A DNA stretch of 64,000 nt from contig CAYPIQ010000005.1 in NCBI GenBank assembly GCA_964410865.1, positions 7,037 to 71,036 on the forward strand. The letters run 5' to 3'. The position numbers were made by a program, and so were the translations under genes. Positions 1-64,000 of this stretch are shown here, in pieces. How positions within the stretch are numbered: the first letter of the stretch is position 1; every line of letters starts with the position of its first letter. The notes under the pieces were generated by a model, which saw only the letters and a program-made list of their open reading frames with translations, had not been told where the DNA came from and did no database searches. Source of the stretch: an uncultured Spirochaetales bacterium. Lineage in GTDB: Bacteria; Spirochaetota; Spirochaetia; JAFGDJ01.

Positions 1-921
1 GACCCCCGGAAGAAACTTTGGATACCCTTTATGCAAGTGATAGACCGGTCTCATGCTCGTTTTTTTGTTATGGAAAACGTTCCACAGCTTTTAGGTTCCC
101 TTGAATATAATGAGATTGAAGATTGGGCTTTTAGAAGAGGATTTAACGTATGGTCCGGGGTATTGTTAGCAGCCGATTATGGTGTAGCCCAGACAAGAAA
201 AAGAGCTTTTATCATTGGAGCAAAAGATGCCGATCCTAACTTATTTTTCCCGCCGGTTAAAACGCATTACAATCCTGAAAAACGACCCGATCAGCTAACC
301 CTTTTCACCGGTGCGTATGCGATGGACGCAGAAAGATGGCGAACTGTTCGAGATGTTATAGGAGATCTTCCCCTACCGGTTGGGACCGACATCAGAAATG
401 AACCACCTCCTCTTAATTTACATTTTGGAAGAAATCCGACGGAAAAGAGTTTAAGGCGGTATAAAGCGATACCGGAACAAGGTATGAACAGATTCGATTT
501 GCAGCGCATTGCTCCTGAATTGACCCCTGACTGTTGGATACATAAGAAATCAGGAGGAACTGATTTATTCGGTAGGTTATGGTGGGACAGGCCGGCTTTT
601 ACTATTCGTACGGAATTTTATAAACCGGAAAAGGGCAGATACCTGCATCCCGAGCAGCATCGGCCTATAACACACAGAGAAGCCGCAAGGTTTCAGTCTT
701 TTCCGGATGATTTCATTTTTAAAGGGACAAAGATTGAAATAGCCCGACAGATAGGAAACGCTGTTCCGCCTGTTCTGGCAAAGGCAATAGCCGATCAGGT
801 TTACAGAATGTGGGCTTATACCCATAATATAAAAATCGATGGATATATTTACAGAGAAGAAACGGCGAGAGATTATGTCTCGTGTCAAAAATCGCAATAC
901 GAGACAGGAGCTATTAGTTAG
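1..921 (+). CDS. dcm: DNA (cytosine-5)-methyltransferase, 5'-partial (frame open from base 1)
   Basis: C5-MTase motifs ENV (VI), RxR (VIII), T.REAARFQSFP (IX) and QIGNAVPP (X); catalytic PC motif lies upstream of the window. Confidence 0.93.
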   Translation, partial: DPRKKLWIPFMQVIDRSHARFFVMENVPQLLGSLEYNEIEDWAFRRGFNVWSGVLLAADYGVAQTRKRAFIIGAKDADPNLFFPPVKTHYNPEKRPDQLTLFTGAYAMDAERWRTVRDVIGDLPLPVGTDIRNEPPPLNLHFGRNPTEKSLRRYKAIPEQGMNRFDLQRIAPELTPDCWIHKKSGGTDLFGRLWWDRPAFTIRTEFYKPEKGRYLHPEQHRPITHREAARFQSFPDDFIFKGTKIEIARQIGNAVPPVLAKAIADQVYRMWAYTHNIKIDGYIYREETARDYVSCQKSQYETGAIS

Positions 922-1261
922 ATCGCTCCTACATAATCTAGGTTTTCGGTTTCGTCTTCATCGAAAAGATCTGCCTGGAACACCGGACATTGTACTTCCA
1001 AAATATAAAACCGTTGTATTTGTAAACGGCTGTTTCTGGCACGGCCATTCCTGTTCGCGTGGTAAATTGCCTGAATCAAATACATATTTCTGGGAGGCAA
1101 AAATTGAAAAGAATAAGAGGCGAGATCAAGGTAATTACAAACAGTTAAAAGCCCTTGGTTGGAAAATAGTAATAGTATGGACATGTGAAACCACATCAAC
1201 AGCCAAGTTAATTGAACTGGGGCATCGTTTATCGAAGGAAATTCCTCGAAACCTGGACTAA
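839..1261 (+). CDS. vsr: Very short patch repair endonuclease
   Basis: MDIFT...RREIMSRVK, GFRFRLH, LPGTPDIV, FVNGCFWHGH motifs; overlaps the 3' end of the MTase. Confidence 0.95.
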   Translation: MDIFTEKKRREIMSRVKNRNTRQELLVRSLLHNLGFRFRLHRKDLPGTPDIVLPKYKTVVFVNGCFWHGHSCSRGKLPESNTYFWEAKIEKNKRRDQGNYKQLKALGWKIVIVWTCETTSTAKLIELGHRLSKEIPRNLD

Positions 1262-1355
1262 GCCGCGAATTGGAATCAGGTAGAGCTTAAGGAGCGATGA
1301 AGAGGATGGGAAGAAAGGCCCTATTTGTATTCATCGATTTTTGCTGAGATTCTTT

Positions 1356-2204
1356 TCAAGGGAACTTCTCCCCGTGTTGGGCAAAGATGTCCCTTGCCCG
1401 GGAAAAGAGTTCCTCGTACACGGCAACGGCGTCATCATCCAGGCCGAGTTTTTCTATATGTTTGCGGTATCGCCTTGTCTTTCGCAGTAGCGGGTTAAGG
1501 AACAACCCGGCGTTGAATGAACGGGTCAACGCGCGCATAACGGTAAAGAATTGTTTTGTATTCAGCACTTCGTTTTGCAGTAGCTCGGTTATATTCAAGT
1601 GTTTTACCAGCCATGCGGATTCAAGCTCGATGTCATCGGCTATATCCTCTCCTTCATCGAGTAGTCGTTCGGGACGGGCTCGGAAATGAATCGCCCGGTA
1701 AATCATTGACAGCACGGGGTCCGGAGTGACATCCGCGGTCCGGATGTTTTCTATTATACCATTTATACAGTTTCTGTAGGGCTCTACCTGCCGGTTAAGG
1801 GCATACGATCCCAGTGCGGCCACTAAGCCGCCGCCGATTAGAAGAACTGCCTCATCAAGGAACGGTAAAGGATCTGGTACGAAGATATTGAGAAAGCCAA
1901 GTACGGCGGAAATGATGCCGGAGGAAAAGAAGAGCCGCATTCGGGAGGCAAATTTTTCCGCCCGGGCTTTGAATTCCGATGAAAGGCCGTCTTTGACCTT
2001 TTCTATCGAAGAATCCGGACAACCTTCATAGGTCTTGATATGGAATGACTGCCGCAGAAGGATGAACTCCCCGCCTTTTTGCAGGGACCGGGGTGTAAGG
2101 GCCTGATATCGGTCGGATTGTTCCGATACGGGTGCCAGGTAGATTTCGATCTCTTCTTCCCAGGGCGGCAGAATTCCCCGGGACCTGAAAATACCGTATT
2201 TCAT
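1356..2204 (-). CDS. Hypothetical protein with central hydrophobic hairpin
   Basis: 282-aa ORF directly downstream of the TetR gene; hydrophobic segments FFSSGIISAVLGFLNIF and VLLIGGGLVAALG. Confidence 0.6.
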   Translation of the reverse strand: MKYGIFRSRGILPPWEEEIEIYLAPVSEQSDRYQALTPRSLQKGGEFILLRQSFHIKTYEGCPDSSIEKVKDGLSSEFKARAEKFASRMRLFFSSGIISAVLGFLNIFVPDPLPFLDEAVLLIGGGLVAALGSYALNRQVEPYRNCINGIIENIRTADVTPDPVLSMIYRAIHFRARPERLLDEGEDIADDIELESAWLVKHLNITELLQNEVLNTKQFFTVMRALTRSFNAGLFLNPLLRKTRRYRKHIEKLGLDDDAVAVYEELFSRARDIFAQHGEKFP

Positions 2205-2216
2205 CGCTGCATCGAC

Positions 2217-2852
2217 CTACCACTGGAGATACTTCGGCAGTTTGTTCCGTTTTTCGATTTTCTCATTGCGTTTCCTGATGCGTATTTTACGCCTTATCCC
2301 CCTCTGTAGGAGCAAAAGGATATCACTGATGAGGGCGGCGCTGTTCTCCTCGTCGTCGATATGCAGGAGAATGGCTTCGAAGAGTGCTGAGATGAGCAGC
2401 CTGGGGTTATGATAAATCCCTATTCTGAAATGTCTGGTCATGCCCCCCCTTCTGATTATCTCCGCCAGGTGGGTTTTTATATGCTTTTCAAGGCTTTCTT
2501 CCCTCCTGCTCCACTCATAATATCCGGGAAAGAGGTATTTCTTGTTTCCTGTCATGACACCTTTCAGAATCGGACTGTTCTTCAGCCCCAGGGTGGTAAA
2601 GTGATAAAGGGCTTTGAGTTGATTCATGGGGGAGGTGACTTTGATAACGATCTTATCAGCCTCGAGTTTTCCCTGGTTCTCGATCGTTTCGAGGATAGCG
2701 ACATAGAAATCCTTTTTACTGTGAAAATAAGTATAAAAGCTTCCGGTGCTCAGGCCCGCGTGCCGGACAATATCATCTATACTGACATTCTTGTAGCCAT
2801 ACTCCGAGAAGAGACTGTTTCCTATTGTAAGCAGTTGATTTTTCTTTTCCAT
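2217..2852 (-). CDS. TetR/AcrR family transcriptional regulator
   Basis: N-terminal HTH LFSEYGYKNVSIDDIVRHAGLSTGSFYTYFHSK; start moved to ATG 2852 (MEKKNQLL). Confidence 0.9.
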   Translation of the reverse strand: MEKKNQLLTIGNSLFSEYGYKNVSIDDIVRHAGLSTGSFYTYFHSKKDFYVAILETIENQGKLEADKIVIKVTSPMNQLKALYHFTTLGLKNSPILKGVMTGNKKYLFPGYYEWSRREESLEKHIKTHLAEIIRRGGMTRHFRIGIYHNPRLLISALFEAILLHIDDEENSAALISDILLLLQRGIRRKIRIRKRNEKIEKRNKLPKYLQW

Positions 2853-2955
2853 ACCCCGTGAAGTAATAGTATACCATGGTTTTTCTCCATTCCTCAATAT
2901 TGCCTTGACAAGAAGCTGAAAGATTGTATCCTGACACGATACAGGGAGGAATGCC

Positions 2956-4218
2956 ATGGATCTGTTTGATAAATGTAACACCGACGCCGGTTATTTCGGG
3001 CGTTTCAGGCACCAGGGCGACAGTTACTTTACCCGGCCGGTTTTGGACCCCCAGCCGGGTAACAGGATGCTGTTCCACGGGAAAAAGCATATCATGTGGT
3101 CGGTCAATAATTATATAGGACTGGCCGGTCATGAAGAAATACGTAAAGAAGCCCTGGAAGCGGTGAAGGAATTCAGTGTAAGTGCTCCGATGGGTTCGAG
3201 AATGATGAGCGGAAATACCGAATACCATCTGGCTCTGGAAAATAAACTGGCGGATTTTTCCCGGAAAGAAGCCGCTTTTCTGTTCAATTATGGATACCTG
3301 GGAGTAATCGGCACTATTTCCTCTCTGGTTGGGCCGGAAGATACGGTCGTGATGGATAAACTGTCCCATGCATCCATCGTAGACGGTGTATTGCTTGCCA
3401 AGGCTTCGGGAGCAAAGATGAGGGTATTCAGGCATAACGACGCCTCTAATCTGGAGATGGTCCTCAAACGGGAAACCCGGGAAGGAAAGGGCGGTATTCT
3501 TGTTGTCGGTGAAGGCGTGTACGGTATGACGGGCGATCTGGCCGATCTGCCGGCGATAACGGAGGTCTGTAAAAAGTACGGCGCCCGGTTATTTATCGAC
3601 GACGCCCACGGATGGGGTGTTATGGGCGAGAACGGCCGAGGTACTGCCGATTACTTCGGGGTCCAGGATAAGGTCGATATTTATTTCGGAACCTTTGCAA
3701 AGGCTTTCGCTTCTATCGGCGGTTTTGCCGCGTCTTCCAAAAACGTGATCGACTGGATTATTTATAACGCCAGGACCCAGGTTTTTGCCAAGAGTCTGCC
3801 GATGGTCTATGTCCGGAGTCTTAAAAAGACCTTCGAGCTCGTCAAGGCCGGTGATGACCTCAGGGAAAAGATGTGGCAGAATTCCAACAAGCTCAAGGAA
3901 GGTATACGAGCCCTGGATTATTATGTCGGTGAAGGCGCTTCACCCATATGTGCCGTTTTTACCCCCAGCGGTAATGAAGAAGAAGGGCAGAAAATGGTTG
4001 CCTACCTCAGGGAGAAGGGGATTTTCGTTACCGCCGTTATTTATCCTGTAATTCCCCGGGGATTGATTATGTTCAGGATGATACCGACCGCCGTTCATAC
4101 GGATGAAGACATAGAAGTGACCATCAAGGTTTTCGCTGAAATGAAAACCGATCTCAAACTGAATCTTCCCGTCTCAACGGAAAACCTGGCAAATATTAAG
4201 AGAGCTTACGGGAAATAG
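2956..4218 (+). CDS. PLP-dependent alpha-oxoamine synthase; motifs resemble the cysteate acyltransferase (SulA/CapB) subfamily
   Basis: NNYIGL, SHASIVDG, DDAHG, GTFAK (PLP Lys249); subfamily-type motifs PMGSRMMSG, RTQVFAKSLPM, VIYPVIP..RMIPTA. Confidence 0.88.
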   Translation: MDLFDKCNTDAGYFGRFRHQGDSYFTRPVLDPQPGNRMLFHGKKHIMWSVNNYIGLAGHEEIRKEALEAVKEFSVSAPMGSRMMSGNTEYHLALENKLADFSRKEAAFLFNYGYLGVIGTISSLVGPEDTVVMDKLSHASIVDGVLLAKASGAKMRVFRHNDASNLEMVLKRETREGKGGILVVGEGVYGMTGDLADLPAITEVCKKYGARLFIDDAHGWGVMGENGRGTADYFGVQDKVDIYFGTFAKAFASIGGFAASSKNVIDWIIYNARTQVFAKSLPMVYVRSLKKTFELVKAGDDLREKMWQNSNKLKEGIRALDYYVGEGASPICAVFTPSGNEEEGQKMVAYLREKGIFVTAVIYPVIPRGLIMFRMIPTAVHTDEDIEVTIKVFAEMKTDLKLNLPVSTENLANIKRAYGK

Positions 4219-4222
4219 AACA

Positions 4223-5272
4223 TCAATCCCGAACTCTGCCCAGGGCAAGCAATTTAACAAGAAAATCGGGAAGAGGATTCTTTGTCTTCCTCTTCCTGAG
4301 ATCCAGATGCCACCCCAGTGATTTAATGATCGGGATTCGATGGGTCTCTACGAATTCTATAAGGGTTCCGTCGGGGTCTTCAATATAGGAAAAACGCCCG
4401 GCCGCTTCTCCCATATCGAAGGAGGTTCCACTGTCTACCGTGAAGGGGTGCCCCCCCCTTTCGCAACGGTTTTTCAGTTCATCCATGCCGTTGACGTCGA
4501 AGCAGAGGTGAATAAACCCCGCGTCCCCCCAGAACCTGTTCTCGAAGATCTTTCGCGGGGTTCTGTCTCTGCATTCTATAAGCTCTATGCGGCTTTTTCC
4601 GAATACATTCCCGAAAGCCCCTGAAGGCGGAACCGAGGGTTCCATGATAACCCGGCGGACTTTCTTTTCACCGCCGGGTACCGAAGCAATGTCCGGAAAA
4701 ACGGCGTCGGAGTCCAGCAGAACCCGGTCAAAGCCCAGAATTTCTCCATAGAAGGGCATGGCTTTGTCCATGTCACTGACACCGATGACACATCCGAAGG
4801 GACCCCCTGTGCAGCTTCGCCGAGATCCGAACCACTCGTCGTGTTCACACACTTCGAACATCAATCCGTTGGGATCTTTCAGATAGAAATGATACTTACC
4901 CCGGGGGTTTTGATTGAGTCCCCCTAGGAGTTCAACACCGCTTTTTTCGAAAGAAGCATAACAGGAAGCTATGTCCCGGCTCTTTATTTTGACAATATTG
5001 ATGCCCAGATCTCCGAGCTCGATCTGAAAAGGTACTGGAGTTGTCTTGCGGCTCGTGAACTGCCATATTTCGAAACCGCTGCCGCCGCTGAGGTTTATCG
5101 CCAGTACGGCATTCCTGGACTGCACTTCTCCCCCGGTATACTGAGTCATGAAGGGCGCTTCCGCTTCGTCCTGGAAAACCGGCACGTCCATACCGAAATG
5201 TTTGCGGTACCATTTCCACGATGATTCGACGTTATCCACCCCGATGCCGATCTGTTGTATTCCGCTTATCAT
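4223..5272 (-). CDS. Two-domain VOC (glyoxalase-like) family protein
   Basis: GIQQIGIGV, FYLKDPNG, IHLCFDV, SYIEDPDGTLIEFVE; start ATG 5272 or 5284. Confidence 0.85.
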   Translation of the reverse strand: MISGIQQIGIGVDNVESSWKWYRKHFGMDVPVFQDEAEAPFMTQYTGGEVQSRNAVLAINLSGGSGFEIWQFTSRKTTPVPFQIELGDLGINIVKIKSRDIASCYASFEKSGVELLGGLNQNPRGKYHFYLKDPNGLMFEVCEHDEWFGSRRSCTGGPFGCVIGVSDMDKAMPFYGEILGFDRVLLDSDAVFPDIASVPGGEKKVRRVIMEPSVPPSGAFGNVFGKSRIELIECRDRTPRKIFENRFWGDAGFIHLCFDVNGMDELKNRCERGGHPFTVDSGTSFDMGEAAGRFSYIEDPDGTLIEFVETHRIPIIKSLGWHLDLRKRKTKNPLPDFLVKLLALGRVRD

Positions 5273-5308
5273 GATAACCCCCAATTACATTACAAGTTTT
5301 TTACGTTC

Positions 5309-5872
5309 CTAGAGAAACTGTATGGGTGGAATCAATGGTCCTGTTTCAACGATTTCCACCCCCAGATGGAGCGCTCGAATGTTCAATTTTTCATTTGCCC
5401 CGGAAAATCTGGTTTTGAGTACTTTTTCCAGAGATGACGGCTGTACCAGCCCTACAAGCCGGGATAATGAACCGAGAAGGCATATATTCATCGGAAGCGT
5501 GGTGCCCAGCTTTTCCAGACAGTTTTCATAGAGAGGAAGTTCCACCTGCCGGGCGTCCACCGTCCGCTTCGTTTTAATCACGTGCGGATCGATGAATACA
5601 ACTCCACCGGGGCGAACGCTCCAGGTATATTTACTGTACGCCAGGCTGCTGAGACAGACGAGCACATTCGGCTGCTCTACCTTGGGATACTGTATCGCGT
5701 AGGAAGAAAGAATGACGTCGGAACGCGCCGCACCGCCGCGGGCTTCAGGGCCGTAGCTCTGGGTCTGTACGGCATTCAAACCTTCGTGATACACCGCCGC
5801 TTCCGCCAATACGATTGCCGCGGTGATAATTCCCTGTCCTCCTAAGCCGGAGAAGACAAACCTGCATATCAT
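5309..5872 (-). CDS. korC: 2-oxoacid:ferredoxin oxidoreductase gamma subunit
   Basis: SGLGGQGII, QTQSYGPEARGG; overlaps the beta subunit stop. Confidence 0.92.
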   Translation of the reverse strand: MICRFVFSGLGGQGIITAAIVLAEAAVYHEGLNAVQTQSYGPEARGGAARSDVILSSYAIQYPKVEQPNVLVCLSSLAYSKYTWSVRPGGVVFIDPHVIKTKRTVDARQVELPLYENCLEKLGTTLPMNICLLGSLSRLVGLVQPSSLEKVLKTRFSGANEKLNIRALHLGVEIVETGPLIPPIQFL

Positions 5873-6672
5873 ACTGATCCGACCCTTTCCATAATTGCCC
5901 TGTACTGATCGCAGTATTCAGGCTCGTCTTTCTCCACAAAGACTCCGATAGCCTTTTTGTCTCCCGCCTGGGTAGGATCAATTGAACCTACCTTATAGGT
6001 GTGGCTTTTAAACCATTTCATCATATCCACCGCATCTCCTAGGTTGTTCTTCCGACCGTAATAGGTAGGGCACTGGGACAGGATTTCGACTACTGAAAAG
6101 CCCTTGTGTTTAATAGCCTTTTTCAATATTTCGATCATTTGATGGATATGATAGGTTGTAGTCCGGGCAATAAATGTCGCCCCCGCGGCTTCGGCGATAG
6201 AGACAGTATCGAACGGCCGGTCTATTGTTCCGTCCGGGGCCGTGGTTGCCAGTTTTCCGCGATCGGTCATGGGTGAAAACTGTCCTCCGGTCATGCCGTA
6301 GATATTGTTGTTCATTACAATAGCCGTTATATCTATATTGCGGCGGGCTGCATGTATAAAATGGTTCCCGCCTATGGCCAGGGCGTCGCCGTCACCCATG
6401 GGTACGAGAATCTTCAGTTCGGGCCTGCCGAATTTTACCCCCGTGGCAAAGGCCAGGGCCCGCCCGTGAAGGGTATGCAGGGTATGAAAATCCACGTATC
6501 CCTGTATTCTGGACGAGCAGCCTATCCCGGAAACCATGACCAGTTCATTTTTATCAATACCGAGTGCATCGATGGCCCGTAAAAGCCCTGACAACACAAT
6601 CCCGTGTCCACATCCGGGACACCAGATATGAGGCATAAATCTGGTCCGTAAATATGTAGTCATGGAACCCAT
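5869..6672 (-). CDS. korB: 2-oxoacid:ferredoxin oxidoreductase beta subunit
   Basis: WCPGCG, SGIGCSSR, HGRA, TPP-binding GDGDA...NNNIYGMTGGQ; start ATG 6672. Confidence 0.94.
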   Translation of the reverse strand: MGSMTTYLRTRFMPHIWCPGCGHGIVLSGLLRAIDALGIDKNELVMVSGIGCSSRIQGYVDFHTLHTLHGRALAFATGVKFGRPELKILVPMGDGDALAIGGNHFIHAARRNIDITAIVMNNNIYGMTGGQFSPMTDRGKLATTAPDGTIDRPFDTVSIAEAAGATFIARTTTYHIHQMIEILKKAIKHKGFSVVEILSQCPTYYGRKNNLGDAVDMMKWFKSHTYKVGSIDPTQAGDKKAIGVFVEKDEPEYCDQYRAIMERVGSV

Positions 6673-6673
6673 G

Positions 6674-7825
6674 TCACATACCCCTTCCATGGATAATCCT
6701 GAGCACATCCTTGATGTCCGTCGGTCTTATCATCTGTCCGTCCACGCGGTTTGCCAGATATACACTGTCGGAGTGGGTTACCGAGGCCTTTACCTCGTTT
6801 TCGATCTGTCCCATGTTCATCTCCACAACAACAATGTACTTGGCCTTCTCCGCTTTTTCCCTGACCAGCTGCCGGGGAAAGGGCCAGAGGGTTTGGAGTT
6901 CGAGCATGCCTATCTTCATTCCTACCTGCCGTCGGTTTTCCATGATATGCAGGGCCGATCGTGCGGCGGAACCGTAGGATATCAGGAGTGTTTCGGCGTC
7001 GTCGATATAATATTCTTTCCAGCGCTGGATAAGGTTTACCCGGTTTTCTATCTTGTTTACCAGGTGATGCATCAGGTCGTTGGTTATATCCGGCTTGTCC
7101 GTAGGGAAGCCCCACATGTCGTGAAACAGACCGGTGACATTATACCTGTGGCTGCCGCCGAAATCGGACATGGGGAGCCTGCCGTCTTCCCGGGGAAAGT
7201 AAGGATGATAGTCCGTTCCACGGGGGACAGAGGTCGTGAGCCGGTCGACAATCTGCAGGTCTCCCTGTTTCGGGTATATGATCTTCTCCCGCATGTGGGC
7301 AAGCACTTCGTCGAACAGCAGGATCACCGGAGTCCGGAAGGTTTCGGCAAGGTTGAAGGCTTCCACCGTCATGGAGAACATGTCCTGATGGTTCGAAGCC
7401 GTCAGGGTGATAATCGAGTGGTCTCCATGGGTGCCCCAGCGGGCCTGCATAACATCACCCTGGCTTACGCGGGTTGGCAGCCCTGTAGACGGCCCGCCCC
7501 GCTGAACGTCTACGATAACGCACGGAATCTCCGCCATAACGGCGTACCCGATGGATTCCTGCATAAGGCTGAATCCGGGACCGCTGGTCGCCGTCATCAC
7601 CTTCAATCCCGTTAAAGACGCGCCGATAATTGCGCACATGGAGGATATTTCGTCTTCCATCTGGATGAATTTGCCCCCCGCCCGGGGCAGCAGGTAAGAC
7701 AACCGTTCGGCCGTTTCGGTGGAAGGGGTTATGGGGTAGCCGGCGAAAAACTTCAACCCGGCGTACATCGCAGCCTCGGCGATTACCTCGTTCCCCTGGA
7801 GAAAGTAGATGTTGTCCCTAGACAT
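6674..7825 (-). CDS. korA: 2-oxoacid:ferredoxin oxidoreductase alpha subunit
   Basis: AGYPITPS, QMEDE, ATSGPGFSLMQE, VQRGGPSTGLPT. Confidence 0.95.
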   Translation of the reverse strand: MSRDNIYFLQGNEVIAEAAMYAGLKFFAGYPITPSTETAERLSYLLPRAGGKFIQMEDEISSMCAIIGASLTGLKVMTATSGPGFSLMQESIGYAVMAEIPCVIVDVQRGGPSTGLPTRVSQGDVMQARWGTHGDHSIITLTASNHQDMFSMTVEAFNLAETFRTPVILLFDEVLAHMREKIIYPKQGDLQIVDRLTTSVPRGTDYHPYFPREDGRLPMSDFGGSHRYNVTGLFHDMWGFPTDKPDITNDLMHHLVNKIENRVNLIQRWKEYYIDDAETLLISYGSAARSALHIMENRRQVGMKIGMLELQTLWPFPRQLVREKAEKAKYIVVVEMNMGQIENEVKASVTHSDSVYLANRVDGQMIRPTDIKDVLRIIHGRGM

Positions 7826-8018
7826 TCTCTTTCTCCTTTATCACCTCGATCGCAAAATCGGGGCACCGGAGTTCACAGAGCATGCAGTAGATACACTCCT
7901 TTTCTCTCGGCGCCGTTACGATCCCTTCTTCATCGAGTTCGAGCACCTTCTTCGGGCAGAAGGCGACACAGATCCCGCAGCCTTTACACCAGTAACGGTT
8001 GATCTGAATCATGGTCAC
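7818..8018 (-). CDS. korD: 2x[4Fe-4S] ferredoxin, oxidoreductase delta subunit
   Basis: CKGCGICVAFCP and CIYCMLCELRCP; first gene of the delta-alpha-beta-gamma operon. Confidence 0.92.
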   Translation of the reverse strand: MTMIQINRYWCKGCGICVAFCPKKVLELDEEGIVTAPREKECIYCMLCELRCPDFAIEVIKEKENV

Positions 8019-8300
8019 TTATTATGGAATACCTTTGCCCCTTCATCAAGACTCTTTTTCATCAACTTGCCCGATTACTGGAAGTGTAGCCTGATTAGTA
8101 TTCGGTTCCACGATTGAAGGGGAATCGGACATTCCATTCGGTTCCGTCGGAACGGTTGTACTCCAGGGAGCTCTCCGAGCTTTATCCTTTATATTAGCAT
8201 ACGGTAAGGATATAATAATCCGGATACCGATGCAAATTTACTGAAGCCGGCTTACATTCCAACAGAAGGCCGGGTATACTGGGTAACCGGAGGTATCCGT

Positions 8301-8897
8301 GTGTTGATTCCCGACGGGACTGCAGAGTATGAACTGGTTGTAAAAAGGTCCCGGTTTCTCGCATGGGCAGGTTATATCGAATCCACGGAAGCAGCCAGGG
8401 ATGAGGTCAAACGGCTCAAGGGATTTTATAGCGACGCGACCCACGTGGTCCATGCCTGCATAACCGGCCCCGCCGGCGACCTGTTCAGTGTGAGCGACGA
8501 CCGGGAACCCTCGGGTACCGCGGGACGGCCGGTGCTGGATATTCTTAAAGGGAGCGGTATTACCAATATCCTGGTGACGGTAACCCGCTGGTTCGGCGGA
8601 ACAAAGCTTGGTACAGGCGGTCTGGTAAAGGCCTACGGCGATGCGGCCCGGAGCGTACTGGAACGGCTGCCGGTACGGGAACTGGAGGTTCGCCGGGATT
8701 TTACGGTGCGGTTGGTATACCGCTATTACGAACCCGCGGTCCGTTTGCTGGAGCAGCATGGTGGTACGGTAACAGCCAACGAGTTTGCCGAAGAAGTGGT
8801 TCTGCGGGGAACAATCGGGGAAGCCGCCGCAGAGCGTTGGGAACAGGATGTTAAAGATTTGACCGGCGGGGGAAGTGAGGTGAAGTGGAAAAGGTAA
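8301..8897 (+). CDS. yigZ: YigZ/IMPACT family protein
   Basis: VKRSRF, ATHVVHA, SDDREPSGTAGRP, VTRWFGGTKLGTGGLVKAY. Confidence 0.92.
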   Translation: MLIPDGTAEYELVVKRSRFLAWAGYIESTEAARDEVKRLKGFYSDATHVVHACITGPAGDLFSVSDDREPSGTAGRPVLDILKGSGITNILVTVTRWFGGTKLGTGGLVKAYGDAARSVLERLPVRELEVRRDFTVRLVYRYYEPAVRLLEQHGGTVTANEFAEEVVLRGTIGEAAAERWEQDVKDLTGGGSEVKWKR

Positions 8898-8934
8898 AAT
8901 AGCCCGTCGCGTCAATACTAAATCTAGTTCGCTT

Positions 8935-9185
8935 TATTTCGCTGCGGTGTTCGGTTACCTCTATCTCTATCGGGGGAATGTCAAAGACCTGCCGCCGTCG
9001 GTAATCTACTACCGGCTCCTGCGAGAGATCATTCCTACAGTGGCTGCACACAGAATGATGGTGCTCTATTATCCTGTCGGGATTCTCGACCATCTTGAGT
9101 GTCGAGCCTTTGTGCCCCTCATGGCCTCCGGGTTTTTTCCCCGATCGTTTCCTGCTCTGTTTCGGCGGTTTTTTCATTCAGTCGG
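8935..9185 (-). pseudogene. IS66-family transposase N-terminal fragment
   Basis: KKPGGHEGHKG and zinc finger CSHC...RRQVFDIPP..EVTEHR typical of IS66 TnpC; truncated at both ends. Confidence 0.8.
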
Positions 9186-9188
9186 AAA

Positions 9189-9231
9189 TGGTAAACTAAA
9201 TTGACCCCCGGGTGAAAAATAAAATTGACCA
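9189..9231 (+). mobile_element. IS21-family terminal sequence stub
   Basis: TG-initiated end with tandem AAATTGACC motifs at 9198-9206 and 9222-9230; no transposase follows. Confidence 0.5.
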
Positions 9232-9487
9232 GGTAGTGGAGAAAAAGGGGTCCAACCTTGTTCCCCGCCAGGAGAAGTTTCCGCTTTTAAGCTAAACTTG
9301 CCGATACTCATTTCCGTAGACTGACAGAAAGTTTTTCTCCCTCGTCCGACCTGAAAGAAAAAAGAGGGCACCCCCTGTTTACGCAGGTGAACGGGGGATG
9401 AGGTAACTGTGGTTAGAGCACAGTCGAATACAGTTTCGTTACTTCCGTCGGGCGAAAACGCTCGGGCGGCAGTACACGAAGCGGCTT

Positions 9488-9780
9488 TTACCGGACTTTC
9501 TCATTCCCTTTGCCCGTATGAGACTCGACAAGGTGATAGAGGCGGGTCGGGAGAGAGCCGGCGGGAGCACTGTCGAGGCCGTGTTGCCGTATCACGGATG
9601 TAATGCAGACCGATTCGGCCCTGCGGGTGTAGAGCATCACCCCGGTGGCGTAGCCCCAGATGGCCGCATAGGTCATGTGTCCCACAACGGTCAGCACCGA
9701 GCGAACGAGAAACACCTCGATTCCATAGATCGAGTAGAGGATGTTTTCGATGATGGCGAAGGCCAGGGCTACCCTTCGAC
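9488..9780 (-). pseudogene. PrsW-family intramembrane protease fragment
   Basis: Frame reads VALAFAIIENILY...RSVLTVVGHMTYAAIWGY (PrsW ENxxY and R...H motifs); N- and C-termini missing. Confidence 0.65.
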
Positions 9781-9863
9781 GTCGTGTTTTTGCACCCAGG
9801 TCGCACGGTCTCCCTGTTCAAGGAAAATCATTCTTTCCCTTGCGCCCCCCGGGAAATAGGCTT

Positions 9864-9885
9864 ATTATGTAGGTGAAAACATAAT
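9864..9885. promoter_or_regulatory. Palindromic operator candidate upstream of intI
   Basis: ATTATGT-N8-ACATAAT perfect 7-bp arms, ending 14 nt before the intI ATG. Confidence 0.45.
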
Positions 9886-9899
9886 TTTGGATAAGCAGT

Positions 9900-11084
9900 A
9901 TGGTTTTGGAAATCAGTGGAGACGGTAAAAAATCACTCCAGATAAAAACCCCATATCATGAATCTGTCGTAAATGCCATGCGCACCATTCCGGGGAGACA
10001 TTGGTCTGCCGTAAAAAAGGTTTGGTTAATCCCGGATACACCCTTTCACCGTGAAAAGCTGCTTTCTTCCCTGTATGAAACGAAACTCTTTACCTATCAG
10101 CCGAACCGGAAAGATGATTCAACTAATCAGAAGCATCTGTACCTTCGATTCCATCAGGCTGCCCGTACCCGTCATTTTAGCTCGAGGACGGAAAAGAGTT
10201 ACCGACAATGGATACAAAGATACCTCCACTACTATAACGGGCTCGAACCGGAAAATCTCACAGGGTCACATATCAACAAATTCCTTTCGTATCTTGCCGT
10301 GAAAAGAAAGGTAAGTCCCTCTACCCAGAATCAGGCTTTGGCTGCGCTTTTCTTCCTCTATAAACAGGTGCTCAACAAAAAGGTTGATGATCCTGATTCG
10401 ATCATTCGAGCGGAAAAACCTAAACGGCTTCCTGTTGTTTTAAGCAAAACAGAAGTGAAAAAGGTCATCTCACATGTACCCGAGGACAAAAAGCTAATAG
10501 CCGCTCTTCTGTATGGAACCGGAATGAGGTTGATGGAGTGTTTACAGCTCCGCGTAAAGGATATTGATTTAGAGTGTAATGAAATACGAATCAGGGATGC
10601 GAAAGGCGCAAAGGACCGGATCACGATGATCCCGGAATCACTGAAAACAGAATTGAAAAAGCAATTAACTCGCTCACAGTTGATTCACAAGCAGGATCGT
10701 TCTGCAGGGTGGGGCCGTGTACAGCTTCCCTATGCAATTGAGCGAAAATATCCGAATGCATCTGCAGAATGGCAATGGCAATGGGTCTTTCCCCAGCAAA
10801 AGCGATGGAACAATCCTGAGACTGGAGAAGAAGGAAGACACCACATAGATCCCTCTCTCGTGCAGAAAGCAGTAAAGAAAGCCGTTCTTGCAAGTGGAAT
10901 AACCAAGCGAGCCTCCTGCCATACATTCAGGCACTCATTTGCAACACATCTTTTGGAAGACGGCTATGACATACGAACAGTTCAAGAGCTGTTGGGCCAC
11001 AGTGATGTAAAAACAACAATGATCTATACCCATGTGCTGAATCGAGGTCCACAAGGAGTAAAAAGCCCCCTGGATGGGTTATGA
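9900..11084 (+). CDS. intI: Integron integrase with N-terminal extension (394 aa)
   Basis: SAM-like domain (SPSTQNQALAAL), GMR, KGAKDR, HTFRHSFATHLL, LGH, IYTH, plus the IntI-specific insertion GWGRVQLPYAIERKYPNA..WQWQWVFP. Confidence 0.96.
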   Translation: MVLEISGDGKKSLQIKTPYHESVVNAMRTIPGRHWSAVKKVWLIPDTPFHREKLLSSLYETKLFTYQPNRKDDSTNQKHLYLRFHQAARTRHFSSRTEKSYRQWIQRYLHYYNGLEPENLTGSHINKFLSYLAVKRKVSPSTQNQALAALFFLYKQVLNKKVDDPDSIIRAEKPKRLPVVLSKTEVKKVISHVPEDKKLIAALLYGTGMRLMECLQLRVKDIDLECNEIRIRDAKGAKDRITMIPESLKTELKKQLTRSQLIHKQDRSAGWGRVQLPYAIERKYPNASAEWQWQWVFPQQKRWNNPETGEEGRHHIDPSLVQKAVKKAVLASGITKRASCHTFRHSFATHLLEDGYDIRTVQELLGHSDVKTTMIYTHVLNRGPQGVKSPLDGL

Positions 11085-11266
11085 TATTAAGACATTGGAA
11101 AAGGAGAATTATACGGACCCGGATAAAATGGTTCTTTATTATGTGGGAAACCTATACTGTTTCTGAGAAGTGAATTACACAGTAACCAGAATATATTCAT
11201 AGCAGATTATACGGACAAATGGATACCAACCGGTGTTTATACGGGTCAGTAGAATTTATGTTATAT
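11085..11266 (+). other. attI region of the integron
   Basis: Core G/TTATAT at 11260-11266; GTTATATAGCAA is the exact reverse complement of TTGCTATATAAC at the end of cassette 1; three TTATACGG direct repeats upstream. Confidence 0.8.
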
Positions 11267-11316
11267 AGCAAAAAAAATTAAAGTAATATAATGAATAATT
11301 TAATAAGGGAATATAG

Positions 11317-12369
11317 ATGATAGAAATCTATTTTGATGAAGCAGGTAACACTGGACATGATTTATTAAATTCTGAGCAGCCCCTCTATGTTCTAAGTTCA
11401 ATAAAAATATTAAATGATGTAGCAAAGCAAAAATTAGAAAGTAGTTTTACTGATATTGATCTATTGCATTTTAAAAGGAAAAAGAATTCTGCCTCTGGAA
11501 GAAAAGAGATTCTTGATTTTTGGGATAAAAACTTTGATTTTTTGAACGAAAATAGTAAAAGTATAGTAATCCATAAAAAATACATGATTGTCTGTCAAAT
11601 GTTAAATTATTTGGTAGAACCACAGTTATATGAAGATGGAATTGATTATTATGATGCCGGGATGAATATTGGTCATTCAAATATGATGTATATGTGCATT
11701 CCTGGTTTTTGTGGTAGTGGTTTAGCCAATATGCTTTATAAAGCATTTATAAATATGTTTAAAATTAAAGATCAAAAATCAATAATTACATTTTATAAAC
11801 TATTAGATTTAATGGAGAAAAAATCTAGTTCGGAAGAATTTAAAACTGATATATTCATTCTTAAAAGATCGATAACAGAAATAAGTGAAACTCTACAAAT
11901 TGTCAATAAATATGTTTTAGATCCTTCTATGCATTCATTAATTTCTTTGATTACTCTATGGAATAATGAATTAGAAGAGGAATTCAATGTATTTCATGAT
12001 AGATCAAATACAATATTGAATCAAAAAGAAATCTTGGATTTTCTCAACGATATAGAAGGTGATGAACAAAGTATTGGATATGGAGAGTTTAAAGCAACAT
12101 TTCCTATCAAAATGGATAGCTTTCGATTTATTAGTAGTGATAACTTTTCAATAAAAATAGTAGATATAATTAGCAGCAGCTTATTATATGTATCAATAAA
12201 TGATGATGATTTTGCTAAAGAGCTTAATAAAATAATATCTAATTGGAAGTGGACTAATAATATTATGCCTTCTTCAAATGTAGAACCTATTCCAGAAAGA
12301 ATAAAACGACAAGGAGATATTGATTCATTAGATTTCTTTGCAAAAAAGATAATTGAAAAAGGATTGTAA
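11317..12369 (+). CDS. Integron cassette 1: DUF3800-like (RNase H fold) protein
   Basis: N-terminal IYFDEAGNTG and C-terminal IKIVDII motifs; very AT-rich; bounded by attI and attC1. Confidence 0.78.
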   Translation: MIEIYFDEAGNTGHDLLNSEQPLYVLSSIKILNDVAKQKLESSFTDIDLLHFKRKKNSASGRKEILDFWDKNFDFLNENSKSIVIHKKYMIVCQMLNYLVEPQLYEDGIDYYDAGMNIGHSNMMYMCIPGFCGSGLANMLYKAFINMFKIKDQKSIITFYKLLDLMEKKSSSEEFKTDIFILKRSITEISETLQIVNKYVLDPSMHSLISLITLWNNELEEEFNVFHDRSNTILNQKEILDFLNDIEGDEQSIGYGEFKATFPIKMDSFRFISSDNFSIKIVDIISSSLLYVSINDDDFAKELNKIISNWKWTNNIMPSSNVEPIPERIKRQGDIDSLDFFAKKIIEKGL

Positions 12370-12376
12370 AATTGCT

Positions 12377-12511
12377 ATATAACAACCACTTGGAGTTGAC
12401 CTGGCGGTGAATATGGCAAAGAGATTGTTGATTTGGAGAACAGGGGTTACAATGGTTAAAGTGATAGGGCTAAGTAAGGACAGCGCCAGGCAACTCAAGT
12501 GAACGTTATCT
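12377..12511 (+). repeat. attC1 (135 bp)
   Basis: R'' ATATAAC, L'' CACTTgGAGTTGaCCTGGCG, L' CGCCAGGCAACTCAAGTG, R' GTTATCT; two extrahelical bases. Confidence 0.93.
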
Positions 12512-12530
12512 TGAAAAAAGAGGAATATAG

Positions 12531-13445
12531 ATGAATAACTTACCTATTAAAATATGTCCAAAATGTAAAAATAATATGATTAATAATAATGAAGATGTTA
12601 TAACAGCTCAATCTTACAATGATTGTATAAGAAAATGTTTAAGATGCGGAATTGGATATTCAAACGCAAAATACAATCCCAAAATAATTTATAAGAATAT
12701 TGAAGATAATATCGCTAATGAAATCAAAGATAAGAATATTGAAGATATTATCAATAAATCTCTAAACATCAGAAATAGACCAACAAAATTAAATAAAGCT
12801 AAAATTTCGACATCAGAAGATGCATTAACCTATTCTTTTATGAAATATCTAATAGAAAGTAATCAAATAACAAAGCTGATAAAAATAATTGATTCTACAA
12901 TAAAAGAATTTAATAATATTGAAGTATACTTATGGGGAGTAAATATCGTTAATAATAATATTGAAAAGATTGAGACCCTTAAGACTATCTTAGTTAAAAA
13001 ATATAAGGAAAATTTAAATTCATTATCTGAACCGGATATAATAATTACAGGAGATACATTTACTATAATTATTGAAGTAAAATATAAAAGTCCAAATGAA
13101 GTGAAAAATACAAATAGTCTTCATAAATATATACGCAATAATTTTTATGATGATTTAGAAAAAGCAATAGAATGTGAGCATTATGAGTTAATAAGAAATT
13201 GGACAATACTAAATGAATTAGAAGAAGACAATGCAATATTAGTCAATTTAGGGGATATAAAACTATTTAATGATAAAAATAAATTAAAGCTAGAATATTT
13301 TGAAAAATCATTAAACCAAAATAATAAAAGAAAATTTATAAAATTAAAATGGGAAGAATTATTTCATTCTGATATATATTTCTCAGATACAATGAAAAAA
13401 TATTTAAAGAAGAAATTTTTCAAGATAACAACCACTTGGAGCTGA
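12531..13445 (+). CDS. Integron cassette 2: Zn-ribbon plus PD-(D/E)xK nuclease
   Basis: CPKC and CLRC pairs; SEDALT; SEPDIII...IIIEVKYKS; stop codon falls inside attC2. Confidence 0.75.
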   Translation: MNNLPIKICPKCKNNMINNNEDVITAQSYNDCIRKCLRCGIGYSNAKYNPKIIYKNIEDNIANEIKDKNIEDIINKSLNIRNRPTKLNKAKISTSEDALTYSFMKYLIESNQITKLIKIIDSTIKEFNNIEVYLWGVNIVNNNIEKIETLKTILVKKYKENLNSLSEPDIIITGDTFTIIIEVKYKSPNEVKNTNSLHKYIRNNFYDDLEKAIECEHYELIRNWTILNELEEDNAILVNLGDIKLFNDKNKLKLEYFEKSLNQNNKRKFIKLKWEELFHSDIYFSDTMKKYLKKKFFKITTTWS

Positions 13446-13555
13446 CATGGCGGTGAATGTGGCAAAGACATTGTGTTTTTGAAGGACTGGAGTTACAATT
13501 GCTAAGAAAGTGTTTTACTCGATGCGGCGCCATGCAGCTCAAGTGAACGTTAAAT
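13423..13555 (+). repeat. attC2 (133 bp)
   Basis: R'' AGATAAC, L'' CACTTgGAGCTGaCATGGCG, L' CGCCATGCAGCTCAAGTG, R' GTTAAAT; homologous to attC1 with compensatory changes. Confidence 0.93.
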
Positions 13556-13800
13556 TTCAAGATTGTGTACTAAATCAAGGCAAAAGAACGACGGTAGTCA
13601 GTGAGCTGGTAAAAGTGGTTACCTTATGGGTTTTCACTAATACAAAATATTTTATTTGTTTCTTATAGTACCACTTTTCCTAGCTCATCGGGGATAAGCT
13701 CTGATAGTACATCTCTTTCGATTTTGCCTTTGTTTACATTCATTCTTTATGAACGAACGTAGTCTTTCGAGATATCGATGAACGCTTTCGAGATCTTGAA
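13550..13800 (+). other. Integron cassette 3 body: ORF-less, internally palindromic
   Basis: Start GTTAAATTTCAAGAT matches the reverse complement of ATCTTGAAATTTAAC at 13793-13807; no long ORF; nested inverted repeats 13577-13730. Confidence 0.8.
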
Positions 13801-13952
13801 ATTTAACATGTCGTTGGAACAGCCAAAACCTTTTGTCACGGTTTTTGCGGTTCTTCTTTAGGAATGCTTGTTGTAACAACGCGGCAAAAACCGCGCCAAT
13901 CCTTCGGCCTCTCGGCCTCAGGCCGGTTTTGCTGCTCAACTCGTCGTTATGT
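13801..13952 (+). repeat. attC3 (152 bp, different family from attC1/2)
   Basis: R'' ATTTAAC, GTTGgAACAGCcAAAACC pairing with GGTTTTGCTGCTCAAC, inner stem CGGTTTTTGC/GCAAAAACCG, R' GTTATGT. Confidence 0.85.
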
Positions 13953-13978
13953 TGACGCCTTCGGCGCGGAGGAGAAAA

Positions 13979-14194
13979 ATGAAGAAGATGATTTGCTTTA
14001 CCTTATTTTTTCTATCAATGGGAGTGTATGCACAAGATATACAAACAACCACAATCTCAATATTCCAGAAAGCGTATAATGTTAAATTTATTGTCATATC
14101 AGGGGACGCATATATAAACTGGACAGATTTTATGGCCAATCAGCAAGGTAACAACTTAGATATCAACAAATTACATTTGTTTAACTCAACATAA
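13979..14194 (+). CDS. Integron cassette 4: small secreted protein (71 aa)
   Basis: GGAGG SD then MKKMICFTLFFLSMGVYA|Q signal peptide; cassette start GTTATGTTGA matches end TCAACATAAC. Confidence 0.7.
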   Translation: MKKMICFTLFFLSMGVYAQDIQTTTISIFQKAYNVKFIVISGDAYINWTDFMANQQGNNLDINKLHLFNST

Positions 14195-14215
14195 CAATAA
14201 AGCGGTAAAATTGTG
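14189..14215 (+). repeat. Truncated attC4 (R'' arm only)
   Basis: R'' ACATAAC present; no complementary L'/R' arm found downstream. Confidence 0.55.
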
Positions 14216-14242
14216 GAATCTTAATTCTTTCGGAGGATTTTT

Positions 14243-14319
14243 ATGAAAAAGATTCCATTAACTGAATTAGTGGAGGCAGTAGCCGCTGATTTGCGCCGAA
14301 CAAACTATACGCCGCGGAG
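14243..14319 (+). pseudogene. N-terminal stub of a tyrosine recombinase-like gene
   Basis: GGAGGA SD plus MKKIPLTELVEAVAADLRRTNYT, reminiscent of RIT-type recombinase N-termini; breaks after about 25 aa. Confidence 0.3.
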
Positions 14320-14592
14320 GATTGGTGGTCTATTAAAACTACCCTTTCCACCCACCAGAGAATGACGGTCGAGTATGTTACTAAAGATACCGAAGGAAGT
14401 CGTTTTCTCAATACCCTTAGGACGAACTCCCGGCTGGAGCCAGCGCATCTGGAGATATTTACGAAGCTGGGCTTGTCCGGCAGACCGCTGAACCGCCGTT
14501 TGTTAAAACGGAAAATCGGTAGTGATAACAAAAATAACCAACCTATTTTACAGGAGTGACTTAGCCTCTTTTTTGGCAAAGTTGGGTTAGGT
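14320..14592 (+). mobile_element. IS1634-like transposase C-terminal fragment and right end
   Basis: WSIKTTLSTHQRMTVE...EPAHLEIFTKLGLS; ends AAGTTGGGTTAG. Confidence 0.6.
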
Positions 14593-14705
14593 CTATTTGC
14601 CCGGTTTGAGGTACTTTGAAGACCAACAGGAGGTGCCTGTTCGCTCCAGAACGACGATTTCTGTCGATTTTAGGCGGAATGTCCCCATTTTCCCTGGTTT
14701 TCTCC

Positions 14706-14734
14706 TTGACACATAGGATCACTTTTCTTACAAC
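14706..14734 (+). promoter_or_regulatory. Sigma70-type promoter candidate for the fakA operon
   Basis: TTGACA-17 nt-TACAAC, ending 27 nt upstream of the ATG. Confidence 0.5.
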
Positions 14735-14761
14735 TTTTTACACGGATTTAGGTAAACTTCT

Positions 14762-16573
14762 ATGACGCAAACAGAAAATACGACAGCGGTAATAAGAGAT
14801 AGGATAGAGAATATATACAAGTATCTCTATCTACACAAAGAATACATAAACAGGTTGAATGTTTTTCCTGTTCCAGATGGCGATACCGGTCTTAATATGG
14901 CGCTGACCATGCAAGGTGCTTTGGCAAATATGCGCGATTATGAAGAAGCATCAATGCCGGCGGGAGAATATTTGAAAAATTTTGCTGAACAAATGCTGCT
15001 CAACAGTAGAGGGTGTTCAGGAGTCATCTTATCCCTTTACTGTCAGGGCGTCTCACAAGTAATTGAGAATAACGACTTTTCTAAAGAAAATATATATAGA
15101 GCTCTTGAAAACGGATATAAAAACGCGTACGAGGGCACCGAAGATCCGAGGGAAGGAACCATGCTTACGTTAATGCGTGAACTTAAAGACAAGTATGGTG
15201 AACTTATGAAGGGAGACGATGACCCTGTAAATATCACGAAACAATGTATCCCGTATTTAAAAGACGTTCTCAACAAAACTCCCGATATGTTGCCGGTACT
15301 AAAACAAGCCGGAGTTGTAGATTCCGGTGGCGCGGGATTCCTGATTATTCTCGAGGGAATTAATAGAAAGTTAAAAGGCAACGAATTGACTCTTAGAAGC
15401 TTGCCGGTTTCAATTATACTGAATATAAATAAAATTGCAAAAAAGTATCTCGACGGCAGACTTTCAAAATTAAATAAAAAAACTATCGAAGCTCTGCTTA
15501 CAAATATTGAGACCGAAAAGTTGCATAATTCTCGGTTGTCCAAAATAATGGAAGATATTGGGGGGGTCGTTCGGAATCTGCAGGATAATGGGAATCGATT
15601 GTCGAAGAAAGAAACAATTATTAATAGTCTAGAGGATATGGATGGTTCATGGAATCCTGAAATTAAATTCAAATATTGTACGGAATTCGTTTTAGAAACA
15701 GACCGAATATCATCAAAAGAGCAAATAAAAGGAATCATCGGCGGATACGGAGATAGTCTGATAATACTCAACAGCGGCGATAAATATAAAGTTCATATAC
15801 ACACCGATAAACCGGAAGCGGTTTTTAAAGATGTTTCAAAATACGGCAACCTTATATTTACCAAAGTCGATGATATGAACAAACAACACAAAAATCTCGT
15901 GAGTAACGATTCAATCGATTACGAACGAGAGAAAAGTGTTTTTTGTTTAGTTTCCGGAAAAGGATTTGCCGAAATCCTGAAAAAGCTCGGGGCCGATGAT
16001 GTATTCTGCTACGGAAAAAACAAGCCGTCCGTGGAACGGATCGTTAAAGAGCTAGACAGACTGAGAACCAAAAATATAATCGTCGCTGCCGACGACAAAG
16101 ATATTCTGATGGCGCTCAAATATGCTGGTTCGCTGAGTAAGTCGAATATACACATTGTCGAAGCCGATAATGTAATCTCGCTTATTAGCATGTTGCTAAA
16201 TATTTCAAAGGATTTAGATATTACCAATACAATTGAATCGATAATGAATAGTCTGAATAATATTCGTTTTTTTGGAATTGCTAAGGCCGTCAGAAATACT
16301 GCAACGGAATATGGTATAAAAGTTAATAAAAATGAGTTTTTTGCAATGTACAACGGCTCAATTATTCTTTCCGACAAGAACCTGAAAACACTGATGATTA
16401 AGGCAATTCAAAAACTGAGAAAAGATGAAAGTCTGATATCGTTATACCGGGGCGTCCGTGCCAAAAGAGAAAAGAGTTTTATTCCGAAACTGAAAGAAAC
16501 GTTTCCCGATTGTGAAATTGAAGAATATTACGGTGGGCAATATAAATTCGATTATTACGTAACCTTGGAGTGA
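14762..16573 (+). CDS. fakA: DAK2-domain fatty acid kinase catalytic subunit
   Basis: LNVFPVPDGDTGLNM, PREGTMLT, VVDSGGAG, YCTEF, KVHIHT, KVDDM, YYGGQ. Confidence 0.92.
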   Translation: MTQTENTTAVIRDRIENIYKYLYLHKEYINRLNVFPVPDGDTGLNMALTMQGALANMRDYEEASMPAGEYLKNFAEQMLLNSRGCSGVILSLYCQGVSQVIENNDFSKENIYRALENGYKNAYEGTEDPREGTMLTLMRELKDKYGELMKGDDDPVNITKQCIPYLKDVLNKTPDMLPVLKQAGVVDSGGAGFLIILEGINRKLKGNELTLRSLPVSIILNINKIAKKYLDGRLSKLNKKTIEALLTNIETEKLHNSRLSKIMEDIGGVVRNLQDNGNRLSKKETIINSLEDMDGSWNPEIKFKYCTEFVLETDRISSKEQIKGIIGGYGDSLIILNSGDKYKVHIHTDKPEAVFKDVSKYGNLIFTKVDDMNKQHKNLVSNDSIDYEREKSVFCLVSGKGFAEILKKLGADDVFCYGKNKPSVERIVKELDRLRTKNIIVAADDKDILMALKYAGSLSKSNIHIVEADNVISLISMLLNISKDLDITNTIESIMNSLNNIRFFGIAKAVRNTATEYGIKVNKNEFFAMYNGSIILSDKNLKTLMIKAIQKLRKDESLISLYRGVRAKREKSFIPKLKETFPDCEIEEYYGGQYKFDYYVTLE

Positions 16574-17454
16574 GTAGCAGAATGGATAAGAGGATTTTGA
16601 TCATTACCGGTGATAATCTGGGCCTTTCGAGGGATCAAATAGATTACCCGGATGTAGAGATTTTAAAATTTCCGGTGGTCGTAGGCGATAAAGAATATCG
16701 GGAAAGCAGCGAATATACGGCACAATGGCTCAATGAGAAATTTCTGAAGGAAAAAGTCGTTGCAAAGTCGTCTGCGATCGTAAGCGGAGAGCTGGTCGAA
16801 ATAGTAGAAAGAAATAAGGATAAGTATGACTTGATAATCCATGTCGTGATGAGCAGCGTGATGTCGGCAACGACCTTGGCTATAGCAAACAAGGTGAAGG
16901 ACATGTATGAAAATACCATTCCGATCATCAATATCGACAGCCGGCAGGTTATGGGGGGCACGGGGAATGTAGTCTTGGGTGTCGTCGATATAATCAAGGA
17001 AACAACCAATGCGGATGATATTATAAAATTGGCGCAGGAGCTTGTTCACAATACCTTTAGCTATTTTGTTTTGGCGGATCTGAACTATCTCTATAAGGGC
17101 GGCAGAATCGGAAAAGCACAAGCGTTGATGGGTTCTGTTTTGCGTATTATTCCGATTGTTGGACTGATGGGGGATGATAGAGACGGCCAAATAGTCCCCG
17201 TGGGAAGAGGAAGAACCTTCAAACAAGCAAATTCACACATCCTCGAGTTAATAAATGCCAAAATGAAGGAAAAATCGGCAAGGGGAGTGAAAAGATTGAA
17301 TATGATCGGGTTTGACGATAATAAAGATGCAGTTGCCGATTTGGAAACAAAGTTAAAAACAATTCCCTGTGACGATTTCGTTGTGGGGAAGGCGGATCTT
17401 GTCGGTGCCGTGTACGCAGGGCCGAAATCGTATGCGGTGTCTGTAACTCTTTGA
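16570..17454 (+). CDS. fakB: DegV-family fatty acid binding protein
   Basis: SSVMSAT, IDSRQ, DLNYLYKGGRIGKA..LMGSVL.IIPI, VYAGP; overlaps the fakA stop. Confidence 0.88.
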   Translation: MSSRMDKRILIITGDNLGLSRDQIDYPDVEILKFPVVVGDKEYRESSEYTAQWLNEKFLKEKVVAKSSAIVSGELVEIVERNKDKYDLIIHVVMSSVMSATTLAIANKVKDMYENTIPIINIDSRQVMGGTGNVVLGVVDIIKETTNADDIIKLAQELVHNTFSYFVLADLNYLYKGGRIGKAQALMGSVLRIIPIVGLMGDDRDGQIVPVGRGRTFKQANSHILELINAKMKEKSARGVKRLNMIGFDDNKDAVADLETKLKTIPCDDFVVGKADLVGAVYAGPKSYAVSVTL

Positions 17455-17455
17455 A

Positions 17456-18067
17456 ATGGGAAATATGACCATGTATTTGACCTATGTGATATGTTTATTA
17501 TCAGGGTATCTCACAGGTTCGATATTGTTTGCCTATGTGATTACCAAATTGGTAAAAGGCGAAGATATAAGGAATCTGGGTAACCACAATCCGGGAGCGG
17601 CGAACACTTTTAAAAGCACGGGCAAGTTTTGGGGTATCTTGACGGGAGTTTTGGACGGTTCAAAGGCATTAATACCAATGCTCTTTGCAAGCCGTTTCTT
17701 TGAGGTATCCACGATTTCCGTTGGGCTCATCGGTATCGGAGCAATAATCGGGCATGGTTATCCGCTCTTTTTTAATTTCAAGGGAGGACGTGCCGCTGGG
17801 ACCTTAATGGGAATATATTTATTTTTTATTCCTAAAGAACTGCTAATTGCTTTTGTTATTATCCCATCGTTGGTTTTTTCGCTGATTAAAAAATACCGAA
17901 GTTTTTGGACGCCGTTTGGGATAATCGTGTTCAGTGCTGTCACATCGTTGTTTCTTGATCACACCACAGACGTAAAAATCATGGTTTGCGCGAGCGGCAT
18001 TGTTGGATTGTATTTTAATAGACATTTTCTCCCAAAAATAGTAAAAGCACTCACGCGACACGGATGA
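17456..18067 (+). CDS. plsY: Acyl-phosphate:glycerol-3-phosphate acyltransferase
   Basis: GSILFAY, DIRNLGNHNPGAAN, DGSKA, GHGYPLFFNFKGGRAA. Confidence 0.9.
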   Translation: MGNMTMYLTYVICLLSGYLTGSILFAYVITKLVKGEDIRNLGNHNPGAANTFKSTGKFWGILTGVLDGSKALIPMLFASRFFEVSTISVGLIGIGAIIGHGYPLFFNFKGGRAAGTLMGIYLFFIPKELLIAFVIIPSLVFSLIKKYRSFWTPFGIIVFSAVTSLFLDHTTDVKIMVCASGIVGLYFNRHFLPKIVKALTRHG

Positions 18068-18119
18068 TGAAGAACTGTTGTCGATTGCCCCTGCGTGAAC
18101 TATCCTGTTCCCCGCGAAG

Positions 18120-18169
18120 TGCCGGCGGGGAAACTCGAACTCCCACACCCGTGCGGGCGGCGGATTTTT
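18120..18169 (-). pseudogene. 3' half of a tRNA-Leu-like gene (att-type remnant)
   Basis: Minus strand AAAATCCGC-CGCCCGCACGGG-TGT-GGGAG TTCGAGT TTCCC-CGCCGGC-A: anticodon 3' arm, long variable arm, T arm and acceptor 3' strand; 5' half absent. Confidence 0.7.
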
Positions 18170-18233
18170 ACCCATCTTCGACAATTTGATTTTACAACTA
18201 CTTTTGGCGTAATAAATTAGATATAGAACGGAC

Positions 18234-18400
18234 CGCATTCAAAGAGTCAAAGCAACACTTGAGGCATATTCCAGTGGAGTGAGATAGCCGAAGCGCTTCC
18301 TCGGTCGTGTGTTTAACCTGTATTCGAGCATAGCAATTTCTTCATCGGATAACAAGGCATAATCGGTTTTTTTCGGCCATTCCCTCAGTGTTAACCCGAT
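18234..18400 (-). mobile_element. IS30-family transposase C-terminal fragment and right end
   Basis: PKKTDY..LSDEEI..LEYRLNTRPRKRFGYLTPLE..VAL. Confidence 0.8.
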
Positions 18401-18439
18401 TGCTTTCTCCACACTGCCTTTGGACAAAGCTGTCAAATA

Positions 18440-18850
18440 CACATGATCCGGTCGATGAATAATACGTTCGGATTACTCAAAGATTTGCTGGAACTTGAAC
18501 GCTTGTTGAGAGGAGAATCGGAATGACCGAGAAATGTCAAGGAAATTACGTACATATTGTCAAGATAAACTCCAGCGTACCCGAAGAAGCAATTATTGAA
18601 GGAAGGATGGGTGTGGCTCCCCACTCCCCAGGAGACGATTCTGGAAGCCCGAGCCGAACTGGAAAACGCAGTAGGTTCAGTTGTTGATACCGACCAGTGG
18701 ATGAAAGATCATCCGCCATCGGTGGTATTCGGACCGGGGACCGGATCACTGGCCCACCAAACGGATGAATATATCGAAATAGATAAGATTAAAGAGGCTG
18801 CAGGGATAATGGCCGGTACCATTCTCGACTGGTGCGGCTATGAAAAATAG
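18440..18850 (+). pseudogene. M20/ArgE-family deacylase remnant
   Basis: SSVPEEAIIEGRMGVAP, frameshift, ETILEARAELE...VFGPG...AHQTDEYIEI; stops and deletions. Confidence 0.7.
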
Positions 18851-18992
18851 AGGAGCCTGGGGCTTTCCGGAAAAGGTGCCTGTAATGCTCAGGCGGCTCC
18901 GGAAGTTGGAAAAGCAGCAGCCTTGACATTTATGACCCTGACGGTACAATGGGGGTAGATGTAAGATTACCCATCAAATCAAGGAGAAACAG

Positions 18993-20177
18993 ATGAATGT
19001 AGAAAGTCTTGTTGCCGACAGGGTCAGGATTATAAAGCCCAGCGCCATACGGGAGATTCTCAAGGTCGTAGGAAAGCCCGGGATGGTTTCGCTGGCCGGG
19101 GGGATACCGGCCCCCGACAGTTTCCCCATGGACATCATGGAAGATCTCGTTCAAAAGGTTTTCATGAAATATGGCTCTACAGCACTTCAATACGGAACCA
19201 CCGAAGGCTTTATGCCCCTCCGGGATGCCCTGGCCGTATACCTCGGTAAGAAGGGAATAAAAACCACCGGCGAACAGATATGCATCACCAGCGGCTCCCA
19301 GGGATGCCTCGATGCTATAGGCAAGGTTTTCATTAATCCCGGCGATAAAATCGCTATTGAAGCCCCCACATATTTGGCGGCCCTGCAGGCCTTCAATCCC
19401 TACGGGCCTGAATATGTAAGTATAGAAACGGACGAGAACGGCGTAATACCGGAATCGCTGAACGAGGTTCTTACCAAGAATAAGATAAAATTCATATACA
19501 TTATCCCGACATTTCAGAATCCTACCGGAAGGACAATACCCCTGGAAAGAAGGAAACAGATCACAGACATCATTCGGCACCATGATGTCCTGACTGTTGA
19601 GGATGACCCCTACGGTGAACTCCGTTTTCGGGGAGAAGTACAACCGCCGATCGCCACCATGGCACCGGACCAGGTGATGTACCTCAGTACGTTTTCGAAG
19701 ATCTTTGCCCCGGGCTTAAGGCTGGGATTCTATGTTGCTCCCGGTGGTGTCAATAACTGGCTCGTACGGGTCAAACAGGGGATAGATCTGCATACCAGTA
19801 CCTTTAACCAGGCCCTGGCGGCGGAGTATCTCTCCGGAGGATACCTGGAAAAGCAGCTGCCGAAGATCGTCAGTCTCTACGCTCCCAAGCAGAAAGCTAT
19901 GCTAAAAGGGCTGGATGATTTCTTCCCCGATTCTTTCACCTGGTCGAAACCGGAGGGCGGAATGTTTATTTGGGCCGAGGGACCCGAAGGTTTTGACGCC
20001 GAGGAGATGTATCCAAAGGCCATCGAGAAGAATGTAGCCTACGTTCCGGGTAAGTTTTTCTATGCGAATCCGGAAGACGGTCCCGGAACAATGCGGCTTA
20101 ACTTTACCATGTCAACGGCGGAAGAGGTATATGAAGCCGTAAAGACCCTGGGGGGGGTTATAAAGGCGGAGTTGTGA
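18993..20177 (+). CDS. PLP-dependent aminotransferase, class I (2-aminoadipate transaminase/MocR-like, no HTH)
   Basis: SAIREIL, SLAGGIP, ITSGSQ, FQNPTG, EDDPYGEL, STFSKIFAPGLRLG, PEGGMF. Confidence 0.92.
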   Translation: MNVESLVADRVRIIKPSAIREILKVVGKPGMVSLAGGIPAPDSFPMDIMEDLVQKVFMKYGSTALQYGTTEGFMPLRDALAVYLGKKGIKTTGEQICITSGSQGCLDAIGKVFINPGDKIAIEAPTYLAALQAFNPYGPEYVSIETDENGVIPESLNEVLTKNKIKFIYIIPTFQNPTGRTIPLERRKQITDIIRHHDVLTVEDDPYGELRFRGEVQPPIATMAPDQVMYLSTFSKIFAPGLRLGFYVAPGGVNNWLVRVKQGIDLHTSTFNQALAAEYLSGGYLEKQLPKIVSLYAPKQKAMLKGLDDFFPDSFTWSKPEGGMFIWAEGPEGFDAEEMYPKAIEKNVAYVPGKFFYANPEDGPGTMRLNFTMSTAEEVYEAVKTLGGVIKAEL

Positions 20178-20180
20178 AGT

Positions 20181-21509
20181 TCAGCCTTCAAGGGCTGACG
20201 TGATAAAAAACAGCATAAACACGGTTGCAAAGGTATACACCGAACTCAACGGTAGCTTCAGCAGATGGAAAATCAGCGCGGCGGCGGAGCCCCCGCAGAG
20301 GGTTACTATAGCGGTTATCCTCCCGCCCCGTTTCCAGTGGAACAAACCGAATATAAGCGGGAGAAAGCACAGAAGTATCGCCGAAGATGAAACGGAAAGC
20401 TCTACGATGTACCCGGGGCGGGTGAGAGAGAATAGAAGGACCGCCAGGGACAGTCCCAGGATTAGCAGCTTTCCGATCCATAGTCTCGAGTTCTTCCCGG
20501 TGATACTTCTCTGTACCATGGAGCTGAGTGTAAGGATTATAGAGTTGGCCGTTGAAACCGCTGCGAATATTATACTGAAAGCTATGGGAAGGGCTATCCA
20601 TCGGGCCAGGGAATCCATAACGGCATTAATGACATTGTCCCGTCCGGCTATTGCCGCGAGACGGCCTGTTTCGTGAGCATACCTTGCGGCAAATCCGATA
20701 AAGCAGACGATGCATGTATAAAGAATCCCGAACACGGTAAAAAGTAGAATCATTCTATTCAAAGAATGCCGGTCCCTTGGAATAAAAATTCGCTGAAGCA
20801 CCTGTGGATTGGTAAGGGCAAAAAAGAACCAGGGGAGTGTAAGATTAATAAAATGTATCGGAGTCCAGAAGGCGTTTGGGAATGTATCGAAATGAAATCC
20901 ACCGAACTCTTTGTGGCTCAAGACTACCGCTAAAACAGCAACAACTACCATGAAGACGCCCTGTATTGCATCCGTAATAGCCACACCCCGCAGGCCGCCT
21001 ATGGAAGCCCATAGCGCTATGGTACCGACGGCTATCGCTACGGCGGCGGTAAAGGAAATACCACCGTACATTTCAAATACAATCGATATTCCAATAACCT
21101 GGCTGGCCGTATAGGGAATCAAGGCCACAAGGGCGATAATAGCTGAAATGCCTCCTGTGGGGCTACCGTACCTGTCGGTGAAAAGGTCGGCGGGTGAAAT
21201 GATACCCTTTTCTTTTGACATGAGCCAAAGCCTTTTTCCGTATATGGAAAGAAGAATAACCGTCCCGGCAAGGTAGGTCAGTTCGAATATCATGGCACCG
21301 ATTCCGGAAGCAAAGGCGAGACCCACCAGGCCGACCATCATGAAAGCCGAGTAGGTCGTGGCTGCATAGGTCAGGGAGGATAGAACCCCGCTAAACCGGC
21401 GGCCTCCAAGATAGAATTCATCCTGAGTTTGTTTGCTCCTGTGGACTATCAGAGCAACCGCGGTTCCCAGACCGAGATAGGTTGAAAGAATAATAATAAA
21501 AGCCGTCAT
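20181..21509 (-). CDS. Sodium:solute symporter family transporter
   Basis: FYLGGR, ATTYSAFMMVG, GGLRGVAITDAIQG, AAVSTANS; multiple TM segments. Confidence 0.9.
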   Translation of the reverse strand: MTAFIIILSTYLGLGTAVALIVHRSKQTQDEFYLGGRRFSGVLSSLTYAATTYSAFMMVGLVGLAFASGIGAMIFELTYLAGTVILLSIYGKRLWLMSKEKGIISPADLFTDRYGSPTGGISAIIALVALIPYTASQVIGISIVFEMYGGISFTAAVAIAVGTIALWASIGGLRGVAITDAIQGVFMVVVAVLAVVLSHKEFGGFHFDTFPNAFWTPIHFINLTLPWFFFALTNPQVLQRIFIPRDRHSLNRMILLFTVFGILYTCIVCFIGFAARYAHETGRLAAIAGRDNVINAVMDSLARWIALPIAFSIIFAAVSTANSIILTLSSMVQRSITGKNSRLWIGKLLILGLSLAVLLFSLTRPGYIVELSVSSSAILLCFLPLIFGLFHWKRGGRITAIVTLCGGSAAALIFHLLKLPLSSVYTFATVFMLFFITSALEG

Positions 21510-21553
21510 ACAAGACTCCTCTCTTTTTAATATCTATACAGACTGATTCGCAC

Positions 21554-21644
21554 GCGGGATTCATACCCCGCGGCTTGCCGCGCTTTTCGGAGCCGAGCCG
21601 GCTGACTGCCTCGACAACGGTTGCGGTACGGGGTATGAATCCCG
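21554..21644. repeat. Palindromic REP/IS200-IS605-like element
   Basis: 14-bp inverted repeats GCGGGATTCATACC / GGTATGAATCCCGC enclosing the hairpin CGCGGCTTGCCGCG. Confidence 0.6.
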
Positions 21645-21668
21645 CATAAAATCCATACCTTGCAGAAC

Positions 21669-21705
21669 CAACATACCCCGCCCCTTGGGGCGGTGTATGT
21701 TGATT
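21669..21705. repeat. REP-like hairpin, copy A
   Basis: CAACATACCCCGCCCC-TT-GGGGCGGTGTATGTTG-ATT; same family as 36492-36527; may also terminate the DUF2804 transcript. Confidence 0.65.
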
Positions 21706-22741
21706 ACCACCGGTTTTTAACTTTCTCGGCAAAACCGAGCAGGTTTTTTATCTCGAGAACACTACCGTCATCCAGAACAGCCTTCCCGGAAAACCGGCCG
21801 AATACCTGGTGCTGACATGAACGAATGATGAGCGCATTTGTATCGGAGAACCTGTCAAGAATCGGCATAAAATCCATCTCAAACCTCCCGTCACTGCTGG
21901 TGAAGGTCCATGGCAGGAGGAACTCGGGTTCCGGTATGTTAAATGTTACCTCGTCGAGCTTATGGGCCTTGCCTTTATAAAACAGCATGTTCTCCGTGGC
22001 TGCCGAGGTGTCACCAAAGCCATAGCCGATATTAAAACCAAAGAGTTCACCCCCCACTATTCCGGAGGCGGATCCCCAGTACCAAGTATTTGCGTAGGTC
22101 CAGACACCCCGTCCCCAGTCCAGGACACCGAAGTCTGTCGAAGGATCAAATAACAATGCTCTATCCCCGTACTCCAGGCTTCCTTCGGCCCTCAGGCAGT
22201 TAACCTTCTGGTTATAATAAAAAGCCCGACGATTTTCCTGAAAGGGAGTTGCAATAACCATGGAATCCATGTCCTCCGGTTGAATGAGTCGAAGGGTGCC
22301 CGTAAGATTCCGACCCTCGTGAAAGGAGGGGATATCCACCGTAATGGTCCTCTCTCCCGATTTTCGGCGAATTTTAATAAAGACTCCCTTTTTGCGGAAG
22401 ATTACATCACCTTTGCGGGATGTTTCCGGCATCCGGAAAGAGCCCAGGGGGAAAGGGGTCATAACGGTTTTTGTCGTTTCTTCCTTTTTTATCAGATCCA
22501 ATATGGTAACCGAGACAAAGCCGAGATAACCATTATCAGCAACTGTAAAGGCGACCCCATAGTTCTCTGAAAGGATGCAGTAATAGTCCCACTCCTTGAT
22601 CCTGAAACCCGGGACCTTGATACGGCTACGATCATATTTCAGCAGGAGGTCCGTAGCCCAGCCGGGTTCGGTTAAGGTTCCGTCCGGGTTTAAGAGAGGC
22701 CCCGGCATCGAGATACGATGTTGTGTATGGTTTGTTTTCAT
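21704..22741 (-). CDS. DUF2804-family protein
   Basis: GPLLNPDGTL.EPGW, RIKEWDYY, FYYNQK, LDWGRGVW, FGFNIGYG, HQVFG. Confidence 0.85.
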   Translation of the reverse strand: MKTNHTQHRISMPGPLLNPDGTLTEPGWATDLLLKYDRSRIKVPGFRIKEWDYYCILSENYGVAFTVADNGYLGFVSVTILDLIKKEETTKTVMTPFPLGSFRMPETSRKGDVIFRKKGVFIKIRRKSGERTITVDIPSFHEGRNLTGTLRLIQPEDMDSMVIATPFQENRRAFYYNQKVNCLRAEGSLEYGDRALLFDPSTDFGVLDWGRGVWTYANTWYWGSASGIVGGELFGFNIGYGFGDTSAATENMLFYKGKAHKLDEVTFNIPEPEFLLPWTFTSSDGRFEMDFMPILDRFSDTNALIIRSCQHQVFGRFSGKAVLDDGSVLEIKNLLGFAEKVKNRW

Positions 22742-22857
22742 GGGGAGAGTATATGATGTTCCGGGCAGTGTTTCAACGATACTTATGCGGTCCCTGTAGT
22801 GGCTTTTTTACTAAAAAGGTTGTGGACCTTTTCTTTTTCATTCTTTATAATGCGCTC

Positions 22858-24144
22858 ATGTTCAGGCTCCAGTGTGTACTTTTGTGTTTGGTAATGACTG
22901 TGTGTAGTGCCCTTGGCCTCCCGGCCCTTGAGCCTATAGGATTGTTGATCCTTCCCTTTGAACCCCTGCTCGCGGATGGGAATGTGCCCCCGGAAGCGGA
23001 GCAACTGGTCCGGGACGTCCTCGTCGATTCTCCGGTTTTTCTGGTGAGAGACCCGGCTTATTATGATTCCTTCAAGAAAGAGGTCATGCTTCGACTCTCC
23101 GGCCTTACCGGGGAGGAGGAGGCGAGTCTGCCGGAAAGGGAGGATGTCGTATGTACCGGAAAAGTATTGGAAGAAGGGGGCGTAATCCGTCTGGAGCTTA
23201 CCCTTTCATCTCCCGGCCGGGAAGACTTGTTTCGTTCATGGAGGGGTTTTGGGCGCCGGGAAGCAGAGACTTGGGTGGCTACCGCCGAGGCATGGGTTAC
23301 CGGAGGAGAGGATTCGCTCGCGGGTTCCCTCGGAAGCCTTCGGGTATCTACAGAACCATCGGGTGCGTATGTGTGTATCCAGTCGGCCTTCGTGGGGGAA
23401 ACTCCATGGGAGGGTTCACTTCAGGAGGGATCCTGCCGGGTACTGACGGTCAAGCAGGGATATGACCCGGTGGTTGAGTATGTTAATATATTGCCTGGTG
23501 AAGATCACCTCCTCCATATAGATCTACAGGAGGCCGATTACGGATCGGAGGACTATCAGTTCGATTATTACAGGGATTATTTCTTTATCCCCTCCTTTTA
23601 TCTCGGAACGGTATCACACTTTTTTTTCAATGCCTGGGGATTCTACGGCCTTCTCGATGACCTGGGAGGGGTACCACAGAATCGTTTGGGCTTTATTTAC
23701 GGTCAGGGTATTGAAGCAACAATGTTCTCCCGGGGATTTCTCACGGGGATAAAGGCGATAACCTGTTTACCTTTCAGGGATCAAGTGGGAACTGTCCCGG
23801 GTCACCCCTGGCTTGTGGATGTCCACATCTCGCCCCTGCTGAACGGAGTGGTGAAACTGGGAAACATAACCCTTCTTTCCGCTCTTACCCTCCACGCACA
23901 GCTCATGGCGGACCGTTTTTTTACACCTTCGGAAATAAGCATAATGGAAATTCAAGCGGGAGTTCATTTCAGCAATTATTTTAACCTTCCGGTATCTCCG
24001 ACCCGGGCTTGGTATATCCAGCTCGATGTAGGGGCTGTATATGGACTGCTGCGATATCTGAACGGCGAGCAATATATCCAGGATACCGAAATCCTGTTTC
24101 CAAGCGGGTATTTCCAGATAACCCTGGGTCGTTCGTTCTACTAA
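22858..24144 (+). CDS. Secreted PEGA-domain protein
   Basis: Signal peptide from ATG 22858; PEGA-like LRVSTEPSGAYV...GETP...KQGY; aromatic C-terminal beta-rich region ending in FY. Confidence 0.7.
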   Translation: MFRLQCVLLCLVMTVCSALGLPALEPIGLLILPFEPLLADGNVPPEAEQLVRDVLVDSPVFLVRDPAYYDSFKKEVMLRLSGLTGEEEASLPEREDVVCTGKVLEEGGVIRLELTLSSPGREDLFRSWRGFGRREAETWVATAEAWVTGGEDSLAGSLGSLRVSTEPSGAYVCIQSAFVGETPWEGSLQEGSCRVLTVKQGYDPVVEYVNILPGEDHLLHIDLQEADYGSEDYQFDYYRDYFFIPSFYLGTVSHFFFNAWGFYGLLDDLGGVPQNRLGFIYGQGIEATMFSRGFLTGIKAITCLPFRDQVGTVPGHPWLVDVHISPLLNGVVKLGNITLLSALTLHAQLMADRFFTPSEISIMEIQAGVHFSNYFNLPVSPTRAWYIQLDVGAVYGLLRYLNGEQYIQDTEILFPSGYFQITLGRSFY

Positions 24145-24156
24145 GAGAGGAAAAAT

Positions 24157-25479
24157 TTGTTCCGTTCTATAAAAAAACCATTGTATATCGTCCTTGCCTG
24201 TATACTGTTCGGTCTGTCCCCCTTCATAGCGGCCGATGAAGCTCCCGGACCAGTGTCGGTGGTGGTACCCGTCCCCGGGACTACCTTTGGAGTGAGCGAT
24301 ATTCGCGGGAAACAGTGGTTCGAACTGCTGGATGAATGCATTAGAGAGATTCCGGACCTGACGTTGGCAGAAAAAAAGATCGATCTAGATTTCGAAGGAC
24401 CCGGATACCGGGCGGATTACTTTATTAAGGCCGACCTGGTGTACATCGATCACAGGTATCATTATACGCTGCTCCTTACCGAGATAGAAACAGGAGTAGC
24501 CGTACATATGGTGGAGGGAAGTTTTTTGTCCTGGGAGAAAGGGGAGGAAGCCCTGGCTGAAGGACTGGCAAACCTCGCCGGTCCTGAAACAGTTCCGACC
24601 GGCGACACGGGAACCTTGATCTTGTCGAGCTACCCCTCCGGAGCCCATTTCTTTATTAACGGCCGGTACGGGGGGCGTACACCCCTTCGCATACATCTTC
24701 CACCGGGGCGGTATGAAGGGTTGCTGGTCGCGGAAGGTTACCGGTACTATGTTTCTTTATTTCCGCTGCAAGCCGGGAGCACCCTTACCATGAGCCCGGT
24801 GATGGAATCGATAGAAAATCCTCTTATTAGGAATTTCGATTACACCGACTATCTTTTTACTCCTTCCACCGGAATCGGTGTGTTTGCTTCTGATGTCCTG
24901 GTTTCCTTCCCCGTATACGACGCCCTGTTCAACCACGACCTGCCCGAGGCACCCCGCCATTCTCTACCTGTTTCAGGTCTGGAGGTTTCCTGGTACCGTA
25001 AACACTGGCTCACCGGCTTAAGACTCGGCATTCCATTCCTGGAGAACCCCCATACCCTGGGAACAAGCCCCTTCGATCCTGATTCCGCCGGTATCTGGGC
25101 CGAGCTGCTCCTTTCTCCCATGGCTTCGGTTCCCCTGCGTTTCTATAATCTAACGGTAATGCCGAGTTTTCAGGTTGGGCTGCAGTTCCTCTGGGATGCC
25201 ACACTGTATCCGAACACAGGCGATACTCTGGATATACGCATTCTCTCAGGAATTGCCGGAGGAGAATTCTACGTGTATATCCCGGACAAAGATAATGAGT
25301 CCTCGTGGTATATCAAACTGGGTGCCTATGCCGGGTTTCCCTTCATTCAAGAGGTGCAAATGGCCGGGAGTGCTCTGGACCTTGTCCAATTTGCCACTGA
25401 TGAAACCAAATCATGGGACGGTACGTCGTACTGGTGGCCCACAGCCCACATTTTTCTGTCTGTCGGCAGAGCACGATAG
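24157..25479 (+). CDS. Secreted PEGA-domain protein
   Basis: Signal peptide; LILSSYPSGAHFFING..GGRTPL..L.PGRY...AEGY; paralogous architecture to the upstream gene. Confidence 0.75.
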   Translation: MFRSIKKPLYIVLACILFGLSPFIAADEAPGPVSVVVPVPGTTFGVSDIRGKQWFELLDECIREIPDLTLAEKKIDLDFEGPGYRADYFIKADLVYIDHRYHYTLLLTEIETGVAVHMVEGSFLSWEKGEEALAEGLANLAGPETVPTGDTGTLILSSYPSGAHFFINGRYGGRTPLRIHLPPGRYEGLLVAEGYRYYVSLFPLQAGSTLTMSPVMESIENPLIRNFDYTDYLFTPSTGIGVFASDVLVSFPVYDALFNHDLPEAPRHSLPVSGLEVSWYRKHWLTGLRLGIPFLENPHTLGTSPFDPDSAGIWAELLLSPMASVPLRFYNLTVMPSFQVGLQFLWDATLYPNTGDTLDIRILSGIAGGEFYVYIPDKDNESSWYIKLGAYAGFPFIQEVQMAGSALDLVQFATDETKSWDGTSYWWPTAHIFLSVGRAR

Positions 25480-25488
25480 GAGGTCATC

Positions 25489-26709
25489 ATTAACAAGCAC
25501 ATACGTACGGCGGCTATACTATTACTCCCGGTTCTTATCGGCGGCTGCACAACGGTGCAGCAATTCGGACAGGCCTGTAAAGAGGGAAATACCGATTATG
25601 TTCTTTCCTTCCTTGATAGGGGAGGAGACCCGAACGAAGTTATCAACGGTTGGCATGAAAGAGCTCTCCACCTGGCGGCCTCCCGGGGCAATTTGAGTGT
25701 TATCCCCGTCCTGCTCGAGTACGGGGCCGATACCGAGGCCAGAGATTACCGGGGGCAGACGCCCCTTTCAGTCGCTGCTTGGTGGGGAAACACCGAAGCA
25801 TGTAAACTCCTGTTGGCCGGTGGAGCTGTGGTGGATGCGCAGGACAACAGGGGAGCCACGCCCCTCTGGTACGCGGCTCGTAACGGTCACCATCAGGTAG
25901 TAGAGCTCCTGCTTAAACATGGGGCGTCTACTGTTTCCGCCGAAAGCGACGACGGCAGCGGACCTCTGTCCCCACTTGAGGCCGGAGTCCTGAGCGGTGA
26001 TCGAAGAACCTGCAGATCTTTGATACAAGCAGGTATGGATCCCGATGGATCGGATGAATCTTTCTGGTCGCCCCTCACTCTAGCCGTACAGAGGGAGATG
26101 CCGGACATGGTAGAACTGCTCCTGTCACTGGGCGCCGATCCCGGGCGGCCTGATCCCGGGGGGCGATACCCCCGCAAACTGGCGGAAGAGAGCAAAGACG
26201 GTATCATGCTCCGCCTGCTCGAAGATGAGTGGGCCGAGATCAGTCCTTCGGCGGCCCAGGCCTTTACCGGCAGACTCCTGAGCCACGGTAGGATAGCCCT
26301 CTGGATAGCTCCCGTAACGCGGTTGGGAAGGGAGAATTACGAGTCGGATAGCCCGATGGATAAGCGCCTTGAGGGTATTTTAAGCTCAATCATTTTCTCC
26401 AGCGGTGATTACACCCTGCTGAATCGTGAAGATATAGACGCTTACGCAAGGGAAATGGAATGGCAGCTTTCCGGCTTCGGTTCCGAGGATGAGGGAGCCG
26501 GTATAGGAAAACTGCTGGGGGCAGAGTTCATTCTGGTTCCCGAATTATTGTACCAGGAGACTGGAATCTTTCTTGCTGTGAAACTTTACGATCTAGAGAG
26601 AGCAGCGACGGCCGGAACTGCCCTGGTCGAGCTCGACAATCCCCCTGATCTCCGGGAATCGGCTAGGAAGGCCATGGAAGAAGCCGGTCTCCTTACAAGG
26701 GGCTTATAA
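25489..26709 (+). CDS. Ankyrin-repeat lipoprotein with C-terminal CsgG/TolB-N-like domain
   Basis: Ankyrin repeats (ALHLAA, GQTPLSVAA, GATPLWYAA); LNREDID...IGKLLGAEFIL; lipobox LIGG-C if the start is ATT 25489 after AGGAGG. Confidence 0.75.
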   Translation: MNKHIRTAAILLLPVLIGGCTTVQQFGQACKEGNTDYVLSFLDRGGDPNEVINGWHERALHLAASRGNLSVIPVLLEYGADTEARDYRGQTPLSVAAWWGNTEACKLLLAGGAVVDAQDNRGATPLWYAARNGHHQVVELLLKHGASTVSAESDDGSGPLSPLEAGVLSGDRRTCRSLIQAGMDPDGSDESFWSPLTLAVQREMPDMVELLLSLGADPGRPDPGGRYPRKLAEESKDGIMLRLLEDEWAEISPSAAQAFTGRLLSHGRIALWIAPVTRLGRENYESDSPMDKRLEGILSSIIFSSGDYTLLNREDIDAYAREMEWQLSGFGSEDEGAGIGKLLGAEFILVPELLYQETGIFLAVKLYDLERAATAGTALVELDNPPDLRESARKAMEEAGLLTRGL

Positions 26710-27122
26710 GACGGCGGGAGGTTCTTCCAGTAATGCGTCTGATGACAGATCCTCCATCAGCTCACCATAGGACATCTTGTCCAAAAGCTTCGCCTGGCTC
26801 GCTTTTTTCACCATCCTGGAAGTAATGAGTGATCGATATGGTTCCCTGGAAACACCTCGGCGAAAAGCGGCTCCATGGCCTCTAGGTAATACGCCTAGAG
26901 CACCGATACGTCTTTGCATCCCTTTACCCGAGCTCTGTATGAGTACGCCGAAAGGTCATTCACCGTGCCGGGGTCCCGCTTCAAGGTTCCGTCGATGGTG
27001 ATGTGGTGTTCTGCCGCAACCCGGCTGATCCGGTTTGCATAGAAGGCCTTCCGTTTTCCGCCATCCATTCCAAGTTTCTTGAAGAGTGCTCCGACGGTAT
27101 TCTTGCTCAGTACCACCTTGGG
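26704..27122 (-). pseudogene. IS4/IS1634-like DDE transposase remnant with internal deletion
   Basis: LSKNTV..F...HHITIDGTLK...DLSAYSYRARVKG..DVSVL*AY..EAMEP..AEVFPGN; in-frame stop, then a C-terminal piece. Confidence 0.7.
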
Positions 27123-27192
27123 ATAGTTGCTCATGCCGCCGCGCGGCAGCCGAAACGATGAAAATAGGCGGATACCGCTATTTTCGTATTAG
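27123..27192 (-). repeat. MITE-like double-hairpin repeat, copy 1
   Basis: Reverse complement CTAATACGAAAATAGCGGTATCCGCCTATTTTCATCGTTTCGGCTGCCGCGCGGCGGCATGAGCAACTAT. Confidence 0.85.
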
Positions 27193-27533
27193 TGAGAATC
27201 GGGTACAAGTATCAGTTTAACCCGCTGGTAGCAAAAAATTCCTTCATATACCCAACTCGGCATGGCAGCTATTCTTCCGTGCAAAACATTGGAGGTTGAT
27301 CCGACTCCCATGCAAGCCCGTTGTGATGGAATCCCGGCCAACGGGCTGGGAGGGCGGCAGAAAGTGCTCGACGCCTGGGAACAAGCACGACGGAATACTT
27401 TTAAAGCGAAGGCTTTTTATATTAAACAGTTTCTTGATCTACCTAAGTCAGAACAGTGCCTCGTTTGGGTAAAGGGGTAAAAATTTTAACACATATGAAA
27501 CAAAAATAAAAAATCCTCGGCAATGATAGTAGC

Positions 27534-28553
27534 TCAGCTCAGAATTTTTTTATAGACATCCAGATATCCTTTGATCATCTCTTTTATGGTAAACCTTGAC
27601 ATTGCCCAGGTATGACATTTTCTTCGGTCGATTAGTTCCGGGGTCTTGCTCAAGCTTTGAACTTTTTCAACCGCCTCGTCGATTGAGGGAACGAGAAAGC
27701 CGGTCTCCCCTTCCCGAATGAGTTCGGGCATGGACCCTCGACGAAAGGCGATCACGGGAGTGCCGCAGAGCATTGACTCGGCGACGCTTAAGCCGAAGGG
27801 TTCGTCGAAGTTGATGGGATGGAGCAAAGCAAGGGCGCCGCCGAGGAGGCGGTTTCTTTGAACCGGGCCCGCTTCTCCAAGGAATCGAATGCTTTGCCCA
27901 TCGATCTCAGGTTTCACATAGCTATCGAAATAGGCTTGATCCTGAATTATGCCGGCGATGAAAAGTGGAAGTCCGGCTTTTCGCGCAATGCTGATCGCCT
28001 CCCTGGTCCCCTTGTCGTGGTGGATTCGCCCTAAAAAAAGTAAATATTCTCCCGGCCTTTCCCTGAATGTGAAGTACTTCGGATCGATTCCATTATACAC
28101 TGTCGCGATATAATTCAGATCCGGGTGTCGATTTGCATCGCTGATTGACACGTAATGAACCACGGAGTCGTACTTCTTGTACACCGGCACTATTTTTGGT
28201 GATGAAAATCCGTGGATCGTGGTGACCATCGGTACATCGATAAGTTTGGAAAAAATCAAAGGCATAAAGTCAAAATGGTTGTGTATGATATCGAATCTAT
28301 GGGCCTGTTCCATCAGGTATGAGATATGGAGGGCCTCCCAGACTTTCGGATCGAGATTTTTATTTTCCTCGTACGGGTTGGGACAGACCGCCTCAAGATT
28401 ACCTGCTGTAATCGAATCGGCGGTTGCAAACAAGGTAACCTCATGGCCTTCGCGCACGAGGCCCTCGGCATGGTTCGAGGCCACCTGCTCCCAGGGCCCA
28501 TAATGCCTTGGAGGAGTTCTCCATGCGATGGAGGAGAGAATTGCGATATGCAT
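27534..28553 (-). CDS. Glycosyltransferase family 4
   Basis: PPRHYGPWE, FLGRIHHDKG, EPFGLSVAESMLCGTPV. Confidence 0.9.
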   Translation of the reverse strand: MHIAILSSIAWRTPPRHYGPWEQVASNHAEGLVREGHEVTLFATADSITAGNLEAVCPNPYEENKNLDPKVWEALHISYLMEQAHRFDIIHNHFDFMPLIFSKLIDVPMVTTIHGFSSPKIVPVYKKYDSVVHYVSISDANRHPDLNYIATVYNGIDPKYFTFRERPGEYLLFLGRIHHDKGTREAISIARKAGLPLFIAGIIQDQAYFDSYVKPEIDGQSIRFLGEAGPVQRNRLLGGALALLHPINFDEPFGLSVAESMLCGTPVIAFRRGSMPELIREGETGFLVPSIDEAVEKVQSLSKTPELIDRRKCHTWAMSRFTIKEMIKGYLDVYKKILS

Positions 28554-28694
28554 TCCTCAAATACCTCACTCCCGGGTATGGATGAATGAAAAGATAGCCT
28601 GGAGGCTAAGGATAGTCAAGTTTCTATTCTGTTTGCCCTTCGGGTTTCGTTTGTGTATTTTTTACTATATATACAACGTGAGAGGTCTGTGCGC

Positions 28695-30173
28695 ATGGGA
28701 TTATCGTCTCTACGTAGATCTGATATAGTGTTGAAACCGAATGCATCGAGAGTTCTTATTCGTTCTCATGCTATTCACAATAGAGAGCGGCAGCTTCGAA
28801 TTATTTCCCGCATACTCACGATGCCTCTCTCCGAGGCGAAAAGGGCGGCGGCCAAAGCTTTTGAAAAATTTGAAGATCGGCACAAAAACCTGAGCGAGTT
28901 TCTTCTGCAGAATTATCACACGGTTGAAGCTTTGGTTCCCACTGATCGTGAGTTGCCGGATGAATACAGGCTCTTGATTGGAGCAGCCTTCTCCCAGGAG
29001 TATGCCGTTGAGTCGTCGGCACTCTTCAATCCTTCCATTGTCCCGCATCCCGATCAGGGAGCTGTCCCGCCCGGAAGCCTCCGTTTTGTTTTGAGTCTGC
29101 GGGCAACCGGAGAAGGGCATGTCTCCAGCCTCGAGTTCCGCGAAGGGATAATTCATGAAGATGGAAAAATAGAAATCCAACCGGTATCGAAATTCGTGAC
29201 AGAGGGAGCTATTGCGGATAATCCCGTCTTCGGTAAAGAGGTTCTTCGAGACAAGCTGTTGGATTTGGGGGAGTTGAACGATTTTTCAAAACAGATCCTC
29301 GCCGAACTTCCACAACGGTTCAGTCTAAAGGAAATAGAAGCTGTTCTTGACTCGAACGAACGAATGAATCGACAGGTTTCTTTGGTATGGGGCCCGACGA
29401 TCAACAGGATGCGGACACTCCTTAGATCTCATTACACCGTGAGCTTTGACGAAAGTCGTCCGATATCGGAACGGGTAATCTACCCAAAAGCTCCGACTGA
29501 AAGAGGCGGTATAGAAGATGCGCGTTTTGTTCGCTTTGTAGAAGAGGATGGAAGTGCTGTCTATTACGGGGTATACACCGCCTTTGACGGAACGGTGATT
29601 CTTCCCCAGCTCATTTCCAGTAAAGATTTTCTGAACTTCAATATAAGCACACTCAATGGACCGCAGATCGAGAATAAAGGCCTGGCTCTCTTCCCGCGGA
29701 AGGTGAACGGGCGCTACGCAATGGTAGGGAGGCAGGATAATGAGAACCTCTACCTGATGTATTCCGATCGCCTCCTGTTTTGGCATTCCAGGGAACTTTT
29801 ATTGCGCCCCACATATATTTGGGAGACCGTGCAAATCGGCAACTGTGGGTCTCCAATTGAAACCAAATGGGGCTGGCTCCTTCTTACTCATGGAGTCGGC
29901 CCCATGCGTACCTATTCAATTGGCGCTGTGTTGCTCGATCTTGAAAATCCCTCGAAGGTGACCGGTCGTTTAACGAAGCCGCTCTTAGAACCCATCAAGC
30001 GTGAAAGGGACGGATATGTTCCCAATGTGGTCTATAGTTGTGGGGCTTTAATACATCGGGACAGACTGGTTTTACCCTATGCAATGAGCGATTATTCTAC
30101 AGGATTCGCTACTGTGGACTTGGAGGAGTTGATACATGAACTGAGGCGCCGGGGAGGTGAAGAACATGGATAA
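28695..30173 (+). CDS. GH130-related glycosidase/phosphorylase
   Basis: ALFNPS, GEGHVSS, GGIEDARF, YTAFDG, NKGLALFP, QIGNCGSP, VPNVVYSCG; start ATG 28695. Confidence 0.85.
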   Translation: MGLSSLRRSDIVLKPNASRVLIRSHAIHNRERQLRIISRILTMPLSEAKRAAAKAFEKFEDRHKNLSEFLLQNYHTVEALVPTDRELPDEYRLLIGAAFSQEYAVESSALFNPSIVPHPDQGAVPPGSLRFVLSLRATGEGHVSSLEFREGIIHEDGKIEIQPVSKFVTEGAIADNPVFGKEVLRDKLLDLGELNDFSKQILAELPQRFSLKEIEAVLDSNERMNRQVSLVWGPTINRMRTLLRSHYTVSFDESRPISERVIYPKAPTERGGIEDARFVRFVEEDGSAVYYGVYTAFDGTVILPQLISSKDFLNFNISTLNGPQIENKGLALFPRKVNGRYAMVGRQDNENLYLMYSDRLLFWHSRELLLRPTYIWETVQIGNCGSPIETKWGWLLLTHGVGPMRTYSIGAVLLDLENPSKVTGRLTKPLLEPIKRERDGYVPNVVYSCGALIHRDRLVLPYAMSDYSTGFATVDLEELIHELRRRGGEEHG

Positions 30174-32487
30174 GATCAGAAGAATTGCTATTGTTGGTGA
30201 CTATATTCCACGTCATTGTGGTATTGCAAAATTTACCCATGATCTATATAAAGCGATAAAACTACAGGCACCGAAAACCGACGTCCAGATAGTTACGGTA
30301 AATGATACAAAAAACGGGTATTCCTACCCGGAGGAGGTCTGTTTTGAGATCGGCGAAGAGATCCGGGAAGAGTATGAACGTGCGGCGGATTATCTGCACG
30401 TCAACAACATCGATGTCGTCTCCCTCCAGCACGAGTTCGGAATTTACGGGGGAAGTTGGGGTAGCCACATTCTTCCTTTTTTAAAATCGCTTCGCATTCC
30501 GGTAGTTACCACGCTTCATACCATCCTCCAGGAACCGAATGTCGAGCAAAGGCACATTCTTCGGGAAATTGGAAGGACCTCCACTTTTCTAGTTACCATG
30601 GCGGAGAAAGGACGAGAGATGTTGAAGGATGTGTATGATCTCGAAGCAGGAAAGATCGAAGTAATACCCCATGGGATCCCCGATATGCCTTTTGTTGATC
30701 CGAATTTTTACAAGGATCAATTTGGAGTAGAGGGAAAACATGTCATCTTAACGTTTGGTCTTCTCTCCCCGAACAAGGGCATAGAGCAGATGATCGAAGC
30801 TCTCCCGAAGATCATCCAAGAGGTACCGGATACCGTTTACATCGTGCTGGGAGCTACCCATCCCCATCTTATTCGCAGAGACGGTGAGGCCTATCGATTG
30901 AGTCTCACCCGCCTGGTCGAGCGCCTGGGAGTGAAGGACAATGTGATTTTTTACAACCGTTTTGTCTCTGATGAGGAGCTGCGGGAGTTTCTTGGAATGG
31001 CAGATGTGTATGTGACCCCATACCTCAATGAAGCTCAAATTACCTCAGGAACTCTCTCCTTCGCTTTTGGATGTGGAAAAGCGGTGGTTTCTACACCCTA
31101 CCGACATGCTGTTGAACTCCTTGGCGGCAACAAAGGAATCCTTGTCCCCTTTAAGGATTCTCGGGCTATGGCAAATGCGATTGTTCGTCTTCTTAAAAAT
31201 GAATCGGAACGACACGCCATGCGCAAGCGCGCCTACCTTCTGGGAAGAGAGATGACCTGGGCCCAGGTAGGAGGCAGATATGTAGAGTTGTTCGAACGTG
31301 CGAGGAAGAGCGCGCCGGAACGGGCCACTACTCGCCACTTTGCGGTTCGTACATTGGCGAACAGTCCACGACGTCTTCCGGAGTTGAAACTGGATCATCT
31401 GAAACGGTTCACCGACGATACCGGTCTTCTACAGCATGCAAAGTATTCAATACCCAATCGCTTTGAAGGATACTGTACCGATGACAACGCTCGGGCTTTG
31501 GTGCTTATGGAAATTCTCAAAGAGCTTGGGATCCGAAATGAAGATCTGACTTTTATGGAATCCGTGTATGCCGCATTTTTAAACCATGCTTTTGATTCCG
31601 GGACAAGGGTCTTTCGAAATTTTCACTCCTATGATCGCCGGTGGATAGATGAACAAAAATCCGAGGATTGCCAGGGGAGGGCCTTATGGGCCCTGGGAAC
31701 CGTAATCGGCCGATCGGAAGATGAGGAACTTGTTTCATGGGCAGTTGAGATTTTTAACGCTGCCTTACCTGTTGTGCTTGAATACCCGTCAATTAGGGCC
31801 TGGGCTTTTACTGCTCGGGGTATTTACGAGTATGTGCAAAGGTTCCAGGGAGACAGGACAATTCGGTTGGCTGCCCACCAACTTACGGATCGTTTTATGG
31901 ATGCTTTTCAAAATGAGTCGACGCTTATCTGGAAATGGTTCGAAGATAGACTAACCTATGAGAACGCCAGGTTATCGGAAGCACTCATTCTTCTATCTAT
32001 ACTTACTGAACGGCAGGACGCCCTGGAAATCGGACTTGAGAGCTTGCGATGGCTTGATAGTGTTCAGCAATCTGATCAGAGCAACTTCAGACCAATCGGG
32101 AACAAGGGTTTTTACCCTAGCGGTGGATCTCCGGCCTACTATGACCAGCAACCGGTGGAGGCAGCCGCTATGGTATCCGCTTCCATTGCCGCGTATATTG
32201 CCTCGGAAGATGATCGGTGGGGAGAGACCGCCCACCGGAGCTTTGAGTGGTTTCTCGGCAGGAATGACCTATCTATTCCTCTCTATGATCCCAGGACGGG
32301 AGGCTGTTTTGATGGCCTGATGGTAGACAGGGTAAACCGCAATATGGGAGCAGAATCAACCCTTTCGTTTTTACTTTCCCTGGCCGAAATAAAGCTGCTG
32401 GAAAACCGGCTTGCCACGTATGAAAGCGCAAAGGAGCCGGTAATGAAGGAGAAGACTATCGCCGGACTTGAAATGATAGAGCAATGA
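30166..32487 (+). CDS. GT4 glycosyltransferase fused to a C-terminal alpha/alpha glycosidase-like domain
   Basis: CGIAKFT, QHEFGIYGG, FGLLSPNKG, SGTL; C-terminal GLLQHA, YCTDDNARAL, YENARL, YDQQPVE, NMGAEST. Confidence 0.85.
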   Translation: MDKIRRIAIVGDYIPRHCGIAKFTHDLYKAIKLQAPKTDVQIVTVNDTKNGYSYPEEVCFEIGEEIREEYERAADYLHVNNIDVVSLQHEFGIYGGSWGSHILPFLKSLRIPVVTTLHTILQEPNVEQRHILREIGRTSTFLVTMAEKGREMLKDVYDLEAGKIEVIPHGIPDMPFVDPNFYKDQFGVEGKHVILTFGLLSPNKGIEQMIEALPKIIQEVPDTVYIVLGATHPHLIRRDGEAYRLSLTRLVERLGVKDNVIFYNRFVSDEELREFLGMADVYVTPYLNEAQITSGTLSFAFGCGKAVVSTPYRHAVELLGGNKGILVPFKDSRAMANAIVRLLKNESERHAMRKRAYLLGREMTWAQVGGRYVELFERARKSAPERATTRHFAVRTLANSPRRLPELKLDHLKRFTDDTGLLQHAKYSIPNRFEGYCTDDNARALVLMEILKELGIRNEDLTFMESVYAAFLNHAFDSGTRVFRNFHSYDRRWIDEQKSEDCQGRALWALGTVIGRSEDEELVSWAVEIFNAALPVVLEYPSIRAWAFTARGIYEYVQRFQGDRTIRLAAHQLTDRFMDAFQNESTLIWKWFEDRLTYENARLSEALILLSILTERQDALEIGLESLRWLDSVQQSDQSNFRPIGNKGFYPSGGSPAYYDQQPVEAAAMVSASIAAYIASEDDRWGETAHRSFEWFLGRNDLSIPLYDPRTGGCFDGLMVDRVNRNMGAESTLSFLLSLAEIKLLENRLATYESAKEPVMKEKTIAGLEMIEQ

Positions 32488-32557
32488 GGGGTACAACTAT
32501 CACCAGGGCTGTCTGAGGCGGCTTCTGCCGGAACATCTTTTGGTGAGGATTTTTTAA

Positions 32558-33994
32558 AATTATCGTTTTGAAAGAACCTTTATAGGAAAGATCGAGGATT
32601 TTGAGGATCTCGGGGAGGGATATTTCAGAACCGTTATCAGTTATGCCGTTGAAACGGCCGGCCGGGATATCGTTCAGTTTTTGAATGTGGTCTTCGGAAA
32701 TATAAGCATCAAACCCGGCATCAAGGTGGAACGGCTTCTTTTACCGGAGGATATGCTAAAAAATTTCATCGGACCTCGATTCGGCAGGGAAGGACTCCGG
32801 AGAAGACTGCGTATAAGCAACCGGCCGCTTATCTGCACCGCCCTTAAACCCATGGAACTCTCCGCCTCCGAACTGGCGGAAAAAGCGTACCGTTTTGCCA
32901 GGGACGGTATTGATATCATAAAGGACGATCACGGCCTGGCGGATCAGGTATTCTCGCCCTTTACCGGACGGGTAAAACGCTGCGCCGAGGCGGTGGCAAA
33001 GGCGAATGCAGAGACGGGAGGATCAACAATCTACATGCCCAATATCACGGCTCCCTTCGATCGGATCAGGGAGTGCTGTGAAACCGCCTTGCGGGAGGGT
33101 GCCGGGGGATTCCTGATCTGCCCAGGATTGTGCGGAATAAATACCATGCGGTATGTAACAGCATGTGATGAATTCGACGTTCTCGTAATGGCTCACCCGG
33201 CTTTTTCCGGAAGCTTTGTAACCTCCACTGAGAACGGACTGAGTCATTACATACTCTACGGACAGCTCATGAGGCCGGCGGGGGCGGAATTTCTGTCTTC
33301 ATATTTAAAGCCCAAATGCCGGATAGGCGTTGCCTGGAGCAGGACGGTGAGTTCGATGTTATCCTATGTTAAACCCTCCCAGGCGCATCCGGATTGCCGC
33401 ATCAATGAGCTTGCCGGGACCTACCTGGCTCCTCACATACCCTACAGTGTCAGCCGTCCCCTGGCGGAGAAGCTGAATATCCATCTGGAAAGCATCCCGG
33501 TGCCCGTCCTGCTAAAAAGTGAAGAAAAAATAAATATTATCCTTCAGGAAGAACTGATCCGTACCGCCCCGGCGAACGCCCTGGAGGTGGATGTTGCCCT
33601 GGTGGGTATCGGAAATATTTCATCCACCTCGAGCCTTGCAAGAACAGGGTATATAAGCCGGGAACACATGGACGAAATTCGATTAAAGAAGGCCGTCGGC
33701 GATATCCTCATGCGTTATTTCGACAGCCGGGGCAGGCATTTCCCCATGTCCTTCGAAGACCGCATCGTTTCACTGAAGTGGGAAGAGATTATGAAACTCT
33801 CTTTTGTCATGGCCATGGCCTTCGGGGCGCAGAAAATCGAACCCATCAGGGGGGCTCTACGGGGTGGAATTATCCACGGATTGATAACCGACCGTGAAAC
33901 CGCCCTTCAGCTTCTCGACGAAGCGGCCGGGGACGAACGAAAAGACTCCGGCATGGATAATGGTATTCCGGGTCCATCGCCTAGTGGACCCTGA
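32558..33994 (+). pseudogene. Chimeric ORF: 5'-truncated RuBisCO-like protein (form IV) fused in frame to a SorC/DeoR sugar-binding domain
   Basis: GPRFG, ALKPM, IKDDHGLADQ, AHPAFSG, then IGVAWSRT...VALVGIG...GDILMRYFD...GALRGG...LITD; in-frame stop at 32555 and no start codon. Confidence 0.8.
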
Positions 33995-34011
33995 TAATAG
34001 GACCAGATTTC

Positions 34012-34625
34012 TCATGGAAACGGAACCTCGGTTTGGACGATCACACGAATCAGTTTCTGGTCGGAGCAAAAGAGGAGGGCGAGGCCCTCGGCTTAGAGGT
34101 GGACACTTTTATTACCAACGGGGAGGATGCAAATTCCAGGATTTCGTCAACCTTGTTATGAATCAGGACTACGACGGAGTCATCCTCTCCCATGGAAAGG
34201 ACCCCTATGCCACCGAAGCGGGCCTGGCCCACGCTCTGGTGGGGGCAAACGGTGCAGGCAAATCCACCCTTATGAAGGTGCTTTCCGGTGTATACGATCA
34301 TTATACCGGAAGCATCTCCCTTAACGGCCGGGAGCTCGACATCCGGTCTCCGCCCGCCTTCAAGGCCTTCGGTATCGGGACCGTATACCAGGAAGTGGAT
34401 ACCTCCCTGGGGGTGGATGTGGGCGCCAAGAGGGATATTTTCGAACTCGTCGGGAATCCGGCGGGGCAGGGTAAGGCGATTATCTACGCATCCTGTGAAC
34501 CGGCCGAAATAATGGGAATATCCGACCGGGTCTAGGTCATGTATAACGGTACAATAGTGAAAGAACTGAAGACCGAACAGACCAGTGAACAGGAACTGCT
34601 TTTTTATTCAACCGGAGGAAAGTAG
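34012..34625 (+). pseudogene. Collapsed sugar ABC transporter remnants (binding protein fused to ATPase)
   Basis: RNLGLDDHTNQF...FQDFVN..YDGVILSHGKDPY joined to HALVGANGAGKST...VYQEVDT joined to GVDVGAK...ISDRV*VMY. Confidence 0.75.
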
Positions 34626-34628
34626 CAC

Positions 34629-35078
34629 ATGAAGACGGAAAGTCCCAATATGCAGGGTGAGAAAAAATTCGATTTTTTCGACTTTCTCTATAGATGGGGA
34701 ACGATCATCACTATCGTTCTCCTGATTATTTTTTTCAGCGTTAAGACGAAATCCTTTCTTTCAACGAAGAACATAATCAATATTCTCCGTTCCATCTCGA
34801 TTGTGACGGTTATCGCCATCGGTGTATCCACTTTTATGGTAAACACCCTCCTGGACACCACCATGACGGATTCGGAACACCGGAAGCAGTTTACCGGCCG
34901 GCTGGAAGAAACCATCCGGGATGTGATGCGCCTGTTCGTGGAGAAGTGGAAGAAGAGGTGGGGAAAAAAGGTTTCCGAGGTAACGGCACGGTACGACGGC
35001 TTCGCCGAAGGGTATCTCTCGGATGTTCTCGCGGACACTGCCGGGGAGTATCCCCGGCCGGAGGGGATCGGCGCATGA
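34629..35078 (+). pseudogene. ABC permease N-terminus fused in frame to a methylthioribose kinase (MtnK) fragment
   Basis: FFSVKTKSFLSTKNIINILRSISIVTVIAIG followed by FTGRLEETI...YLSDVLADTAG. Confidence 0.6.
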
Positions 35079-36130
35079 AGAGTGTGTACGCGGTGGATGC
35101 GGTAAAACTGGACGATGAAGAAGACGTTCTCATTATTCTGGATCAGACCCTGCTGCCCGGAGAAAAACGGTACCTGCATCTCACCGAGCGCAGGGATATC
35201 TGGGAGGCAATCTATCAGCTCAAGGTGAGGGGCGCCCCGGCCATCGGTATTGCCGCAGCCTACGGAGTTTATCTCTGTACAAAAAAGGCCTCCGCAGCCG
35301 ACGGAAAGAAACTCTACGAAGAATTCCTGAAGGTCAAGGACTACCTGGCCGGTTCCAGGCCCACGGCGGTCAATCTCTTCTGGGCATTGGACAGGATGGA
35401 TCGGCGGTTTCAGGACGTCATAAACAGCCCGGTGGAGGAGATTATTCGAGCCCTGAAGGAAGAAGCCGATGCCATACGAACCGAAGACGAGGAAGTCTGC
35501 CGTAAAATAGGAGAAAACGGTCTGGAACTTCTCGATAAAGGATGGGGGCTCCTGACTCATTGCAACGCAGGCACCCTGGCTACGGCACGGTTCGGAACGG
35601 CAACTGCCCCTATGTACCTCGGGGCCGAACAGGGCTACGGATTCAAGGTCTATGTGGACGAGACCCGGCCGCTCTTACAGGGTGCCCGTTTGACGGCATG
35701 GGAACTCATGGAAGCGGGCATCGACGTAACATTGATATGCGACAACATGGCGTCCATCGTCATGAAGCAGGGCAGAGTGCAGGCCGTTCTGGTAGGATGT
35801 GATCGGGTGGCTGCCAACGGGGACAGTGCAAATAAAATCGGAACATCGGGCCTGGCCGTACTTGCTCGATACTACGGTATTCCATTCTACATTCACGCAC
35901 CCCTTTCAACGGTAGATCTGTCCTGCCCGGGAGGTGAGGATATCGTCATAGAGCAACGGAGCCCTGAAGAAGTGACGGAGAAGTGGTACTCGAAACGTAT
36001 GGCCCCGGAAAAAGTGCGAGTGTATAATCCTGCTTTTGACGTAACGGATGCCGAACTTATTACTGCCATTGTTACGGAGAAGGGTATTGCCCGTCCGCCC
36101 TATACCGAGTCATTGAAGGCGTTTTTCTAG
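35075..36130 (+). CDS. mtnA: S-methyl-5-thioribose-1-phosphate isomerase
   Basis: LDQTLLP, VRGAPAIG, RPTAVNL, LTHCNAG, DETRPLLQGARLT, NKIGT, NPAFDVT; start ATG 35075. Confidence 0.95.
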   Translation: MKSVYAVDAVKLDDEEDVLIILDQTLLPGEKRYLHLTERRDIWEAIYQLKVRGAPAIGIAAAYGVYLCTKKASAADGKKLYEEFLKVKDYLAGSRPTAVNLFWALDRMDRRFQDVINSPVEEIIRALKEEADAIRTEDEEVCRKIGENGLELLDKGWGLLTHCNAGTLATARFGTATAPMYLGAEQGYGFKVYVDETRPLLQGARLTAWELMEAGIDVTLICDNMASIVMKQGRVQAVLVGCDRVAANGDSANKIGTSGLAVLARYYGIPFYIHAPLSTVDLSCPGGEDIVIEQRSPEEVTEKWYSKRMAPEKVRVYNPAFDVTDAELITAIVTEKGIARPPYTESLKAFF

Positions 36131-36636
36131 AAAATCCTCACGGGGATACGGCCTCGGCGGCCCGCCCTTAAGAAGAGTCCCGTACACCGCCGATGGTCTG
36201 TGCAGGGTTCCGGCCGTTTCGATATAGCGGTCCATGGGTAACGGCCGCTGCAAAGACGGTATACCCGCGGCTTCCAGGAGGTCCTGACGGTAGACAACCG
36301 TCTGCACCTCGGCAAAGGTCGGTATCCGCTTACTCCATCCAGGGCCTGATCTCGACATCCACCTTTATTATGTCCGGCGGATTTAATACCCCGCAGTTTT
36401 CTGCGTAATCTTCCGAGATTACGAAAAGGTTAGAAGTTGTAAGGATAAGCGGGGTACTAAAGCCCGCCAACAGTCCAATTCTTTACATATCCAACATACC
36501 CCGCCGCTTGCGGCGGGGCTGTTGATTCCTGTTTTTCCGTCCACGAACCTGTGAGCGGGCCACTGCTTCGGTAGAGTTCCGAAGCCGGATCGCCAATGGC
36601 GAGGATTCTGATATATGTCTCTTTGCTTGTTTTCAT
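36131..36636 (-). pseudogene. Sugar ABC solute-binding protein remnant interrupted by a hairpin element
   Basis: MKTSKETYIRILAIGDP at 36636; downstream VVYRQDLLEAAG fragment; frameshifts. Confidence 0.5.
36492..36527. repeat. REP-like hairpin, copy B
   Basis: CAACATACCCCGCCGC-TT-GCGGCGGGGCTGTTG-ATT. Confidence 0.65.
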
Positions 36637-36715
36637 AACGATCCTTTCTTTACCGGCCCGGCCGTCCGCGTTGTTCCGGGAGTCCGGCTGTCCTTATTTT
36701 CATATTTTACTATAG

Positions 36716-37069
36716 ATGCCCGAGCGAATTGCTTTCAATAAAGTGTTTACTGTTCCGGTCTTAGAAGCAAAATACATAAACTCCCAGTTACTCATATACA
36801 GGGGGCATCGGATAACCGGGCACCCGGAAAGTGTAATCAAGGAGGTACATACTTTGAAAAAGAAATCGCAGGAGAGGAGAGAGAGGCGGCGTCTGGAGCC
36901 TAAGCTTTCATGCATACCGGAAGATGCGTTGAAAAAGATTTTCGAATGGGAGCGCCTGCTGGATGAAAACCCCGAGCAGACTCCCAGGATACTGGAACTC
37001 CAGTGGAAGGACAGGGGCTGTCTGCTCGCCGGTATCACCATAGAGAGGATTTCCCCGGAGGGTGATTAA
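36716..37069 (+). CDS. Hypothetical protein
   Basis: 117-aa ORF in an otherwise empty gap; no recognised motif. Confidence 0.3.
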   Translation: MPERIAFNKVFTVPVLEAKYINSQLLIYRGHRITGHPESVIKEVHTLKKKSQERRERRRLEPKLSCIPEDALKKIFEWERLLDENPEQTPRILELQWKDRGCLLAGITIERISPEGD

Positions 37070-37124
37070 AACCTCACCCTGTGTGTCGAGGTTTTTCATC
37101 GCTTCTCCGGCGGAGAGGCGAATC

Positions 37125-38048
37125 CTATTCCCAGAGCTGGTTGGAGTTTACAAGCCCCAGGTTGTCATAGATTTCTATGGTGGGTCGACTGCGGTTAAGG
37201 GTATAGAAATGTATGCCGTCCACGTCGTATGCCAGCAGGTCGAATACCTGCTGGGCGGCCCAGTGTATGCCGACGTTACGGACTTTCTCTTCCTCTACCC
37301 GGTGTATAGCTTCCAGCAGTCCGGAGGGAAATCGCGTGCCGGGTGAGAGTTCGGCCATTCTTGTCAGGCCCTTCCGGCTGGTTATGGGCATGATGCCGGC
37401 GAGAATAGGCACATTGATTCCCCAGAAATCACACCGGGCTTTGAAATCGTAGAATTCGTAATTGTCGAAGAACATCTGGCTTGTAAGGTAATCTACTCCT
37501 GCATCCACCTTCTCTTTTAAACGATCCATTTCGGTAAGCCGGTTGGGAGTATCTTTATGACCTTCGGGGTAACAGGCGGCTCCTATTCCCATATCCGGGA
37601 ATTCGCGCTTGATAAACCTGATAAGATCCGTTGCATACGCAAAGCCGTCTTTTTCAGGGACGAATTCTTTCTGTCCCTCCGGCGGGTCTCCGCGCAGGGC
37701 CAGAATATTCTTTATCCCCGCGTCATTATAGGTGCCGAGGATTTCGTATATTTCATGTTTACTCGAACCTACACAGGTGAGATGGGGAACCACGGTAAGC
37801 CCCGTCATTTTCTTGATTTTTAATACCAGTTCATGGGTGAGCTTCCGGGTCGTTCCCCCGGCCCCGTAGGTCACACTTACAAATGTCGGATGAAGGGGTA
37901 TTAGTTTTTCGATATTCCCGTAGAGTTCTTCCGCGCTTTTCTCGGTCTTCGGCGGGAAAAACTCAAAGCTGATACTTGTCTTTACTTTTTTGAGGATATC
38001 TTTGACCTTCATTCCCTTTATTTCGTTGTGTACGTCTTCAGCTCTCAT
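37125..38048 (-). CDS. metF: 5,10-methylenetetrahydrofolate reductase
   Basis: SFEFFPPK, SVTYGAGG, HLTC, ALRGDPP, YPEGH, SQMFF, HFYTLNR; ATGA overlap with the upstream gene. Confidence 0.96.
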   Translation of the reverse strand: MRAEDVHNEIKGMKVKDILKKVKTSISFEFFPPKTEKSAEELYGNIEKLIPLHPTFVSVTYGAGGTTRKLTHELVLKIKKMTGLTVVPHLTCVGSSKHEIYEILGTYNDAGIKNILALRGDPPEGQKEFVPEKDGFAYATDLIRFIKREFPDMGIGAACYPEGHKDTPNRLTEMDRLKEKVDAGVDYLTSQMFFDNYEFYDFKARCDFWGINVPILAGIMPITSRKGLTRMAELSPGTRFPSGLLEAIHRVEEEKVRNVGIHWAAQQVFDLLAYDVDGIHFYTLNRSRPTIEIYDNLGLVNSNQLWE

Positions 38049-39058
38049 TTGTTTACCCCCGCGTGAGATAGTGTGTCCATACTACCCCGGACCTTTTCCC
38101 GTTCTTCGGCAAAATCGAATCCCGTCCAGATTCCGATAGAATTCAGAATAGAATCCTGGGGATGATACGACCGGAATATTTTATAATAATAGGCCGCTTC
38201 TTTGCTGTTGATTACGGCCTTTGGATTGGTTTCCTTGATCTTCATATATTCATCATCCGATATTTCCTCTTCGGCCAGTCGTTGGCCAAGGCTCTCACAT
38301 CCGGCTCCCTGGGTATATTGTACCTTAAAACGCCATAAAATATCATCAGGAAGATAGCCTGTGCCCTCAAATGCCTTCCTGAGGATCCACTTCTCTATTT
38401 TTGTCCCCTCCACCTCGCGGATTTTGAGTTCCGCCGGAATCTGCTGAGCCAGGGCGAGCATGTCCGCGTCGAGGAAAGGTACCCTCAGTTCCAGGCTGAA
38501 AAACATACCCATGCGGTCCGCCCGCTGCAGGTTGATGTTATGAAGATTCCTGATACAGCGGCGGGCTTCCTCCTGTATCCTCTCCAGGGGGAAGTTTTTC
38601 ATGTACTGATATCCGGCAAACACCTCATGATACCCGTAATAGAGGGGTTTGATACCCACGGGGTCACGGGCAAGCATGACATCCTCACCGTCTATAACTG
38701 CAAAGGCAAACATACCGTCGAGATCGTGTATGCAATCCGGTCCCTTCTGACGGTAGAGATTCAGGACAGCTTCGGTATCGGAATTGGTTTCAAAGGGTAT
38801 ACGGGATGATATATTCTTTTGAATCTCTTTGAAGTTATAGATTTCTCCATTACAAACAATGCCGGTTTTTCCATTATTTCTGACCATGGGCTGGTGCCCC
38901 CCGGCAACGTCGACAATGGATAAACGCGTGTGGCCGAGGACCCCGCCGGGGAATGTGTAGGTGCCGCGATCGTCCGGTCCACGATGGAGAAGAGCGTCGA
39001 GCATCCGGTCTATTTTTGCAACATCTTTTTTCCCGATACAACCTGCTATTCCGCACAT
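38045..39058 (-). pseudogene. Asparagine synthetase (AsnB)-like amidotransferase with a large in-frame internal deletion
   Basis: MCGIAG, HRGPD, RLSIVD, NGEIYN, RDPVGIKPLYY joined directly to EVFAGY...LQRADRM...ELRVPFLD; SGGLDS ATP-binding region absent. Confidence 0.8.
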
Positions 39059-39115
39059 ATCATTCCCCCTTGCTTCTTTTTGCGTGAACCATATACATCT
39101 GTCGGTGGAACGAAC

Positions 39116-40588
39116 TCATCCCTTGTCCGGGGATTTCAGAATTCTGTCTACCTCGGTAAAGTCTAGGTCTCCTTCGATACGGCTGCCCTGGTAGAGGACT
39201 CCCCGCCTCAGGGGTCTGCGCGCTCCTTTCATGAAGACGTTACTGCCCATCCTCGAGGTACAGGCACTTTGAATTGCTTCGAACTGCTTATCCGCGTTTT
39301 CCCGGGTATAGTCGTCCTTTTTTTCGTATATGAAGTCGATTCTCCTTACGATTTCCTGCCGTATCGAATCGTTTACCGATATACCGAAGGTAGAAAGGGA
39401 TTTTTCCGCTGAGGACGCCGCAAACCGGGGAAGCTCCTCCGGAGGGATATCCGACAGGTTTTCTTTTATCTGCCCGAGAATGATATCGTCTATCACGTAC
39501 TGTTCGGGGCTCACCGTCATAACCTGTTCCAGCATACCCAGGGCGCTGTTGATATAATGGGCTCCGGTGGCTCCTTCGAATATCCAGCTCAGGGTCTTTT
39601 CCGCAATACCCTGGGCGGTGGGTTCCTTTTCGTCCGAAACAGCTGCCGTCCCGCAGCAGGGAATGCCGTAGTAGCGACACATTTCGGCTGCCAGGGCTAC
39701 CCGCCGGATACTGTCCGGCCGGCACCAGCGGGGGGATCCGTCGTGCAGCAGGTCGGAGGTGATGGGTATGCCCCGGTAAAAGACTTTTGCCCCCGGATGA
39801 ACGGCGTTGGCCAGAACGAAACCCGTGAGTACCTCGGCGTTGACCTGGGCCAGTTCGCCCAGTTCGGAGAGGGGGGCTGTGGCGCCGCCCTGGGGGCAGC
39901 TTGAAATACATACCGTCATGTCGTGCCCGGCAATTGCTTCCAGCTTGTCGGCCGCACCGTAGTCTATGGAAAGCGGGCTTACCACCAGGCAAACGATAAA
40001 AGAAAGGAGGTCCTTGTTACCGACAATATCGATGATGTCGTCGAGCTTTTCCGGTTTGACAAGGTTTGCCAGGTTTATCGGTTTTGTCGTATTCTCAGCA
40101 AAGATCTTCATCTTCTCCACGTCCATGACCTCGGCATCGACCTGCGGCTCCACGGGACGGGTTACAAAATCGACATTGGGAAGCCTTTCGCAGAGGCGTA
40201 AAATGTTCCTGAGGTCTTCGCCGTCCGCCGATTTTCGGACGAATTTTCCGTCCTTCCGGCTTAGTACATAAAGGGCCTGGCCGCCGGTTCCGTAGTTAAT
40301 GGCACTGGCTGAGGATTCCACGGTGAAAGAGAACCCCTCGTCCAGTGCGGGAAAGTGGACCGTTTTCGCCGTGAGGTCCAGGGTTTTCCGTACCGTGCCC
40401 CCGGGTACTAGGACCCGGTCTTCTTTAACCTCACATCCGGCCTGGGTAAGATATTCGATGGTCCGTTTGTTCTTTACCTTTACCCCGACTTCCGAGAGGA
40501 TCCTCATGGATGTTTCATGAATAAGGTCCTTTTCTTCCTTCGTTAAAAGAGAAAATGGCCGTACACTGTATGGCGTTTTCATCATCAA
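39116..40588 (-). CDS. MttB-superfamily (non-pyrrolysine) methyltransferase, divergent paralogue 1
   Basis: IHETSMRILSEVGV, YGTGG, VSPL, GATAPLS..GELAQ.NAEVL, LGMLE...SPEQYVIDD; Lys at the Pyl-equivalent position (GIAEKT). Confidence 0.85.
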   Translation of the reverse strand: MMMKTPYSVRPFSLLTKEEKDLIHETSMRILSEVGVKVKNKRTIEYLTQAGCEVKEDRVLVPGGTVRKTLDLTAKTVHFPALDEGFSFTVESSASAINYGTGGQALYVLSRKDGKFVRKSADGEDLRNILRLCERLPNVDFVTRPVEPQVDAEVMDVEKMKIFAENTTKPINLANLVKPEKLDDIIDIVGNKDLLSFIVCLVVSPLSIDYGAADKLEAIAGHDMTVCISSCPQGGATAPLSELGELAQVNAEVLTGFVLANAVHPGAKVFYRGIPITSDLLHDGSPRWCRPDSIRRVALAAEMCRYYGIPCCGTAAVSDEKEPTAQGIAEKTLSWIFEGATGAHYINSALGMLEQVMTVSPEQYVIDDIILGQIKENLSDIPPEELPRFAASSAEKSLSTFGISVNDSIRQEIVRRIDFIYEKKDDYTRENADKQFEAIQSACTSRMGSNVFMKGARRPLRRGVLYQGSRIEGDLDFTEVDRILKSPDKG

Positions 40589-40600
40589 TCCCCCGTTTTC

Positions 40601-41284
40601 TCAGACGGCTTTCCGGTAACTGTTCAGCTTCTCTACCGCCTCGAAGGCGTCGTGACAGTGAGCGTCGGCTCCAATCTTTTCTGCAAATTCCGGGGATGTT
40701 GGTGCGCCGCCGATGAATATCTTGATGTCCTTAAAACCGGATTTTCTGATTTCCCGGATGATGTGTTCCATCTCCGTCATTGTCGTGGTAAGGAGGGACG
40801 AGAGGCCGACATAATCCGGCTTGTATTCCTCTATCGTTTTCAGGATGTCTTCCGCCGAAACATCGATACCCATGTCCTTTACTTGATAGCCTGCCCCTTT
40901 CAGCATGGTGCCGACAATGTTCTTGCCGAGGTCGTGGAGGTCTCCCTTTACCGTGGCAATAAGGAATTTGCCTTTTTTCTGTTCATTCCCCCTGGCCAGG
41001 TGGGGTTCCACGATATCCATGGCTTCGCCTACGCATTCGGCCCCGGCGAGCATGTCCGGGAGGAGGAACTCTCCTTCTTCGTATTTCTGCCCGACCACAT
41101 CCATGGCGCTGTTAAAGGCGGTGAGAATATCTTCGGCCTTTACACCGTTTTCCAGCGCTTCTTCCACCAGTTCCACCGTTCCGGGCTGTCCCTCCATCTC
41201 GCCGTCGAAACCTTCGTCCGTTGCATCCAGGTGTCCCATAATTATGGCGTTCTGGATTTTTGCTAACATATCTTCCTTATTCAT
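40601..41284 (-). CDS. Cobalamin-binding (corrinoid) methyl-carrier protein
   Basis: MDVVGQKYE.GE..LP.ML, TVKGDLHDLGKNIV, SSLLTTTM, IGGAP; start ATG 41284. Confidence 0.93.
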   Translation of the reverse strand: MNKEDMLAKIQNAIIMGHLDATDEGFDGEMEGQPGTVELVEEALENGVKAEDILTAFNSAMDVVGQKYEEGEFLLPDMLAGAECVGEAMDIVEPHLARGNEQKKGKFLIATVKGDLHDLGKNIVGTMLKGAGYQVKDMGIDVSAEDILKTIEEYKPDYVGLSSLLTTTMTEMEHIIREIRKSGFKDIKIFIGGAPTSPEFAEKIGADAHCHDAFEAVEKLNSYRKAV

Positions 41285-41291
41285 TGCTCTT

Positions 41292-42845
41292 TTACCTTCC
41301 TTCTGTTTCAAAAAAATTATTCAGTTCCAGTAATCCGGGCACTTCCCGGTACATCTCTTCTATTGTTTCCTGTGGAAGGATTTCTCCGGGTCCCCGGAGT
41401 ATCTCTTCCAGTTTTTCCTGAGCCCTGATAAGTACATTGTCCGTGTCGGCATCCTCGGCAAAGGCGTAGGCATCAGATACCACACCCCTGCGCAGTTGTT
41501 TTCGTATGCCCCGGGCAAAGATTCCGGAAGAAGCGGTGATCTTCCTGATTTCGTTCAGGGCTGCTTCCGTGTCTTCCGTGTCAAAGCGGGGAAGGCGCAG
41601 CACATTTTTCAGCATGCCCAGGGTTGCGTTGTCCAGCACGGCCTGGAGGGGTGAGAACAAATTGGTCCGTTCCAGGAGCCCCAGGGCGTAATGGATATAC
41701 TGGGGTCCGGCGGAAGCAACCCCCATGAGTACGGGTACTTTTTCCATCAGGGCCTGCATGCCGGGGCGTTTGGCGTCTCCCACCCCTGCGCTCGAATAGC
41801 AGGGAATCCCGTAGTACCTGGCCATCTGGGCGCAGTCCATATTATAGTGGATAAACTCGGGGGCGCCATAGAAATCGTGAAGATTATCAGTCCGTGCCCT
41901 TACCGGAACAGCACCGTACAGTACGGGAGCCCCAGGCCGGACTATCTGGGTAAGGACGATATTGGCAATGATTTCCGCGTTTATCTGCATGACAATGCCC
42001 TCTTCCTGCACCGGTGCGGTGGAGCCGCCCTGGGGGGAGGAGGAGAGCACCAGGGGTAACCCGGTTTTTACCAGTTCCACAACCTTTTCCGATGTATCCT
42101 TTACCATCTGCAGGGGGCTCTTGATGGGACAGGCAATGAATGAAATAAGGGGGTTTTTCTGTAATGCTTCCTTACCCCCGGCTAGGATTTCCGCCAGTTT
42201 CATGACATGACCCAGTTTCTTTATGTCGGTGATGCCGGCTTGCACATGTTTCGTCATGTACAAAAGAGAGGCGAAGAACACATTTACGTCTTTATTCTCT
42301 TCTCGAATTGCTTCATCCTGAGGATTCACATTTCTGATGAAAAAATCCACATGATCAAGGGAGTTGCAGATCCGGGCCGAACGGGCCAGTTTTGCTATAC
42401 TGCCCCTTGTTTCCGAATAGACCGGGCAGGTAATGGTGTGTTCCGGGGTTTCCACGGACCTGAATTGTTCCAGGTGGGATTCGAGAAATATATTTGTCTC
42501 GGAACCTGTTCCGAAATATACGTAGGGTCTCGCCGAGTCCAGCGTCAGGGCGTTGGACGGATTCCTGGCACCCAGCACGATGTTTGAAGGCACGGAATCA
42601 AGGGCGTTTCGGATAACCTTGTCCGGTATCCTGACCGTCCAGGATTTCTTCGACTCTTTGGGCTCAACAGTACATCCGGCATCCCGGTATATACCGGCCA
42701 CCGGCTCAGAGAAGCAGGTTATCCCCGGGTCGGCTAACAGTTCCCTCGACCTCCTGTCCAGGTCCTGAAGGCTTTCCTTTGAAAGCCGTTCTACCGGTGC
42801 TACCTCCAGGCCGGGCTTGAATGTTCTTTCTTCTGTTTCATTCAT
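41292..42845 (-). CDS. MttB-superfamily (non-pyrrolysine) methyltransferase, divergent paralogue 2
   Basis: FGTGSE, SPLQ, GGSTAPV, QINAE, YGAPE, MARYYGIP, ALGLLE; Lys at the Pyl-equivalent position (LMEKV). Confidence 0.85.
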   Translation of the reverse strand: MNETEERTFKPGLEVAPVERLSKESLQDLDRRSRELLADPGITCFSEPVAGIYRDAGCTVEPKESKKSWTVRIPDKVIRNALDSVPSNIVLGARNPSNALTLDSARPYVYFGTGSETNIFLESHLEQFRSVETPEHTITCPVYSETRGSIAKLARSARICNSLDHVDFFIRNVNPQDEAIREENKDVNVFFASLLYMTKHVQAGITDIKKLGHVMKLAEILAGGKEALQKNPLISFIACPIKSPLQMVKDTSEKVVELVKTGLPLVLSSSPQGGSTAPVQEEGIVMQINAEIIANIVLTQIVRPGAPVLYGAVPVRARTDNLHDFYGAPEFIHYNMDCAQMARYYGIPCYSSAGVGDAKRPGMQALMEKVPVLMGVASAGPQYIHYALGLLERTNLFSPLQAVLDNATLGMLKNVLRLPRFDTEDTEAALNEIRKITASSGIFARGIRKQLRRGVVSDAYAFAEDADTDNVLIRAQEKLEEILRGPGEILPQETIEEMYREVPGLLELNNFFETEGR

Positions 42846-42862
42846 AATAATCCACCTTGTCC

Positions 42863-43678
42863 TTACGCGTCGAAGAGGCCGGACCTGTAAGCCCTGGAAA
42901 ACGAACGGCAGAAACGGTCGTTCCCCGCGATGAGTTCACCCAGTACCACGGCCTGCTTGAGCAGCGGCTTCCTGGGGTCACAGATGGCCGAATCGAGTCC
43001 GTATGTAATGGCAATGGAAAGGAAGGTACTGTTGATGTGTAACCGTTTTTTAAGGCCGTGAGAAACATTGGAGAGTCCCATGGTGGTTTTTACCTTCGGG
43101 TATTTCTCCTTTATTCCCTGGATCGTATGAAAGGTTACCATTCCCTGGGTAATATCCGCGGATATGGGCAGCGCCAGGGGGTCGAAGAAGAGGTTCCGGT
43201 CTTCTATTCCCCTGGAGGCTGCTTCATCCCGGATGTGTGAACAAATCTCTATTCGTTTGTCGGCATCGGGGGGTATACCGTCTTTATCCATGGCCAGGGC
43301 AATGAGGGGGACCTGGTAAGAAGAAGCCAGGTCCATGATAGCCTTCATGTCGTCGGAAAAGTCTCCCTTGATGGAATTCAGCATCCAGTCTCTCCGGTTA
43401 TCAAGATGGGCGGCCGCCTTTTTGAGGACCTCTGGTCCGGAGGCGTCGAGGACGAGCTTTTTCCGGGTGCACTCCAGGGCTATATCTATAAGCCGGCAGA
43501 GGTCGTCGATTTCCCTCTGCTCGTCCCCCATACCGGTACCGGCATTCAGGTCAATATAGTGAGCTCCGGCTTCGTCCTGGCTCTTGATCTGCGAGATAAT
43601 GGCGTCTTTGTCCTTTTCCAGAATCGCCTTTTTAATACTCTTTCGCGTTGCGTTAATGCATTCACCGATAATAATCAT
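42863..43678 (-). CDS. Methyltetrahydrofolate:corrinoid methyltransferase (pterin-binding, AcsE-like)
   Basis: IIGECINATRK, IDLNAG, LDAS, LNSI, FFDPL, GLSNVSHG, LDSAICDP. Confidence 0.92.
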   Translation of the reverse strand: MIIIGECINATRKSIKKAILEKDKDAIISQIKSQDEAGAHYIDLNAGTGMGDEQREIDDLCRLIDIALECTRKKLVLDASGPEVLKKAAAHLDNRRDWMLNSIKGDFSDDMKAIMDLASSYQVPLIALAMDKDGIPPDADKRIEICSHIRDEAASRGIEDRNLFFDPLALPISADITQGMVTFHTIQGIKEKYPKVKTTMGLSNVSHGLKKRLHINSTFLSIAITYGLDSAICDPRKPLLKQAVVLGELIAGNDRFCRSFSRAYRSGLFDA

Positions 43679-43712
43679 ACCAAATCTTATCCTTACAATG
43701 TATATTCTTCAT

Positions 43713-45143
43713 TTATGATAACGGCCCCCAGGTTTTCTTGATCCGATCCTGCAGTTCCCGGTCGAGGTAGCAGCGTTCTTCGCTTTCAAGAATTTCCTTT
43801 ACCTTTGCATGGGCCCTTTCCTGGGCGGAGAGAGAGCCGTTTTTCTCCCAGACGGACCGCTGGTCCCGGTCACTCAACCGCGGATGGTAATGTTCCGTGC
43901 GCATGAACTTACGGGTATGCTGGGAGGTAAGAAAATTTCCGCCCGGCCCGGCACGCTTGATTTCCCGCACCGCCAGGGTCGTGTCGTTGACATCAATCCC
44001 GCGTATAGCCCTGTCGGCCATGCCGAGGATCTCGTTGTCGATCACGAGTTTTTCAAGACTCACGGTCATGGCGAATTCCATGAGTCCGGCGGCATCGTGA
44101 ATGAAATCCGCACCGGCCAGCCCTACGAGCAGATTGTTTATAGCCGACTCGTACCCGCACTGGGCGTCAAGGGTCTTGGAATCGCTTATGCCCGCGGTGG
44201 CGTAGTAGGGCAACCTGTAAAAATGGGTCATCTGCGCCACCGCGGCGTTTATCATACCGCTTTCCACCGGTCCGCCGAGATATCCAAGGTTTCGCAGGTC
44301 CGTGGAGGTGGATACACACCCGTATATGACCGGTGTTCCCGGGTTGACGAGCTGGGTCAGCATAACATTGATCAGGGCGTCGCAGTTCTGTATCAGGATA
44401 TTCCCTGCCAGTGACATGGGCGAGGTAGCTCCGCAGAGAGGTTCGGCCGGAACCGCCAGGGGTATTCCTTCCCGGGCAATCTGGATCATGTAGCTTCCGT
44501 ATTTGCTATCCAGTTTTAGGGGACTTATTCCGCAGGTGATCATGGATATAAAGGGCCGTCGGCGTAATTCCTCCGGAGAGCCGGCTATTTCTTCGGCCAT
44601 GCGAATCACATCGTGGATTCCCTTCGATGTATAGACGCCGCCCATTATATGTTTACCCGTATATTTGAGTCCCGTATAGAAGCGGTTTATGTCCACTACA
44701 TCGATCTCAAGATCGTTGGGATATGTCGGGAGGAGAAGCAGATGAACGTAGTCCAGCTTGTCGGTTACCCGCGTGACATGCTCCAGATCCTTTAATGTTG
44801 CCGGCCTTCTCGTATCACCGGGAAAGTCCAGGATATTCAAGGCTGTTCCCCCGGTGCCGTAATAAACGTTTCCGGAGCCGAGTCTGCACTCCCGGCCATC
44901 TTCCAGGCCGTAAAGGGTGATTTTTTCGGGGGCCTTGTCGATCAATTCACGTACCGTTGATTCAGAAAGATGGACAATGCGTTTTTCCGTGTCCACCTTT
45001 GCGGCTACCTTACTGAAGAGTTCCCAGGCTTCCTTTTCGTGGACTTCGAATCCGGTTTCCGACAGGATATCCATTGTCGCAGCATCGATGTTGCGTATTT
45101 CCCGGTCGCTTAGTGGTTTGTACTGATGAATTCGTTTCTCCAT
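43713..45143 (-). CDS. MttB-superfamily (non-pyrrolysine) methyltransferase, paralogue 3
   Basis: ISPL, GATSPMSLAG, PGTPVIYG, SDSKTLDAQCGYESA, HDAAGLME...SLEKLVIDNE; Ser at the Pyl-equivalent position. Confidence 0.9.
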   Translation of the reverse strand: MEKRIHQYKPLSDREIRNIDAATMDILSETGFEVHEKEAWELFSKVAAKVDTEKRIVHLSESTVRELIDKAPEKITLYGLEDGRECRLGSGNVYYGTGGTALNILDFPGDTRRPATLKDLEHVTRVTDKLDYVHLLLLPTYPNDLEIDVVDINRFYTGLKYTGKHIMGGVYTSKGIHDVIRMAEEIAGSPEELRRRPFISMITCGISPLKLDSKYGSYMIQIAREGIPLAVPAEPLCGATSPMSLAGNILIQNCDALINVMLTQLVNPGTPVIYGCVSTSTDLRNLGYLGGPVESGMINAAVAQMTHFYRLPYYATAGISDSKTLDAQCGYESAINNLLVGLAGADFIHDAAGLMEFAMTVSLEKLVIDNEILGMADRAIRGIDVNDTTLAVREIKRAGPGGNFLTSQHTRKFMRTEHYHPRLSDRDQRSVWEKNGSLSAQERAHAKVKEILESEERCYLDRELQDRIKKTWGPLS

Positions 45144-45159
45144 ATGTGTCTTCCTTCTC

Positions 45160-45230
45160 TATTAGCTGCTCATGCCGCCGCGCGGCAACCGAAAGGATGA
45201 AAATAGGCGGACACCGCCATTTTCGTATTA
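45160..45230 (-). repeat. MITE-like double-hairpin repeat, copy 2
   Basis: Near-identical to copy 1; TA at both ends. Confidence 0.85.
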
Positions 45231-45243
45231 TCTGTTAAATAAA

Positions 45244-45957
45244 TTAGTAAACGGGTTCAAACAGGGATGATGTGCGTCGGAAGGGGCATCGAGTTTTTCC
45301 GCAGGATAAACATGCGTTTCCTTCTTCACGAATCACATCTTCTTCTCCAACTCCCAGTACCGCCGTGATGGATTTTCTGGGATTCATAAGGCATGACTCA
45401 TTCAGTGTCAGACCGATGCGGTCGGTTGAGAGAAATCTGAATACATGCTTTTGTTGACTGACGTGCCAGTCACAGTACCCGGGGCTGTAACGGTGTGTCA
45501 CAATATACTCGGGTAGTGCTTCATAATATAAGCGGGTATGAAGGGTATCCATGCAGCTCTCCACCGCTACGGAAGCTACCGTATCGAGTACCAGCCTGTC
45601 CCCGGTGGTCAGATCCGGGTTGTGAAGGATATCGTCTACATCCGGCCCGAGGGTTACCGCAAATACAACGGCATAGGAGGCATTACGGAGAACCGATGAT
45701 ATTTTCCTGCTTTTTACCGGAAAATCGAGGTCGTCGAGGTACATGCCCGTCTCATCGGACAAAATAGAGGCATATCTCCACATACCGCGAGGGTCGGCCG
45801 CCTTTCTGATTTCGGACACAGCGTCGTCGACCATTTTTCTCAGCCGGACGGATACGGTGGCGTTGTCTCCCCCTAATTTTTTGTACACTATACTATTTAA
45901 TAGTTCGTAGGCTAATATATTAGTTGTCTGTATACGTTTCTTTTCAAGAACTAACAA
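45244..45957 (-). CDS. Stand-alone methionine synthase activation-domain-like protein
   Basis: FAVTLG, RYSPGYCDW, IGLTL.ESCLM.PRKSITAVLG, C-terminal CxxC...C; TTG start uncertain. Confidence 0.82.
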   Translation of the reverse strand: MLVLEKKRIQTTNILAYELLNSIVYKKLGGDNATVSVRLRKMVDDAVSEIRKAADPRGMWRYASILSDETGMYLDDLDFPVKSRKISSVLRNASYAVVFAVTLGPDVDDILHNPDLTTGDRLVLDTVASVAVESCMDTLHTRLYYEALPEYIVTHRYSPGYCDWHVSQQKHVFRFLSTDRIGLTLNESCLMNPRKSITAVLGVGEEDVIREEGNACLSCGKTRCPFRRTSSLFEPVY

Positions 45958-46172
45958 GAATCATTCTCCTTTTTGTTGAAAAAATACTAGTAAGTATATA
46001 TAATATAAGTAATTATTAGCTTACTCGTATATAAATAACAAGCAAACCTCATTATTTGATACATTATGCTTTCTGAAGTTAAAAATAATATTTAGTTCAA
46101 TAACAAACATCAGTTCTATTTATTTAGACATCTAATCAATTATTTGTCAAGAGGACGTGGAAAAAATAAAGA

Positions 46173-47942
46173 TTATTTTTTCAAGCTCCTCACCCATAGA
46201 ATGGTACGGATAAGTATGTAAATACTGATGAGAGAGAGGCCGATGGCCAGAATGTAGAGCACAATGTCGGTCATAGTACCGGCGGCACCACCCAGGGGAG
46301 GCCAGGCCTTCTGGACATCAGAACCGGTTTTGACCAGAACGGCGATCAAGAGCAATACGACCGCACTGCCTAGGATAACCAGGTCCGTATTTTTGACCCT
46401 GGCCGGTTTTTCTTTACTCTCGAATATTTCCCTGAAGACAGGTCCGATTCTTTCCGGCCTGTAAGGGGCGACCCAGCTCATGAGAAGGTATATCACGAAT
46501 CCTATGGCCAGCCCGATAAAGATAGCAGGAACACCCCCGATGCCGGCTCCGTTGAATACCGCCATACCGCCTCCGGAATAGAATACCAGCGCCAGGGTTA
46601 CGCCTCCGCTTATAAGACAGCCCCAGAACGCCGCGGCTTCCGTCATTCTCTTCCAGTAGGTAGATAGAAGAATCAGCGGGGACACCGCCGCGCAGAGGAC
46701 GATTTGGGCGGTAATGGCAGTGGCGAAAACACCGGCGTTGCGTACGGAGGGCGCAAAACTCAAGGCTGCAAGGGCTACCACCGGGATCATGATACGTATA
46801 AACCGAATCATCTGCCGGTCGTCGGCATCCTTTTTTATAAACTGCTTGTATATGTTCTTGGTAATAATGGCCGCCGTGGCATTCAGGTAGGTAGAGACGG
46901 TACTCATAACTGCAGCGGTAATGGCCGTAACAAAGATGGCCATTCCGATACCCGGCATGGCGGTATTGGCTATGAGTAGAATAATGGAATCGGTAACCTG
47001 GATGCCGGGGAAGAGTTGTCCGCCCATGACACCCATGGCAACCATGATACAGGCCCACAGGGTAACAATGAGCAAAAATCCCAGACTGGCTTTGCGGCCT
47101 TCCAGCGGGTTCTTGGCTGCAAGCATTCGCTGCATAAAACCAAGATCTATAGGAATCCACAGAGAACCGGCCAAGCCCATGGCGATGAGCGAGATAGGTG
47201 TTACCCCTGCAAAGGACGGCAGAGAGAACAAGTCCGTATACCCAGGCCAGACGTTGGCTCCCTCCACCGGAGTATAACCGGTATTGCCAAGGAGGGCACC
47301 GAAGAATTCGGAGAAGGTCCCGAATTTGCTGAAGACCGCGGGAACCAGGAAGGCCGTGCCGAAGATGATTATCAGCCACTGGATAGTGTCGGTGAATACG
47401 ACCCCGTTCAAGCCTCCCATCATGCAGTAAAAAACCGTTATGACACCCACGATGAGAATTGCCGGCCACATGGGTATCCCGAACACAGTCTCTATCACCA
47501 GAGCACCACCGAAGAAGCAGATGGCCGTAGAGACGACACCCCAGGCGATCTGCCAGATCGCCAGCAGAATCGTGGTCCTACCCGAACCCGGATACCGCGC
47601 CTGGGCCAGGTCGACGATGGTGTCGAAGTTGAGGTGCCGGTAGCGGGACCCGAGCCTGACGAGGAGCGGATAGATGAAGATGTTCACCAGGATGAAGAAC
47701 CAGATCATGGGGGACAGACCCAGGGCGTAACTGGTGCCGGCTATGCCCAGAGTCTGCTGGGCATTAGCCAGGGTGGCCAGCATGGTCATGGCAATGACGA
47801 ACCACGGGATGCCCCGGTTGCCCAGGATGAAGTCGGCGAAATTATTTACCCGGTTTTTGAAATAGAAGCCAAGGTAGAACATGAATGCGAGATACACGCC
47901 CAGAACGATTAGTACAAGGGTAGAATTGAATTCCATGTTCAT
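46173..47942 (-). CDS. Sodium:solute symporter family transporter
   Basis: DFILGNR.IPW, MGGLNGVVFTDTIQ, MQRMLAAK, AAVMSTVSTYLN. Confidence 0.92.
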   Translation of the reverse strand: MNMEFNSTLVLIVLGVYLAFMFYLGFYFKNRVNNFADFILGNRGIPWFVIAMTMLATLANAQQTLGIAGTSYALGLSPMIWFFILVNIFIYPLLVRLGSRYRHLNFDTIVDLAQARYPGSGRTTILLAIWQIAWGVVSTAICFFGGALVIETVFGIPMWPAILIVGVITVFYCMMGGLNGVVFTDTIQWLIIIFGTAFLVPAVFSKFGTFSEFFGALLGNTGYTPVEGANVWPGYTDLFSLPSFAGVTPISLIAMGLAGSLWIPIDLGFMQRMLAAKNPLEGRKASLGFLLIVTLWACIMVAMGVMGGQLFPGIQVTDSIILLIANTAMPGIGMAIFVTAITAAVMSTVSTYLNATAAIITKNIYKQFIKKDADDRQMIRFIRIMIPVVALAALSFAPSVRNAGVFATAITAQIVLCAAVSPLILLSTYWKRMTEAAAFWGCLISGGVTLALVFYSGGGMAVFNGAGIGGVPAIFIGLAIGFVIYLLMSWVAPYRPERIGPVFREIFESKEKPARVKNTDLVILGSAVVLLLIAVLVKTGSDVQKAWPPLGGAAGTMTDIVLYILAIGLSLISIYILIRTILWVRSLKK

Positions 47943-47957
47943 TCCTCCTAAAAAAGA

Positions 47958-47967
47958 TTGTATACAA
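47958..47967. promoter_or_regulatory. GntR-type palindromic operator candidate
   Basis: Perfect palindrome TTGTATACAA, 15 nt upstream of the symporter start. Confidence 0.35.
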
Positions 47968-48104
47968 GGTTATATCATGAGTTGTGAACAGGAGACAACT
48001 TTTTTTTTACAGCAATGTAACATGTTCTTTGAGATGTTGGTTTTAAAAGACGGGAATTGCCGATTTTGGCCTGTTTCAGCTCTCTTTTTCTGAATTTTGG
48101 CAAA

Positions 48105-48131
48105 GTTGGTTTAAGGGTACCTGAATAGTTA
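48105..48131 (+). mobile_element. IS66-like terminal stub
   Basis: GGGTACCTGAATAGTTA resembles IS66-family right ends (..CTGAATAGTTAC). Confidence 0.3.
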
Positions 48132-48157
48132 TTCCGGCGTTTCTACAACCGCTCAAA

Positions 48158-48335
48158 GATGAGGGTGTGAAAATCAACATGGATGGTAAAGGCCGCACGC
48201 TGGACAACGAGATCATTGAGTGGTTTTGGCGAACAATCAAGTATGGCTAAGTGTACCTCAACGATTACACATCACCGGCAGAAGCACGACAACGGATCGA
48301 TCGGAAGATAACTTACGCGCCTTCAACCGGGTAAC
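48158..48335 (+). pseudogene. IS3-family transposase (rve) fragment
   Basis: MDGKGRTLDNEIIEWFWRTIKYG*VYLNDY. Confidence 0.8.
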
Positions 48336-48343
48336 TGGAAACG

Positions 48344-48547
48344 CTAGGCATATTCGTCCAGGGAATAGCCTCGATAGGTATCATCCGGGACCTCTTCCCG
48401 TTCTTTTTCCGGTTTCTCTTCAGACTTCTCCGGGGGTTTCTCCTGGCGAACCTTTTCTTCTTCCTCTTCAGGAGGAGGCGGTTTTTGCTTGCGAGGCGGT
48501 TCAACGGGTGGTTCCTGTTCTACCGGTTCTACCGACATATCATTCAC
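48344..48547 (-). CDS. Small Pro/Glu/Lys-rich protein
   Basis: Strong SD AAGGAGG upstream; low complexity; ends GYSLDEYA. Confidence 0.6.
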   Translation of the reverse strand: MNDMSVEPVEQEPPVEPPRKQKPPPPEEEEEKVRQEKPPEKSEEKPEKEREEVPDDTYRGYSLDEYA

Positions 48548-48828
48548 CTCCTTTTACACATACATTGTGCCCCGAAGCTTATTGTTTTTTTGTATATGCT
48601 GTACTACCTTTCGCTGTGCGGCCTTATGGTGGCCTCGGCAGAATGAACCATAAGCTTTTGAGCACCGGGTAAAATTTACTGTTGAATGGCTCCTTAGGTC
48701 AAATTTAATGCAGGACCGGGAGTATTTTTTATCTATTCCCATGAAGCCGCCCCGCCGTCCTTGAAAAAAAATCTTTTCATGTGTATGGTAGCAGTGTTCG
48801 TATAGGTTCACATTTATACGTAATTTTA

Positions 48829-48900
48829 CTATTACGAAAATTGCGGTAACCGCCTATTTTCATCGTTTTGGTTGCCGCGCAGCGGCATGAGCAACTATTA
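48829..48900 (+). repeat. MITE-like double-hairpin repeat, copy 3
   Basis: CTATTACGAAAATTGCGGTAACCGCCTATTTTCATCGTTTTGGTTGCCGCGCAGCGGCATGAGCAACTATTA. Confidence 0.85.
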
Positions 48901-48980
48901 TGTAAAAGGAATCCCAATGTTTCCATATAAGAGCCGGCCGGCGGCAGATAGAATTCCGGTTAATCTCAAAGAGTAACAGA

Positions 48981-50036
48981 ATGAATTTTTATTATGCTCT
49001 ATATGCGGCCCTGGGAGGTAGTGTTCTTGCCATGGGGTTCGCTTTATTTAAAACACGCTGGATTTATCGGCAAAAGGTTGAAAGCCTGGAATTGGCGAAG
49101 ATTGCCTGTTTTGTACAGGAAGGCGCAATGGCGTTTCTTTCGAGGGAATACAGAACCCTTGTTCCTTATGTAGCAATTGTCGCGGTATTTCTTGCCCTTC
49201 CCGGCGGTACCGTTATGGGGATGAGCGTCGTCGGCCTTTCGTTACTCGGTATTTTTATCGTTCTTCTTGTGTTTATACGACTGGCCGGCAGCGGTGTCCC
49301 TGAACTCAAGACTCCGGTGTTTCCCCTCCTTTCAGGCTTCTCCCTGGGGGCATCGTCTATTGCTCTGTTTTCCAGGGTGGGTGGAGGTATATTCACCAAG
49401 GCGGCGGATGCAGGGGCCGATCCGGTTGGAAAAGTAGAAGCCGGTATTCCTGAAGACGATCCGCGTAACCCGGCCACCATTGCGGATAATGTGGGCGATA
49501 ACGTGGGTGACGTTGCCGGTATGGGAGCCGACCTCTTCGAGTCCTTTGTAGGTTCTATTGTCGGAGCGATGATTCTCGGACTCTCGGTAAGTGCTTCCGA
49601 CGATCTGCGTATAAAACCGGCGGCGGTTTCGCTGCTGCTTGCCGTTACAGGCCTAGGCGTAGGTATGATGTCCGCCTTTCCTGTGGTGATACTCATCGGC
49701 TCCGCCATGGTGCTGAGCAACCTCCCAGCCGGTCTATATGGAATAGCGATTTCCGCCGTCGGCATGCTGGTAACCCTGGGTATTCAGCTGGCGGTGGATG
49801 CCTACGGACCCATCGCGGATAACGCCGGCGGGGCCTGGGACAATGCAAAGAAGATGATAGAGAGCGGCAACCTGGGTGGGAAAGCATCGGAAGCCCACAA
49901 GGCAGCAGTGGTGGAAGACACCGTCGGAGATCCCTTTAAAGACACCGCCGGCCCGTCGTTGAATATACTGATAAAGTTGAAGTCGGTGGTATCCCTCGTC
50001 ATTGCACCTATGCTAAAAACATTTCATGGATTATAA
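48981..50036 (+). pseudogene. Collapsed membrane pyrophosphatase paralogue (351 aa, at least 3 in-frame deletions)
   Basis: HppA motifs [28 protein letters not shown] retained but large blocks missing; conserved residues altered (GADPVG, VVEDTVG, IKLKS). Confidence 0.85.
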
Positions 50037-50069
50037 ATCCATGTAAAAAATATTGAAGGAGAACCAAGT

Positions 50070-52265
50070 ATGCTGAATAATTTATTCTGGATCGTCCCCT
50101 GTTGTGCCTTTCTGGCACTCATGTTCGCCCTCGTATTCTACATCCAGATGAAAAAAAAGAGCGAGGGAACGGACCAGATGATCAAGATCGCCTCGTATGT
50201 CCGGAAAGGAGCCATGGCGTATCTCAAGCAGCAGTACAAAGTCGTTATCATTGTGTTTGCTGTTCTGACGGTTTTTTTCGCCCTGCTGGCGTATGTATTC
50301 AAGGTACAGAACCCCTGGGTCCCCGGAGCTTTTCTTACCGGGGGATTCTTCTCGGCCCTGGCCGGTTTTTTCGGTATGAAGACCGCTACTTATGCCTCCG
50401 CCAGGACGGCCAATGCCGCCAGGGAGTCTCTGAATGGTGGTCTCAAGATTGCCTTTCGCAGCGGCGCCGTCATGGGACTCGTGGTGGTCGGCCTTGGTCT
50501 TCTGGACATTTCCATCTGGTTCATCGTTCTGAATGCAGTGTATCCCGCTGCTGCCAACGACACGCATAATCTGACTATGATCACCACCACCATGCTCACC
50601 TTCGGTATGGGTGCCTCGACGCAGGCATTATTTGCCAGGGTAGGCGGCGGTATTTTTACCAAGGCGGCCGACGTAGGGGCCGACCTGGTCGGTAAGGTAG
50701 AAGCGGGTATTCCCGAAGACGATCCGCGTAACCCGGCTACCATCGCCGATAATGTCGGAGATAATGTCGGTGATGTCGCCGGTATGGGAGCCGACCTCTA
50801 CGAGTCATATTGCGGTTCGATCCTGGCAACCGCGGCCCTCGGTGCGGCCGCCTTTACCGGTAGTGTGGATATGCAGTTCAGGGCGGTTATTGCTCCCATG
50901 CTTATCGCCGCGTTCGGTACAATTCTTTCGATCATCGGGATTTTCGCCGTACGGACACGGGAGGATGCGGATCAACGACTTCTTTTAAAGGCCCTCAACA
51001 GGGGTATCAACCTCAGTTCCGTCCTGATCGTGGTAGTCTCCTTTTTTGTACTGCGGGTCCTGGATATCCCCAATTCCCTCGGTATCTGGGGCTCCATAGT
51101 CACCGGCCTTCTGGTCGGTATTGGTATCGGAAAGGTCACCGAATATTTTACCTCCTCTTCTTATAAACCCACCCAGGAAATATCCAGGAACGCCCAAACG
51201 GGACCGGCTACGGTTATTATAGCCGGGCTGGGCACCGGTATGATCTCCACCGCTCTTCCGGTGCTTTTTATCGTTATCGGGACAATCATGGCGTTTCTCT
51301 TTTCTTCCGGATTCGATATGGCAAACATGAGCATGGGGCTCTACGGGATCGGTATTGCAGCTGTAGGGATGCTCTCCACCCTGGGGATAACTCTGGCTAC
51401 CGACGCCTACGGACCCATTGCCGATAATGCGGGAGGAAACGCGGAGATGTCCGGCCTGGGCAAGGCCGTACGAAACCGTACGGACGCCCTGGATTCCCTG
51501 GGGAATACCACCGCGGCCACCGGAAAGGGTTTTGCCATCGGTTCGGCCGCCCTGACCGCCCTGGCTCTTCTTGCCTCTTATATAGAAGAGCTTAAAATAG
51601 GACTGATACGCATCGGCCAAACCACCCTGGAGTTCGGAAACGGCCGGATGGTCGAAACGGCAAAGGCAACCCTGATGGACTTTATGAATTATTACGAAGT
51701 AAACCTTATGAACCCCCGGGTGCTGGTGGGTATGTTTACAGGGTCCATGCTCGCCTTTCTTTTCTGTGGTTTGACTATGAATGCCGTGGGAAGCGCGGCG
51801 GGTAAAATGGTTGAGGAGGTCCGCAGACAGTTTAAAACTATCAAGGGAATTCTCGAGGGGCAAGCGGAACCCGATTACGCTCGATGTGTCGAGATATCGA
51901 CTAAAGGAGCGCAGGCGGCCATGCTGATCCCCTCTCTCCTGGCTATTGTTGCTCCAATTATCATGGGATTTTTCTTCGGAGTAGCCGGTGTTATGGGGTT
52001 ACTGGTAGGCTGCCTGGCTGCAGGATTTGTTCTTGCAATTTTTATGGCTAATTCCGGCGGGGCCTGGGACAACGCAAAGAAATTTATCGAAGAAGGCAAC
52101 TTTGGAGGCAAAAACTCCGAATCCCATAAAGCCGCCGTTATAGGTGACACGGTGGGTGACCCGTTCAAGGACACGTCAGGGCCGTCGCTTAACATTCTTA
52201 TCAAGTTGATGACTATGGTTTCAATCGTCATGGCCGGCTTGACTGTTGCGTTCTCGATCCTATAA
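50070..52265 (+). CDS. hppA: Membrane-bound ion-translocating pyrophosphatase, K+-dependent type
   Basis: [26 protein letters not shown] (Ala of the K+-dependent group), [15 protein letters not shown]. Confidence 0.96.
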   Translation: MLNNLFWIVPCCAFLALMFALVFYIQMKKKSEGTDQMIKIASYVRKGAMAYLKQQYKVVIIVFAVLTVFFALLAYVFKVQNPWVPGAFLTGGFFSALAGFFGMKTATYASARTANAARESLNGGLKIAFRSGAVMGLVVVGLGLLDISIWFIVLNAVYPAAANDTHNLTMITTTMLTFGMGASTQALFARVGGGIFTKAADVGADLVGKVEAGIPEDDPRNPATIADNVGDNVGDVAGMGADLYESYCGSILATAALGAAAFTGSVDMQFRAVIAPMLIAAFGTILSIIGIFAVRTREDADQRLLLKALNRGINLSSVLIVVVSFFVLRVLDIPNSLGIWGSIVTGLLVGIGIGKVTEYFTSSSYKPTQEISRNAQTGPATVIIAGLGTGMISTALPVLFIVIGTIMAFLFSSGFDMANMSMGLYGIGIAAVGMLSTLGITLATDAYGPIADNAGGNAEMSGLGKAVRNRTDALDSLGNTTAATGKGFAIGSAALTALALLASYIEELKIGLIRIGQTTLEFGNGRMVETAKATLMDFMNYYEVNLMNPRVLVGMFTGSMLAFLFCGLTMNAVGSAAGKMVEEVRRQFKTIKGILEGQAEPDYARCVEISTKGAQAAMLIPSLLAIVAPIIMGFFFGVAGVMGLLVGCLAAGFVLAIFMANSGGAWDNAKKFIEEGNFGGKNSESHKAAVIGDTVGDPFKDTSGPSLNILIKLMTMVSIVMAGLTVAFSIL

Positions 52266-52297
52266 CGTATACTAACAGTAAGAAGGAGGAGCTGTTT

Positions 52298-53083
52298 ATG
52301 GAGTACCGGAATCACCTTTACATGATTTTACATCCGAATCCCTCACTTGTCGCTTCGCAGTATAACCCGGACCAGTTCGCGACGCACTATATGTCGGGGT
52401 CGACGAGACACTATAACGGCAAGGTTATCTTTGCAGAAATAGATATCAACTATCGTCATGATTATCTGAATATAGACCGGGGCTTGAAAGAACTGGTGCC
52501 GCACGACGACGGAAGTCCCAAGGCGACCAAGTTTATTTCCACATACCGGGTACTGGAACACATAGATTTCGACGCTATCCAGCGCCTGTACCTGACAACC
52601 CCTTCGGCTATTGTCCTGGGTCTAGATCCGGCGCCGTATACAACGGTCCATCAGCCCGGTTTTATCAGGATATTCGCGGAAATAACCCCCATGAGGATGC
52701 TGGTCCTTACAAAATTAAACTTTCCGGAATTCGGCCGGTATATTACGGACCCGGATAATCCGAAAGGGGCTCCCAAGATTTTCTATACGCAGATCGATTT
52801 CGATATCGAGTATTTCATGCGGGAAATAAAGGAGAATCCCTTCCTCAATACTCCCCTGCCCAGCGTTCATTCTTCAAAGCTGCGGGACGCAATTATTGAG
52901 TTGCAGAATAATCCGGAGAAGAGGACTAAGGGCTTGAGCCTTGACAGCAATCTGAACCGTAAATCCTATAAATACCTGAAACACGGATTCATGTTTGCCT
53001 CCCAGAAAGGAACAAAGTTTTTCCCCATACCTCCTCTGGACGTTATCGAGGAAACGAATTATAAATTCTGGAAGGAAATGTGA
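52298..53083 (+). CDS. Hypothetical protein
   Basis: 261-aa ORF with AGGAGG SD, directly downstream of hppA. Confidence 0.75.
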   Translation: MEYRNHLYMILHPNPSLVASQYNPDQFATHYMSGSTRHYNGKVIFAEIDINYRHDYLNIDRGLKELVPHDDGSPKATKFISTYRVLEHIDFDAIQRLYLTTPSAIVLGLDPAPYTTVHQPGFIRIFAEITPMRMLVLTKLNFPEFGRYITDPDNPKGAPKIFYTQIDFDIEYFMREIKENPFLNTPLPSVHSSKLRDAIIELQNNPEKRTKGLSLDSNLNRKSYKYLKHGFMFASQKGTKFFPIPPLDVIEETNYKFWKEM

Positions 53084-53101
53084 TTGATCCGAATGTATCG
53101 A

Positions 53102-53160
53102 TGACTCCCCTGAAAAAAGAGGACTGGGAAAATGGGCAAATTCCTTAGTTAGGGGAGTCA
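53102..53160. mobile_element. 59-bp miniature IS3-type element
   Basis: TG...CA ends, TIR TGACTCCCCT/AGGGGAGTCA, flanked by a 4-bp direct repeat TCGA (53098-53101, 53161-53164). Confidence 0.65.
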
Positions 53161-53290
53161 TCGATTTTTAAAACCCCGCTCAAAAGGGGGGTGCACGACA
53201 ATTTCGTTTTCACCAACCACATTAAGCTCTTTTCCGTGCGGGCTTTGACATTCGGATAGATATATGTAAAATAAAGTGCTAAGGTGAAGT

Positions 53291-53548
53291 ATGAAAAAAA
53301 ATCTTTTTTCCATTATAGGCATTATCCTCCTTGTCGCCGGAGTGACAGCCTTGGTATATGGTCTGACAACCTATACCCAATTGCAGGATGACATTGCCAA
53401 CCGGTTCGCCAAGGCAATCTCGGGTTCCAGTAATCAGGAGACCCAGGCCCTGTATATCACCATTACCGGAGGGGCGGGAATACTGGTGGGGCTTATTCTC
53501 ATGATCGCTAATCGAAAAAAAAAGAGCAGAAAGAAGCGCAGGCGCTGA
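53291..53548 (+). CDS. Small two-TM membrane protein (DUF3185-like)
   Basis: SIIGIILLVAGV.ALVYG...ISGS...GGAGILVGLIL with basic tail. Confidence 0.75.
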   Translation: MKKNLFSIIGIILLVAGVTALVYGLTTYTQLQDDIANRFAKAISGSSNQETQALYITITGGAGILVGLILMIANRKKKSRKKRRR

Positions 53549-53555
53549 GGTATTC

Positions 53556-54089
53556 ATGAGGAAAAGGTATGCAGCGTTTCTTTTTCTCATTCTACTGGCA
53601 ACCTCCGGGCTCTATGCCGGAGAAAAGGAGCCGGCGGCTTTCTCCGCCGAAATCAGCGGCGGGTCCTGCCTGTTCATTCCCCATACGGCCGTTCTCCTCA
53701 ATATCTCATTTCCCCTTGGCTCGACTCATTTTCGTATTGCCGCCCAGGCAGGGTGCAATTATCTCTTTAATGTCTGGGACGCGGTGCATGCCGGAAATTT
53801 TTATTTTCCCATGGGGTTCGAATTATCCTATATCCCCATGCATCTCGGTTTTTCATGTCTTTACCATATGTCCCTTTCAGATATAACAGGGGAAGGGATT
53901 ATCGAAACCTCATTCCGAACCTATCTTGACCTGGTGATAAAGCCGCGTTTCGAATTTCAACTGTTTTTTTCGCTGGGACTCTCCGCCTTCTGGGATTATA
54001 ACACCCAGCCGGTGTTCCCGGTTACCGCTGACATCGGACTCCGGTTTCGCTTTCCCTTTCGAAAAAGTACTGGGTCGGACAGTACCTAA
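53556..54089 (+). CDS. Hypothetical secreted or outer-membrane protein
   Basis: Signal peptide MRKRYAAFLFLILLATSGLYA; alternating beta-strand-like pattern. Confidence 0.65.
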   Translation: MRKRYAAFLFLILLATSGLYAGEKEPAAFSAEISGGSCLFIPHTAVLLNISFPLGSTHFRIAAQAGCNYLFNVWDAVHAGNFYFPMGFELSYIPMHLGFSCLYHMSLSDITGEGIIETSFRTYLDLVIKPRFEFQLFFSLGLSAFWDYNTQPVFPVTADIGLRFRFPFRKSTGSDST

Positions 54090-54191
54090 TCGGAAAGACT
54101 CATAACCGACAACTCATTCGTTGTCCTGCCGCCTGCTTGACACCTTTTTTTAAACATTATATATTACACCCGCTTTTGAAAATATAATCCC

Positions 54192-54276
54192 GCTGCAGTG
54201 GTGGAATTGGTAGACACGCTAGCTTGAGGGGCTAGTGAGTATTGCACTCGTGGAGGTTCAAGTCCTCTCTGCAGCA
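54192..54276 (+). tRNA. tRNA-Leu(GAG)
   Basis: Acceptor GCTGCAG/CTGCAGC-A, D loop GGAATTGGTAGAC, anticodon stem CTAGC-TTGAGGG-GCTAG, long variable arm, GGTTCAAGTCC. Confidence 0.96.
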
Positions 54277-54305
54277 TAACAAAACCTTGAATAACAAGGA
54301 AATAC

Positions 54306-54335
54306 AAACCACCCTAAGCAACAGGGTGGTTTTTT
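54306..54335 (+). terminator. Rho-independent terminator after the tRNA
   Basis: AAACCACCCT-N7-AGGGTGGTTT followed by a T run. Confidence 0.75.
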
Positions 54336-54399
54336 AGTGTGCCCAGCATGGGTGATAACTTGGCGGTGAAAGTCCGCTACATTCTTGTTCGTTGATGTT

Positions 54400-54678
54400 G
54401 GTCAAATATCCATGCCCAATTCGATGATCACGATTCAATAATTTTTCTATACGTGCGTTCATCGTTGAGAGCAGTTTATCCAAATCGATTTCTTCCACCG
54501 CATGTGGAGATTCAGCAAGTACAGTTGGATCAGGCTCCATTTCAATAAAAGAAAATCTTCTCTTTAGAGCGGTATCTAAAGCCTCAACACTACGGTCGGC
54601 TGTATTCATTGTTCCGATTATGTTGAGATTGTTGGGGATTACAAACTCTTCACCTGAGTATGGCAGTTTCACCTTCAT
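54400..54678 (-). pseudogene. McrB-like AAA+ GTPase fragment
   Basis: LPYSGEEF.IP.NL.IIGTMNTADRS...LDTALKRRF...IGHGY; both ends missing. Confidence 0.8.
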
Positions 54679-54928
54679 GGAGTTGGATTATGATGATATT
54701 ATAGGGCGGAAGTGTTATGAACTTGTTCATGATACGAAGGAGCCCATCTCTGCGTGTCCCTGTGCGCAAGGTCTTAAGACCGGTGAGTCAGCAATCAATG
54801 AATATGAGGAGAACGGCAGGGCCTACGAACTAGCTGCCTGGCCCATATTTGACCCTGTTGATAATAGTATAAAATCATTTGTTTATATTGTGAGAGACAT
54901 TACTGAGAAGAATGAAACGGCACTATAA
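54677..54928 (+). pseudogene. Isolated PAS-domain fragment
   Basis: IIGRKCYEL.H.....CPC...L.TG...WPIFD...VYIVRDITE; abuts the McrB fragment back-to-back. Confidence 0.6.
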
Positions 54929-54980
54929 AACTAAAAAAAGTACAAATCCTATGTTTATCATTCGATTGGGAGAGGACTAT

Positions 54981-55160
54981 ATGGCAGAAAAAATAGGAGA
55001 TAACCTCGTAAAAATAGGAGCAATGACCCAAGAGCAAGTCAACAATATCATCCAAAGACAGAGAGATGGAGATACACGGCTGTTCGGGGAAATCGCTATT
55101 GAGCAAAATTATATAGATGATGATGTTCTCGCTAAATATTTAGAACGTAAAGAAACTTGA
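54981..55160 (+). CDS. Stand-alone MshEN-like domain protein (59 aa)
   Basis: KIGDNLVKIGAMTQEQVNNIIQRQ and LFGEIAIEQNYIDDDVL match the tandem RLGxxLxxxG...Q MshEN motif; SD GAGAGGA. Confidence 0.75.
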   Translation: MAEKIGDNLVKIGAMTQEQVNNIIQRQRDGDTRLFGEIAIEQNYIDDDVLAKYLERKET

Positions 55161-55170
55161 TGAAACAGTC

Positions 55171-56157
55171 GTGTTCAATGGCTCAATATGGTATATTCGA
55201 ACTGTGTTGAATTTACTCTTGCTCATTATAGGGTTTCTTCCGCTGATTTTCGGGGCTCGCTTATTAGTCGATGGAGCATCATCCGTCGCCACCCGTTTCA
55301 ATGTTCCTAATATAGTCATAGGCCTCACCATTGTTGCCTTTGGCACGTCCGCCCCAGAATTGGTAGTTAATCTGATAGCTGCTATCAATCAAAACTCTTC
55401 GCTTGTATTGGGAAATGTGCTTGGCAGCAATATCTTCAATATTTTGGGGATAATCGGCATTGCAGCCCTCATCTACCCGCTGCAGGTAAAGAGCCGAACC
55501 ACCTGGATAGAAATCCCCCTGAGCTTCCTGGCCGCAGTGGTTCTGTTGGTTATAGCACATAAGCAGCTTATTGACGGAACGCCATTCAACAGCATTGTGA
55601 GAACCGACGGTATTGTATTGCTGTTGTTCTTTAGCATATTTATTGCCTACAGCTTCCATTCCATTTCAAGCGATTCAACTCCTGAAAAAGTTGAAGTACA
55701 CAAATTTTCCACGCTGCATTCCGTTCTCTACATACTCATCGGTCTTGGATTGCTCATTGTAGGTGGACGAGTGATTGTCCAATCGGCTGTACGCTTCGCT
55801 CAAAGGATAGGTCTCCCAGAACGGATAATTGCCCTTACTATTGTCTCAATAGGTACTTCTCTGCCCGAATTGGCTACATCAGCTGTCGCCGCATTCAAAA
55901 AAAATGTAGACATTGCCATAGGGAATATTGTCGGTTCGAATATATTCAACGTCTTTTTTATCCTCGGTCTATCGGCTGTGGTATATCCTGTAAAAGTAAC
56001 GACATCCTCAGCGCTCGATCTCTTGGTGCACACCGGAACGGCAGTACTACTATTTGCCGTCATCTTTATAGGAAAAGGACGAAAAGTCGACCGTTGGGAA
56101 GGAGCAATTTTTATCGGCCTTTACATTGCATATATAACAGTTCTTCTTACAGTTTGA
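55171..56157 (+). CDS. Calcium/sodium antiporter (YrbG/CaCA family)
   Basis: Two alpha repeats AFGTSAPE...GSNIFN and SIGTSLPE...GSNIFN; exact start uncertain. Confidence 0.92.
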   Translation: MFNGSIWYIRTVLNLLLLIIGFLPLIFGARLLVDGASSVATRFNVPNIVIGLTIVAFGTSAPELVVNLIAAINQNSSLVLGNVLGSNIFNILGIIGIAALIYPLQVKSRTTWIEIPLSFLAAVVLLVIAHKQLIDGTPFNSIVRTDGIVLLLFFSIFIAYSFHSISSDSTPEKVEVHKFSTLHSVLYILIGLGLLIVGGRVIVQSAVRFAQRIGLPERIIALTIVSIGTSLPELATSAVAAFKKNVDIAIGNIVGSNIFNVFFILGLSAVVYPVKVTTSSALDLLVHTGTAVLLFAVIFIGKGRKVDRWEGAIFIGLYIAYITVLLTV

Positions 56158-56191
56158 TGCTCCCATAATAATTGATGTCGTATCATTAAGC

Positions 56192-56596
56192 TCATCTCTT
56201 CTCTCTCAGTAGATCCCTTATTTCCGCTAACAACAATTCCTGTGATGAAGGTGCAGCCGGAACTTCCTCCTGTGCTTCTTCTCTCCTTCTCAGGGAATTG
56301 ATAGCTTTAACCACAAAGAAGATTACAAAGGTAATAATTGCAAAATCAACTACCGTTTGTATAAACCTGCCGTACCCAATTACAACAGCAGGAACCTCAT
56401 CTGTTGCTTTTTGTATAGTAATGGATAGACGAGTAAAGTTAACTCCACCGATTAGCACGCCAATGGGAGGCAATATAATATCATTAACTAAGGAAGTTAC
56501 GATGCGGCTGAAGGCTGATCCAATAATAATTCCGATAGCCATATCAACAACATTTCCTCGGATAGAGAACTCTTTAAGTTCTTTCATAATCTTCAT
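56192..56596 (-). CDS. mscL: Large-conductance mechanosensitive channel
   Basis: KEFSIRGNVVDMAIGIIIG.AF..IV.SLVNDII.P, YG.FI, LLAEIRDLL; start ATG 56596. Confidence 0.95.
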   Translation of the reverse strand: MKIMKELKEFSIRGNVVDMAIGIIIGSAFSRIVTSLVNDIILPPIGVLIGGVNFTRLSITIQKATDEVPAVVIGYGRFIQTVVDFAIITFVIFFVVKAINSLRRREEAQEEVPAAPSSQELLLAEIRDLLREKR

Positions 56597-56824
56597 ATTT
56601 CCTACTCCTCTTATATGTTCATGGATCAAATGTAATGGATAACGGACCTTTTATTAAGCATCAATAAAGATGTAGAGTGTGTCTACTTGTCTCTCAGCTT
56701 TCTAAATAGATACTGGACAGCCACGATAGGATGCCTATGCATCATTCTTGGTCCGGAGAATCGCATAACTTCCTTAATACGCTCTTTCATTTTAGGTTAC
56801 ACTGAATTACAGTGCACTTACATT

Positions 56825-56910
56825 CTAATACGAAAATAGCCGCACCGGAATAGCCGCACCCGGCTGTTTTCATCCTTTCGGTTGCCGCGCAGCGGCATGA
56901 GCAACTATTA
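56825..56910 (+). repeat. MITE-like double-hairpin repeat, copy 4
   Basis: Same core with an internal tandem duplication of AATAGCCGCACC. Confidence 0.85.
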
Positions 56911-57103
56911 TAAAAATATAAAAGATCGAAGGGGTGCAGGACGGGCGAGGATTGCACTTATCAGGAAATTATGTGGAGTAATGCGAAGGATGCTCCCGGA
57001 TGGTGAACCATTGAGGGATATCCATATTGAACTGTACAACAAGAAAATCAGTCAGTTTGACCGGACTATAAAAAGAATTGAACAGGATAAAAAAATCGCT
57101 TGA
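56911..57103 (+). pseudogene. IS110-family transposase C-terminal fragment
   Basis: KDRRGAGRARIALIRKLCGVMRRML..GEP. Confidence 0.65.
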
Positions 57104-57203
57104 CTTTTATCGTAGTGGGTAAAGAAAATACTCCCCCGTCCCTAATTTATTTAAACAGAAGCTTCTGCTTTTACCGGCAACGTAAAAGGCTCAGTTCCAA
57201 GAG

Positions 57204-58787
57204 TTACCGCCTCTTGGGTTGATTTCGTACAGCTCCATAAAGGTATTCATACGTTCCAGTGATATCGGTGTTTGTAGTTGGGGCTTCATGTATTACAAGT
57301 CGTGTCAGCCATGGATTTTTCGTGGTTGAAGGGTCTTTTCCTGATCTGCGTACATAGATCGTGCCCTGGGGTATATTCAGGATAACTTTTCCGAAGGGAA
57401 ACCTCTTTCCAGTCCGCTCATCCTTTAGGATCGAAACAGTGGGTATGGGTGAACCAAGATAGCTGAATACACGGCCGACATACACATGGGTCCCCTCATC
57501 TTCGGGGGGAGAAATGTAGACCTTTTCTCCTTGGCTATAGGGACGAAGGATCTCTTTCAGGTTATTAAGTAGATTTTCATCAAACCTGGGACTGTATACC
57601 TTTGTATCTCGACGATAGGAATAGGTTCCACTGGATTCTTCGATGTGCATGAGAGCCTTGTGGCGACTGAAAGCCGTTTTGCCAAGGACGGGATTGGTCA
57701 GTTCGTCCCATGTATCGATGATATGGAAAAGCCGGATGAATTCATGAAGAAAGTTATTTCGATCTATGGGAGGATATCCAGTCCCGTCCGGATAATCGTA
57801 CTGACCGGTAATCATCATGCGTGAGATCGGTGATATATCCTCGCGGTTGCGCACAAGATTTTTTACGACGTTGTAGTTTCGTCTGAGTATTTTTATTATT
57901 TCCAGTTCGCGCTTGCTCCCTCCTGTAAGAACGGGCTTGGTCGACATGACTTCATGAACCGTAACATGACAAAAACCCAGTGCATGTATAAGAATTCCCA
58001 GGCCTGCCTGGATAATTAGGTCCCTGTCGTAGTAATATATATCTTTCTGAAAAGAAGGTTTTTCGGGGTTGAACCGGGTTGTTGAAAGTTTCCCGCCGGA
58101 TTTAATTCTGTTGCGGTTAATCTGGGCCATGGAGAGCATAAAAAGGAGGGCTGAATCCACAGCATGCCATACCAGGGCATCTCCGACCGACTGTAGTCTC
58201 CCGGAATTGAAAATACTGTGTAACCTGATAGAATGGAGCCCCGTAGGTAGTTTCTTCTCATTTACCTTACCACCGTCTTCTTTAGAAGGGATAATTCCTT
58301 CGATGTATTCATACAAACGGTCGAGATCGGTTTTCAGGTTCTGTAGTACGGCCGGAGTCAGGATTGTTTGGCTCCCGGCATCTATATCGCCCTGATAGAG
58401 AGGGCCTGGCTCTGGAGATAGGAGAATATCTGCGGTGATCTGCTTTTTCCTTCCTCTGGCACAGAAGCCCCTGTCCAACTCGGAGAAAGGTACATAGACA
58501 GAACGCAGCTGTTCGACGAGTCGGGATCGAAATCTGTCAACGGCGGTTCCTCTGGCCCCGATTACTTCGAGGATGAACTTGTTTTCATCCATCCCGGTGG
58601 CTTTTATACGTGCGCGTTCTTCATAGGTCGGATTGATTACTGTTACAACCGCTGCTTTATGGGTTCCCAGGAGACGAATAAGCTTTTCATCCACCTGTCT
58701 GCCTGCACGGGCAAGTATCCCGGCATCTACAAACAAGCGGTCACCCCCGCCAAGTCGGTCAATACTCTTTCTTTCTATAGATGGCAT
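57204..58787 (-). CDS. Protein with a degenerate HD-GYP-like domain
   Basis: WHAVDS, GILIHALG (HD replaced by HA), YDYPDGTGYP, IIDTWDEL; GGAGA SD before ATG 58787. Confidence 0.75.
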   Translation of the reverse strand: MPSIERKSIDRLGGGDRLFVDAGILARAGRQVDEKLIRLLGTHKAAVVTVINPTYEERARIKATGMDENKFILEVIGARGTAVDRFRSRLVEQLRSVYVPFSELDRGFCARGRKKQITADILLSPEPGPLYQGDIDAGSQTILTPAVLQNLKTDLDRLYEYIEGIIPSKEDGGKVNEKKLPTGLHSIRLHSIFNSGRLQSVGDALVWHAVDSALLFMLSMAQINRNRIKSGGKLSTTRFNPEKPSFQKDIYYYDRDLIIQAGLGILIHALGFCHVTVHEVMSTKPVLTGGSKRELEIIKILRRNYNVVKNLVRNREDISPISRMMITGQYDYPDGTGYPPIDRNNFLHEFIRLFHIIDTWDELTNPVLGKTAFSRHKALMHIEESSGTYSYRRDTKVYSPRFDENLLNNLKEILRPYSQGEKVYISPPEDEGTHVYVGRVFSYLGSPIPTVSILKDERTGKRFPFGKVILNIPQGTIYVRRSGKDPSTTKNPWLTRLVIHEAPTTNTDITGTYEYLYGAVRNQPKRR

Positions 58788-58826
58788 AGTATCTCCAGAT
58801 GCACAATATATATTAAACACACACTC

Positions 58827-59498
58827 TTACTGTTGTAATCTTTTACCGGTCCATTCGGCTATCTTTCTGAACAGGATACCTTCGTTCAAAGGTTTAGATA
58901 TAAAATCATCAATTCCCACTTTATAGCGGCTTTCGATGTCTGATTGATAGACCTGGGTGGTAAGAGCTATAATTGTTGTCCGTGGCCAGTCGTATTGTTC
59001 TTTCTCTTTCCGGATCTCCTCTACAGTTTCAAGGCCGCCCGGAACAGACATGCCAAGAACCATGAGAAGCGGGTCAAATTTTTTCACCGCCCAAGCCTCC
59101 ACAGCATACCCACCATTTCATACGGTTGTAACAAAAAAACCTCTGCTTTTCAAGATTCGGTGAATAAAAAGCCGGTTGATTGCCTCATCTTTCGTTATCA
59201 GGACATGTACCGGGGATTTATCACTTTCTTCAGTGAGAGATTCTCCCGTTTCTTCCTCCGGTATTGAATCCATATCCAACTGTCTGCAAGGGCAAAAGAA
59301 CGGTAAATACGGTTCCCTTTCCGGGATAGCTGTTTATTGACACTTTACCGTTCATGAATAAGCAGAGTTGTTTGACTGTTGAAAGCCCCAACCCGGCACC
59401 CTTGTTGCGCTTGCTCTGTCCCGTGGGTAGTTGTATAAACCGGTCAAATATTTTCTCTTATTTATCCTCGGGAATACCTGGACCGGTATCAATCACTT
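58827..59498 (-). pseudogene. Hybrid histidine kinase remnant (HATPase plus receiver)
   Basis: DTGPGIPEDK*EKIFDRF, GAGLGLS, GKGTVF, then a receiver with IIALT and SKP; truncated at repeat copy 5. Confidence 0.8.
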
Positions 59499-59570
59499 CT
59501 AATACAAAAATAGCCGCACCCGGCTGTTTTCATCGTTTCGGTTGCTGCGCGGCGGCATGAGCAACTAATA
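59499..59570 (+). repeat. MITE-like double-hairpin repeat, copy 5
   Basis: CTAATACAAAAATAGCCGCACCCGGCTGTTTTCATCGTTTCGGTTGCTGCGCGGCGGCATGAGCAACTAATA. Confidence 0.85.
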
Positions 59571-59643
59571 GGACAATTCGATTGCAAATCTTATCGTTTC
59601 ACTATACCATCTCCGAATATAATAAGAATTGGTAGGACGAAAC

Positions 59644-61398
59644 ATGATAGGAATATCTCTTTCAGAAATTCCGGATTTTACATATAGTAATTTCCAAGAA
59701 ATGCTCATAGCTTCGGCTGCTCGATACCCGAAAAATATAGCTCTACGTATGAAAAACCCATCAGGTATCTATGATGAATGGACCTATGGTCAGTTGAAAG
59801 ATGAGGTGTGGACCCTCGCATCATTTCTCTATACAAAGGGATTGAAAAAGGGTGAACATCTTGGTCTGCTATCGGAAAACCGCCCCCAGTGGTGCATCGC
59901 TTATCTTGCAGCGGTAGTATCAGGTATTATTATTGTTCCTTTTGACAGTCTCATGGAGGAAGAAAGCTGCGCCATGGTTGCCGAGATAAGCGACCTCGAC
60001 GCTCTTTGTGTTTCCGGACGGTTAGCCGGCCGTGTTCCCGCAGTTAAAAAAAGGTCGAAGGGTCTACGGTTCGTTATCGATTTTGACCTTGATGAAGACA
60101 GGGGAACGGATTTCCTGAGTTACAGGAAAATTATGACCGCTACCAACGGGGACATAGGAACCTTCCCCGGTATTTCCGAGATTGCCGAACACGACCCTGC
60201 TTCTATAATCTTTACCTCCGGCACTACCGGTACGGCCAAGGGAGTCGTTCTGAGTCAACGGGGAATAATTGCCAATGCTTCGGCATCCATCAATGCACTC
60301 CCCATCGACGAACACGACAACTTTATCGCCGTTATCCCATTCTATCATACCTATCCTACCACCTGTAGTTTTATCTCTCCCCTTATGGTCGGGGCTGCCG
60401 TAACAATTGCTGAAAAAATAATCGGGGCTAAGATCATAGCTAATATAAAAGATACCGGCGGAACCATTCTTATCAGTGTGCCCCTGCTTTTCGACAAGAT
60501 TGCCGCCGGATTACAGGCAAATTTTCGAAAACTTCCCTTTCCCGCACGTCCCCTTGTCATGACGCTTCTGAGTGTTTCCGGTTTTTTCTACAGGTTTCTG
60601 AAAATTCCTGCGGGTAAACTCCTCATGAAATCGGTGCGGAAAAAGGCGGGGCTTGCATCGATGCGGCTGTTTGTAGCAGGAGGGGGGCCTCTGGCCGCCG
60701 AGACGGCCAGGTTTTTCGAAGCCATGGGTTTCGACATCGTCCAGGGATACGGAATGAGTGAGAACGGACCACTTATTTCCACAAACACCCGGAAGAAAAA
60801 GGACAATACATCTGTCGGTCTGGTGGTTAGGAATACTGAGGTAGACATAAGTAATCCTGATGCTGAAGGTAACGGTGAAATTATCGTTAAATCACCTTCC
60901 TTGATGCTGGGGTACTATAAAAATCCTGACGCTACGGCGGAAATGTTCACTGAAGACGGATTCCTCAAGACAGGGGATATAGGCCGTTTCGACAAACGCG
61001 GTTTTCTCTACATTACGGGAAGAATAAAAAATATTATCGTTACACCGGGGGGTAAGAATATCTATCCCGAGGAGATCGAGGCCCTTTTCGGCGGTTCCCA
61101 GGTCATAACTGAAGTCATGATAACAGGACGGAAGATCTCCGCATCTGATACGGGGGAGGCCATTATAGCGGTTATCTACGTTGACAGGGAACACCTGAAG
61201 GAACTCTATCCGGAGCAAGAGATAACCGCGGAATTCGTGGAGAACCTGGTAAAGCAGGAAATATCATCCGTGAATAAACACCTGGCAACATACCAGAAAA
61301 TTACCGGACATATTCTCCGGGATGAGGAGTTCGAAAAAACCGCCTCCGGTAAAATCAAACGGTTTCTTTACCGGGATTACGGAAAACCGAAAGTATAG
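59644..61398 (+). CDS. Long-chain fatty acid--CoA ligase (AMP-binding)
   Basis: FTSGTTGTAKGV, QGYGMSE, LKTGDIG..D..GFLYITGRIK, GKNIYPEEIE. Confidence 0.92.
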   Translation: MIGISLSEIPDFTYSNFQEMLIASAARYPKNIALRMKNPSGIYDEWTYGQLKDEVWTLASFLYTKGLKKGEHLGLLSENRPQWCIAYLAAVVSGIIIVPFDSLMEEESCAMVAEISDLDALCVSGRLAGRVPAVKKRSKGLRFVIDFDLDEDRGTDFLSYRKIMTATNGDIGTFPGISEIAEHDPASIIFTSGTTGTAKGVVLSQRGIIANASASINALPIDEHDNFIAVIPFYHTYPTTCSFISPLMVGAAVTIAEKIIGAKIIANIKDTGGTILISVPLLFDKIAAGLQANFRKLPFPARPLVMTLLSVSGFFYRFLKIPAGKLLMKSVRKKAGLASMRLFVAGGGPLAAETARFFEAMGFDIVQGYGMSENGPLISTNTRKKKDNTSVGLVVRNTEVDISNPDAEGNGEIIVKSPSLMLGYYKNPDATAEMFTEDGFLKTGDIGRFDKRGFLYITGRIKNIIVTPGGKNIYPEEIEALFGGSQVITEVMITGRKISASDTGEAIIAVIYVDREHLKELYPEQEITAEFVENLVKQEISSVNKHLATYQKITGHILRDEEFEKTASGKIKRFLYRDYGKPKV

Positions 61399-61399
61399 A

Positions 61400-62092
61400 T
61401 CAGTCGTCCTTCACCGATTCCAGATAACGACGGTAATACGACCCGGCGTTGTATATCAGGGCCAGGGGGTTGTGTCCGAGGACACGATCTTTCACGGCAA
61501 AAACAGTGGTATAGGCTTGCGCGTGTTTGATGAACAGAGAGTCATGTCCCACACAGAGTCCTAGAAGGATATTCAGCTCTGTTCCCGCTTCATTACAGAT
61601 TTCCGCCTGGGCTATGGGGTTACACATTGGTTCGAACTCTTCACGAATTATCTTATGATCCGGCTCCAGGCCTATTTTTTCTTTCGGTATGCCTCCGACA
61701 CAGCACATAACCGACACCACCTCGAAACCGTGTTTGGTTAGAATCAACGCGGTTGTCCTGGCCTCTGTCTTGAGACCTTCACAAAAAGCGAGCCCAAGCC
61801 TTCGGAAGGACATCCTCCCGGCGAATTCGATGATTTCCTGCAGGCGGGGTTTTACAGGTCTCATGACAAAGGGTCTTTTATGCCGGTCCGCGTAGCATTC
61901 GGCCTCCTGGATAGAAGCCTGCCGAGCAAAATTCAATATTACCGGATCATTGAGCTTATCAAGGCTACCGTTTATTACGTTTTTTTTATTCAATGTTGGA
62001 CAGAACTCCGGTCCTCTGCCTGAAGGGTTCTGACAGATGCGTTCGCCCGCCGGTATGGGGCAGAATGCACACTGGGGGTAGTCTTTTTTCAT
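61400..62092 (-). CDS. DUF1847-family Cys-rich protein
   Basis: RLQEIIEFA, GLAFCEGL, MCNPIAQA, GLCVGHDSLF. Confidence 0.85.
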   Translation of the reverse strand: MKKDYPQCAFCPIPAGERICQNPSGRGPEFCPTLNKKNVINGSLDKLNDPVILNFARQASIQEAECYADRHKRPFVMRPVKPRLQEIIEFAGRMSFRRLGLAFCEGLKTEARTTALILTKHGFEVVSVMCCVGGIPKEKIGLEPDHKIIREEFEPMCNPIAQAEICNEAGTELNILLGLCVGHDSLFIKHAQAYTTVFAVKDRVLGHNPLALIYNAGSYYRRYLESVKDD

Positions 62093-62251
62093 AGCCGTTT
62101 CCTTTTGTTGTCGTTGATGCCAGTATACACAATTACCTTTTTTATACCAACACCCGGCTTTTGAAGATGAGCCTACCCTTCGTTAAGGAAACGGGCGTCC
62201 CGCCGGATTATCTCCGGTAGAATCGCCCGTCTGGTACAGTTGTCCCTGTTT

Positions 62252-63523
62252 TCAGGTAGCCGTATGGAGGTTCTCCGCCGCAATAACGCCGATACCCGCC
62301 CTGGTAAGGGCGTCGGCGGTGGCGTTCAGGGCTTCGTGTTTATCCAGGTAGTTATCCCTGAGTGTATCCATAAGCCCCTTTTCCAGAATTTCCTCTTTCG
62401 AAAGAAAGTATTCGAGAATGTCGCTGGGGTGTTCCCTCGTGCTGTCGATCTCGGGATCGGCACCCTCATGTTTGGCTGATATGTTGGGCACATCCGCGGC
62501 TACTTCAACCAGTTCGTCCCTCCGGTTATATGGTTGCCGGACGATGGATTTATAGGTCTCGGTGATATGATGCTCGAAACGGACGTTCTCTGTGAGGGAC
62601 ATAGCACGACGTATGACATCGGAATCGCGAATGGTTGTATTGTTTACGCTGTTGGAAAAGTTTAACCCGATAAGGCTCGTAGATCCGTCGTCCCGTGAAA
62701 AAAGACGGGCTCCGATAAGGGTCCATAAAACGGCAAAGGGATTGTCGCTTCCCATATAGACGGAAATCTTGAACTGGTTGTCGATACCGAGTTTGTGGAG
62801 CATGTAGCCGAGGAGTACCGTACCCGCATTTACATTCAAGATCTGACGAATTCCATAGGTGGTGTAGTAGTTGAGGTATTCGTCGGCCCATTTCAGCGGG
62901 TAGTCATTAGGCTCCCCAACCCCTCCGAAGTAGCCGGTTATGGTTTCCGGCCCGCCCAGGTGGACGTTTGACCCGTCGGTCCCCTTTGTGTCCATGGTTT
63001 CGACATAACTGGCCCCTACAATCTGCATGGCCGCCGCCACCGCCAGGGTGTCCCCATTATCTGCCGTCTGCTCCGCCATGTTACGCACGCGGATGAATCT
63101 CCCCGGCATGAGCTGCCCTTTTTCTATGGCCCGCTCGGCCTGGTCCCTCAGCCAAGGGAAAAACTGCAGGGCGGATATCTCCAGGGTAACCGCGTTTTTC
63201 ATGTTTATATCCGCATCGGAGACCTCTTTTCCCGTTACCCTTCGGCGGTATTCGGGGATTGAAATAAAGCGGTGTGTATCCCTCATTTCCATGAGCCACC
63301 GGACATCGGCAAGATAAGGCGAATCCTGCTCTTCGAGCCTTCCGAGCAGGTTCTCCAGTTTTCGTGCCTCCGCCGCTTTACGGTTTATCTCCTCCGGACC
63401 GCCGTACCGCTCTACCAGGTTCAGTAGGTCATTCACGAGTTTGTTGTGCGGATCCAGGAGAAAGGCGTTGACCTCTTCTACCCTTGTAAGGGATATGGCA
63501 AGCTTCTTCTGTAGATCAGACAT
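62252..63523 (-). CDS. Uncharacterised enzyme-like protein co-transcribed with panB
   Basis: 423-aa ORF 12 nt downstream of panB; dense conserved-looking motifs (ETMDTKGTDGSNVHLGG, FKISV, EHH, KHEG). Confidence 0.8.
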   Translation of the reverse strand: MSDLQKKLAISLTRVEEVNAFLLDPHNKLVNDLLNLVERYGGPEEINRKAAEARKLENLLGRLEEQDSPYLADVRWLMEMRDTHRFISIPEYRRRVTGKEVSDADINMKNAVTLEISALQFFPWLRDQAERAIEKGQLMPGRFIRVRNMAEQTADNGDTLAVAAAMQIVGASYVETMDTKGTDGSNVHLGGPETITGYFGGVGEPNDYPLKWADEYLNYYTTYGIRQILNVNAGTVLLGYMLHKLGIDNQFKISVYMGSDNPFAVLWTLIGARLFSRDDGSTSLIGLNFSNSVNNTTIRDSDVIRRAMSLTENVRFEHHITETYKSIVRQPYNRRDELVEVAADVPNISAKHEGADPEIDSTREHPSDILEYFLSKEEILEKGLMDTLRDNYLDKHEALNATADALTRAGIGVIAAENLHTAT

Positions 63524-63535
63524 CCTGGGGTCCTC

Positions 63536-64000
63536 CTACTTGTATTCCTTGAACAAGGCCTGGATTTTTTCATCCTCGTCGGAGAGAATGTGGTAACAGT
63601 GCTCATCCTGCGGGAAATCGCCTGCTTTGACATCCTTTACATACTCACCCATTGCACCGGTAATGACTTCGGCAATATTTGCATACTTTTTGACGAACTT
63701 GGGAGTAAAAGCCTGAAACTGGCCTAGGAGGTCGGATACAATGAGGAGTTGACCGTCGCAGTTCATCCCTGCGCCGATGGAGTACACGGGGATAGAGAGC
63801 TTCTGTGCGATAAAACCCGAGACCTCCGGTGGGACGGCTTCCAGCAAGAGCAGCTGGGCACCTGCTTCTTCGATGGCCAGGGCGTCTTCGATAACCAACC
63901 GGGCCGAATCAGCCGTGCGGCCCTGGGCTTTATGCCCTCCCAGCTGACCGGAGCTCTGGGGTGTAAGCCCGATATGACCGCATACCACGATGCCCGCATC
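63536..64000 (-). CDS. panB: 3-methyl-2-oxobutanoate hydroxymethyltransferase, 5'-partial
   Basis: GHIGLTPQ, QGR, AGA.LLLLEAVP, IGAG..CDGQLL..DLLG, PKFVKKY, FPQDEH. Confidence 0.93.
   Translation of the reverse strand, partial: DAGIVVCGHIGLTPQSSGQLGGHKAQGRTADSARLVIEDALAIEEAGAQLLLLEAVPPEVSGFIAQKLSIPVYSIGAGMNCDGQLLIVSDLLGQFQAFTPKFVKKYANIAEVITGAMGEYVKDVKAGDFPQDEHCYHILSDEDEKIQALFKEYK

Follow-up and report, generated by a model that had tools for sequence, protein, structure and literature searches.

A 66-bp orientation-specific repeat at CTA sites in spirochaete genomes, probably a non-autonomous mobile element

Five copies of a short repeat with two hairpins were found in the window, the whole 64,000-nucleotide stretch of DNA that was analyzed. 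They are probably members of a small, non-autonomous, orientation-specific family of mobile elements. The element is a previously undescribed variant of the REP/MITE-like repeats. A genome-wide search of the source genome, a 3.06-Mb assembly (G000), found about 113 copies at 89 loci. An earlier note on the window had called the repeat an abundant miniature element and both terms were supported, the second by a 66-bp non-coding unit. Of the 89 loci, 87 were intergenic; by our crude in-house gene calls, 86.5% of the genome is coding. Comparison with relatives provided empty sites with exact boundaries, and such polymorphism means that the element is, or was, mobile. A search with the Rfam 15 covariance models returned nothing, either at gathering thresholds or with E<=10. 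Likewise, no match was found in the plasmid collection, the phage collection or the viral contigs, and no description of the element was found in the searched literature. Against these sources, the repeat can still be called possibly unclassified.

The unit and its copies in the window

The unit consists of a 63-bp core and a terminal CTA, 66 bp in all, and a second subfamily has a 77-bp core. Its formula is 5'-W-TAC(G/A)-(H1)-ATCSTTTCG-(H2)-TGAGCAA-CTA-3', with WTACGAAAAT... at the left end and ...GAGCAACTA at the right. Both of the hairpins that had been described were present with the consensus claimed for them. As had been noted, there was also almost no terminal inverted repeat: of 13 positions compared between the left end and the reverse-complemented right end, 2 agree. 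The stem of H1 has 11 bp, GAAAATAGCCG/CGGCTRTTTTC, and its top is variable. H2 is TGCCGC-GNN-GCGGCA with its variable positions confined to the loop, and from one spirochaete family to another there is hardly any change in H2 or the sequence flanking it. The two hairpins are unlike each other in sequence.

The variants of H1 were captured by a regular expression anchored on the conserved ends of the stem. All 72 distinct variants fold with at least 8 pairs despite their differing tops (AGCC/GGCT, AGCGG/CCGCCT, TGCT/AGCA and AGTCG/CGACT). At one orthologous copy (L122 compared to L125), the top of H1 was swapped and the pairing kept. Covariation statistics for the alignment of G000 and G008 copies did not reach significance, owing to the high similarity among the copies and to the difference between the two H1 registers.

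The five copies were confirmed at 27123 (-), 45160 (-), 48829 (+), 56825 (+) and 59499 (+). A scan of the window with a 26-nt core pattern, allowing up to 3 mismatches, gave 5 matches compared to 0 in 100 shuffles. The copies and the features next to them are as follows.

26895..27134, minus strand, 79-aa ORF; its start is the ATG inside copy 1; single in the genome
27124..27192, minus strand, copy 1; unit 27124-27189, target CTA 27190-27192 in the minus-strand reading; subfamily B, H1 top GCGG..CCGC
45163..45231, minus strand, copy 2; unit 45163-45228, left-junction triplet ATA (45229-45231) rather than CTA
48829..48897, plus strand, copy 3; target CTA 48829-48831, unit 48832-48897
56825..56907, plus strand, copy 4; target CTA 56825-56827, 80-bp unit 56828-56907
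56913..57103, plus strand, C-terminal remnant of an IS110-family transposase; adjoins the right end of copy 4, in frame with the ATG of the element
58827..59457, minus strand, decayed hybrid kinase/receiver pseudogene; C-terminal half of HATPase_c 59230-59457, receiver fragments 58827-59333
59499..59567, plus strand, copy 5; target CTA 59499-59501, unit 59502-59567, H1 59506-59531, H2 59543-59557

Four of the five copies had been thought to abut decayed sequence. This was seen for three, copies 1, 4 and 5, which adjoin truncated genes, but not for copies 2 and 3. The right (ATG) end of copy 1 adjoins the 79-aa ORF, which had no Pfam or NCBIfam match, and its previous label of "IS4-like" was without support. 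Copy 4 belongs to the subfamily with the 77-bp core and carries a 14-bp internal duplication within H1. The remnant next to it covers the C-terminal ~42 residues of a transposase of the IS110 family (NCBIfam NF033542 positions 302-343, E 4.6e-4). Copy 5 adjoins a 5'-truncated HATPase_c kinase pseudogene, the missing 5' part of which would extend into the copy. The 100-bp spacer that holds copy 2 separates two intact genes, Met_synt_B12-like and MttB. Copy 3, upstream of a short hppA paralogue, is a simple insertion, and the empty site in the same-genus genome G001 retains ACTAT.

Junctions, empty sites and arrays

TA flanks had been reported for the element. TA is indeed present, but the conserved flank is CTA-W, and it is found at both junctions. 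The left flank has C at a frequency of.91, T at.94 and A at.96, and the right end after GCAAC continues with T at.96, A at.92, W at.89 and T at.71. The W bases of the two junctions are independent (25 match and 18 differ). New copies sit immediately 3' of the target 5'-CTA-3', with an occasional CTG, CTT, GTA or ATA instead, and the target consensus is asymmetric, C-T-A^W-T. The last three bases of the element itself are also CTA. Therefore, both junctions read CTA without a regular target duplication, the left one being the target and the right one belonging to the element.

The element was missing in G001 at all nine syntenic loci examined. Polymorphic loci with ~90% flank identity came from the genus of G234, G171 and G185; 13 were compared and 10 could be resolved. 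The empty sites of the resolvable loci retain a single CTA or a near variant, exactly one CTA at six of them. Three loci contradict a target duplication. At L078, the empty site ATCTG|TAATAG corresponds to ATCTG(TTAAG..GAAACTA)TAATAG when filled, and at L155, ..CCTT|TAATAAGG corresponds to ..TCTT(..GAAACCA)TTAAGAAGG; no base is duplicated at either. At L153, the left triplet is the target GTA and the right one is the CTA of the element. A 7-bp flanking direct repeat (TTAACTA/TTAACTG) counts against an account without duplication, and it was seen at one polymorphic locus only, L163. Within G000, 10 + 5 junctions had discordant triplets compared to 1 with concordant triplets, a difference that later mutation could also explain.

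These sites bear on the earlier proposal of IS630-type TA targeting. By this explanation, the repeat would be a MITE mobilized by a DDE transposase of the IS630/Tc1-mariner-like (or IS5-like) type, and TA or CTA would be both its target and the sequence duplicated. The TA (CTA) found at both junctions in ~80% of copies agrees with it, and the six empty sites with one CTA would, taken alone, be compatible with a 2-3-bp duplication. However, such an element should have terminal inverted repeats, a symmetric target and a duplicated base at L078, L155 and L153, none of which was seen, and its arrays would not be exclusively head-to-tail. Since the empty sites keep a single CTA or variant and three loci contradict duplication, the element was not classed as an IS630-type TA element, and we consider that origin highly improbable.

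Arrays were common in G000, with 18 doublets and 3 triplets. All 21 are head-to-tail with a 66-bp period and one CTA common to neighboring units. The sole exception to this order is one unit beside an H1-only palindrome. Because each insertion would recreate the target at its own 3' end, strictly head-to-tail 66-bp arrays with a shared CTA would be expected from the way the element inserts. Two other repeat arrays were compared and rejected. With a period of 66, a 31-nt GTTTC...GAAAC module and a 35-nt "spacer" could be read as CRISPR-like, but the 35 nt between H2 hairpins are always H1 and there are no variable spacers. The true CRISPR array of G000, on contig C19, is type I-C-like with the repeat GTCGCACCCCTCGCGGGTGCGTGGATTGAAAC and is unrelated in sequence to the element. 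Integron attC sites have RYYYAAC ... GTTRRRY in one long imperfect hairpin and form a co-oriented array next to intI. The polarity of H2 is opposite (GTT...AAC), and the copies are dispersed over many contigs and both strands.

Candidate mobilizing enzymes

It had been suggested to look for a full-length element and its transposase. Searches of G000, the long-read relative G234 and 32 metagenome contigs yielded neither a full-length parent nor a mobilizing enzyme. Orphan left or right ends in G000 did not reveal a parent element, and an inverted pair in G234 encloses a phosphofructokinase gene and is not one either. Little weight can be given to the lack of a transposase, since these are mostly short-read MAGs, in which multi-copy ISs often stay unassembled. 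The earlier note had also offered an HUH or IS110-like mechanism. The lack of inverted-repeat ends, the lack of a regular duplication and the insertion 3' of a fixed short sequence agree with this idea, but the enzyme genes, the strand bias and the IS110 ends do not.

An HUH enzyme of the IS200/IS605 or REP/RAYT type would bind single-stranded hairpins through a Y1 transposase, cut 3' of CTA both in the target and at the right end of the unit, and move a single-stranded DNA circle, its gene being unassembled, lost or divergent. The element resembles IS608, ISDra2 and the miniatures derived from IS200/IS605 (palindrome-associated transposable elements) in its ends without inverted repeats, its lack of target duplication, its insertion 3' of a fixed short sequence, its subterminal hairpins and its defined orientation. 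The foot of H2 is 10 nt from the right cleavage point, a distance that resembles the right end of IS608. Arrays that are only head-to-tail would also fit, and G000 has one Y1_Tnp gene (C2:165035-165550) with HUH and Tyr motifs. This gene, however, has no units in its flanks. Y1, TnpB and Y2 genes are missing from most carrier genomes. In a protein search, Y1 homologues were found in 90 of 401 genomes, unrelated to the presence of the element; the element-free G001 has 3, whereas the carriers G008, G171, G185 and G251 have none. The Y1_Tnp HMM, searched in 13 genomes, had no match in 8 of 10 other-genus carriers, and TnpB was absent in all 14 genomes tested. The carriers without Y1_Tnp were these four and G182, G049, G044 and G155. 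The end hairpins of IS200/IS605 elements resemble each other, in contrast to H1 and H2, and the target here is 3 nt long and repeated as the 3' end of the element. A strong replication-strand bias towards the lagging-strand template is expected of single-strand transposition of this type. No such bias was seen by GC skew (42 compared to 50 copies), although genes do follow the skew (1258 compared to 755). Finally, the alternating orientation of BIMEs or REPINs is not seen in the arrays. We therefore regard a Y1 enzyme as doubtful. An IS91-type Y2 HUH enzyme was rejected: G000 has only Y2_Tnp fragments, ~150 bp from one unit, G119 has one match and the other 12 genomes (11 carriers) have none. 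The IS91 target is also GTTC/CTTG, while that of the element is CTA.

Another candidate is a bridge-RNA-guided recombinase of the IS110 family that moves the mini-element in trans, with CTA as the core common to donor and target. IS110 elements have no inverted-repeat ends and a short core at both junctions. There are 8 Transposase_20 matches in G000, one of them intact, and one remnant adjoins copy 4. But the only intact copy (C40:265-1726) interrupts H1 of a unit, and its ends, TTCAGAGAGTG... and ...CATAGAGAGGA, are unlike the unit ends. L078 disagrees with exchange inside a CT core, since the left triplet there takes its third base from the target and the right triplet takes it from the element. 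Movement by an IS110 recombinase is thus improbable. With its H1 interrupted by an IS110 copy, the element is a target of IS110 rather than a derivative of it. A similar case is ISPpu9, an IS110-family element that inserts into the REPs of Pseudomonas putida (PMC8450116). This parallel covers the element as a target only and does not account for the element's own movement.

The asymmetry of the element, its ends without inverted repeats and its fixed cleavage position suggest an enzyme that acts in trans and is specific for a strand or a structure; it is probably not a cut-and-paste transposase of the DDE type. H2 would be the likely recognition hairpin. Insertion occurs 3' of CTA, and the 3' CTA of the new copy would offer the next target, resulting in head-to-tail growth. 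In a second role, which was observed, the copies act as insertion targets for the IS110-family element. We tentatively propose, as one possible form of such an enzyme, a nuclease or recombinase with structure specificity, distinct from both the Y1/Y2 HUH and the DDE enzymes and of a class so far unconnected with miniature repeats, that recognizes H2, cuts 3' of CTA and copies units into any CTA. If true, free-living spirochaetes would have a transposition system of a new kind that spreads horizontally among them. Small repeats outside genes are common but, to our knowledge, a mobilizing enzyme is known for few of them. Here, single-base resolution has been reached for the ends, the CTA target and the exact empty sites, and tests of RAYT/IS200 Y1, TnpB, IS91, IS630-type and resident IS110 enzymes supported none of them. 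The span of ~11 families and the almost invariant 15-nt hairpin make a search for the partner protein tractable by phyletic profile and biochemistry.

Known repeats, distribution and effects on the host genome

REP/BIME and REPIN-RAYT systems (Nunvar 2010, PMC2817692; Bertels and Rainey 2011, PMC3116915; Di Nocera 2013, PMC3733652) share several features with the element. They are short GC-rich hairpin repeats with ~100 or more strictly extragenic copies that are often clustered, and they have a short motif beside the hairpin, GTAG in REPs and, adjoining H2 in the element, CTA (TAG in the complementary strand). REPs are also frequent targets of IS110-family insertion, like the element. Unlike REPs and REPINs, the units have two dissimilar hairpins and show neither alternating orientation nor inverted doublets. 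There is no RAYT flanked by units, and the presence of RAYT does not track the element. Correia/NEMIS and other TA-targeting MITEs (RUP, IS630-type; reviewed in Delihas 2011, PMC3184786) are alike in size class, abundance in intergenic DNA, TA junctions and possible terminator- or promoter-like signals, but the element has neither the long terminal inverted repeats nor the genuine TA duplication of those MITEs.

Homologues were found in 22 of 401 genomes of the class, in about 11 families. Units in G251 and G234, which belong to another family, score as high as the copies of G000 itself, and none were found in G001, the only same-genus relative. From these scores, this pattern suggests horizontal spread. 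The distribution looks patchy, in contrast to REPIN-RAYT systems, which are described as mostly vertically inherited.

A further explanation is that the unit is a module selected by the host, such as a bidirectional terminator with a protein-binding hairpin, and that CTA microhomology lets it spread, mainly through recombination or template switching rather than with a transposase of its own. The predicted fit of H1 to the intrinsic-terminator consensus, on one or both strands, agrees with this, as do the compensatory changes that keep H1 paired even at an orthologous copy, the near invariance of H2 and the absence of a transposase from our searches. On the other hand, copies are not concentrated at gene 3' ends or in convergent gaps, and they show no orientation bias relative to genes (23 compared to 19). 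Near-identical units in different families, with none in the genus-mate, are also not expected of such a module, and ~110 insertions with exact boundaries would be hard to obtain without an enzyme. A host module therefore has little likelihood, and a mobile element is still preferred.

The copies had been associated with adjacent deletions. As a general rule this did not hold, since there was no genome-wide enrichment at decayed regions. The intergenic regions that host copies have a median of 330 bp, not longer than the length-weighted expectation of 481 bp (363-632), and all 22 loci comparable with relatives are simple insertions with collinear flanks. Copies may still be end points of deletions between direct copies, which would explain the three window copies that adjoin truncated genes. 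Units break metagenome assemblies, introduce hairpins that resemble terminators into intergenic DNA, draw in IS110 elements and may initiate deletions; therefore, they should be masked and annotated in spirochaete genomes.

The ATG of the element had been noted to be in frame with two remnants. This was correct, but it can be attributed to chance: the frame is open in 9 of 72 cases compared to 6 and 8 for the other two. It was not enriched genome-wide, the ATG had no ribosome-binding site, and 48 of 98 copies read ATG AGC AAC TAA.

Window copies and fold of the unit

All five copies described in the earlier note were present in the window, and aligning them reproduced the consensus it had given. 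A search with a 26-nt core pattern that tolerated three mismatches matched exactly these five sites and gave no match in 100 shuffles. Four of the five had been said to abut truncated or decayed sequence; this was upheld for copies 1, 4 and 5, but copies 2 and 3 are plain intergenic insertions:

27123, minus strand: copy 1, adjoining a 79-aa ORF without a Pfam or NCBIfam match
45160, minus strand: copy 2, a simple insertion between genes
48829, plus strand: copy 3, a simple insertion between genes
56825, plus strand: copy 4, adjoining the final ~42 residues of an IS110-family transposase
59499, plus strand: copy 5, adjoining a kinase pseudogene with a truncated 5' part

A short hppA paralogue at 48981-50036 of the window lacks three internal blocks (~160, 310 and 520 bp) of its orthologue in the same-genus relative G001 (C85:43598-45431). 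The missing blocks are either natural or the product of an assembly collapse between two hppA copies.

Both of the claimed hairpins formed when the 66-bp unit was folded as DNA or RNA. The left hairpin, H1, has an 11-bp stem (GAAAATAGCCG/CGGCTRTTTTC), and the right hairpin, H2, reads TGCCGC-GNN-GCGGCA. The unit ends match at only 2 of 13 positions, in agreement with the near-absence of a terminal inverted repeat noted before. Hardly any variation was seen across families in H2 and the linker (TTTCGGTTGCCGC...GCGGCAT); the variable positions lie in the H2 loop. H1 keeps its AT-rich lower stem and varies at the top (AGCC/GGCT, AGCGG/CCGCCT, TGCT/AGCA, AGTCG/CGACT, plus shorter or longer loops); a regular expression anchored on the conserved stem ends retrieved 72 distinct variants, and every one of them folds with at least 8 pairs. 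Two metagenome contigs, L122 (Ga0102943_1054977) and L125 (Ga0102941_1044572), represent one locus in two strains, and their H1 tops differ, yet each keeps its own complementarity. The H1 top is wholly replaced between them (TATTGCTGAAAGCAAT versus AATAGCCGTATCCGGCTATT), and H2 and the flanks are unchanged. Covariation counts in the alignment of units from the source genome (G000) and its relative G008 were not significant because the sequences are too alike and the two subfamilies differ in their pairing register. In one check H1 matched a simple consensus for terminators on both strands, and in another on one strand.

Genome-wide copies and their junctions

A profile built from the five window copies gave 113 matches in the G000 assembly (3.06 Mb, 67 contigs, 51.5% GC; the window is C5:7037-71036). 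Both ends could be anchored in 102 complete units. The core is 63 bp long in 71 of these; in 27 it measures 77 bp and includes a 14-bp internal duplication, and 4 units are odd. Subfamilies A (n=43) and B (n=26) and the 77-bp class (n=27) are each ~95% identical to their own consensus. The copies occupy 89 loci, of which 68 hold a single unit, 18 a doublet and 3 a triplet. By our own rough gene prediction (2,626 genes, 86.5% coding), 87 of the loci are intergenic; the remaining two overlap doubtful ORF starts. The copies in G000 showed no preference among convergent, divergent and co-directional gaps or for a position within the gap, and their orientation relative to neighbouring genes was even (23 versus 19). 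Units stand at the ends of several contigs (C14, C40, C44 and C61), so the repeat breaks up the assembly.

Every array runs head-to-tail, with a period of 66 bp, or 80 bp in the long subfamily, and neighbouring units within an array have one CTA in common. In the sole apparent plus/minus pair, what follows the unit is an H1-only palindrome (CTATTACGAAAAT...ATTTTCGTAATAG), a variant that is also present by itself at C2:40181. H1-only palindromes with the left end mirrored (CTATTACGAAAATAGCC...GGCTRTTTTCGTAATAG) were seen at C2:40181 and at C47:6679-6738. Template switching across the hairpin may have produced these palindromes. At C19:1-3800, a type I-C-like CRISPR array of ~58 repeats (GTCGCACCCCTCGCGGGTGCGTGGATTGAAAC) has the same 66-bp period as the element by coincidence, and its first spacer occurs three times at the contig start.

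Left-junction frequencies were taken only from units without another unit as left neighbour. The three bases before W, the first base after CTA, were C (.91), T (.94) and A (.96), and the sequence was random further upstream. On the right, ...GCAAC was followed by T (.96), A (.92), W (.89) and T (.71); beyond these bases the signal died away. The base frequencies at the two ends therefore place CTA-W at both junctions, and the left and right W are independent (25 match and 18 do not). Variant junctions in G000 comprised 10 with a left variant and a right CTA, 5 of the converse and 1 with concordant variants. Taken alone, the discordant junctions could be accounted for by later mutation at ~5% divergence.

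Empty and filled sites

G001 was the only same-genus genome compared; it has 71-77% nucleotide identity in genes and no copy of the element. In nine of nine syntenic G001 loci that were aligned, the unit was missing and the flanking genes were collinear. The alignment is exact at copy 3, where G001 reads ...TTTACTAT^CATATAATC... versus ...TTTACTAT[TACG...GCAACTAT]TATGTAAAAGG in the window (caret, insertion point; brackets, unit). Polymorphic insertions were also found, and could be resolved better, among G234, G171, G185, G223 and G267, genomes of another genus with ~80-95% flank identity among themselves. Ten of the 13 polymorphic loci were resolvable. Exactly one CTA is present in six empty sites (L075, L076, L079, L082, L085 and window copy 3), and their filled counterparts read CTA[W-TAAG...GAAACTA]. 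Three pairs contradict a target duplication.

Table. Empty and filled sites that contradict a target duplication (caret, insertion point; brackets, unit)
L078: empty ATCTG^TAATAG; filled ATCTG[TTAAG...GAAACTA]TAATAG
L155: empty ..TTCCTT^TAATAAGG; filled ..TTTCTT[TTAAG...GAAACCA]TTAAGAAGG
L153/L161: empty CTGTA^AACC; filled TTGTA[TTAAG...GAAACTA]ATCC

At L153/L161 (G171:C95 and G185:C33), compared with L167/L168, the insertion coincides with the stop codon that ends the upstream gene (...CTG TAA when empty), and the unit brings in another stop one codon further on (TTG TAT TAA). At L163/L172, compared with L170, a 7-bp direct repeat (TTAACTA...TTAACTG) flanks the unit and is single in the empty site; a flanking repeat of this type is missing at every other resolved locus. 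The rule that best fits the empty and filled pairs is that a 66-bp segment, with its own CTA at its end, would be placed directly 3' of a CTA-like triplet. The TA flanks had previously been taken as a sign of IS630-type targeting, which is contradicted by the lack of inverted-repeat ends (2/13) and by the three pairs without target duplication.

An association with adjacent deletions, as earlier proposed, did not extend genome-wide. Host gaps minus the unit had a median of 330 bp, shorter than the 481 bp (363-632) expected for random insertion by gap length, and the insertions were collinear at 22 of the 22 loci compared with relatives. At 33 of 79 loci, no more than 30 bp separate the unit from a gene end. 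The outward ATG, which had been described as in frame with two of the remnants, reads ATG AGC AAC TAA in 48 of 98 units, and its frame was no more often open for at least 60 codons genome-wide than the other two (9 versus 6 and 8 of 72). For the local association in the window, we infer two best readings: units may build up in DNA that is already dispensable, or recombination between direct copies may delete the interval and leave one unit at the scar.

Candidate mobilising enzymes, classification and distribution

The hairpins and the lack of inverted-repeat ends agree with the HUH or IS110-like mechanism that had been suggested, but Y1, TnpB and Y2 do not track the element and the IS110 ends are unrelated to it. 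G000 has one Y1_Tnp gene (C2:165035-165550, 171 aa, HUH motif SHYHFII, tyrosine motif YIAMNPV), which is RAYT-like, single-copy and AT-rich, with no unit in its flanks. Homologues of this gene, often in several copies, are present in 90 of the 401 class genomes, regardless of the element: there are three in the element-free G001 and none in the carriers G008, G171, G185 and G251. The Y1_Tnp Pfam model was silent in 8 of 10 other-genus carriers tested, TnpB was missing from 14 of 14 genomes tested, and Y2 (IS91) gave just two fragments in G000 and one match in G119. An IS91-like (Y2_Tnp) pseudogene with a frameshift (C7:98909-99700) is separated by ~150 bp from a unit near a contig end. No replication-strand bias was seen in unit orientation relative to GC skew (42 versus 50), although genes did track the skew (1258 versus 755).

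Transposase_20 had eight matches in G000, and the intact IS110 copy is C40:265-1726. This IS110-family element of ~1.46 kb (C40:152-1745 region; transposase of 413-433 aa at C40:420-1721) sits inside H1 and splits a unit into halves at 214-260 and 1727-1745. Since it interrupts H1 and does not resemble the unit at its ends, the repeat is an IS110 target, as are Pseudomonas REPs (PMC8450116).

A full-length parent element was not found in G000, the G234 loci or 32 metagenome contigs that carry ordinary units. Most genomes compared are short-read metagenome assemblies, which often lose insertion sequences. The record name of G234 contains 'polypolish', which suggests a long-read assembly; its 9 contigs hold at least 12 units and only one Y1 match, which lies at the end of a contig and has no units beside it.

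In its hairpins, its lack of inverted-repeat ends, its placement 3' of a short, fixed sequence and the absence of a regular duplication, the element matches the behaviour of REP-like or IS200/IS605-like miniature elements. Against identity with the RAYT-associated repeats, the G000 Y1 gene is not linked to units; against IS200/IS605 identity, Y1 is missing from most of the carriers tested and TnpB from all the genomes tested, and there is no strand bias. Neither feature of an inverted-repeat-end/TA-duplication family was found, the ends are not identical to those of the resident IS110 as in a derivative, and the unit has neither CRISPR nor attC anatomy. It belongs among the small non-autonomous extragenic repeats and lacks defining features of every named family tested.

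Rfam gave no match even at E<=10, and none was found among plasmids, phages and viral contigs. A covariance model built from 59 units of G000 and G008, with up to 12 candidates per genome scored, detected the family in 22 of the 401 class genomes, spanning ~11 family codes, and seven genomes had at least 12 candidates. Scores in G251, G234, G171 and G185, from another family, reached the level of those of G000 itself (98.7 versus 97.5 bits). One sequence type (...TAAG...CATGCGAAAC) occurs in G008, G234, G171 and G185, and another (...TACG...CATGAG(A/C)AAC) in G000, G251 and some metagenome contigs. Because these types cut across taxonomy and the element is missing from G001, the pattern of sequences looks like horizontal spread. 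Related matches in a public collection were in metagenome-assembled genomes labelled Spirochaetaceae or Spirochaetia.

Follow-up and report, generated by a model that had tools for sequence, protein, structure and literature searches.

The window, as we refer to the whole 64-kb stretch of DNA analysed, contains a genuine operon for the B12-dependent demethylation of what appears to be a betaine-like osmolyte. At its core are three methyltransferases (MT1s) of the MttB superfamily, all without pyrrolysine (Pyl), and this triad is kept as a block in ~30 genomes of the Bacillota, Spirochaetota, Acidobacteriota and Fibrobacterota, a recurrence across several phyla that makes the gene cluster more than a product of chance. 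As the triad recurs across many anaerobic phyla, usually beside an unusual asparagine synthetase-like enzyme, the pathway is probably still undescribed.

Layout of the locus

The gene map given in an earlier note on this DNA was confirmed by Pfam and NCBIfam profiles, with all nine genes located on the minus strand at the coordinates and in the families that it had reported (Table 1). The series consists of an SSF symporter, a MetH-activation-domain homologue, MttB-3, a methyl-THF:corrinoid methyltransferase (MT2), MttB-2, a corrinoid protein, MttB-1, AsnB and MetF. None of the nine genes contains an in-frame amber codon, as the note had also stated, and in-frame TGA and TAA codons are likewise absent. 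From MttB-3 to AsnB the intergenic gaps measure 7-57 bp, and the start of metF overlaps the asnB stop by 4 bp, spacing that is operon-like. All genes are under purifying selection (dN/dS 0.03-0.15, measured against L002, a relative that is 92% identical). The tetranucleotide signature of the cluster matches that of the remaining window (r 0.90-0.93), and the term ‘island’ used previously is thus not borne out by composition. Both the cluster genes and this signature point to a spirochaete that probably has Marispirochaeta-like affinity. The window contains no marker gene, and the earlier note's remark that methylotrophy is not known in the lineage goes beyond what its sequence can tell. One low-GC segment of the window looks Bacteroidota-like. 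A search for RNA runs containing the locus found none, and neither C1-oxidation nor Wood-Ljungdahl genes are present within the 64 kb.

Table 1. Features of the demethylation locus, in window coordinates.
Feature	Position	Strand	Length and profile matches
Methylene-THF reductase MetF	37125..38048	-	307 aa; PF02219 305 bits; TIGR00676 331.6 bits (above cut-off, 293.7)
Remnant canonical asparagine synthase B	38045..39058	-	337 aa; GATase_7 and Asn_synthase profiles
MttB-1, non-Pyl MT1	39116..40588	-	490-aa ORF (488-aa gene call from 40582); PF06253 170 bits
Corrinoid protein	40601..41284	-	227 aa; B12-binding cap and Rossmann domains; PF02310, PF02607; top NCBIfam match MtgC-like NF047996, 175 bits (below cut-off, 370)
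MttB-2, divergent non-Pyl MttB-superfamily MT1	41292..42845	-	517 aa; PF06253 191 bits
Methyl-THF:corrinoid methyltransferase (MT2, pterin-binding)	42863..43678	-	271 aa; PF00809 81 bits; NF005719 238 bits (below cut-off, 259)
MttB-3, non-Pyl MttB-superfamily MT1	43713..45143	-	476 aa; PF06253 335 bits
Terminator-like GC hairpin, then T-run (putative)	45206..45218	-	Consensus scan only
Stand-alone MetH-activation-domain homologue	45244..45957	-	237 aa; PF02965 26.8 bits (cut-off 25)
SSF sodium:solute symporter	46173..47942	-	589 aa; PF00474 1e-53; TIGR00813 197 bits (above cut-off)

The symporter is the probable substrate importer and is likely to have a promoter region of its own, as it is set apart from the activation-domain gene by 215 bp of AT-rich sequence containing promoter-like sites. 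The latter gene probably encodes the factor that reactivates the corrinoid protein; its residues 21-206 match TM0269 of T. maritima (PDB 1j6r, E 4e-8) and a CxxC..C motif is located at its C-terminus. The terminator-like hairpin lies in the 100-bp gap between this gene and MttB-3. In the corrinoid protein, the His-ligand motif (DxHxxG) occurs as DLHDLG at residue 115.

Three divergent MttB paralogues

The three MT1s are only 27-28% identical to one another and 24-32% identical to the solved MtgB and MttB enzymes, which agrees with the earlier description of MttB-1 and MttB-2 as strongly divergent (24-29% to MtgB/MttB). MttB-3 is ~32% identical to both DhMtgB and MbMttB; its top named relative is from Marispirochaeta (75%), and its best match among solved structures is MtgB of D. 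hafniense (2qne, 9yce; E 3e-74). The Pyl-dependent MttB of M. barkeri (7xcl, 7xcn) is the top solved-structure match of MttB-1 and MttB-2. None of the paralogues clusters tightly with either of these two characterised enzymes, the ones compared, and all three score below the 525-bit cut-off of the TIGR02369 equivalog (178, 232 and 434 bits for MttB-1, MttB-2 and MttB-3, respectively). MttB-1 is the most divergent, with a PF06253 match that spans residues 9-381 only, and its clade is sharply bounded (two full-length 50%-representatives score 548 and 484 bits, the next sequence 182 bits). Its AF2 model (pLDDT 85.7) confidently predicts a full TIM-barrel MttB fold, with a Foldseek TM of 0.70 to MttB and MtgB.

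Alignment to M. barkeri MttB (7xcl, X334) places Val317 of MttB-1, Val355 of MttB-2 and Ile319 of MttB-3 at the Pyl position. The earlier note had assigned lysine to this site, but the conserved lysine is located four residues downstream. No gaps interrupt the alignment over the P-x-x-x-x-x-x-[Pyl]-x-D segment, and the MttB-1 and MttB-2 clades retain an invariant Asp two residues past the Pyl position, as well as numerous polar and Cys residues that are invariant within the pocket (in MttB-1, Cys231, Cys311 and Cys312 are invariant in 32/32 sequences). The invariant pocket signature differs from clade to clade, and in none of the three is the glycine-betaine tetrad of MtgB (Y97, R312, H348 and F356; PMC13080624) present, all four residues having been replaced in every clade. 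At these positions the MttB-2 clade contains S/Y/Y/T and MttB-3 contains G/Y/D/A. At the position of MbMttB Tyr329, MttB-2 and MttB-3 have Tyr and not the Arg of MtgB.

As in the MtgBCA system of D. hafniense, where a non-Pyl MT1, its cognate corrinoid protein and a pterin-binding MT2 deliver methyl groups to THF, the locus encodes each of these components, and MtgC models are the closest matches of its corrinoid protein. However, MtgBCA has one MT1 in place of three, and in the present locus reactivation would fall to a MetH-activation-domain homologue and AsnB-type genes are associated. The M. barkeri MttB/MttC system differs in its UAG codon and in its acceptor pathway, which leads to CoM rather than THF.

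Conservation of the triad and its AsnB-type partner

The three MttB orthogroups contain 31, 30 and 31 members that correspond one-to-one and stay together across phyla, in the conserved order ActD-MttB3-MT2-MttB2-CoP-(MetVF-CoP2)-MttB1. Triad genomes, many of them from soda or salt lakes, include Dethiobacter, Contubernalis, Phosphitispora and Marispirochaeta, as well as Aminicenantes and Fibrobacterota MAGs; MttB-2 has orthologues in ~30 loci, to which it is 52-57% identical. The distance matrices of MttB-1 and MttB-2 are correlated with r = 0.83, while those of MttB-3 correlate only weakly with either (r 0.39-0.49). Most related loci have the activation-domain gene upstream of MttB-3, and in some a second corrinoid protein gene is positioned directly upstream of MttB-1. 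Variant clusters without MttB-1 also exist (L043; L083, L101, L103, L104, L116 and L118). The type of transporter is not conserved: L002 has an MFS_2 transporter in the slot of the symporter, and betaine-type ABC importers are present at other loci. Such an importer often accompanies the triad, in 6-7 loci as a fused permease-SBD form after the cluster, and its binding domain matches the quaternary-ammonium binders OpuBC/OpuCC/ProX/EgtUC.

In other genomes the triad usually occurs with a Cys-less AsnB-like amide synthetase, which is its characteristic partner. This family is nearest to E. coli AsnB (1ct9, E 6e-55) and keeps the PP-loop and GEGADE motif, but it lacks both the nucleophile Cys and the NGE motif for binding glutamine, and D-C-I-S replaces T322-T323-x-R325 of AsnB. 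No such gene is present in the window. The gene there that the earlier note called ‘AsnB-like’ does belong to the asparagine synthase family, but it is a canonical asnB with an MCGIAG N-terminus that has lost 576 nt in frame (192 codons; junction at window ~38625). The deletion removes residues ~145-336, and with them the ATP-binding core that contains the PP-loop and GEGADE catalytic motif, whereas the Ntn glutaminase domain is intact (GATase_7, residues 43-145) and, after the break, the Asn_synthase profile match continues over positions 205-311. Contigs from three independent runs (X1, X2 and X3) span the junction, and in run X2 a full-length allele coexists with the deletion allele. The L002 orthologue, also canonical, is 529 aa long (NF006949 570 bits, above the cut-off of 499). 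With the AsnB partner broken and no Cys-less gene in the window, the present pathway may not be identical to the one that other genomes encode. The AsnB-like enzyme of the relatives has a precedent in the E. limosum phosphocholine pathway (MthB/MthC/MthA/MthK), an MttB-superfamily cluster in which an ATP-using enzyme derivatises the substrate prior to demethylation (PMC12155760), although this accessory enzyme is a kinase and not an amide synthetase, and the pathway has one MT1.

A proposed demethylation route and its alternatives

Our preferred explanation, to which we give roughly even chances, is that the operon removes the N-methyl groups of a trimethylammonium (betaine-type) osmolyte taken up by the cell and delivers them to THF, with the three MttBs acting serially on one compound. 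The substrate would enter through the symporter (through an MFS or betaine-type ABC importer in relatives), each MT1 would methylate the one corrinoid protein in its Co(I) state, MT2 would transfer the methyl group to THF, and MetF would convert methyl-THF to methylene-THF, while the activation-domain homologue would rescue oxidised Co(II) corrinoid. Substrates would proceed from quaternary to tertiary to secondary amine, for example from glycine betaine via dimethylglycine and sarcosine to glycine. In most genomes the Cys-less amide synthetase would form part of the pathway, its slot in the window being occupied by the deleted asnB only. The parts list for corrinoid methyl transfer is complete, with three MT1s, one corrinoid protein, MT2, MetF and the activation-domain protein, and fits the N-methyl-to-THF system feeding MetF that was first suggested. 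A precedent comes from Ruegeria, in which MetF2, a MetF paralogue encoded alongside, oxidises methyl-THF (PMC12478193). The substrate class is suggested by the quaternary-ammonium-type binding domains of adjoining ABC importers; its identity is not fixed by the transporter, since this differs between close relatives. Tertiary and secondary amines give up their methyl groups less readily, and methanogens depend on pyrrolysine to use them; the absence of Pyl from all three MttBs argues against serial action. Moreover, three steps are not obligatory, as variant clusters lack MttB-1, and the weak co-evolution of MttB-3 with the other two paralogues and the absence of C1-oxidation and Wood-Ljungdahl genes from the 64 kb also weigh against the proposal. 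On physiological grounds, a corrinoid-dependent conversion of glycine betaine in steps to dimethylglycine and sarcosine has been proposed, its later-step enzymes not being known, and in ‘Ca. Formimonas warabiya’ DCMF and Sporomusa ovata An4 several MT1/corrinoid components with one MT2 similarly suggest successive demethylations (PMC9768040). In those organisms, however, sarcosine is reductively cleaved, whereas no grd genes are in view at this locus, and the present system has a fixed triad of mutually dissimilar MT1s.

The earlier note had left the choice between stepwise and multi-substrate action open, and the one-to-one orthology of the triad across phyla lends support to the former. If each MT1 instead took a different quaternary amine (e.g. 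glycine betaine, choline or carnitine derivatives, hercynine or ergothioneine) and shared the corrinoid protein and MT2, one would expect the three specificities to be inherited separately, yet the triad is a fixed block, usually with one transporter; in Eubacterium, each MT1 has its own cluster. This parallel arrangement is possible but doubtful, and it draws on the sharply different pocket residues of the three clades, the broad quaternary-ammonium range of the class to which the adjoining ABC binding domain belongs, and the six MttB-superfamily members of known substrate, every one of which acts on quaternary amines or TMA with a specificity of its own (PMC12155760). We consider it unlikely that a single paralogue is catalytic, with MttB-1 and/or MttB-2 serving as hetero-oligomer subunits, corrinoid-protein scaffolds or sensors. 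In the hexamer of the solved MttB, binding of the corrinoid protein is aided by an adjoining subunit (PMC9842639), and both the tight MttB-1/MttB-2 co-evolution and the end of Pfam coverage in MttB-1 at residue 381 are consistent with such roles, but the two proteins retain their invariant pocket residues and Asp, their constraint is similar to that of MttB-3 (dN/dS 0.13-0.15 versus 0.08), MttB-1 is modelled with the complete fold, and some loci place a second corrinoid protein gene next to it.

Since characterised non-Pyl MttB members all use quaternary amines (PMC12155760), a pyrrolysine-free cascade from TMA through DMA and MMA to ammonia is very unlikely, even though three MT1s would equal three methylamine steps and the Tyr shared by MttB-2 and MttB-3 is that of MbMttB. 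Neither Pyl nor a substitute activating group is evident, and the adjoining importers are betaine-type binding-protein systems rather than methylamine permeases. Asparagine synthetases are able to use ammonia, and in such a cascade the AsnB-type enzymes would capture the nitrogen. Betaine is a stronger methyl donor than methyl-THF, and the formation of a quaternary ammonium compound with methyl groups from methyl-THF would be thermodynamically uphill, which argues against a biosynthetic direction, in our view the most improbable alternative, in which amines are methylated via the corrinoid protein to make a cheap osmolyte and the AsnB-like enzyme supplies ATP-dependent chemistry. Enrichment of the triad in soda-lake and salt-lake genomes, which need osmolytes, and the ability of MT2 enzymes to run both ways (PMC12478193) would accord with synthesis; however, binding-protein ABC systems and symporters are importers, and the cluster features include a MarR regulator and a catabolic-style operon layout.

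A three-component methyltransferase cluster with three MttB paralogues

The cluster encodes a complete set of an MttB-type methyltransferase (MT1), a corrinoid protein and a pterin-binding methyl-THF:corrinoid methyltransferase (MT2), together with MetF and an activation-domain protein resembling TM0269. The nine minus-strand genes that the earlier note had mapped to 37125-47942 were recovered with the same family assignments in Pfam and NCBIfam, and its statement that none has an in-frame amber codon also stands, as all nine ORFs are free of in-frame stops, TAG included. Intergenic gaps from MttB-3 through AsnB are 7-57 bp, and the AsnB and MetF genes overlap by 4 bp; the 100-bp gap 5' of MttB-3 contains a terminator-like hairpin, and the symporter is set off from the other cluster genes by an AT-rich 215-bp gap. 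No cobalamin or other riboswitch reached the Rfam gathering thresholds, and none of the RNA runs lists the locus.

Genes of the cluster, in descending order of window position
Gene product	Position	Strand	Profile match
SSF sodium:solute symporter	46173-47942	minus	PF00474, 1e-53
237-aa protein, weak Met_synt_B12 match	45244-45957	minus	PF02965, 26.8 bits
MttB-3	43713-45143	minus	PF06253, 335 bits
Pterin-binding methyl-THF:corrinoid methyltransferase (MT2)	42863-43678	minus	PF00809, 81 bits
MttB-2	41292-42845	minus	PF06253, 191 bits
Corrinoid protein with DLHDLG	40601-41284	minus	PF02607 (B12-binding cap), PF02310 (Rossmann domain)
MttB-1	39116-40588	minus	PF06253, 170 bits, match ends at residue 381
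AsnB-type protein, 337 aa	38045-39058	minus	GATase_7, Asn_synthase
MetF	37125-38048	minus	TIGR00676, above cut-off

The 237-aa protein is similar to TM0269 (1j6r, E 4e-8), a homologue of the MetH activation domain, and a RamA/RACo-type ATP-dependent reductive activase was found neither among the nine cluster genes nor among the other scanned window ORFs; the TM0269-like protein is a candidate for corrinoid reactivation in place of such an activase. The DxHxxG histidine ligand of the corrinoid protein is at residue 115, and the protein scores 175 bits with the MtgC model, under the cut-off of 370, and is therefore not an MtgC equivalog. MT2 is a pterin-binding TIM barrel that falls slightly below the NF005719 cut-off (238 bits as compared to 259), and MetF passes the TIGR00676 equivalog cut-off (331.6 bits as compared to 293.7).

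All three MttB paralogues are members of the MttB superfamily, with PF06253 scores that exceed the cut-off of 25. They share 27-28% pairwise identity, and 24-32% with the solved enzymes from Desulfitobacterium hafniense (DhMtgB; 2qne, 9yce) and Methanosarcina barkeri (MbMttB; 7xcl), which bears out the earlier description of MttB-1 and MttB-2 as strongly divergent. Scores with TIGR02369, the equivalog model of pyrrolysine-containing MttB, are 178, 232 and 434 bits for MttB-1, -2 and -3, respectively, far under its cut-off of 525. The lysine that had been placed at the pyrrolysine site has to be withdrawn from it: the column of Pyl334 (X334 in 7xcl) is occupied by Val317 in MttB-1, Val355 in MttB-2 and Ile319 in MttB-3, and the conserved lysine is positioned four residues downstream; DhMtgB has a leucine at the pyrrolysine column.

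Glycine betaine is bound in MtgB by residues Y97, R312, H348 and F356 (PMC13080624). In our alignment, whose register is surer around R312 than around H348 and F356, these columns contain G/C/S/V in MttB-1, S/Y/Y/T in MttB-2 and G/Y/D/A in MttB-3, and the replacements are near-invariant inside each clade. At the MbMttB Met249 column, MttB-1, -2 and -3 contain Cys231, Ser270 and Glu234, respectively; at the Ser328 column, Cys311, Cys349 and Tyr313; and at the Tyr329 column, which corresponds to MtgB R312, Cys312, Tyr350 and Tyr314 (MttB-1 residues are numbered on the 490-aa ORF, the recorded gene call being a 488-aa form). Cys231, Cys311 and Cys312 are invariant in all 32 MttB-1 sequences. Around the MttB Gly110-Thr111 loop and Tyr364, the register shifts by 1-2 residues between the HMMER and MAFFT alignments. 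As judged from the aligned residues, each of the three clades has its own fixed pocket, and the paralogues are assigned to the MttB superfamily outside the MtgB and Pyl-MttB families, the two that were compared. Because their binding-site residues are distinct, MttB-1, -2 and -3 are not MtgB or MttB orthologues; this applies also to MttB-3, for which MtgB orthology had been considered on account of its best E-value.

MttB-1, the sole paralogue modelled, was predicted by AF2 (pLDDT 85.7, pTM 0.89) to adopt the TIM-barrel MttB fold with a C-terminal arm, and Foldseek aligned the model to MttB, MtgB and a Sinorhizobium homologue (7xcl, 9yce, 2qne and 4yyc) with TM scores of 0.69-0.72. A search of 1.84 billion representatives at 50% identity found two full-length sequences of the MttB-1 clade (548 and 484 bits), and the best match outside it scores 182 bits at ~36% identity. 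None of the 120 best MttB-3 matches (at least 57% identity) is named Eubacterium, the genus of the characterised enzymes MtcB, MtpB, MtyB and MthB (E. limosum).

Conservation of the triad and its transporters

An MttB-1 profile, run against a single genome from each species, matched 33 loci, in which synteny and ORF classification resolved three clean orthogroups of 31, 30 and 31 members. The recurrent order is activation-domain gene, MttB-3, MT2, MttB-2, corrinoid protein and then MttB-1, with an optional insert of MetV-MetF and a second corrinoid protein 5' of MttB-1; a MarR regulator is located upstream at 8 loci. Named carriers include Dethiobacter alkaliphilus, Ca. Contubernalis alkaliaceticus, Phosphitispora and Marispirochaeta, and the metagenome-assembled carriers are labelled Spirochaetaceae, Syntrophomonadaceae, Aminicenantes/Acidobacteria, Chitinivibrionales/Fibrobacterota and others. 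Isolate names indicate that many carriers were sampled in soda lakes (CSSed series) and Great Salt Lake (GSL). Every gene has a dN/dS of 0.03-0.15 when compared with the 92%-identical relative (L002).

Pairwise distances of MttB-1 and MttB-2 are correlated with r = 0.83, and those of MttB-3 with either at 0.39-0.49. The weaker co-evolution of MttB-3 is explained by its replacement in five Dethiobacteria-like MAGs (L005, L018, L020, L021 and L025): a copy that is 48% identical follows the AsnB-like gene and is accompanied by an MT2 and a corrinoid protein of its own. In three of these loci (L020, L021 and L025), yet another MttB-3-like gene, the third, is encoded upstream on the other strand. 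MttB-1 is absent from seven variant clusters (L043, L083, L101, L103, L104, L116 and L118) that retain the activation-domain gene, MttB-3, MT2, an MttB-2-like gene, the corrinoid protein and AsnB-type genes. In L043 its place is taken by a 417-aa SAM-methyltransferase-like protein (14564-15817), which was considered as a glycine/sarcosine N-methyltransferase homologue and rejected, its likeness being a weak one to CpaM (25 bits).

The transporter varies, being an SSF symporter in the window, MFS_2 in the 92% relative and a ProV-like ABC system in Contubernalis. At 6-7 loci a fused permease-binding-protein ABC importer is encoded immediately downstream of the cluster, and its binding domain resembles the OpuBC/OpuCC/ProX/EgtUC class, whose members bind choline, carnitine, betaines and ergothioneine. 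A second, shorter SSF symporter gene of the window (20181-21509, 442 aa), 25% identical to that of the cluster, adjoins aminotransferase and DUF2804 genes.

AsnB-type genes and the proposed pathway

The window gene that the earlier note called AsnB-like proved to be a canonical asnB carrying an in-frame 576-nt deletion. Relative to the 529-aa orthologue in the 92% relative, which scores 570 bits against an asparagine synthase B equivalog cut-off of 499, it is without residues ~145-336 (192 residues), and both the PP-loop FCSGGLDSS and the TGEGADE motif are inside the deleted part; the nucleophile cysteine is retained (N-terminus MCGIAG), with GATase_7 and GATase_6 matches over residues 28-146. 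Contigs from three independent metagenome runs span the junction (~38625). In one of them, a sediment metagenome (X2), a loose end encoding TVVLTGEGAD is present beside the deletion allele, so a full-length asnB coexists there, and the synthetase core is naturally polymorphic, present in one allele and absent from the other. In Marispirochaeta sp. (L041, 16013-18525), asnB and metF 3' of MttB-1 are each broken into two or three ORFs, owing either to genuine pseudogenization or to frameshifts that arose in sequencing of the assembly.

At nearly all loci, a different AsnB-like gene of 480-490 aa, type B, follows MttB-1; canonical asnB (type A) is additionally present in some, and is alone at this position in the window, L002 and Marispirochaeta, the only three to share the order MttB-1, asnB, MetF. 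Type B has an invariant PP-loop (LSGGLDSS) and GEGADELFGGY motif. Its N-terminal nucleophile cysteine is replaced by Ala, Ser, Thr or others and was never found in the ~70 metagenome sequences whose N-terminus could be read, the glutamine-binding NGE is changed to DGx, and T322-T323-x-R325 of AsnB to D-C-I-S. The nearest solved structure is E. coli AsnB (6e-55), with beta-lactam synthetase far behind. When metagenomes were searched reciprocally with a type B profile, counting only loci flanked on each side by 2 kb or more, an MttB-family ORF was located within 3 kb of type B at 37 of 40 loci, and the link of this glutaminase-dead amide synthetase to MttB genes is therefore robust.

Four architectures surround type B: the triad, the form without MttB-1, a form with short MttB genes, and one in which a betaine-type ABC importer is its sole neighbour. 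The short form (~30 of 80 metagenome loci, L070-L100 and others, e.g. L074 6428-11680) comprises MarR, an MttB-family gene of ~385 aa, type B, a DAO-family FAD oxidoreductase, a second short MttB-family gene and often CN_hydrolase; a corrinoid protein and MT2 are absent nearby at these ~30 loci. A NadE-glutaminase-like CN_hydrolase also comes next after type B at several triad loci. That canonical AsnB or CN_hydrolase serves as complementary glutaminase partner is suggestive and not strict, type B being alone in many loci. The tight link to MttB genes points to an unrecognised accessory chemistry, comparable to that of choline kinase in the MthB pathway. MthK provides the precedent that an MttB pathway can need an ATP-using enzyme that derivatises its substrate (PMC12155760), and by analogy the AsnB-like synthetase may have a similar role.

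By analogy with the established MtgBCA and MttBC schemes (PMC13080624, PMC9842639, PMC12478193), the window system would function like the MtgBCA-type betaine:THF methyltransferases: each MT1 would methylate Co(I) of the corrinoid protein, MT2 would transfer the methyl group to THF, MetF would oxidize methyl-THF to methylene-THF, and the activation-domain protein would repair the Co(II) corrinoid. As importers are adjacent, the substrate is presumably a trimethylammonium osmolyte. Because the three MT1s, although distant from one another, are inherited together as a fixed set, we infer that they share one pathway, which would most simply consist of three successive demethylations. Stepwise conversion of glycine betaine to dimethylglycine and sarcosine has been proposed in strain DCMF and Sporomusa, with no enzymes assigned (PMC9768040). 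Successive demethylation is weakened by the clusters that lack MttB-1. A further weak point is that tertiary and secondary amines are poor methyl donors without pyrrolysine. This would be circumvented by a route that we regard as unlikely, in which type B amidates imported betaine, the three MttBs fully demethylate the amide and an amidase completes the pathway. Type B would join ammonia, supplied by a partner glutaminase (canonical AsnB or the NadE-like CN_hydrolase), to the betaine carboxylate at the cost of ATP; loss of the carboxylate charge would lower the amine pKa and produce a better leaving group, such that three carboxylate-blind paralogues could take betaine amide to the primary amine without pyrrolysine. 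MttB-1, with its three invariant pocket cysteines, might employ a metal in the last step, and the amidase would finally free the amino acid. If true, amidation would be a way of activating substrates that is new for cobalamin methyltransferases, and the route would supply the missing anaerobic demethylases of dimethylglycine and sarcosine. If the three enzymes are instead ordinary parallel betaine demethylases, they would add three new specificities to a known kind.

Betaine-type osmolytes are major sources of carbon, nitrogen and methyl groups in saline anoxic sediments, and are methane precursors. To our knowledge, each MttB-superfamily member of known substrate removes one methyl group only, and we know of no anaerobic enzyme that demethylates dimethylglycine or sarcosine. 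Only six members have known substrates (PMC12155760). Our literature search found no paper on the triad or its AsnB link. The parts of the cluster are familiar; new are the fixed three-MT1 block and its Cys-less AsnB-like partner, which are leads toward complete anaerobic betaine demethylation, and the triad in the four named carriers, which are cultured, is a testable candidate for this process.

Host lineage and neighbouring features of the window

The cluster host is likely a Marispirochaeta-like spirochaete. Marispirochaeta provides the nearest named relatives of all three paralogues (60, 64 and ~74%), and among named references its flanks agree best (0.81-0.84) with the tetranucleotide signatures of the window segments other than 9.9-18.1 kb, which mutually agree at 0.90-0.93. 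The metagenome runs that contain the locus are from marine sediment and oil fields. The exceptional segment (9900-18100) has a GC content of 37% as compared to ~50% and a deviant signature; its first gene encodes a phage-type integrase (9900-11084), and its further products include a DUF3800 protein, FakA, DegV and PlsY. FakA is 76-78% identical to Anaerophaga/Bacteroidales proteins, but a Bacteroidota lineage was not adopted for the cluster, as the gene is located in this low-GC, integrase-bounded, compositionally deviant segment. A chimeric contig is unsupported, because in run X1 read depth is even across the segment and equal to that of its flanks; the segment may have been gained from Bacteroidota as an island, or may result from a mis-join. 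Within it, at 14360-14660, Logan contigs break with several diverging loose ends and word depth rises ~2.5-fold (25-30 as compared to ~11), which suggests that an element immediately upstream of FakA is repeated or variable.

Two further loci were noted. At 48981-52265, a 351-aa H+-pyrophosphatase ORF, whose H_PPase match is in four broken stretches, is adjacent to a full-length one of 731 aa and looks like a truncated or degraded paralogue. A 437-aa ORF at 32681-34535, with a RuBisCO-large-like N-terminal part and a Sugar-bind domain, overlaps a 213-aa ORF and adjoins MtnA (IF-2B family, 34946-36130); these genes may serve methionine salvage through a RuBisCO-like protein, in which case the locus would contain a fusion or frameshift.
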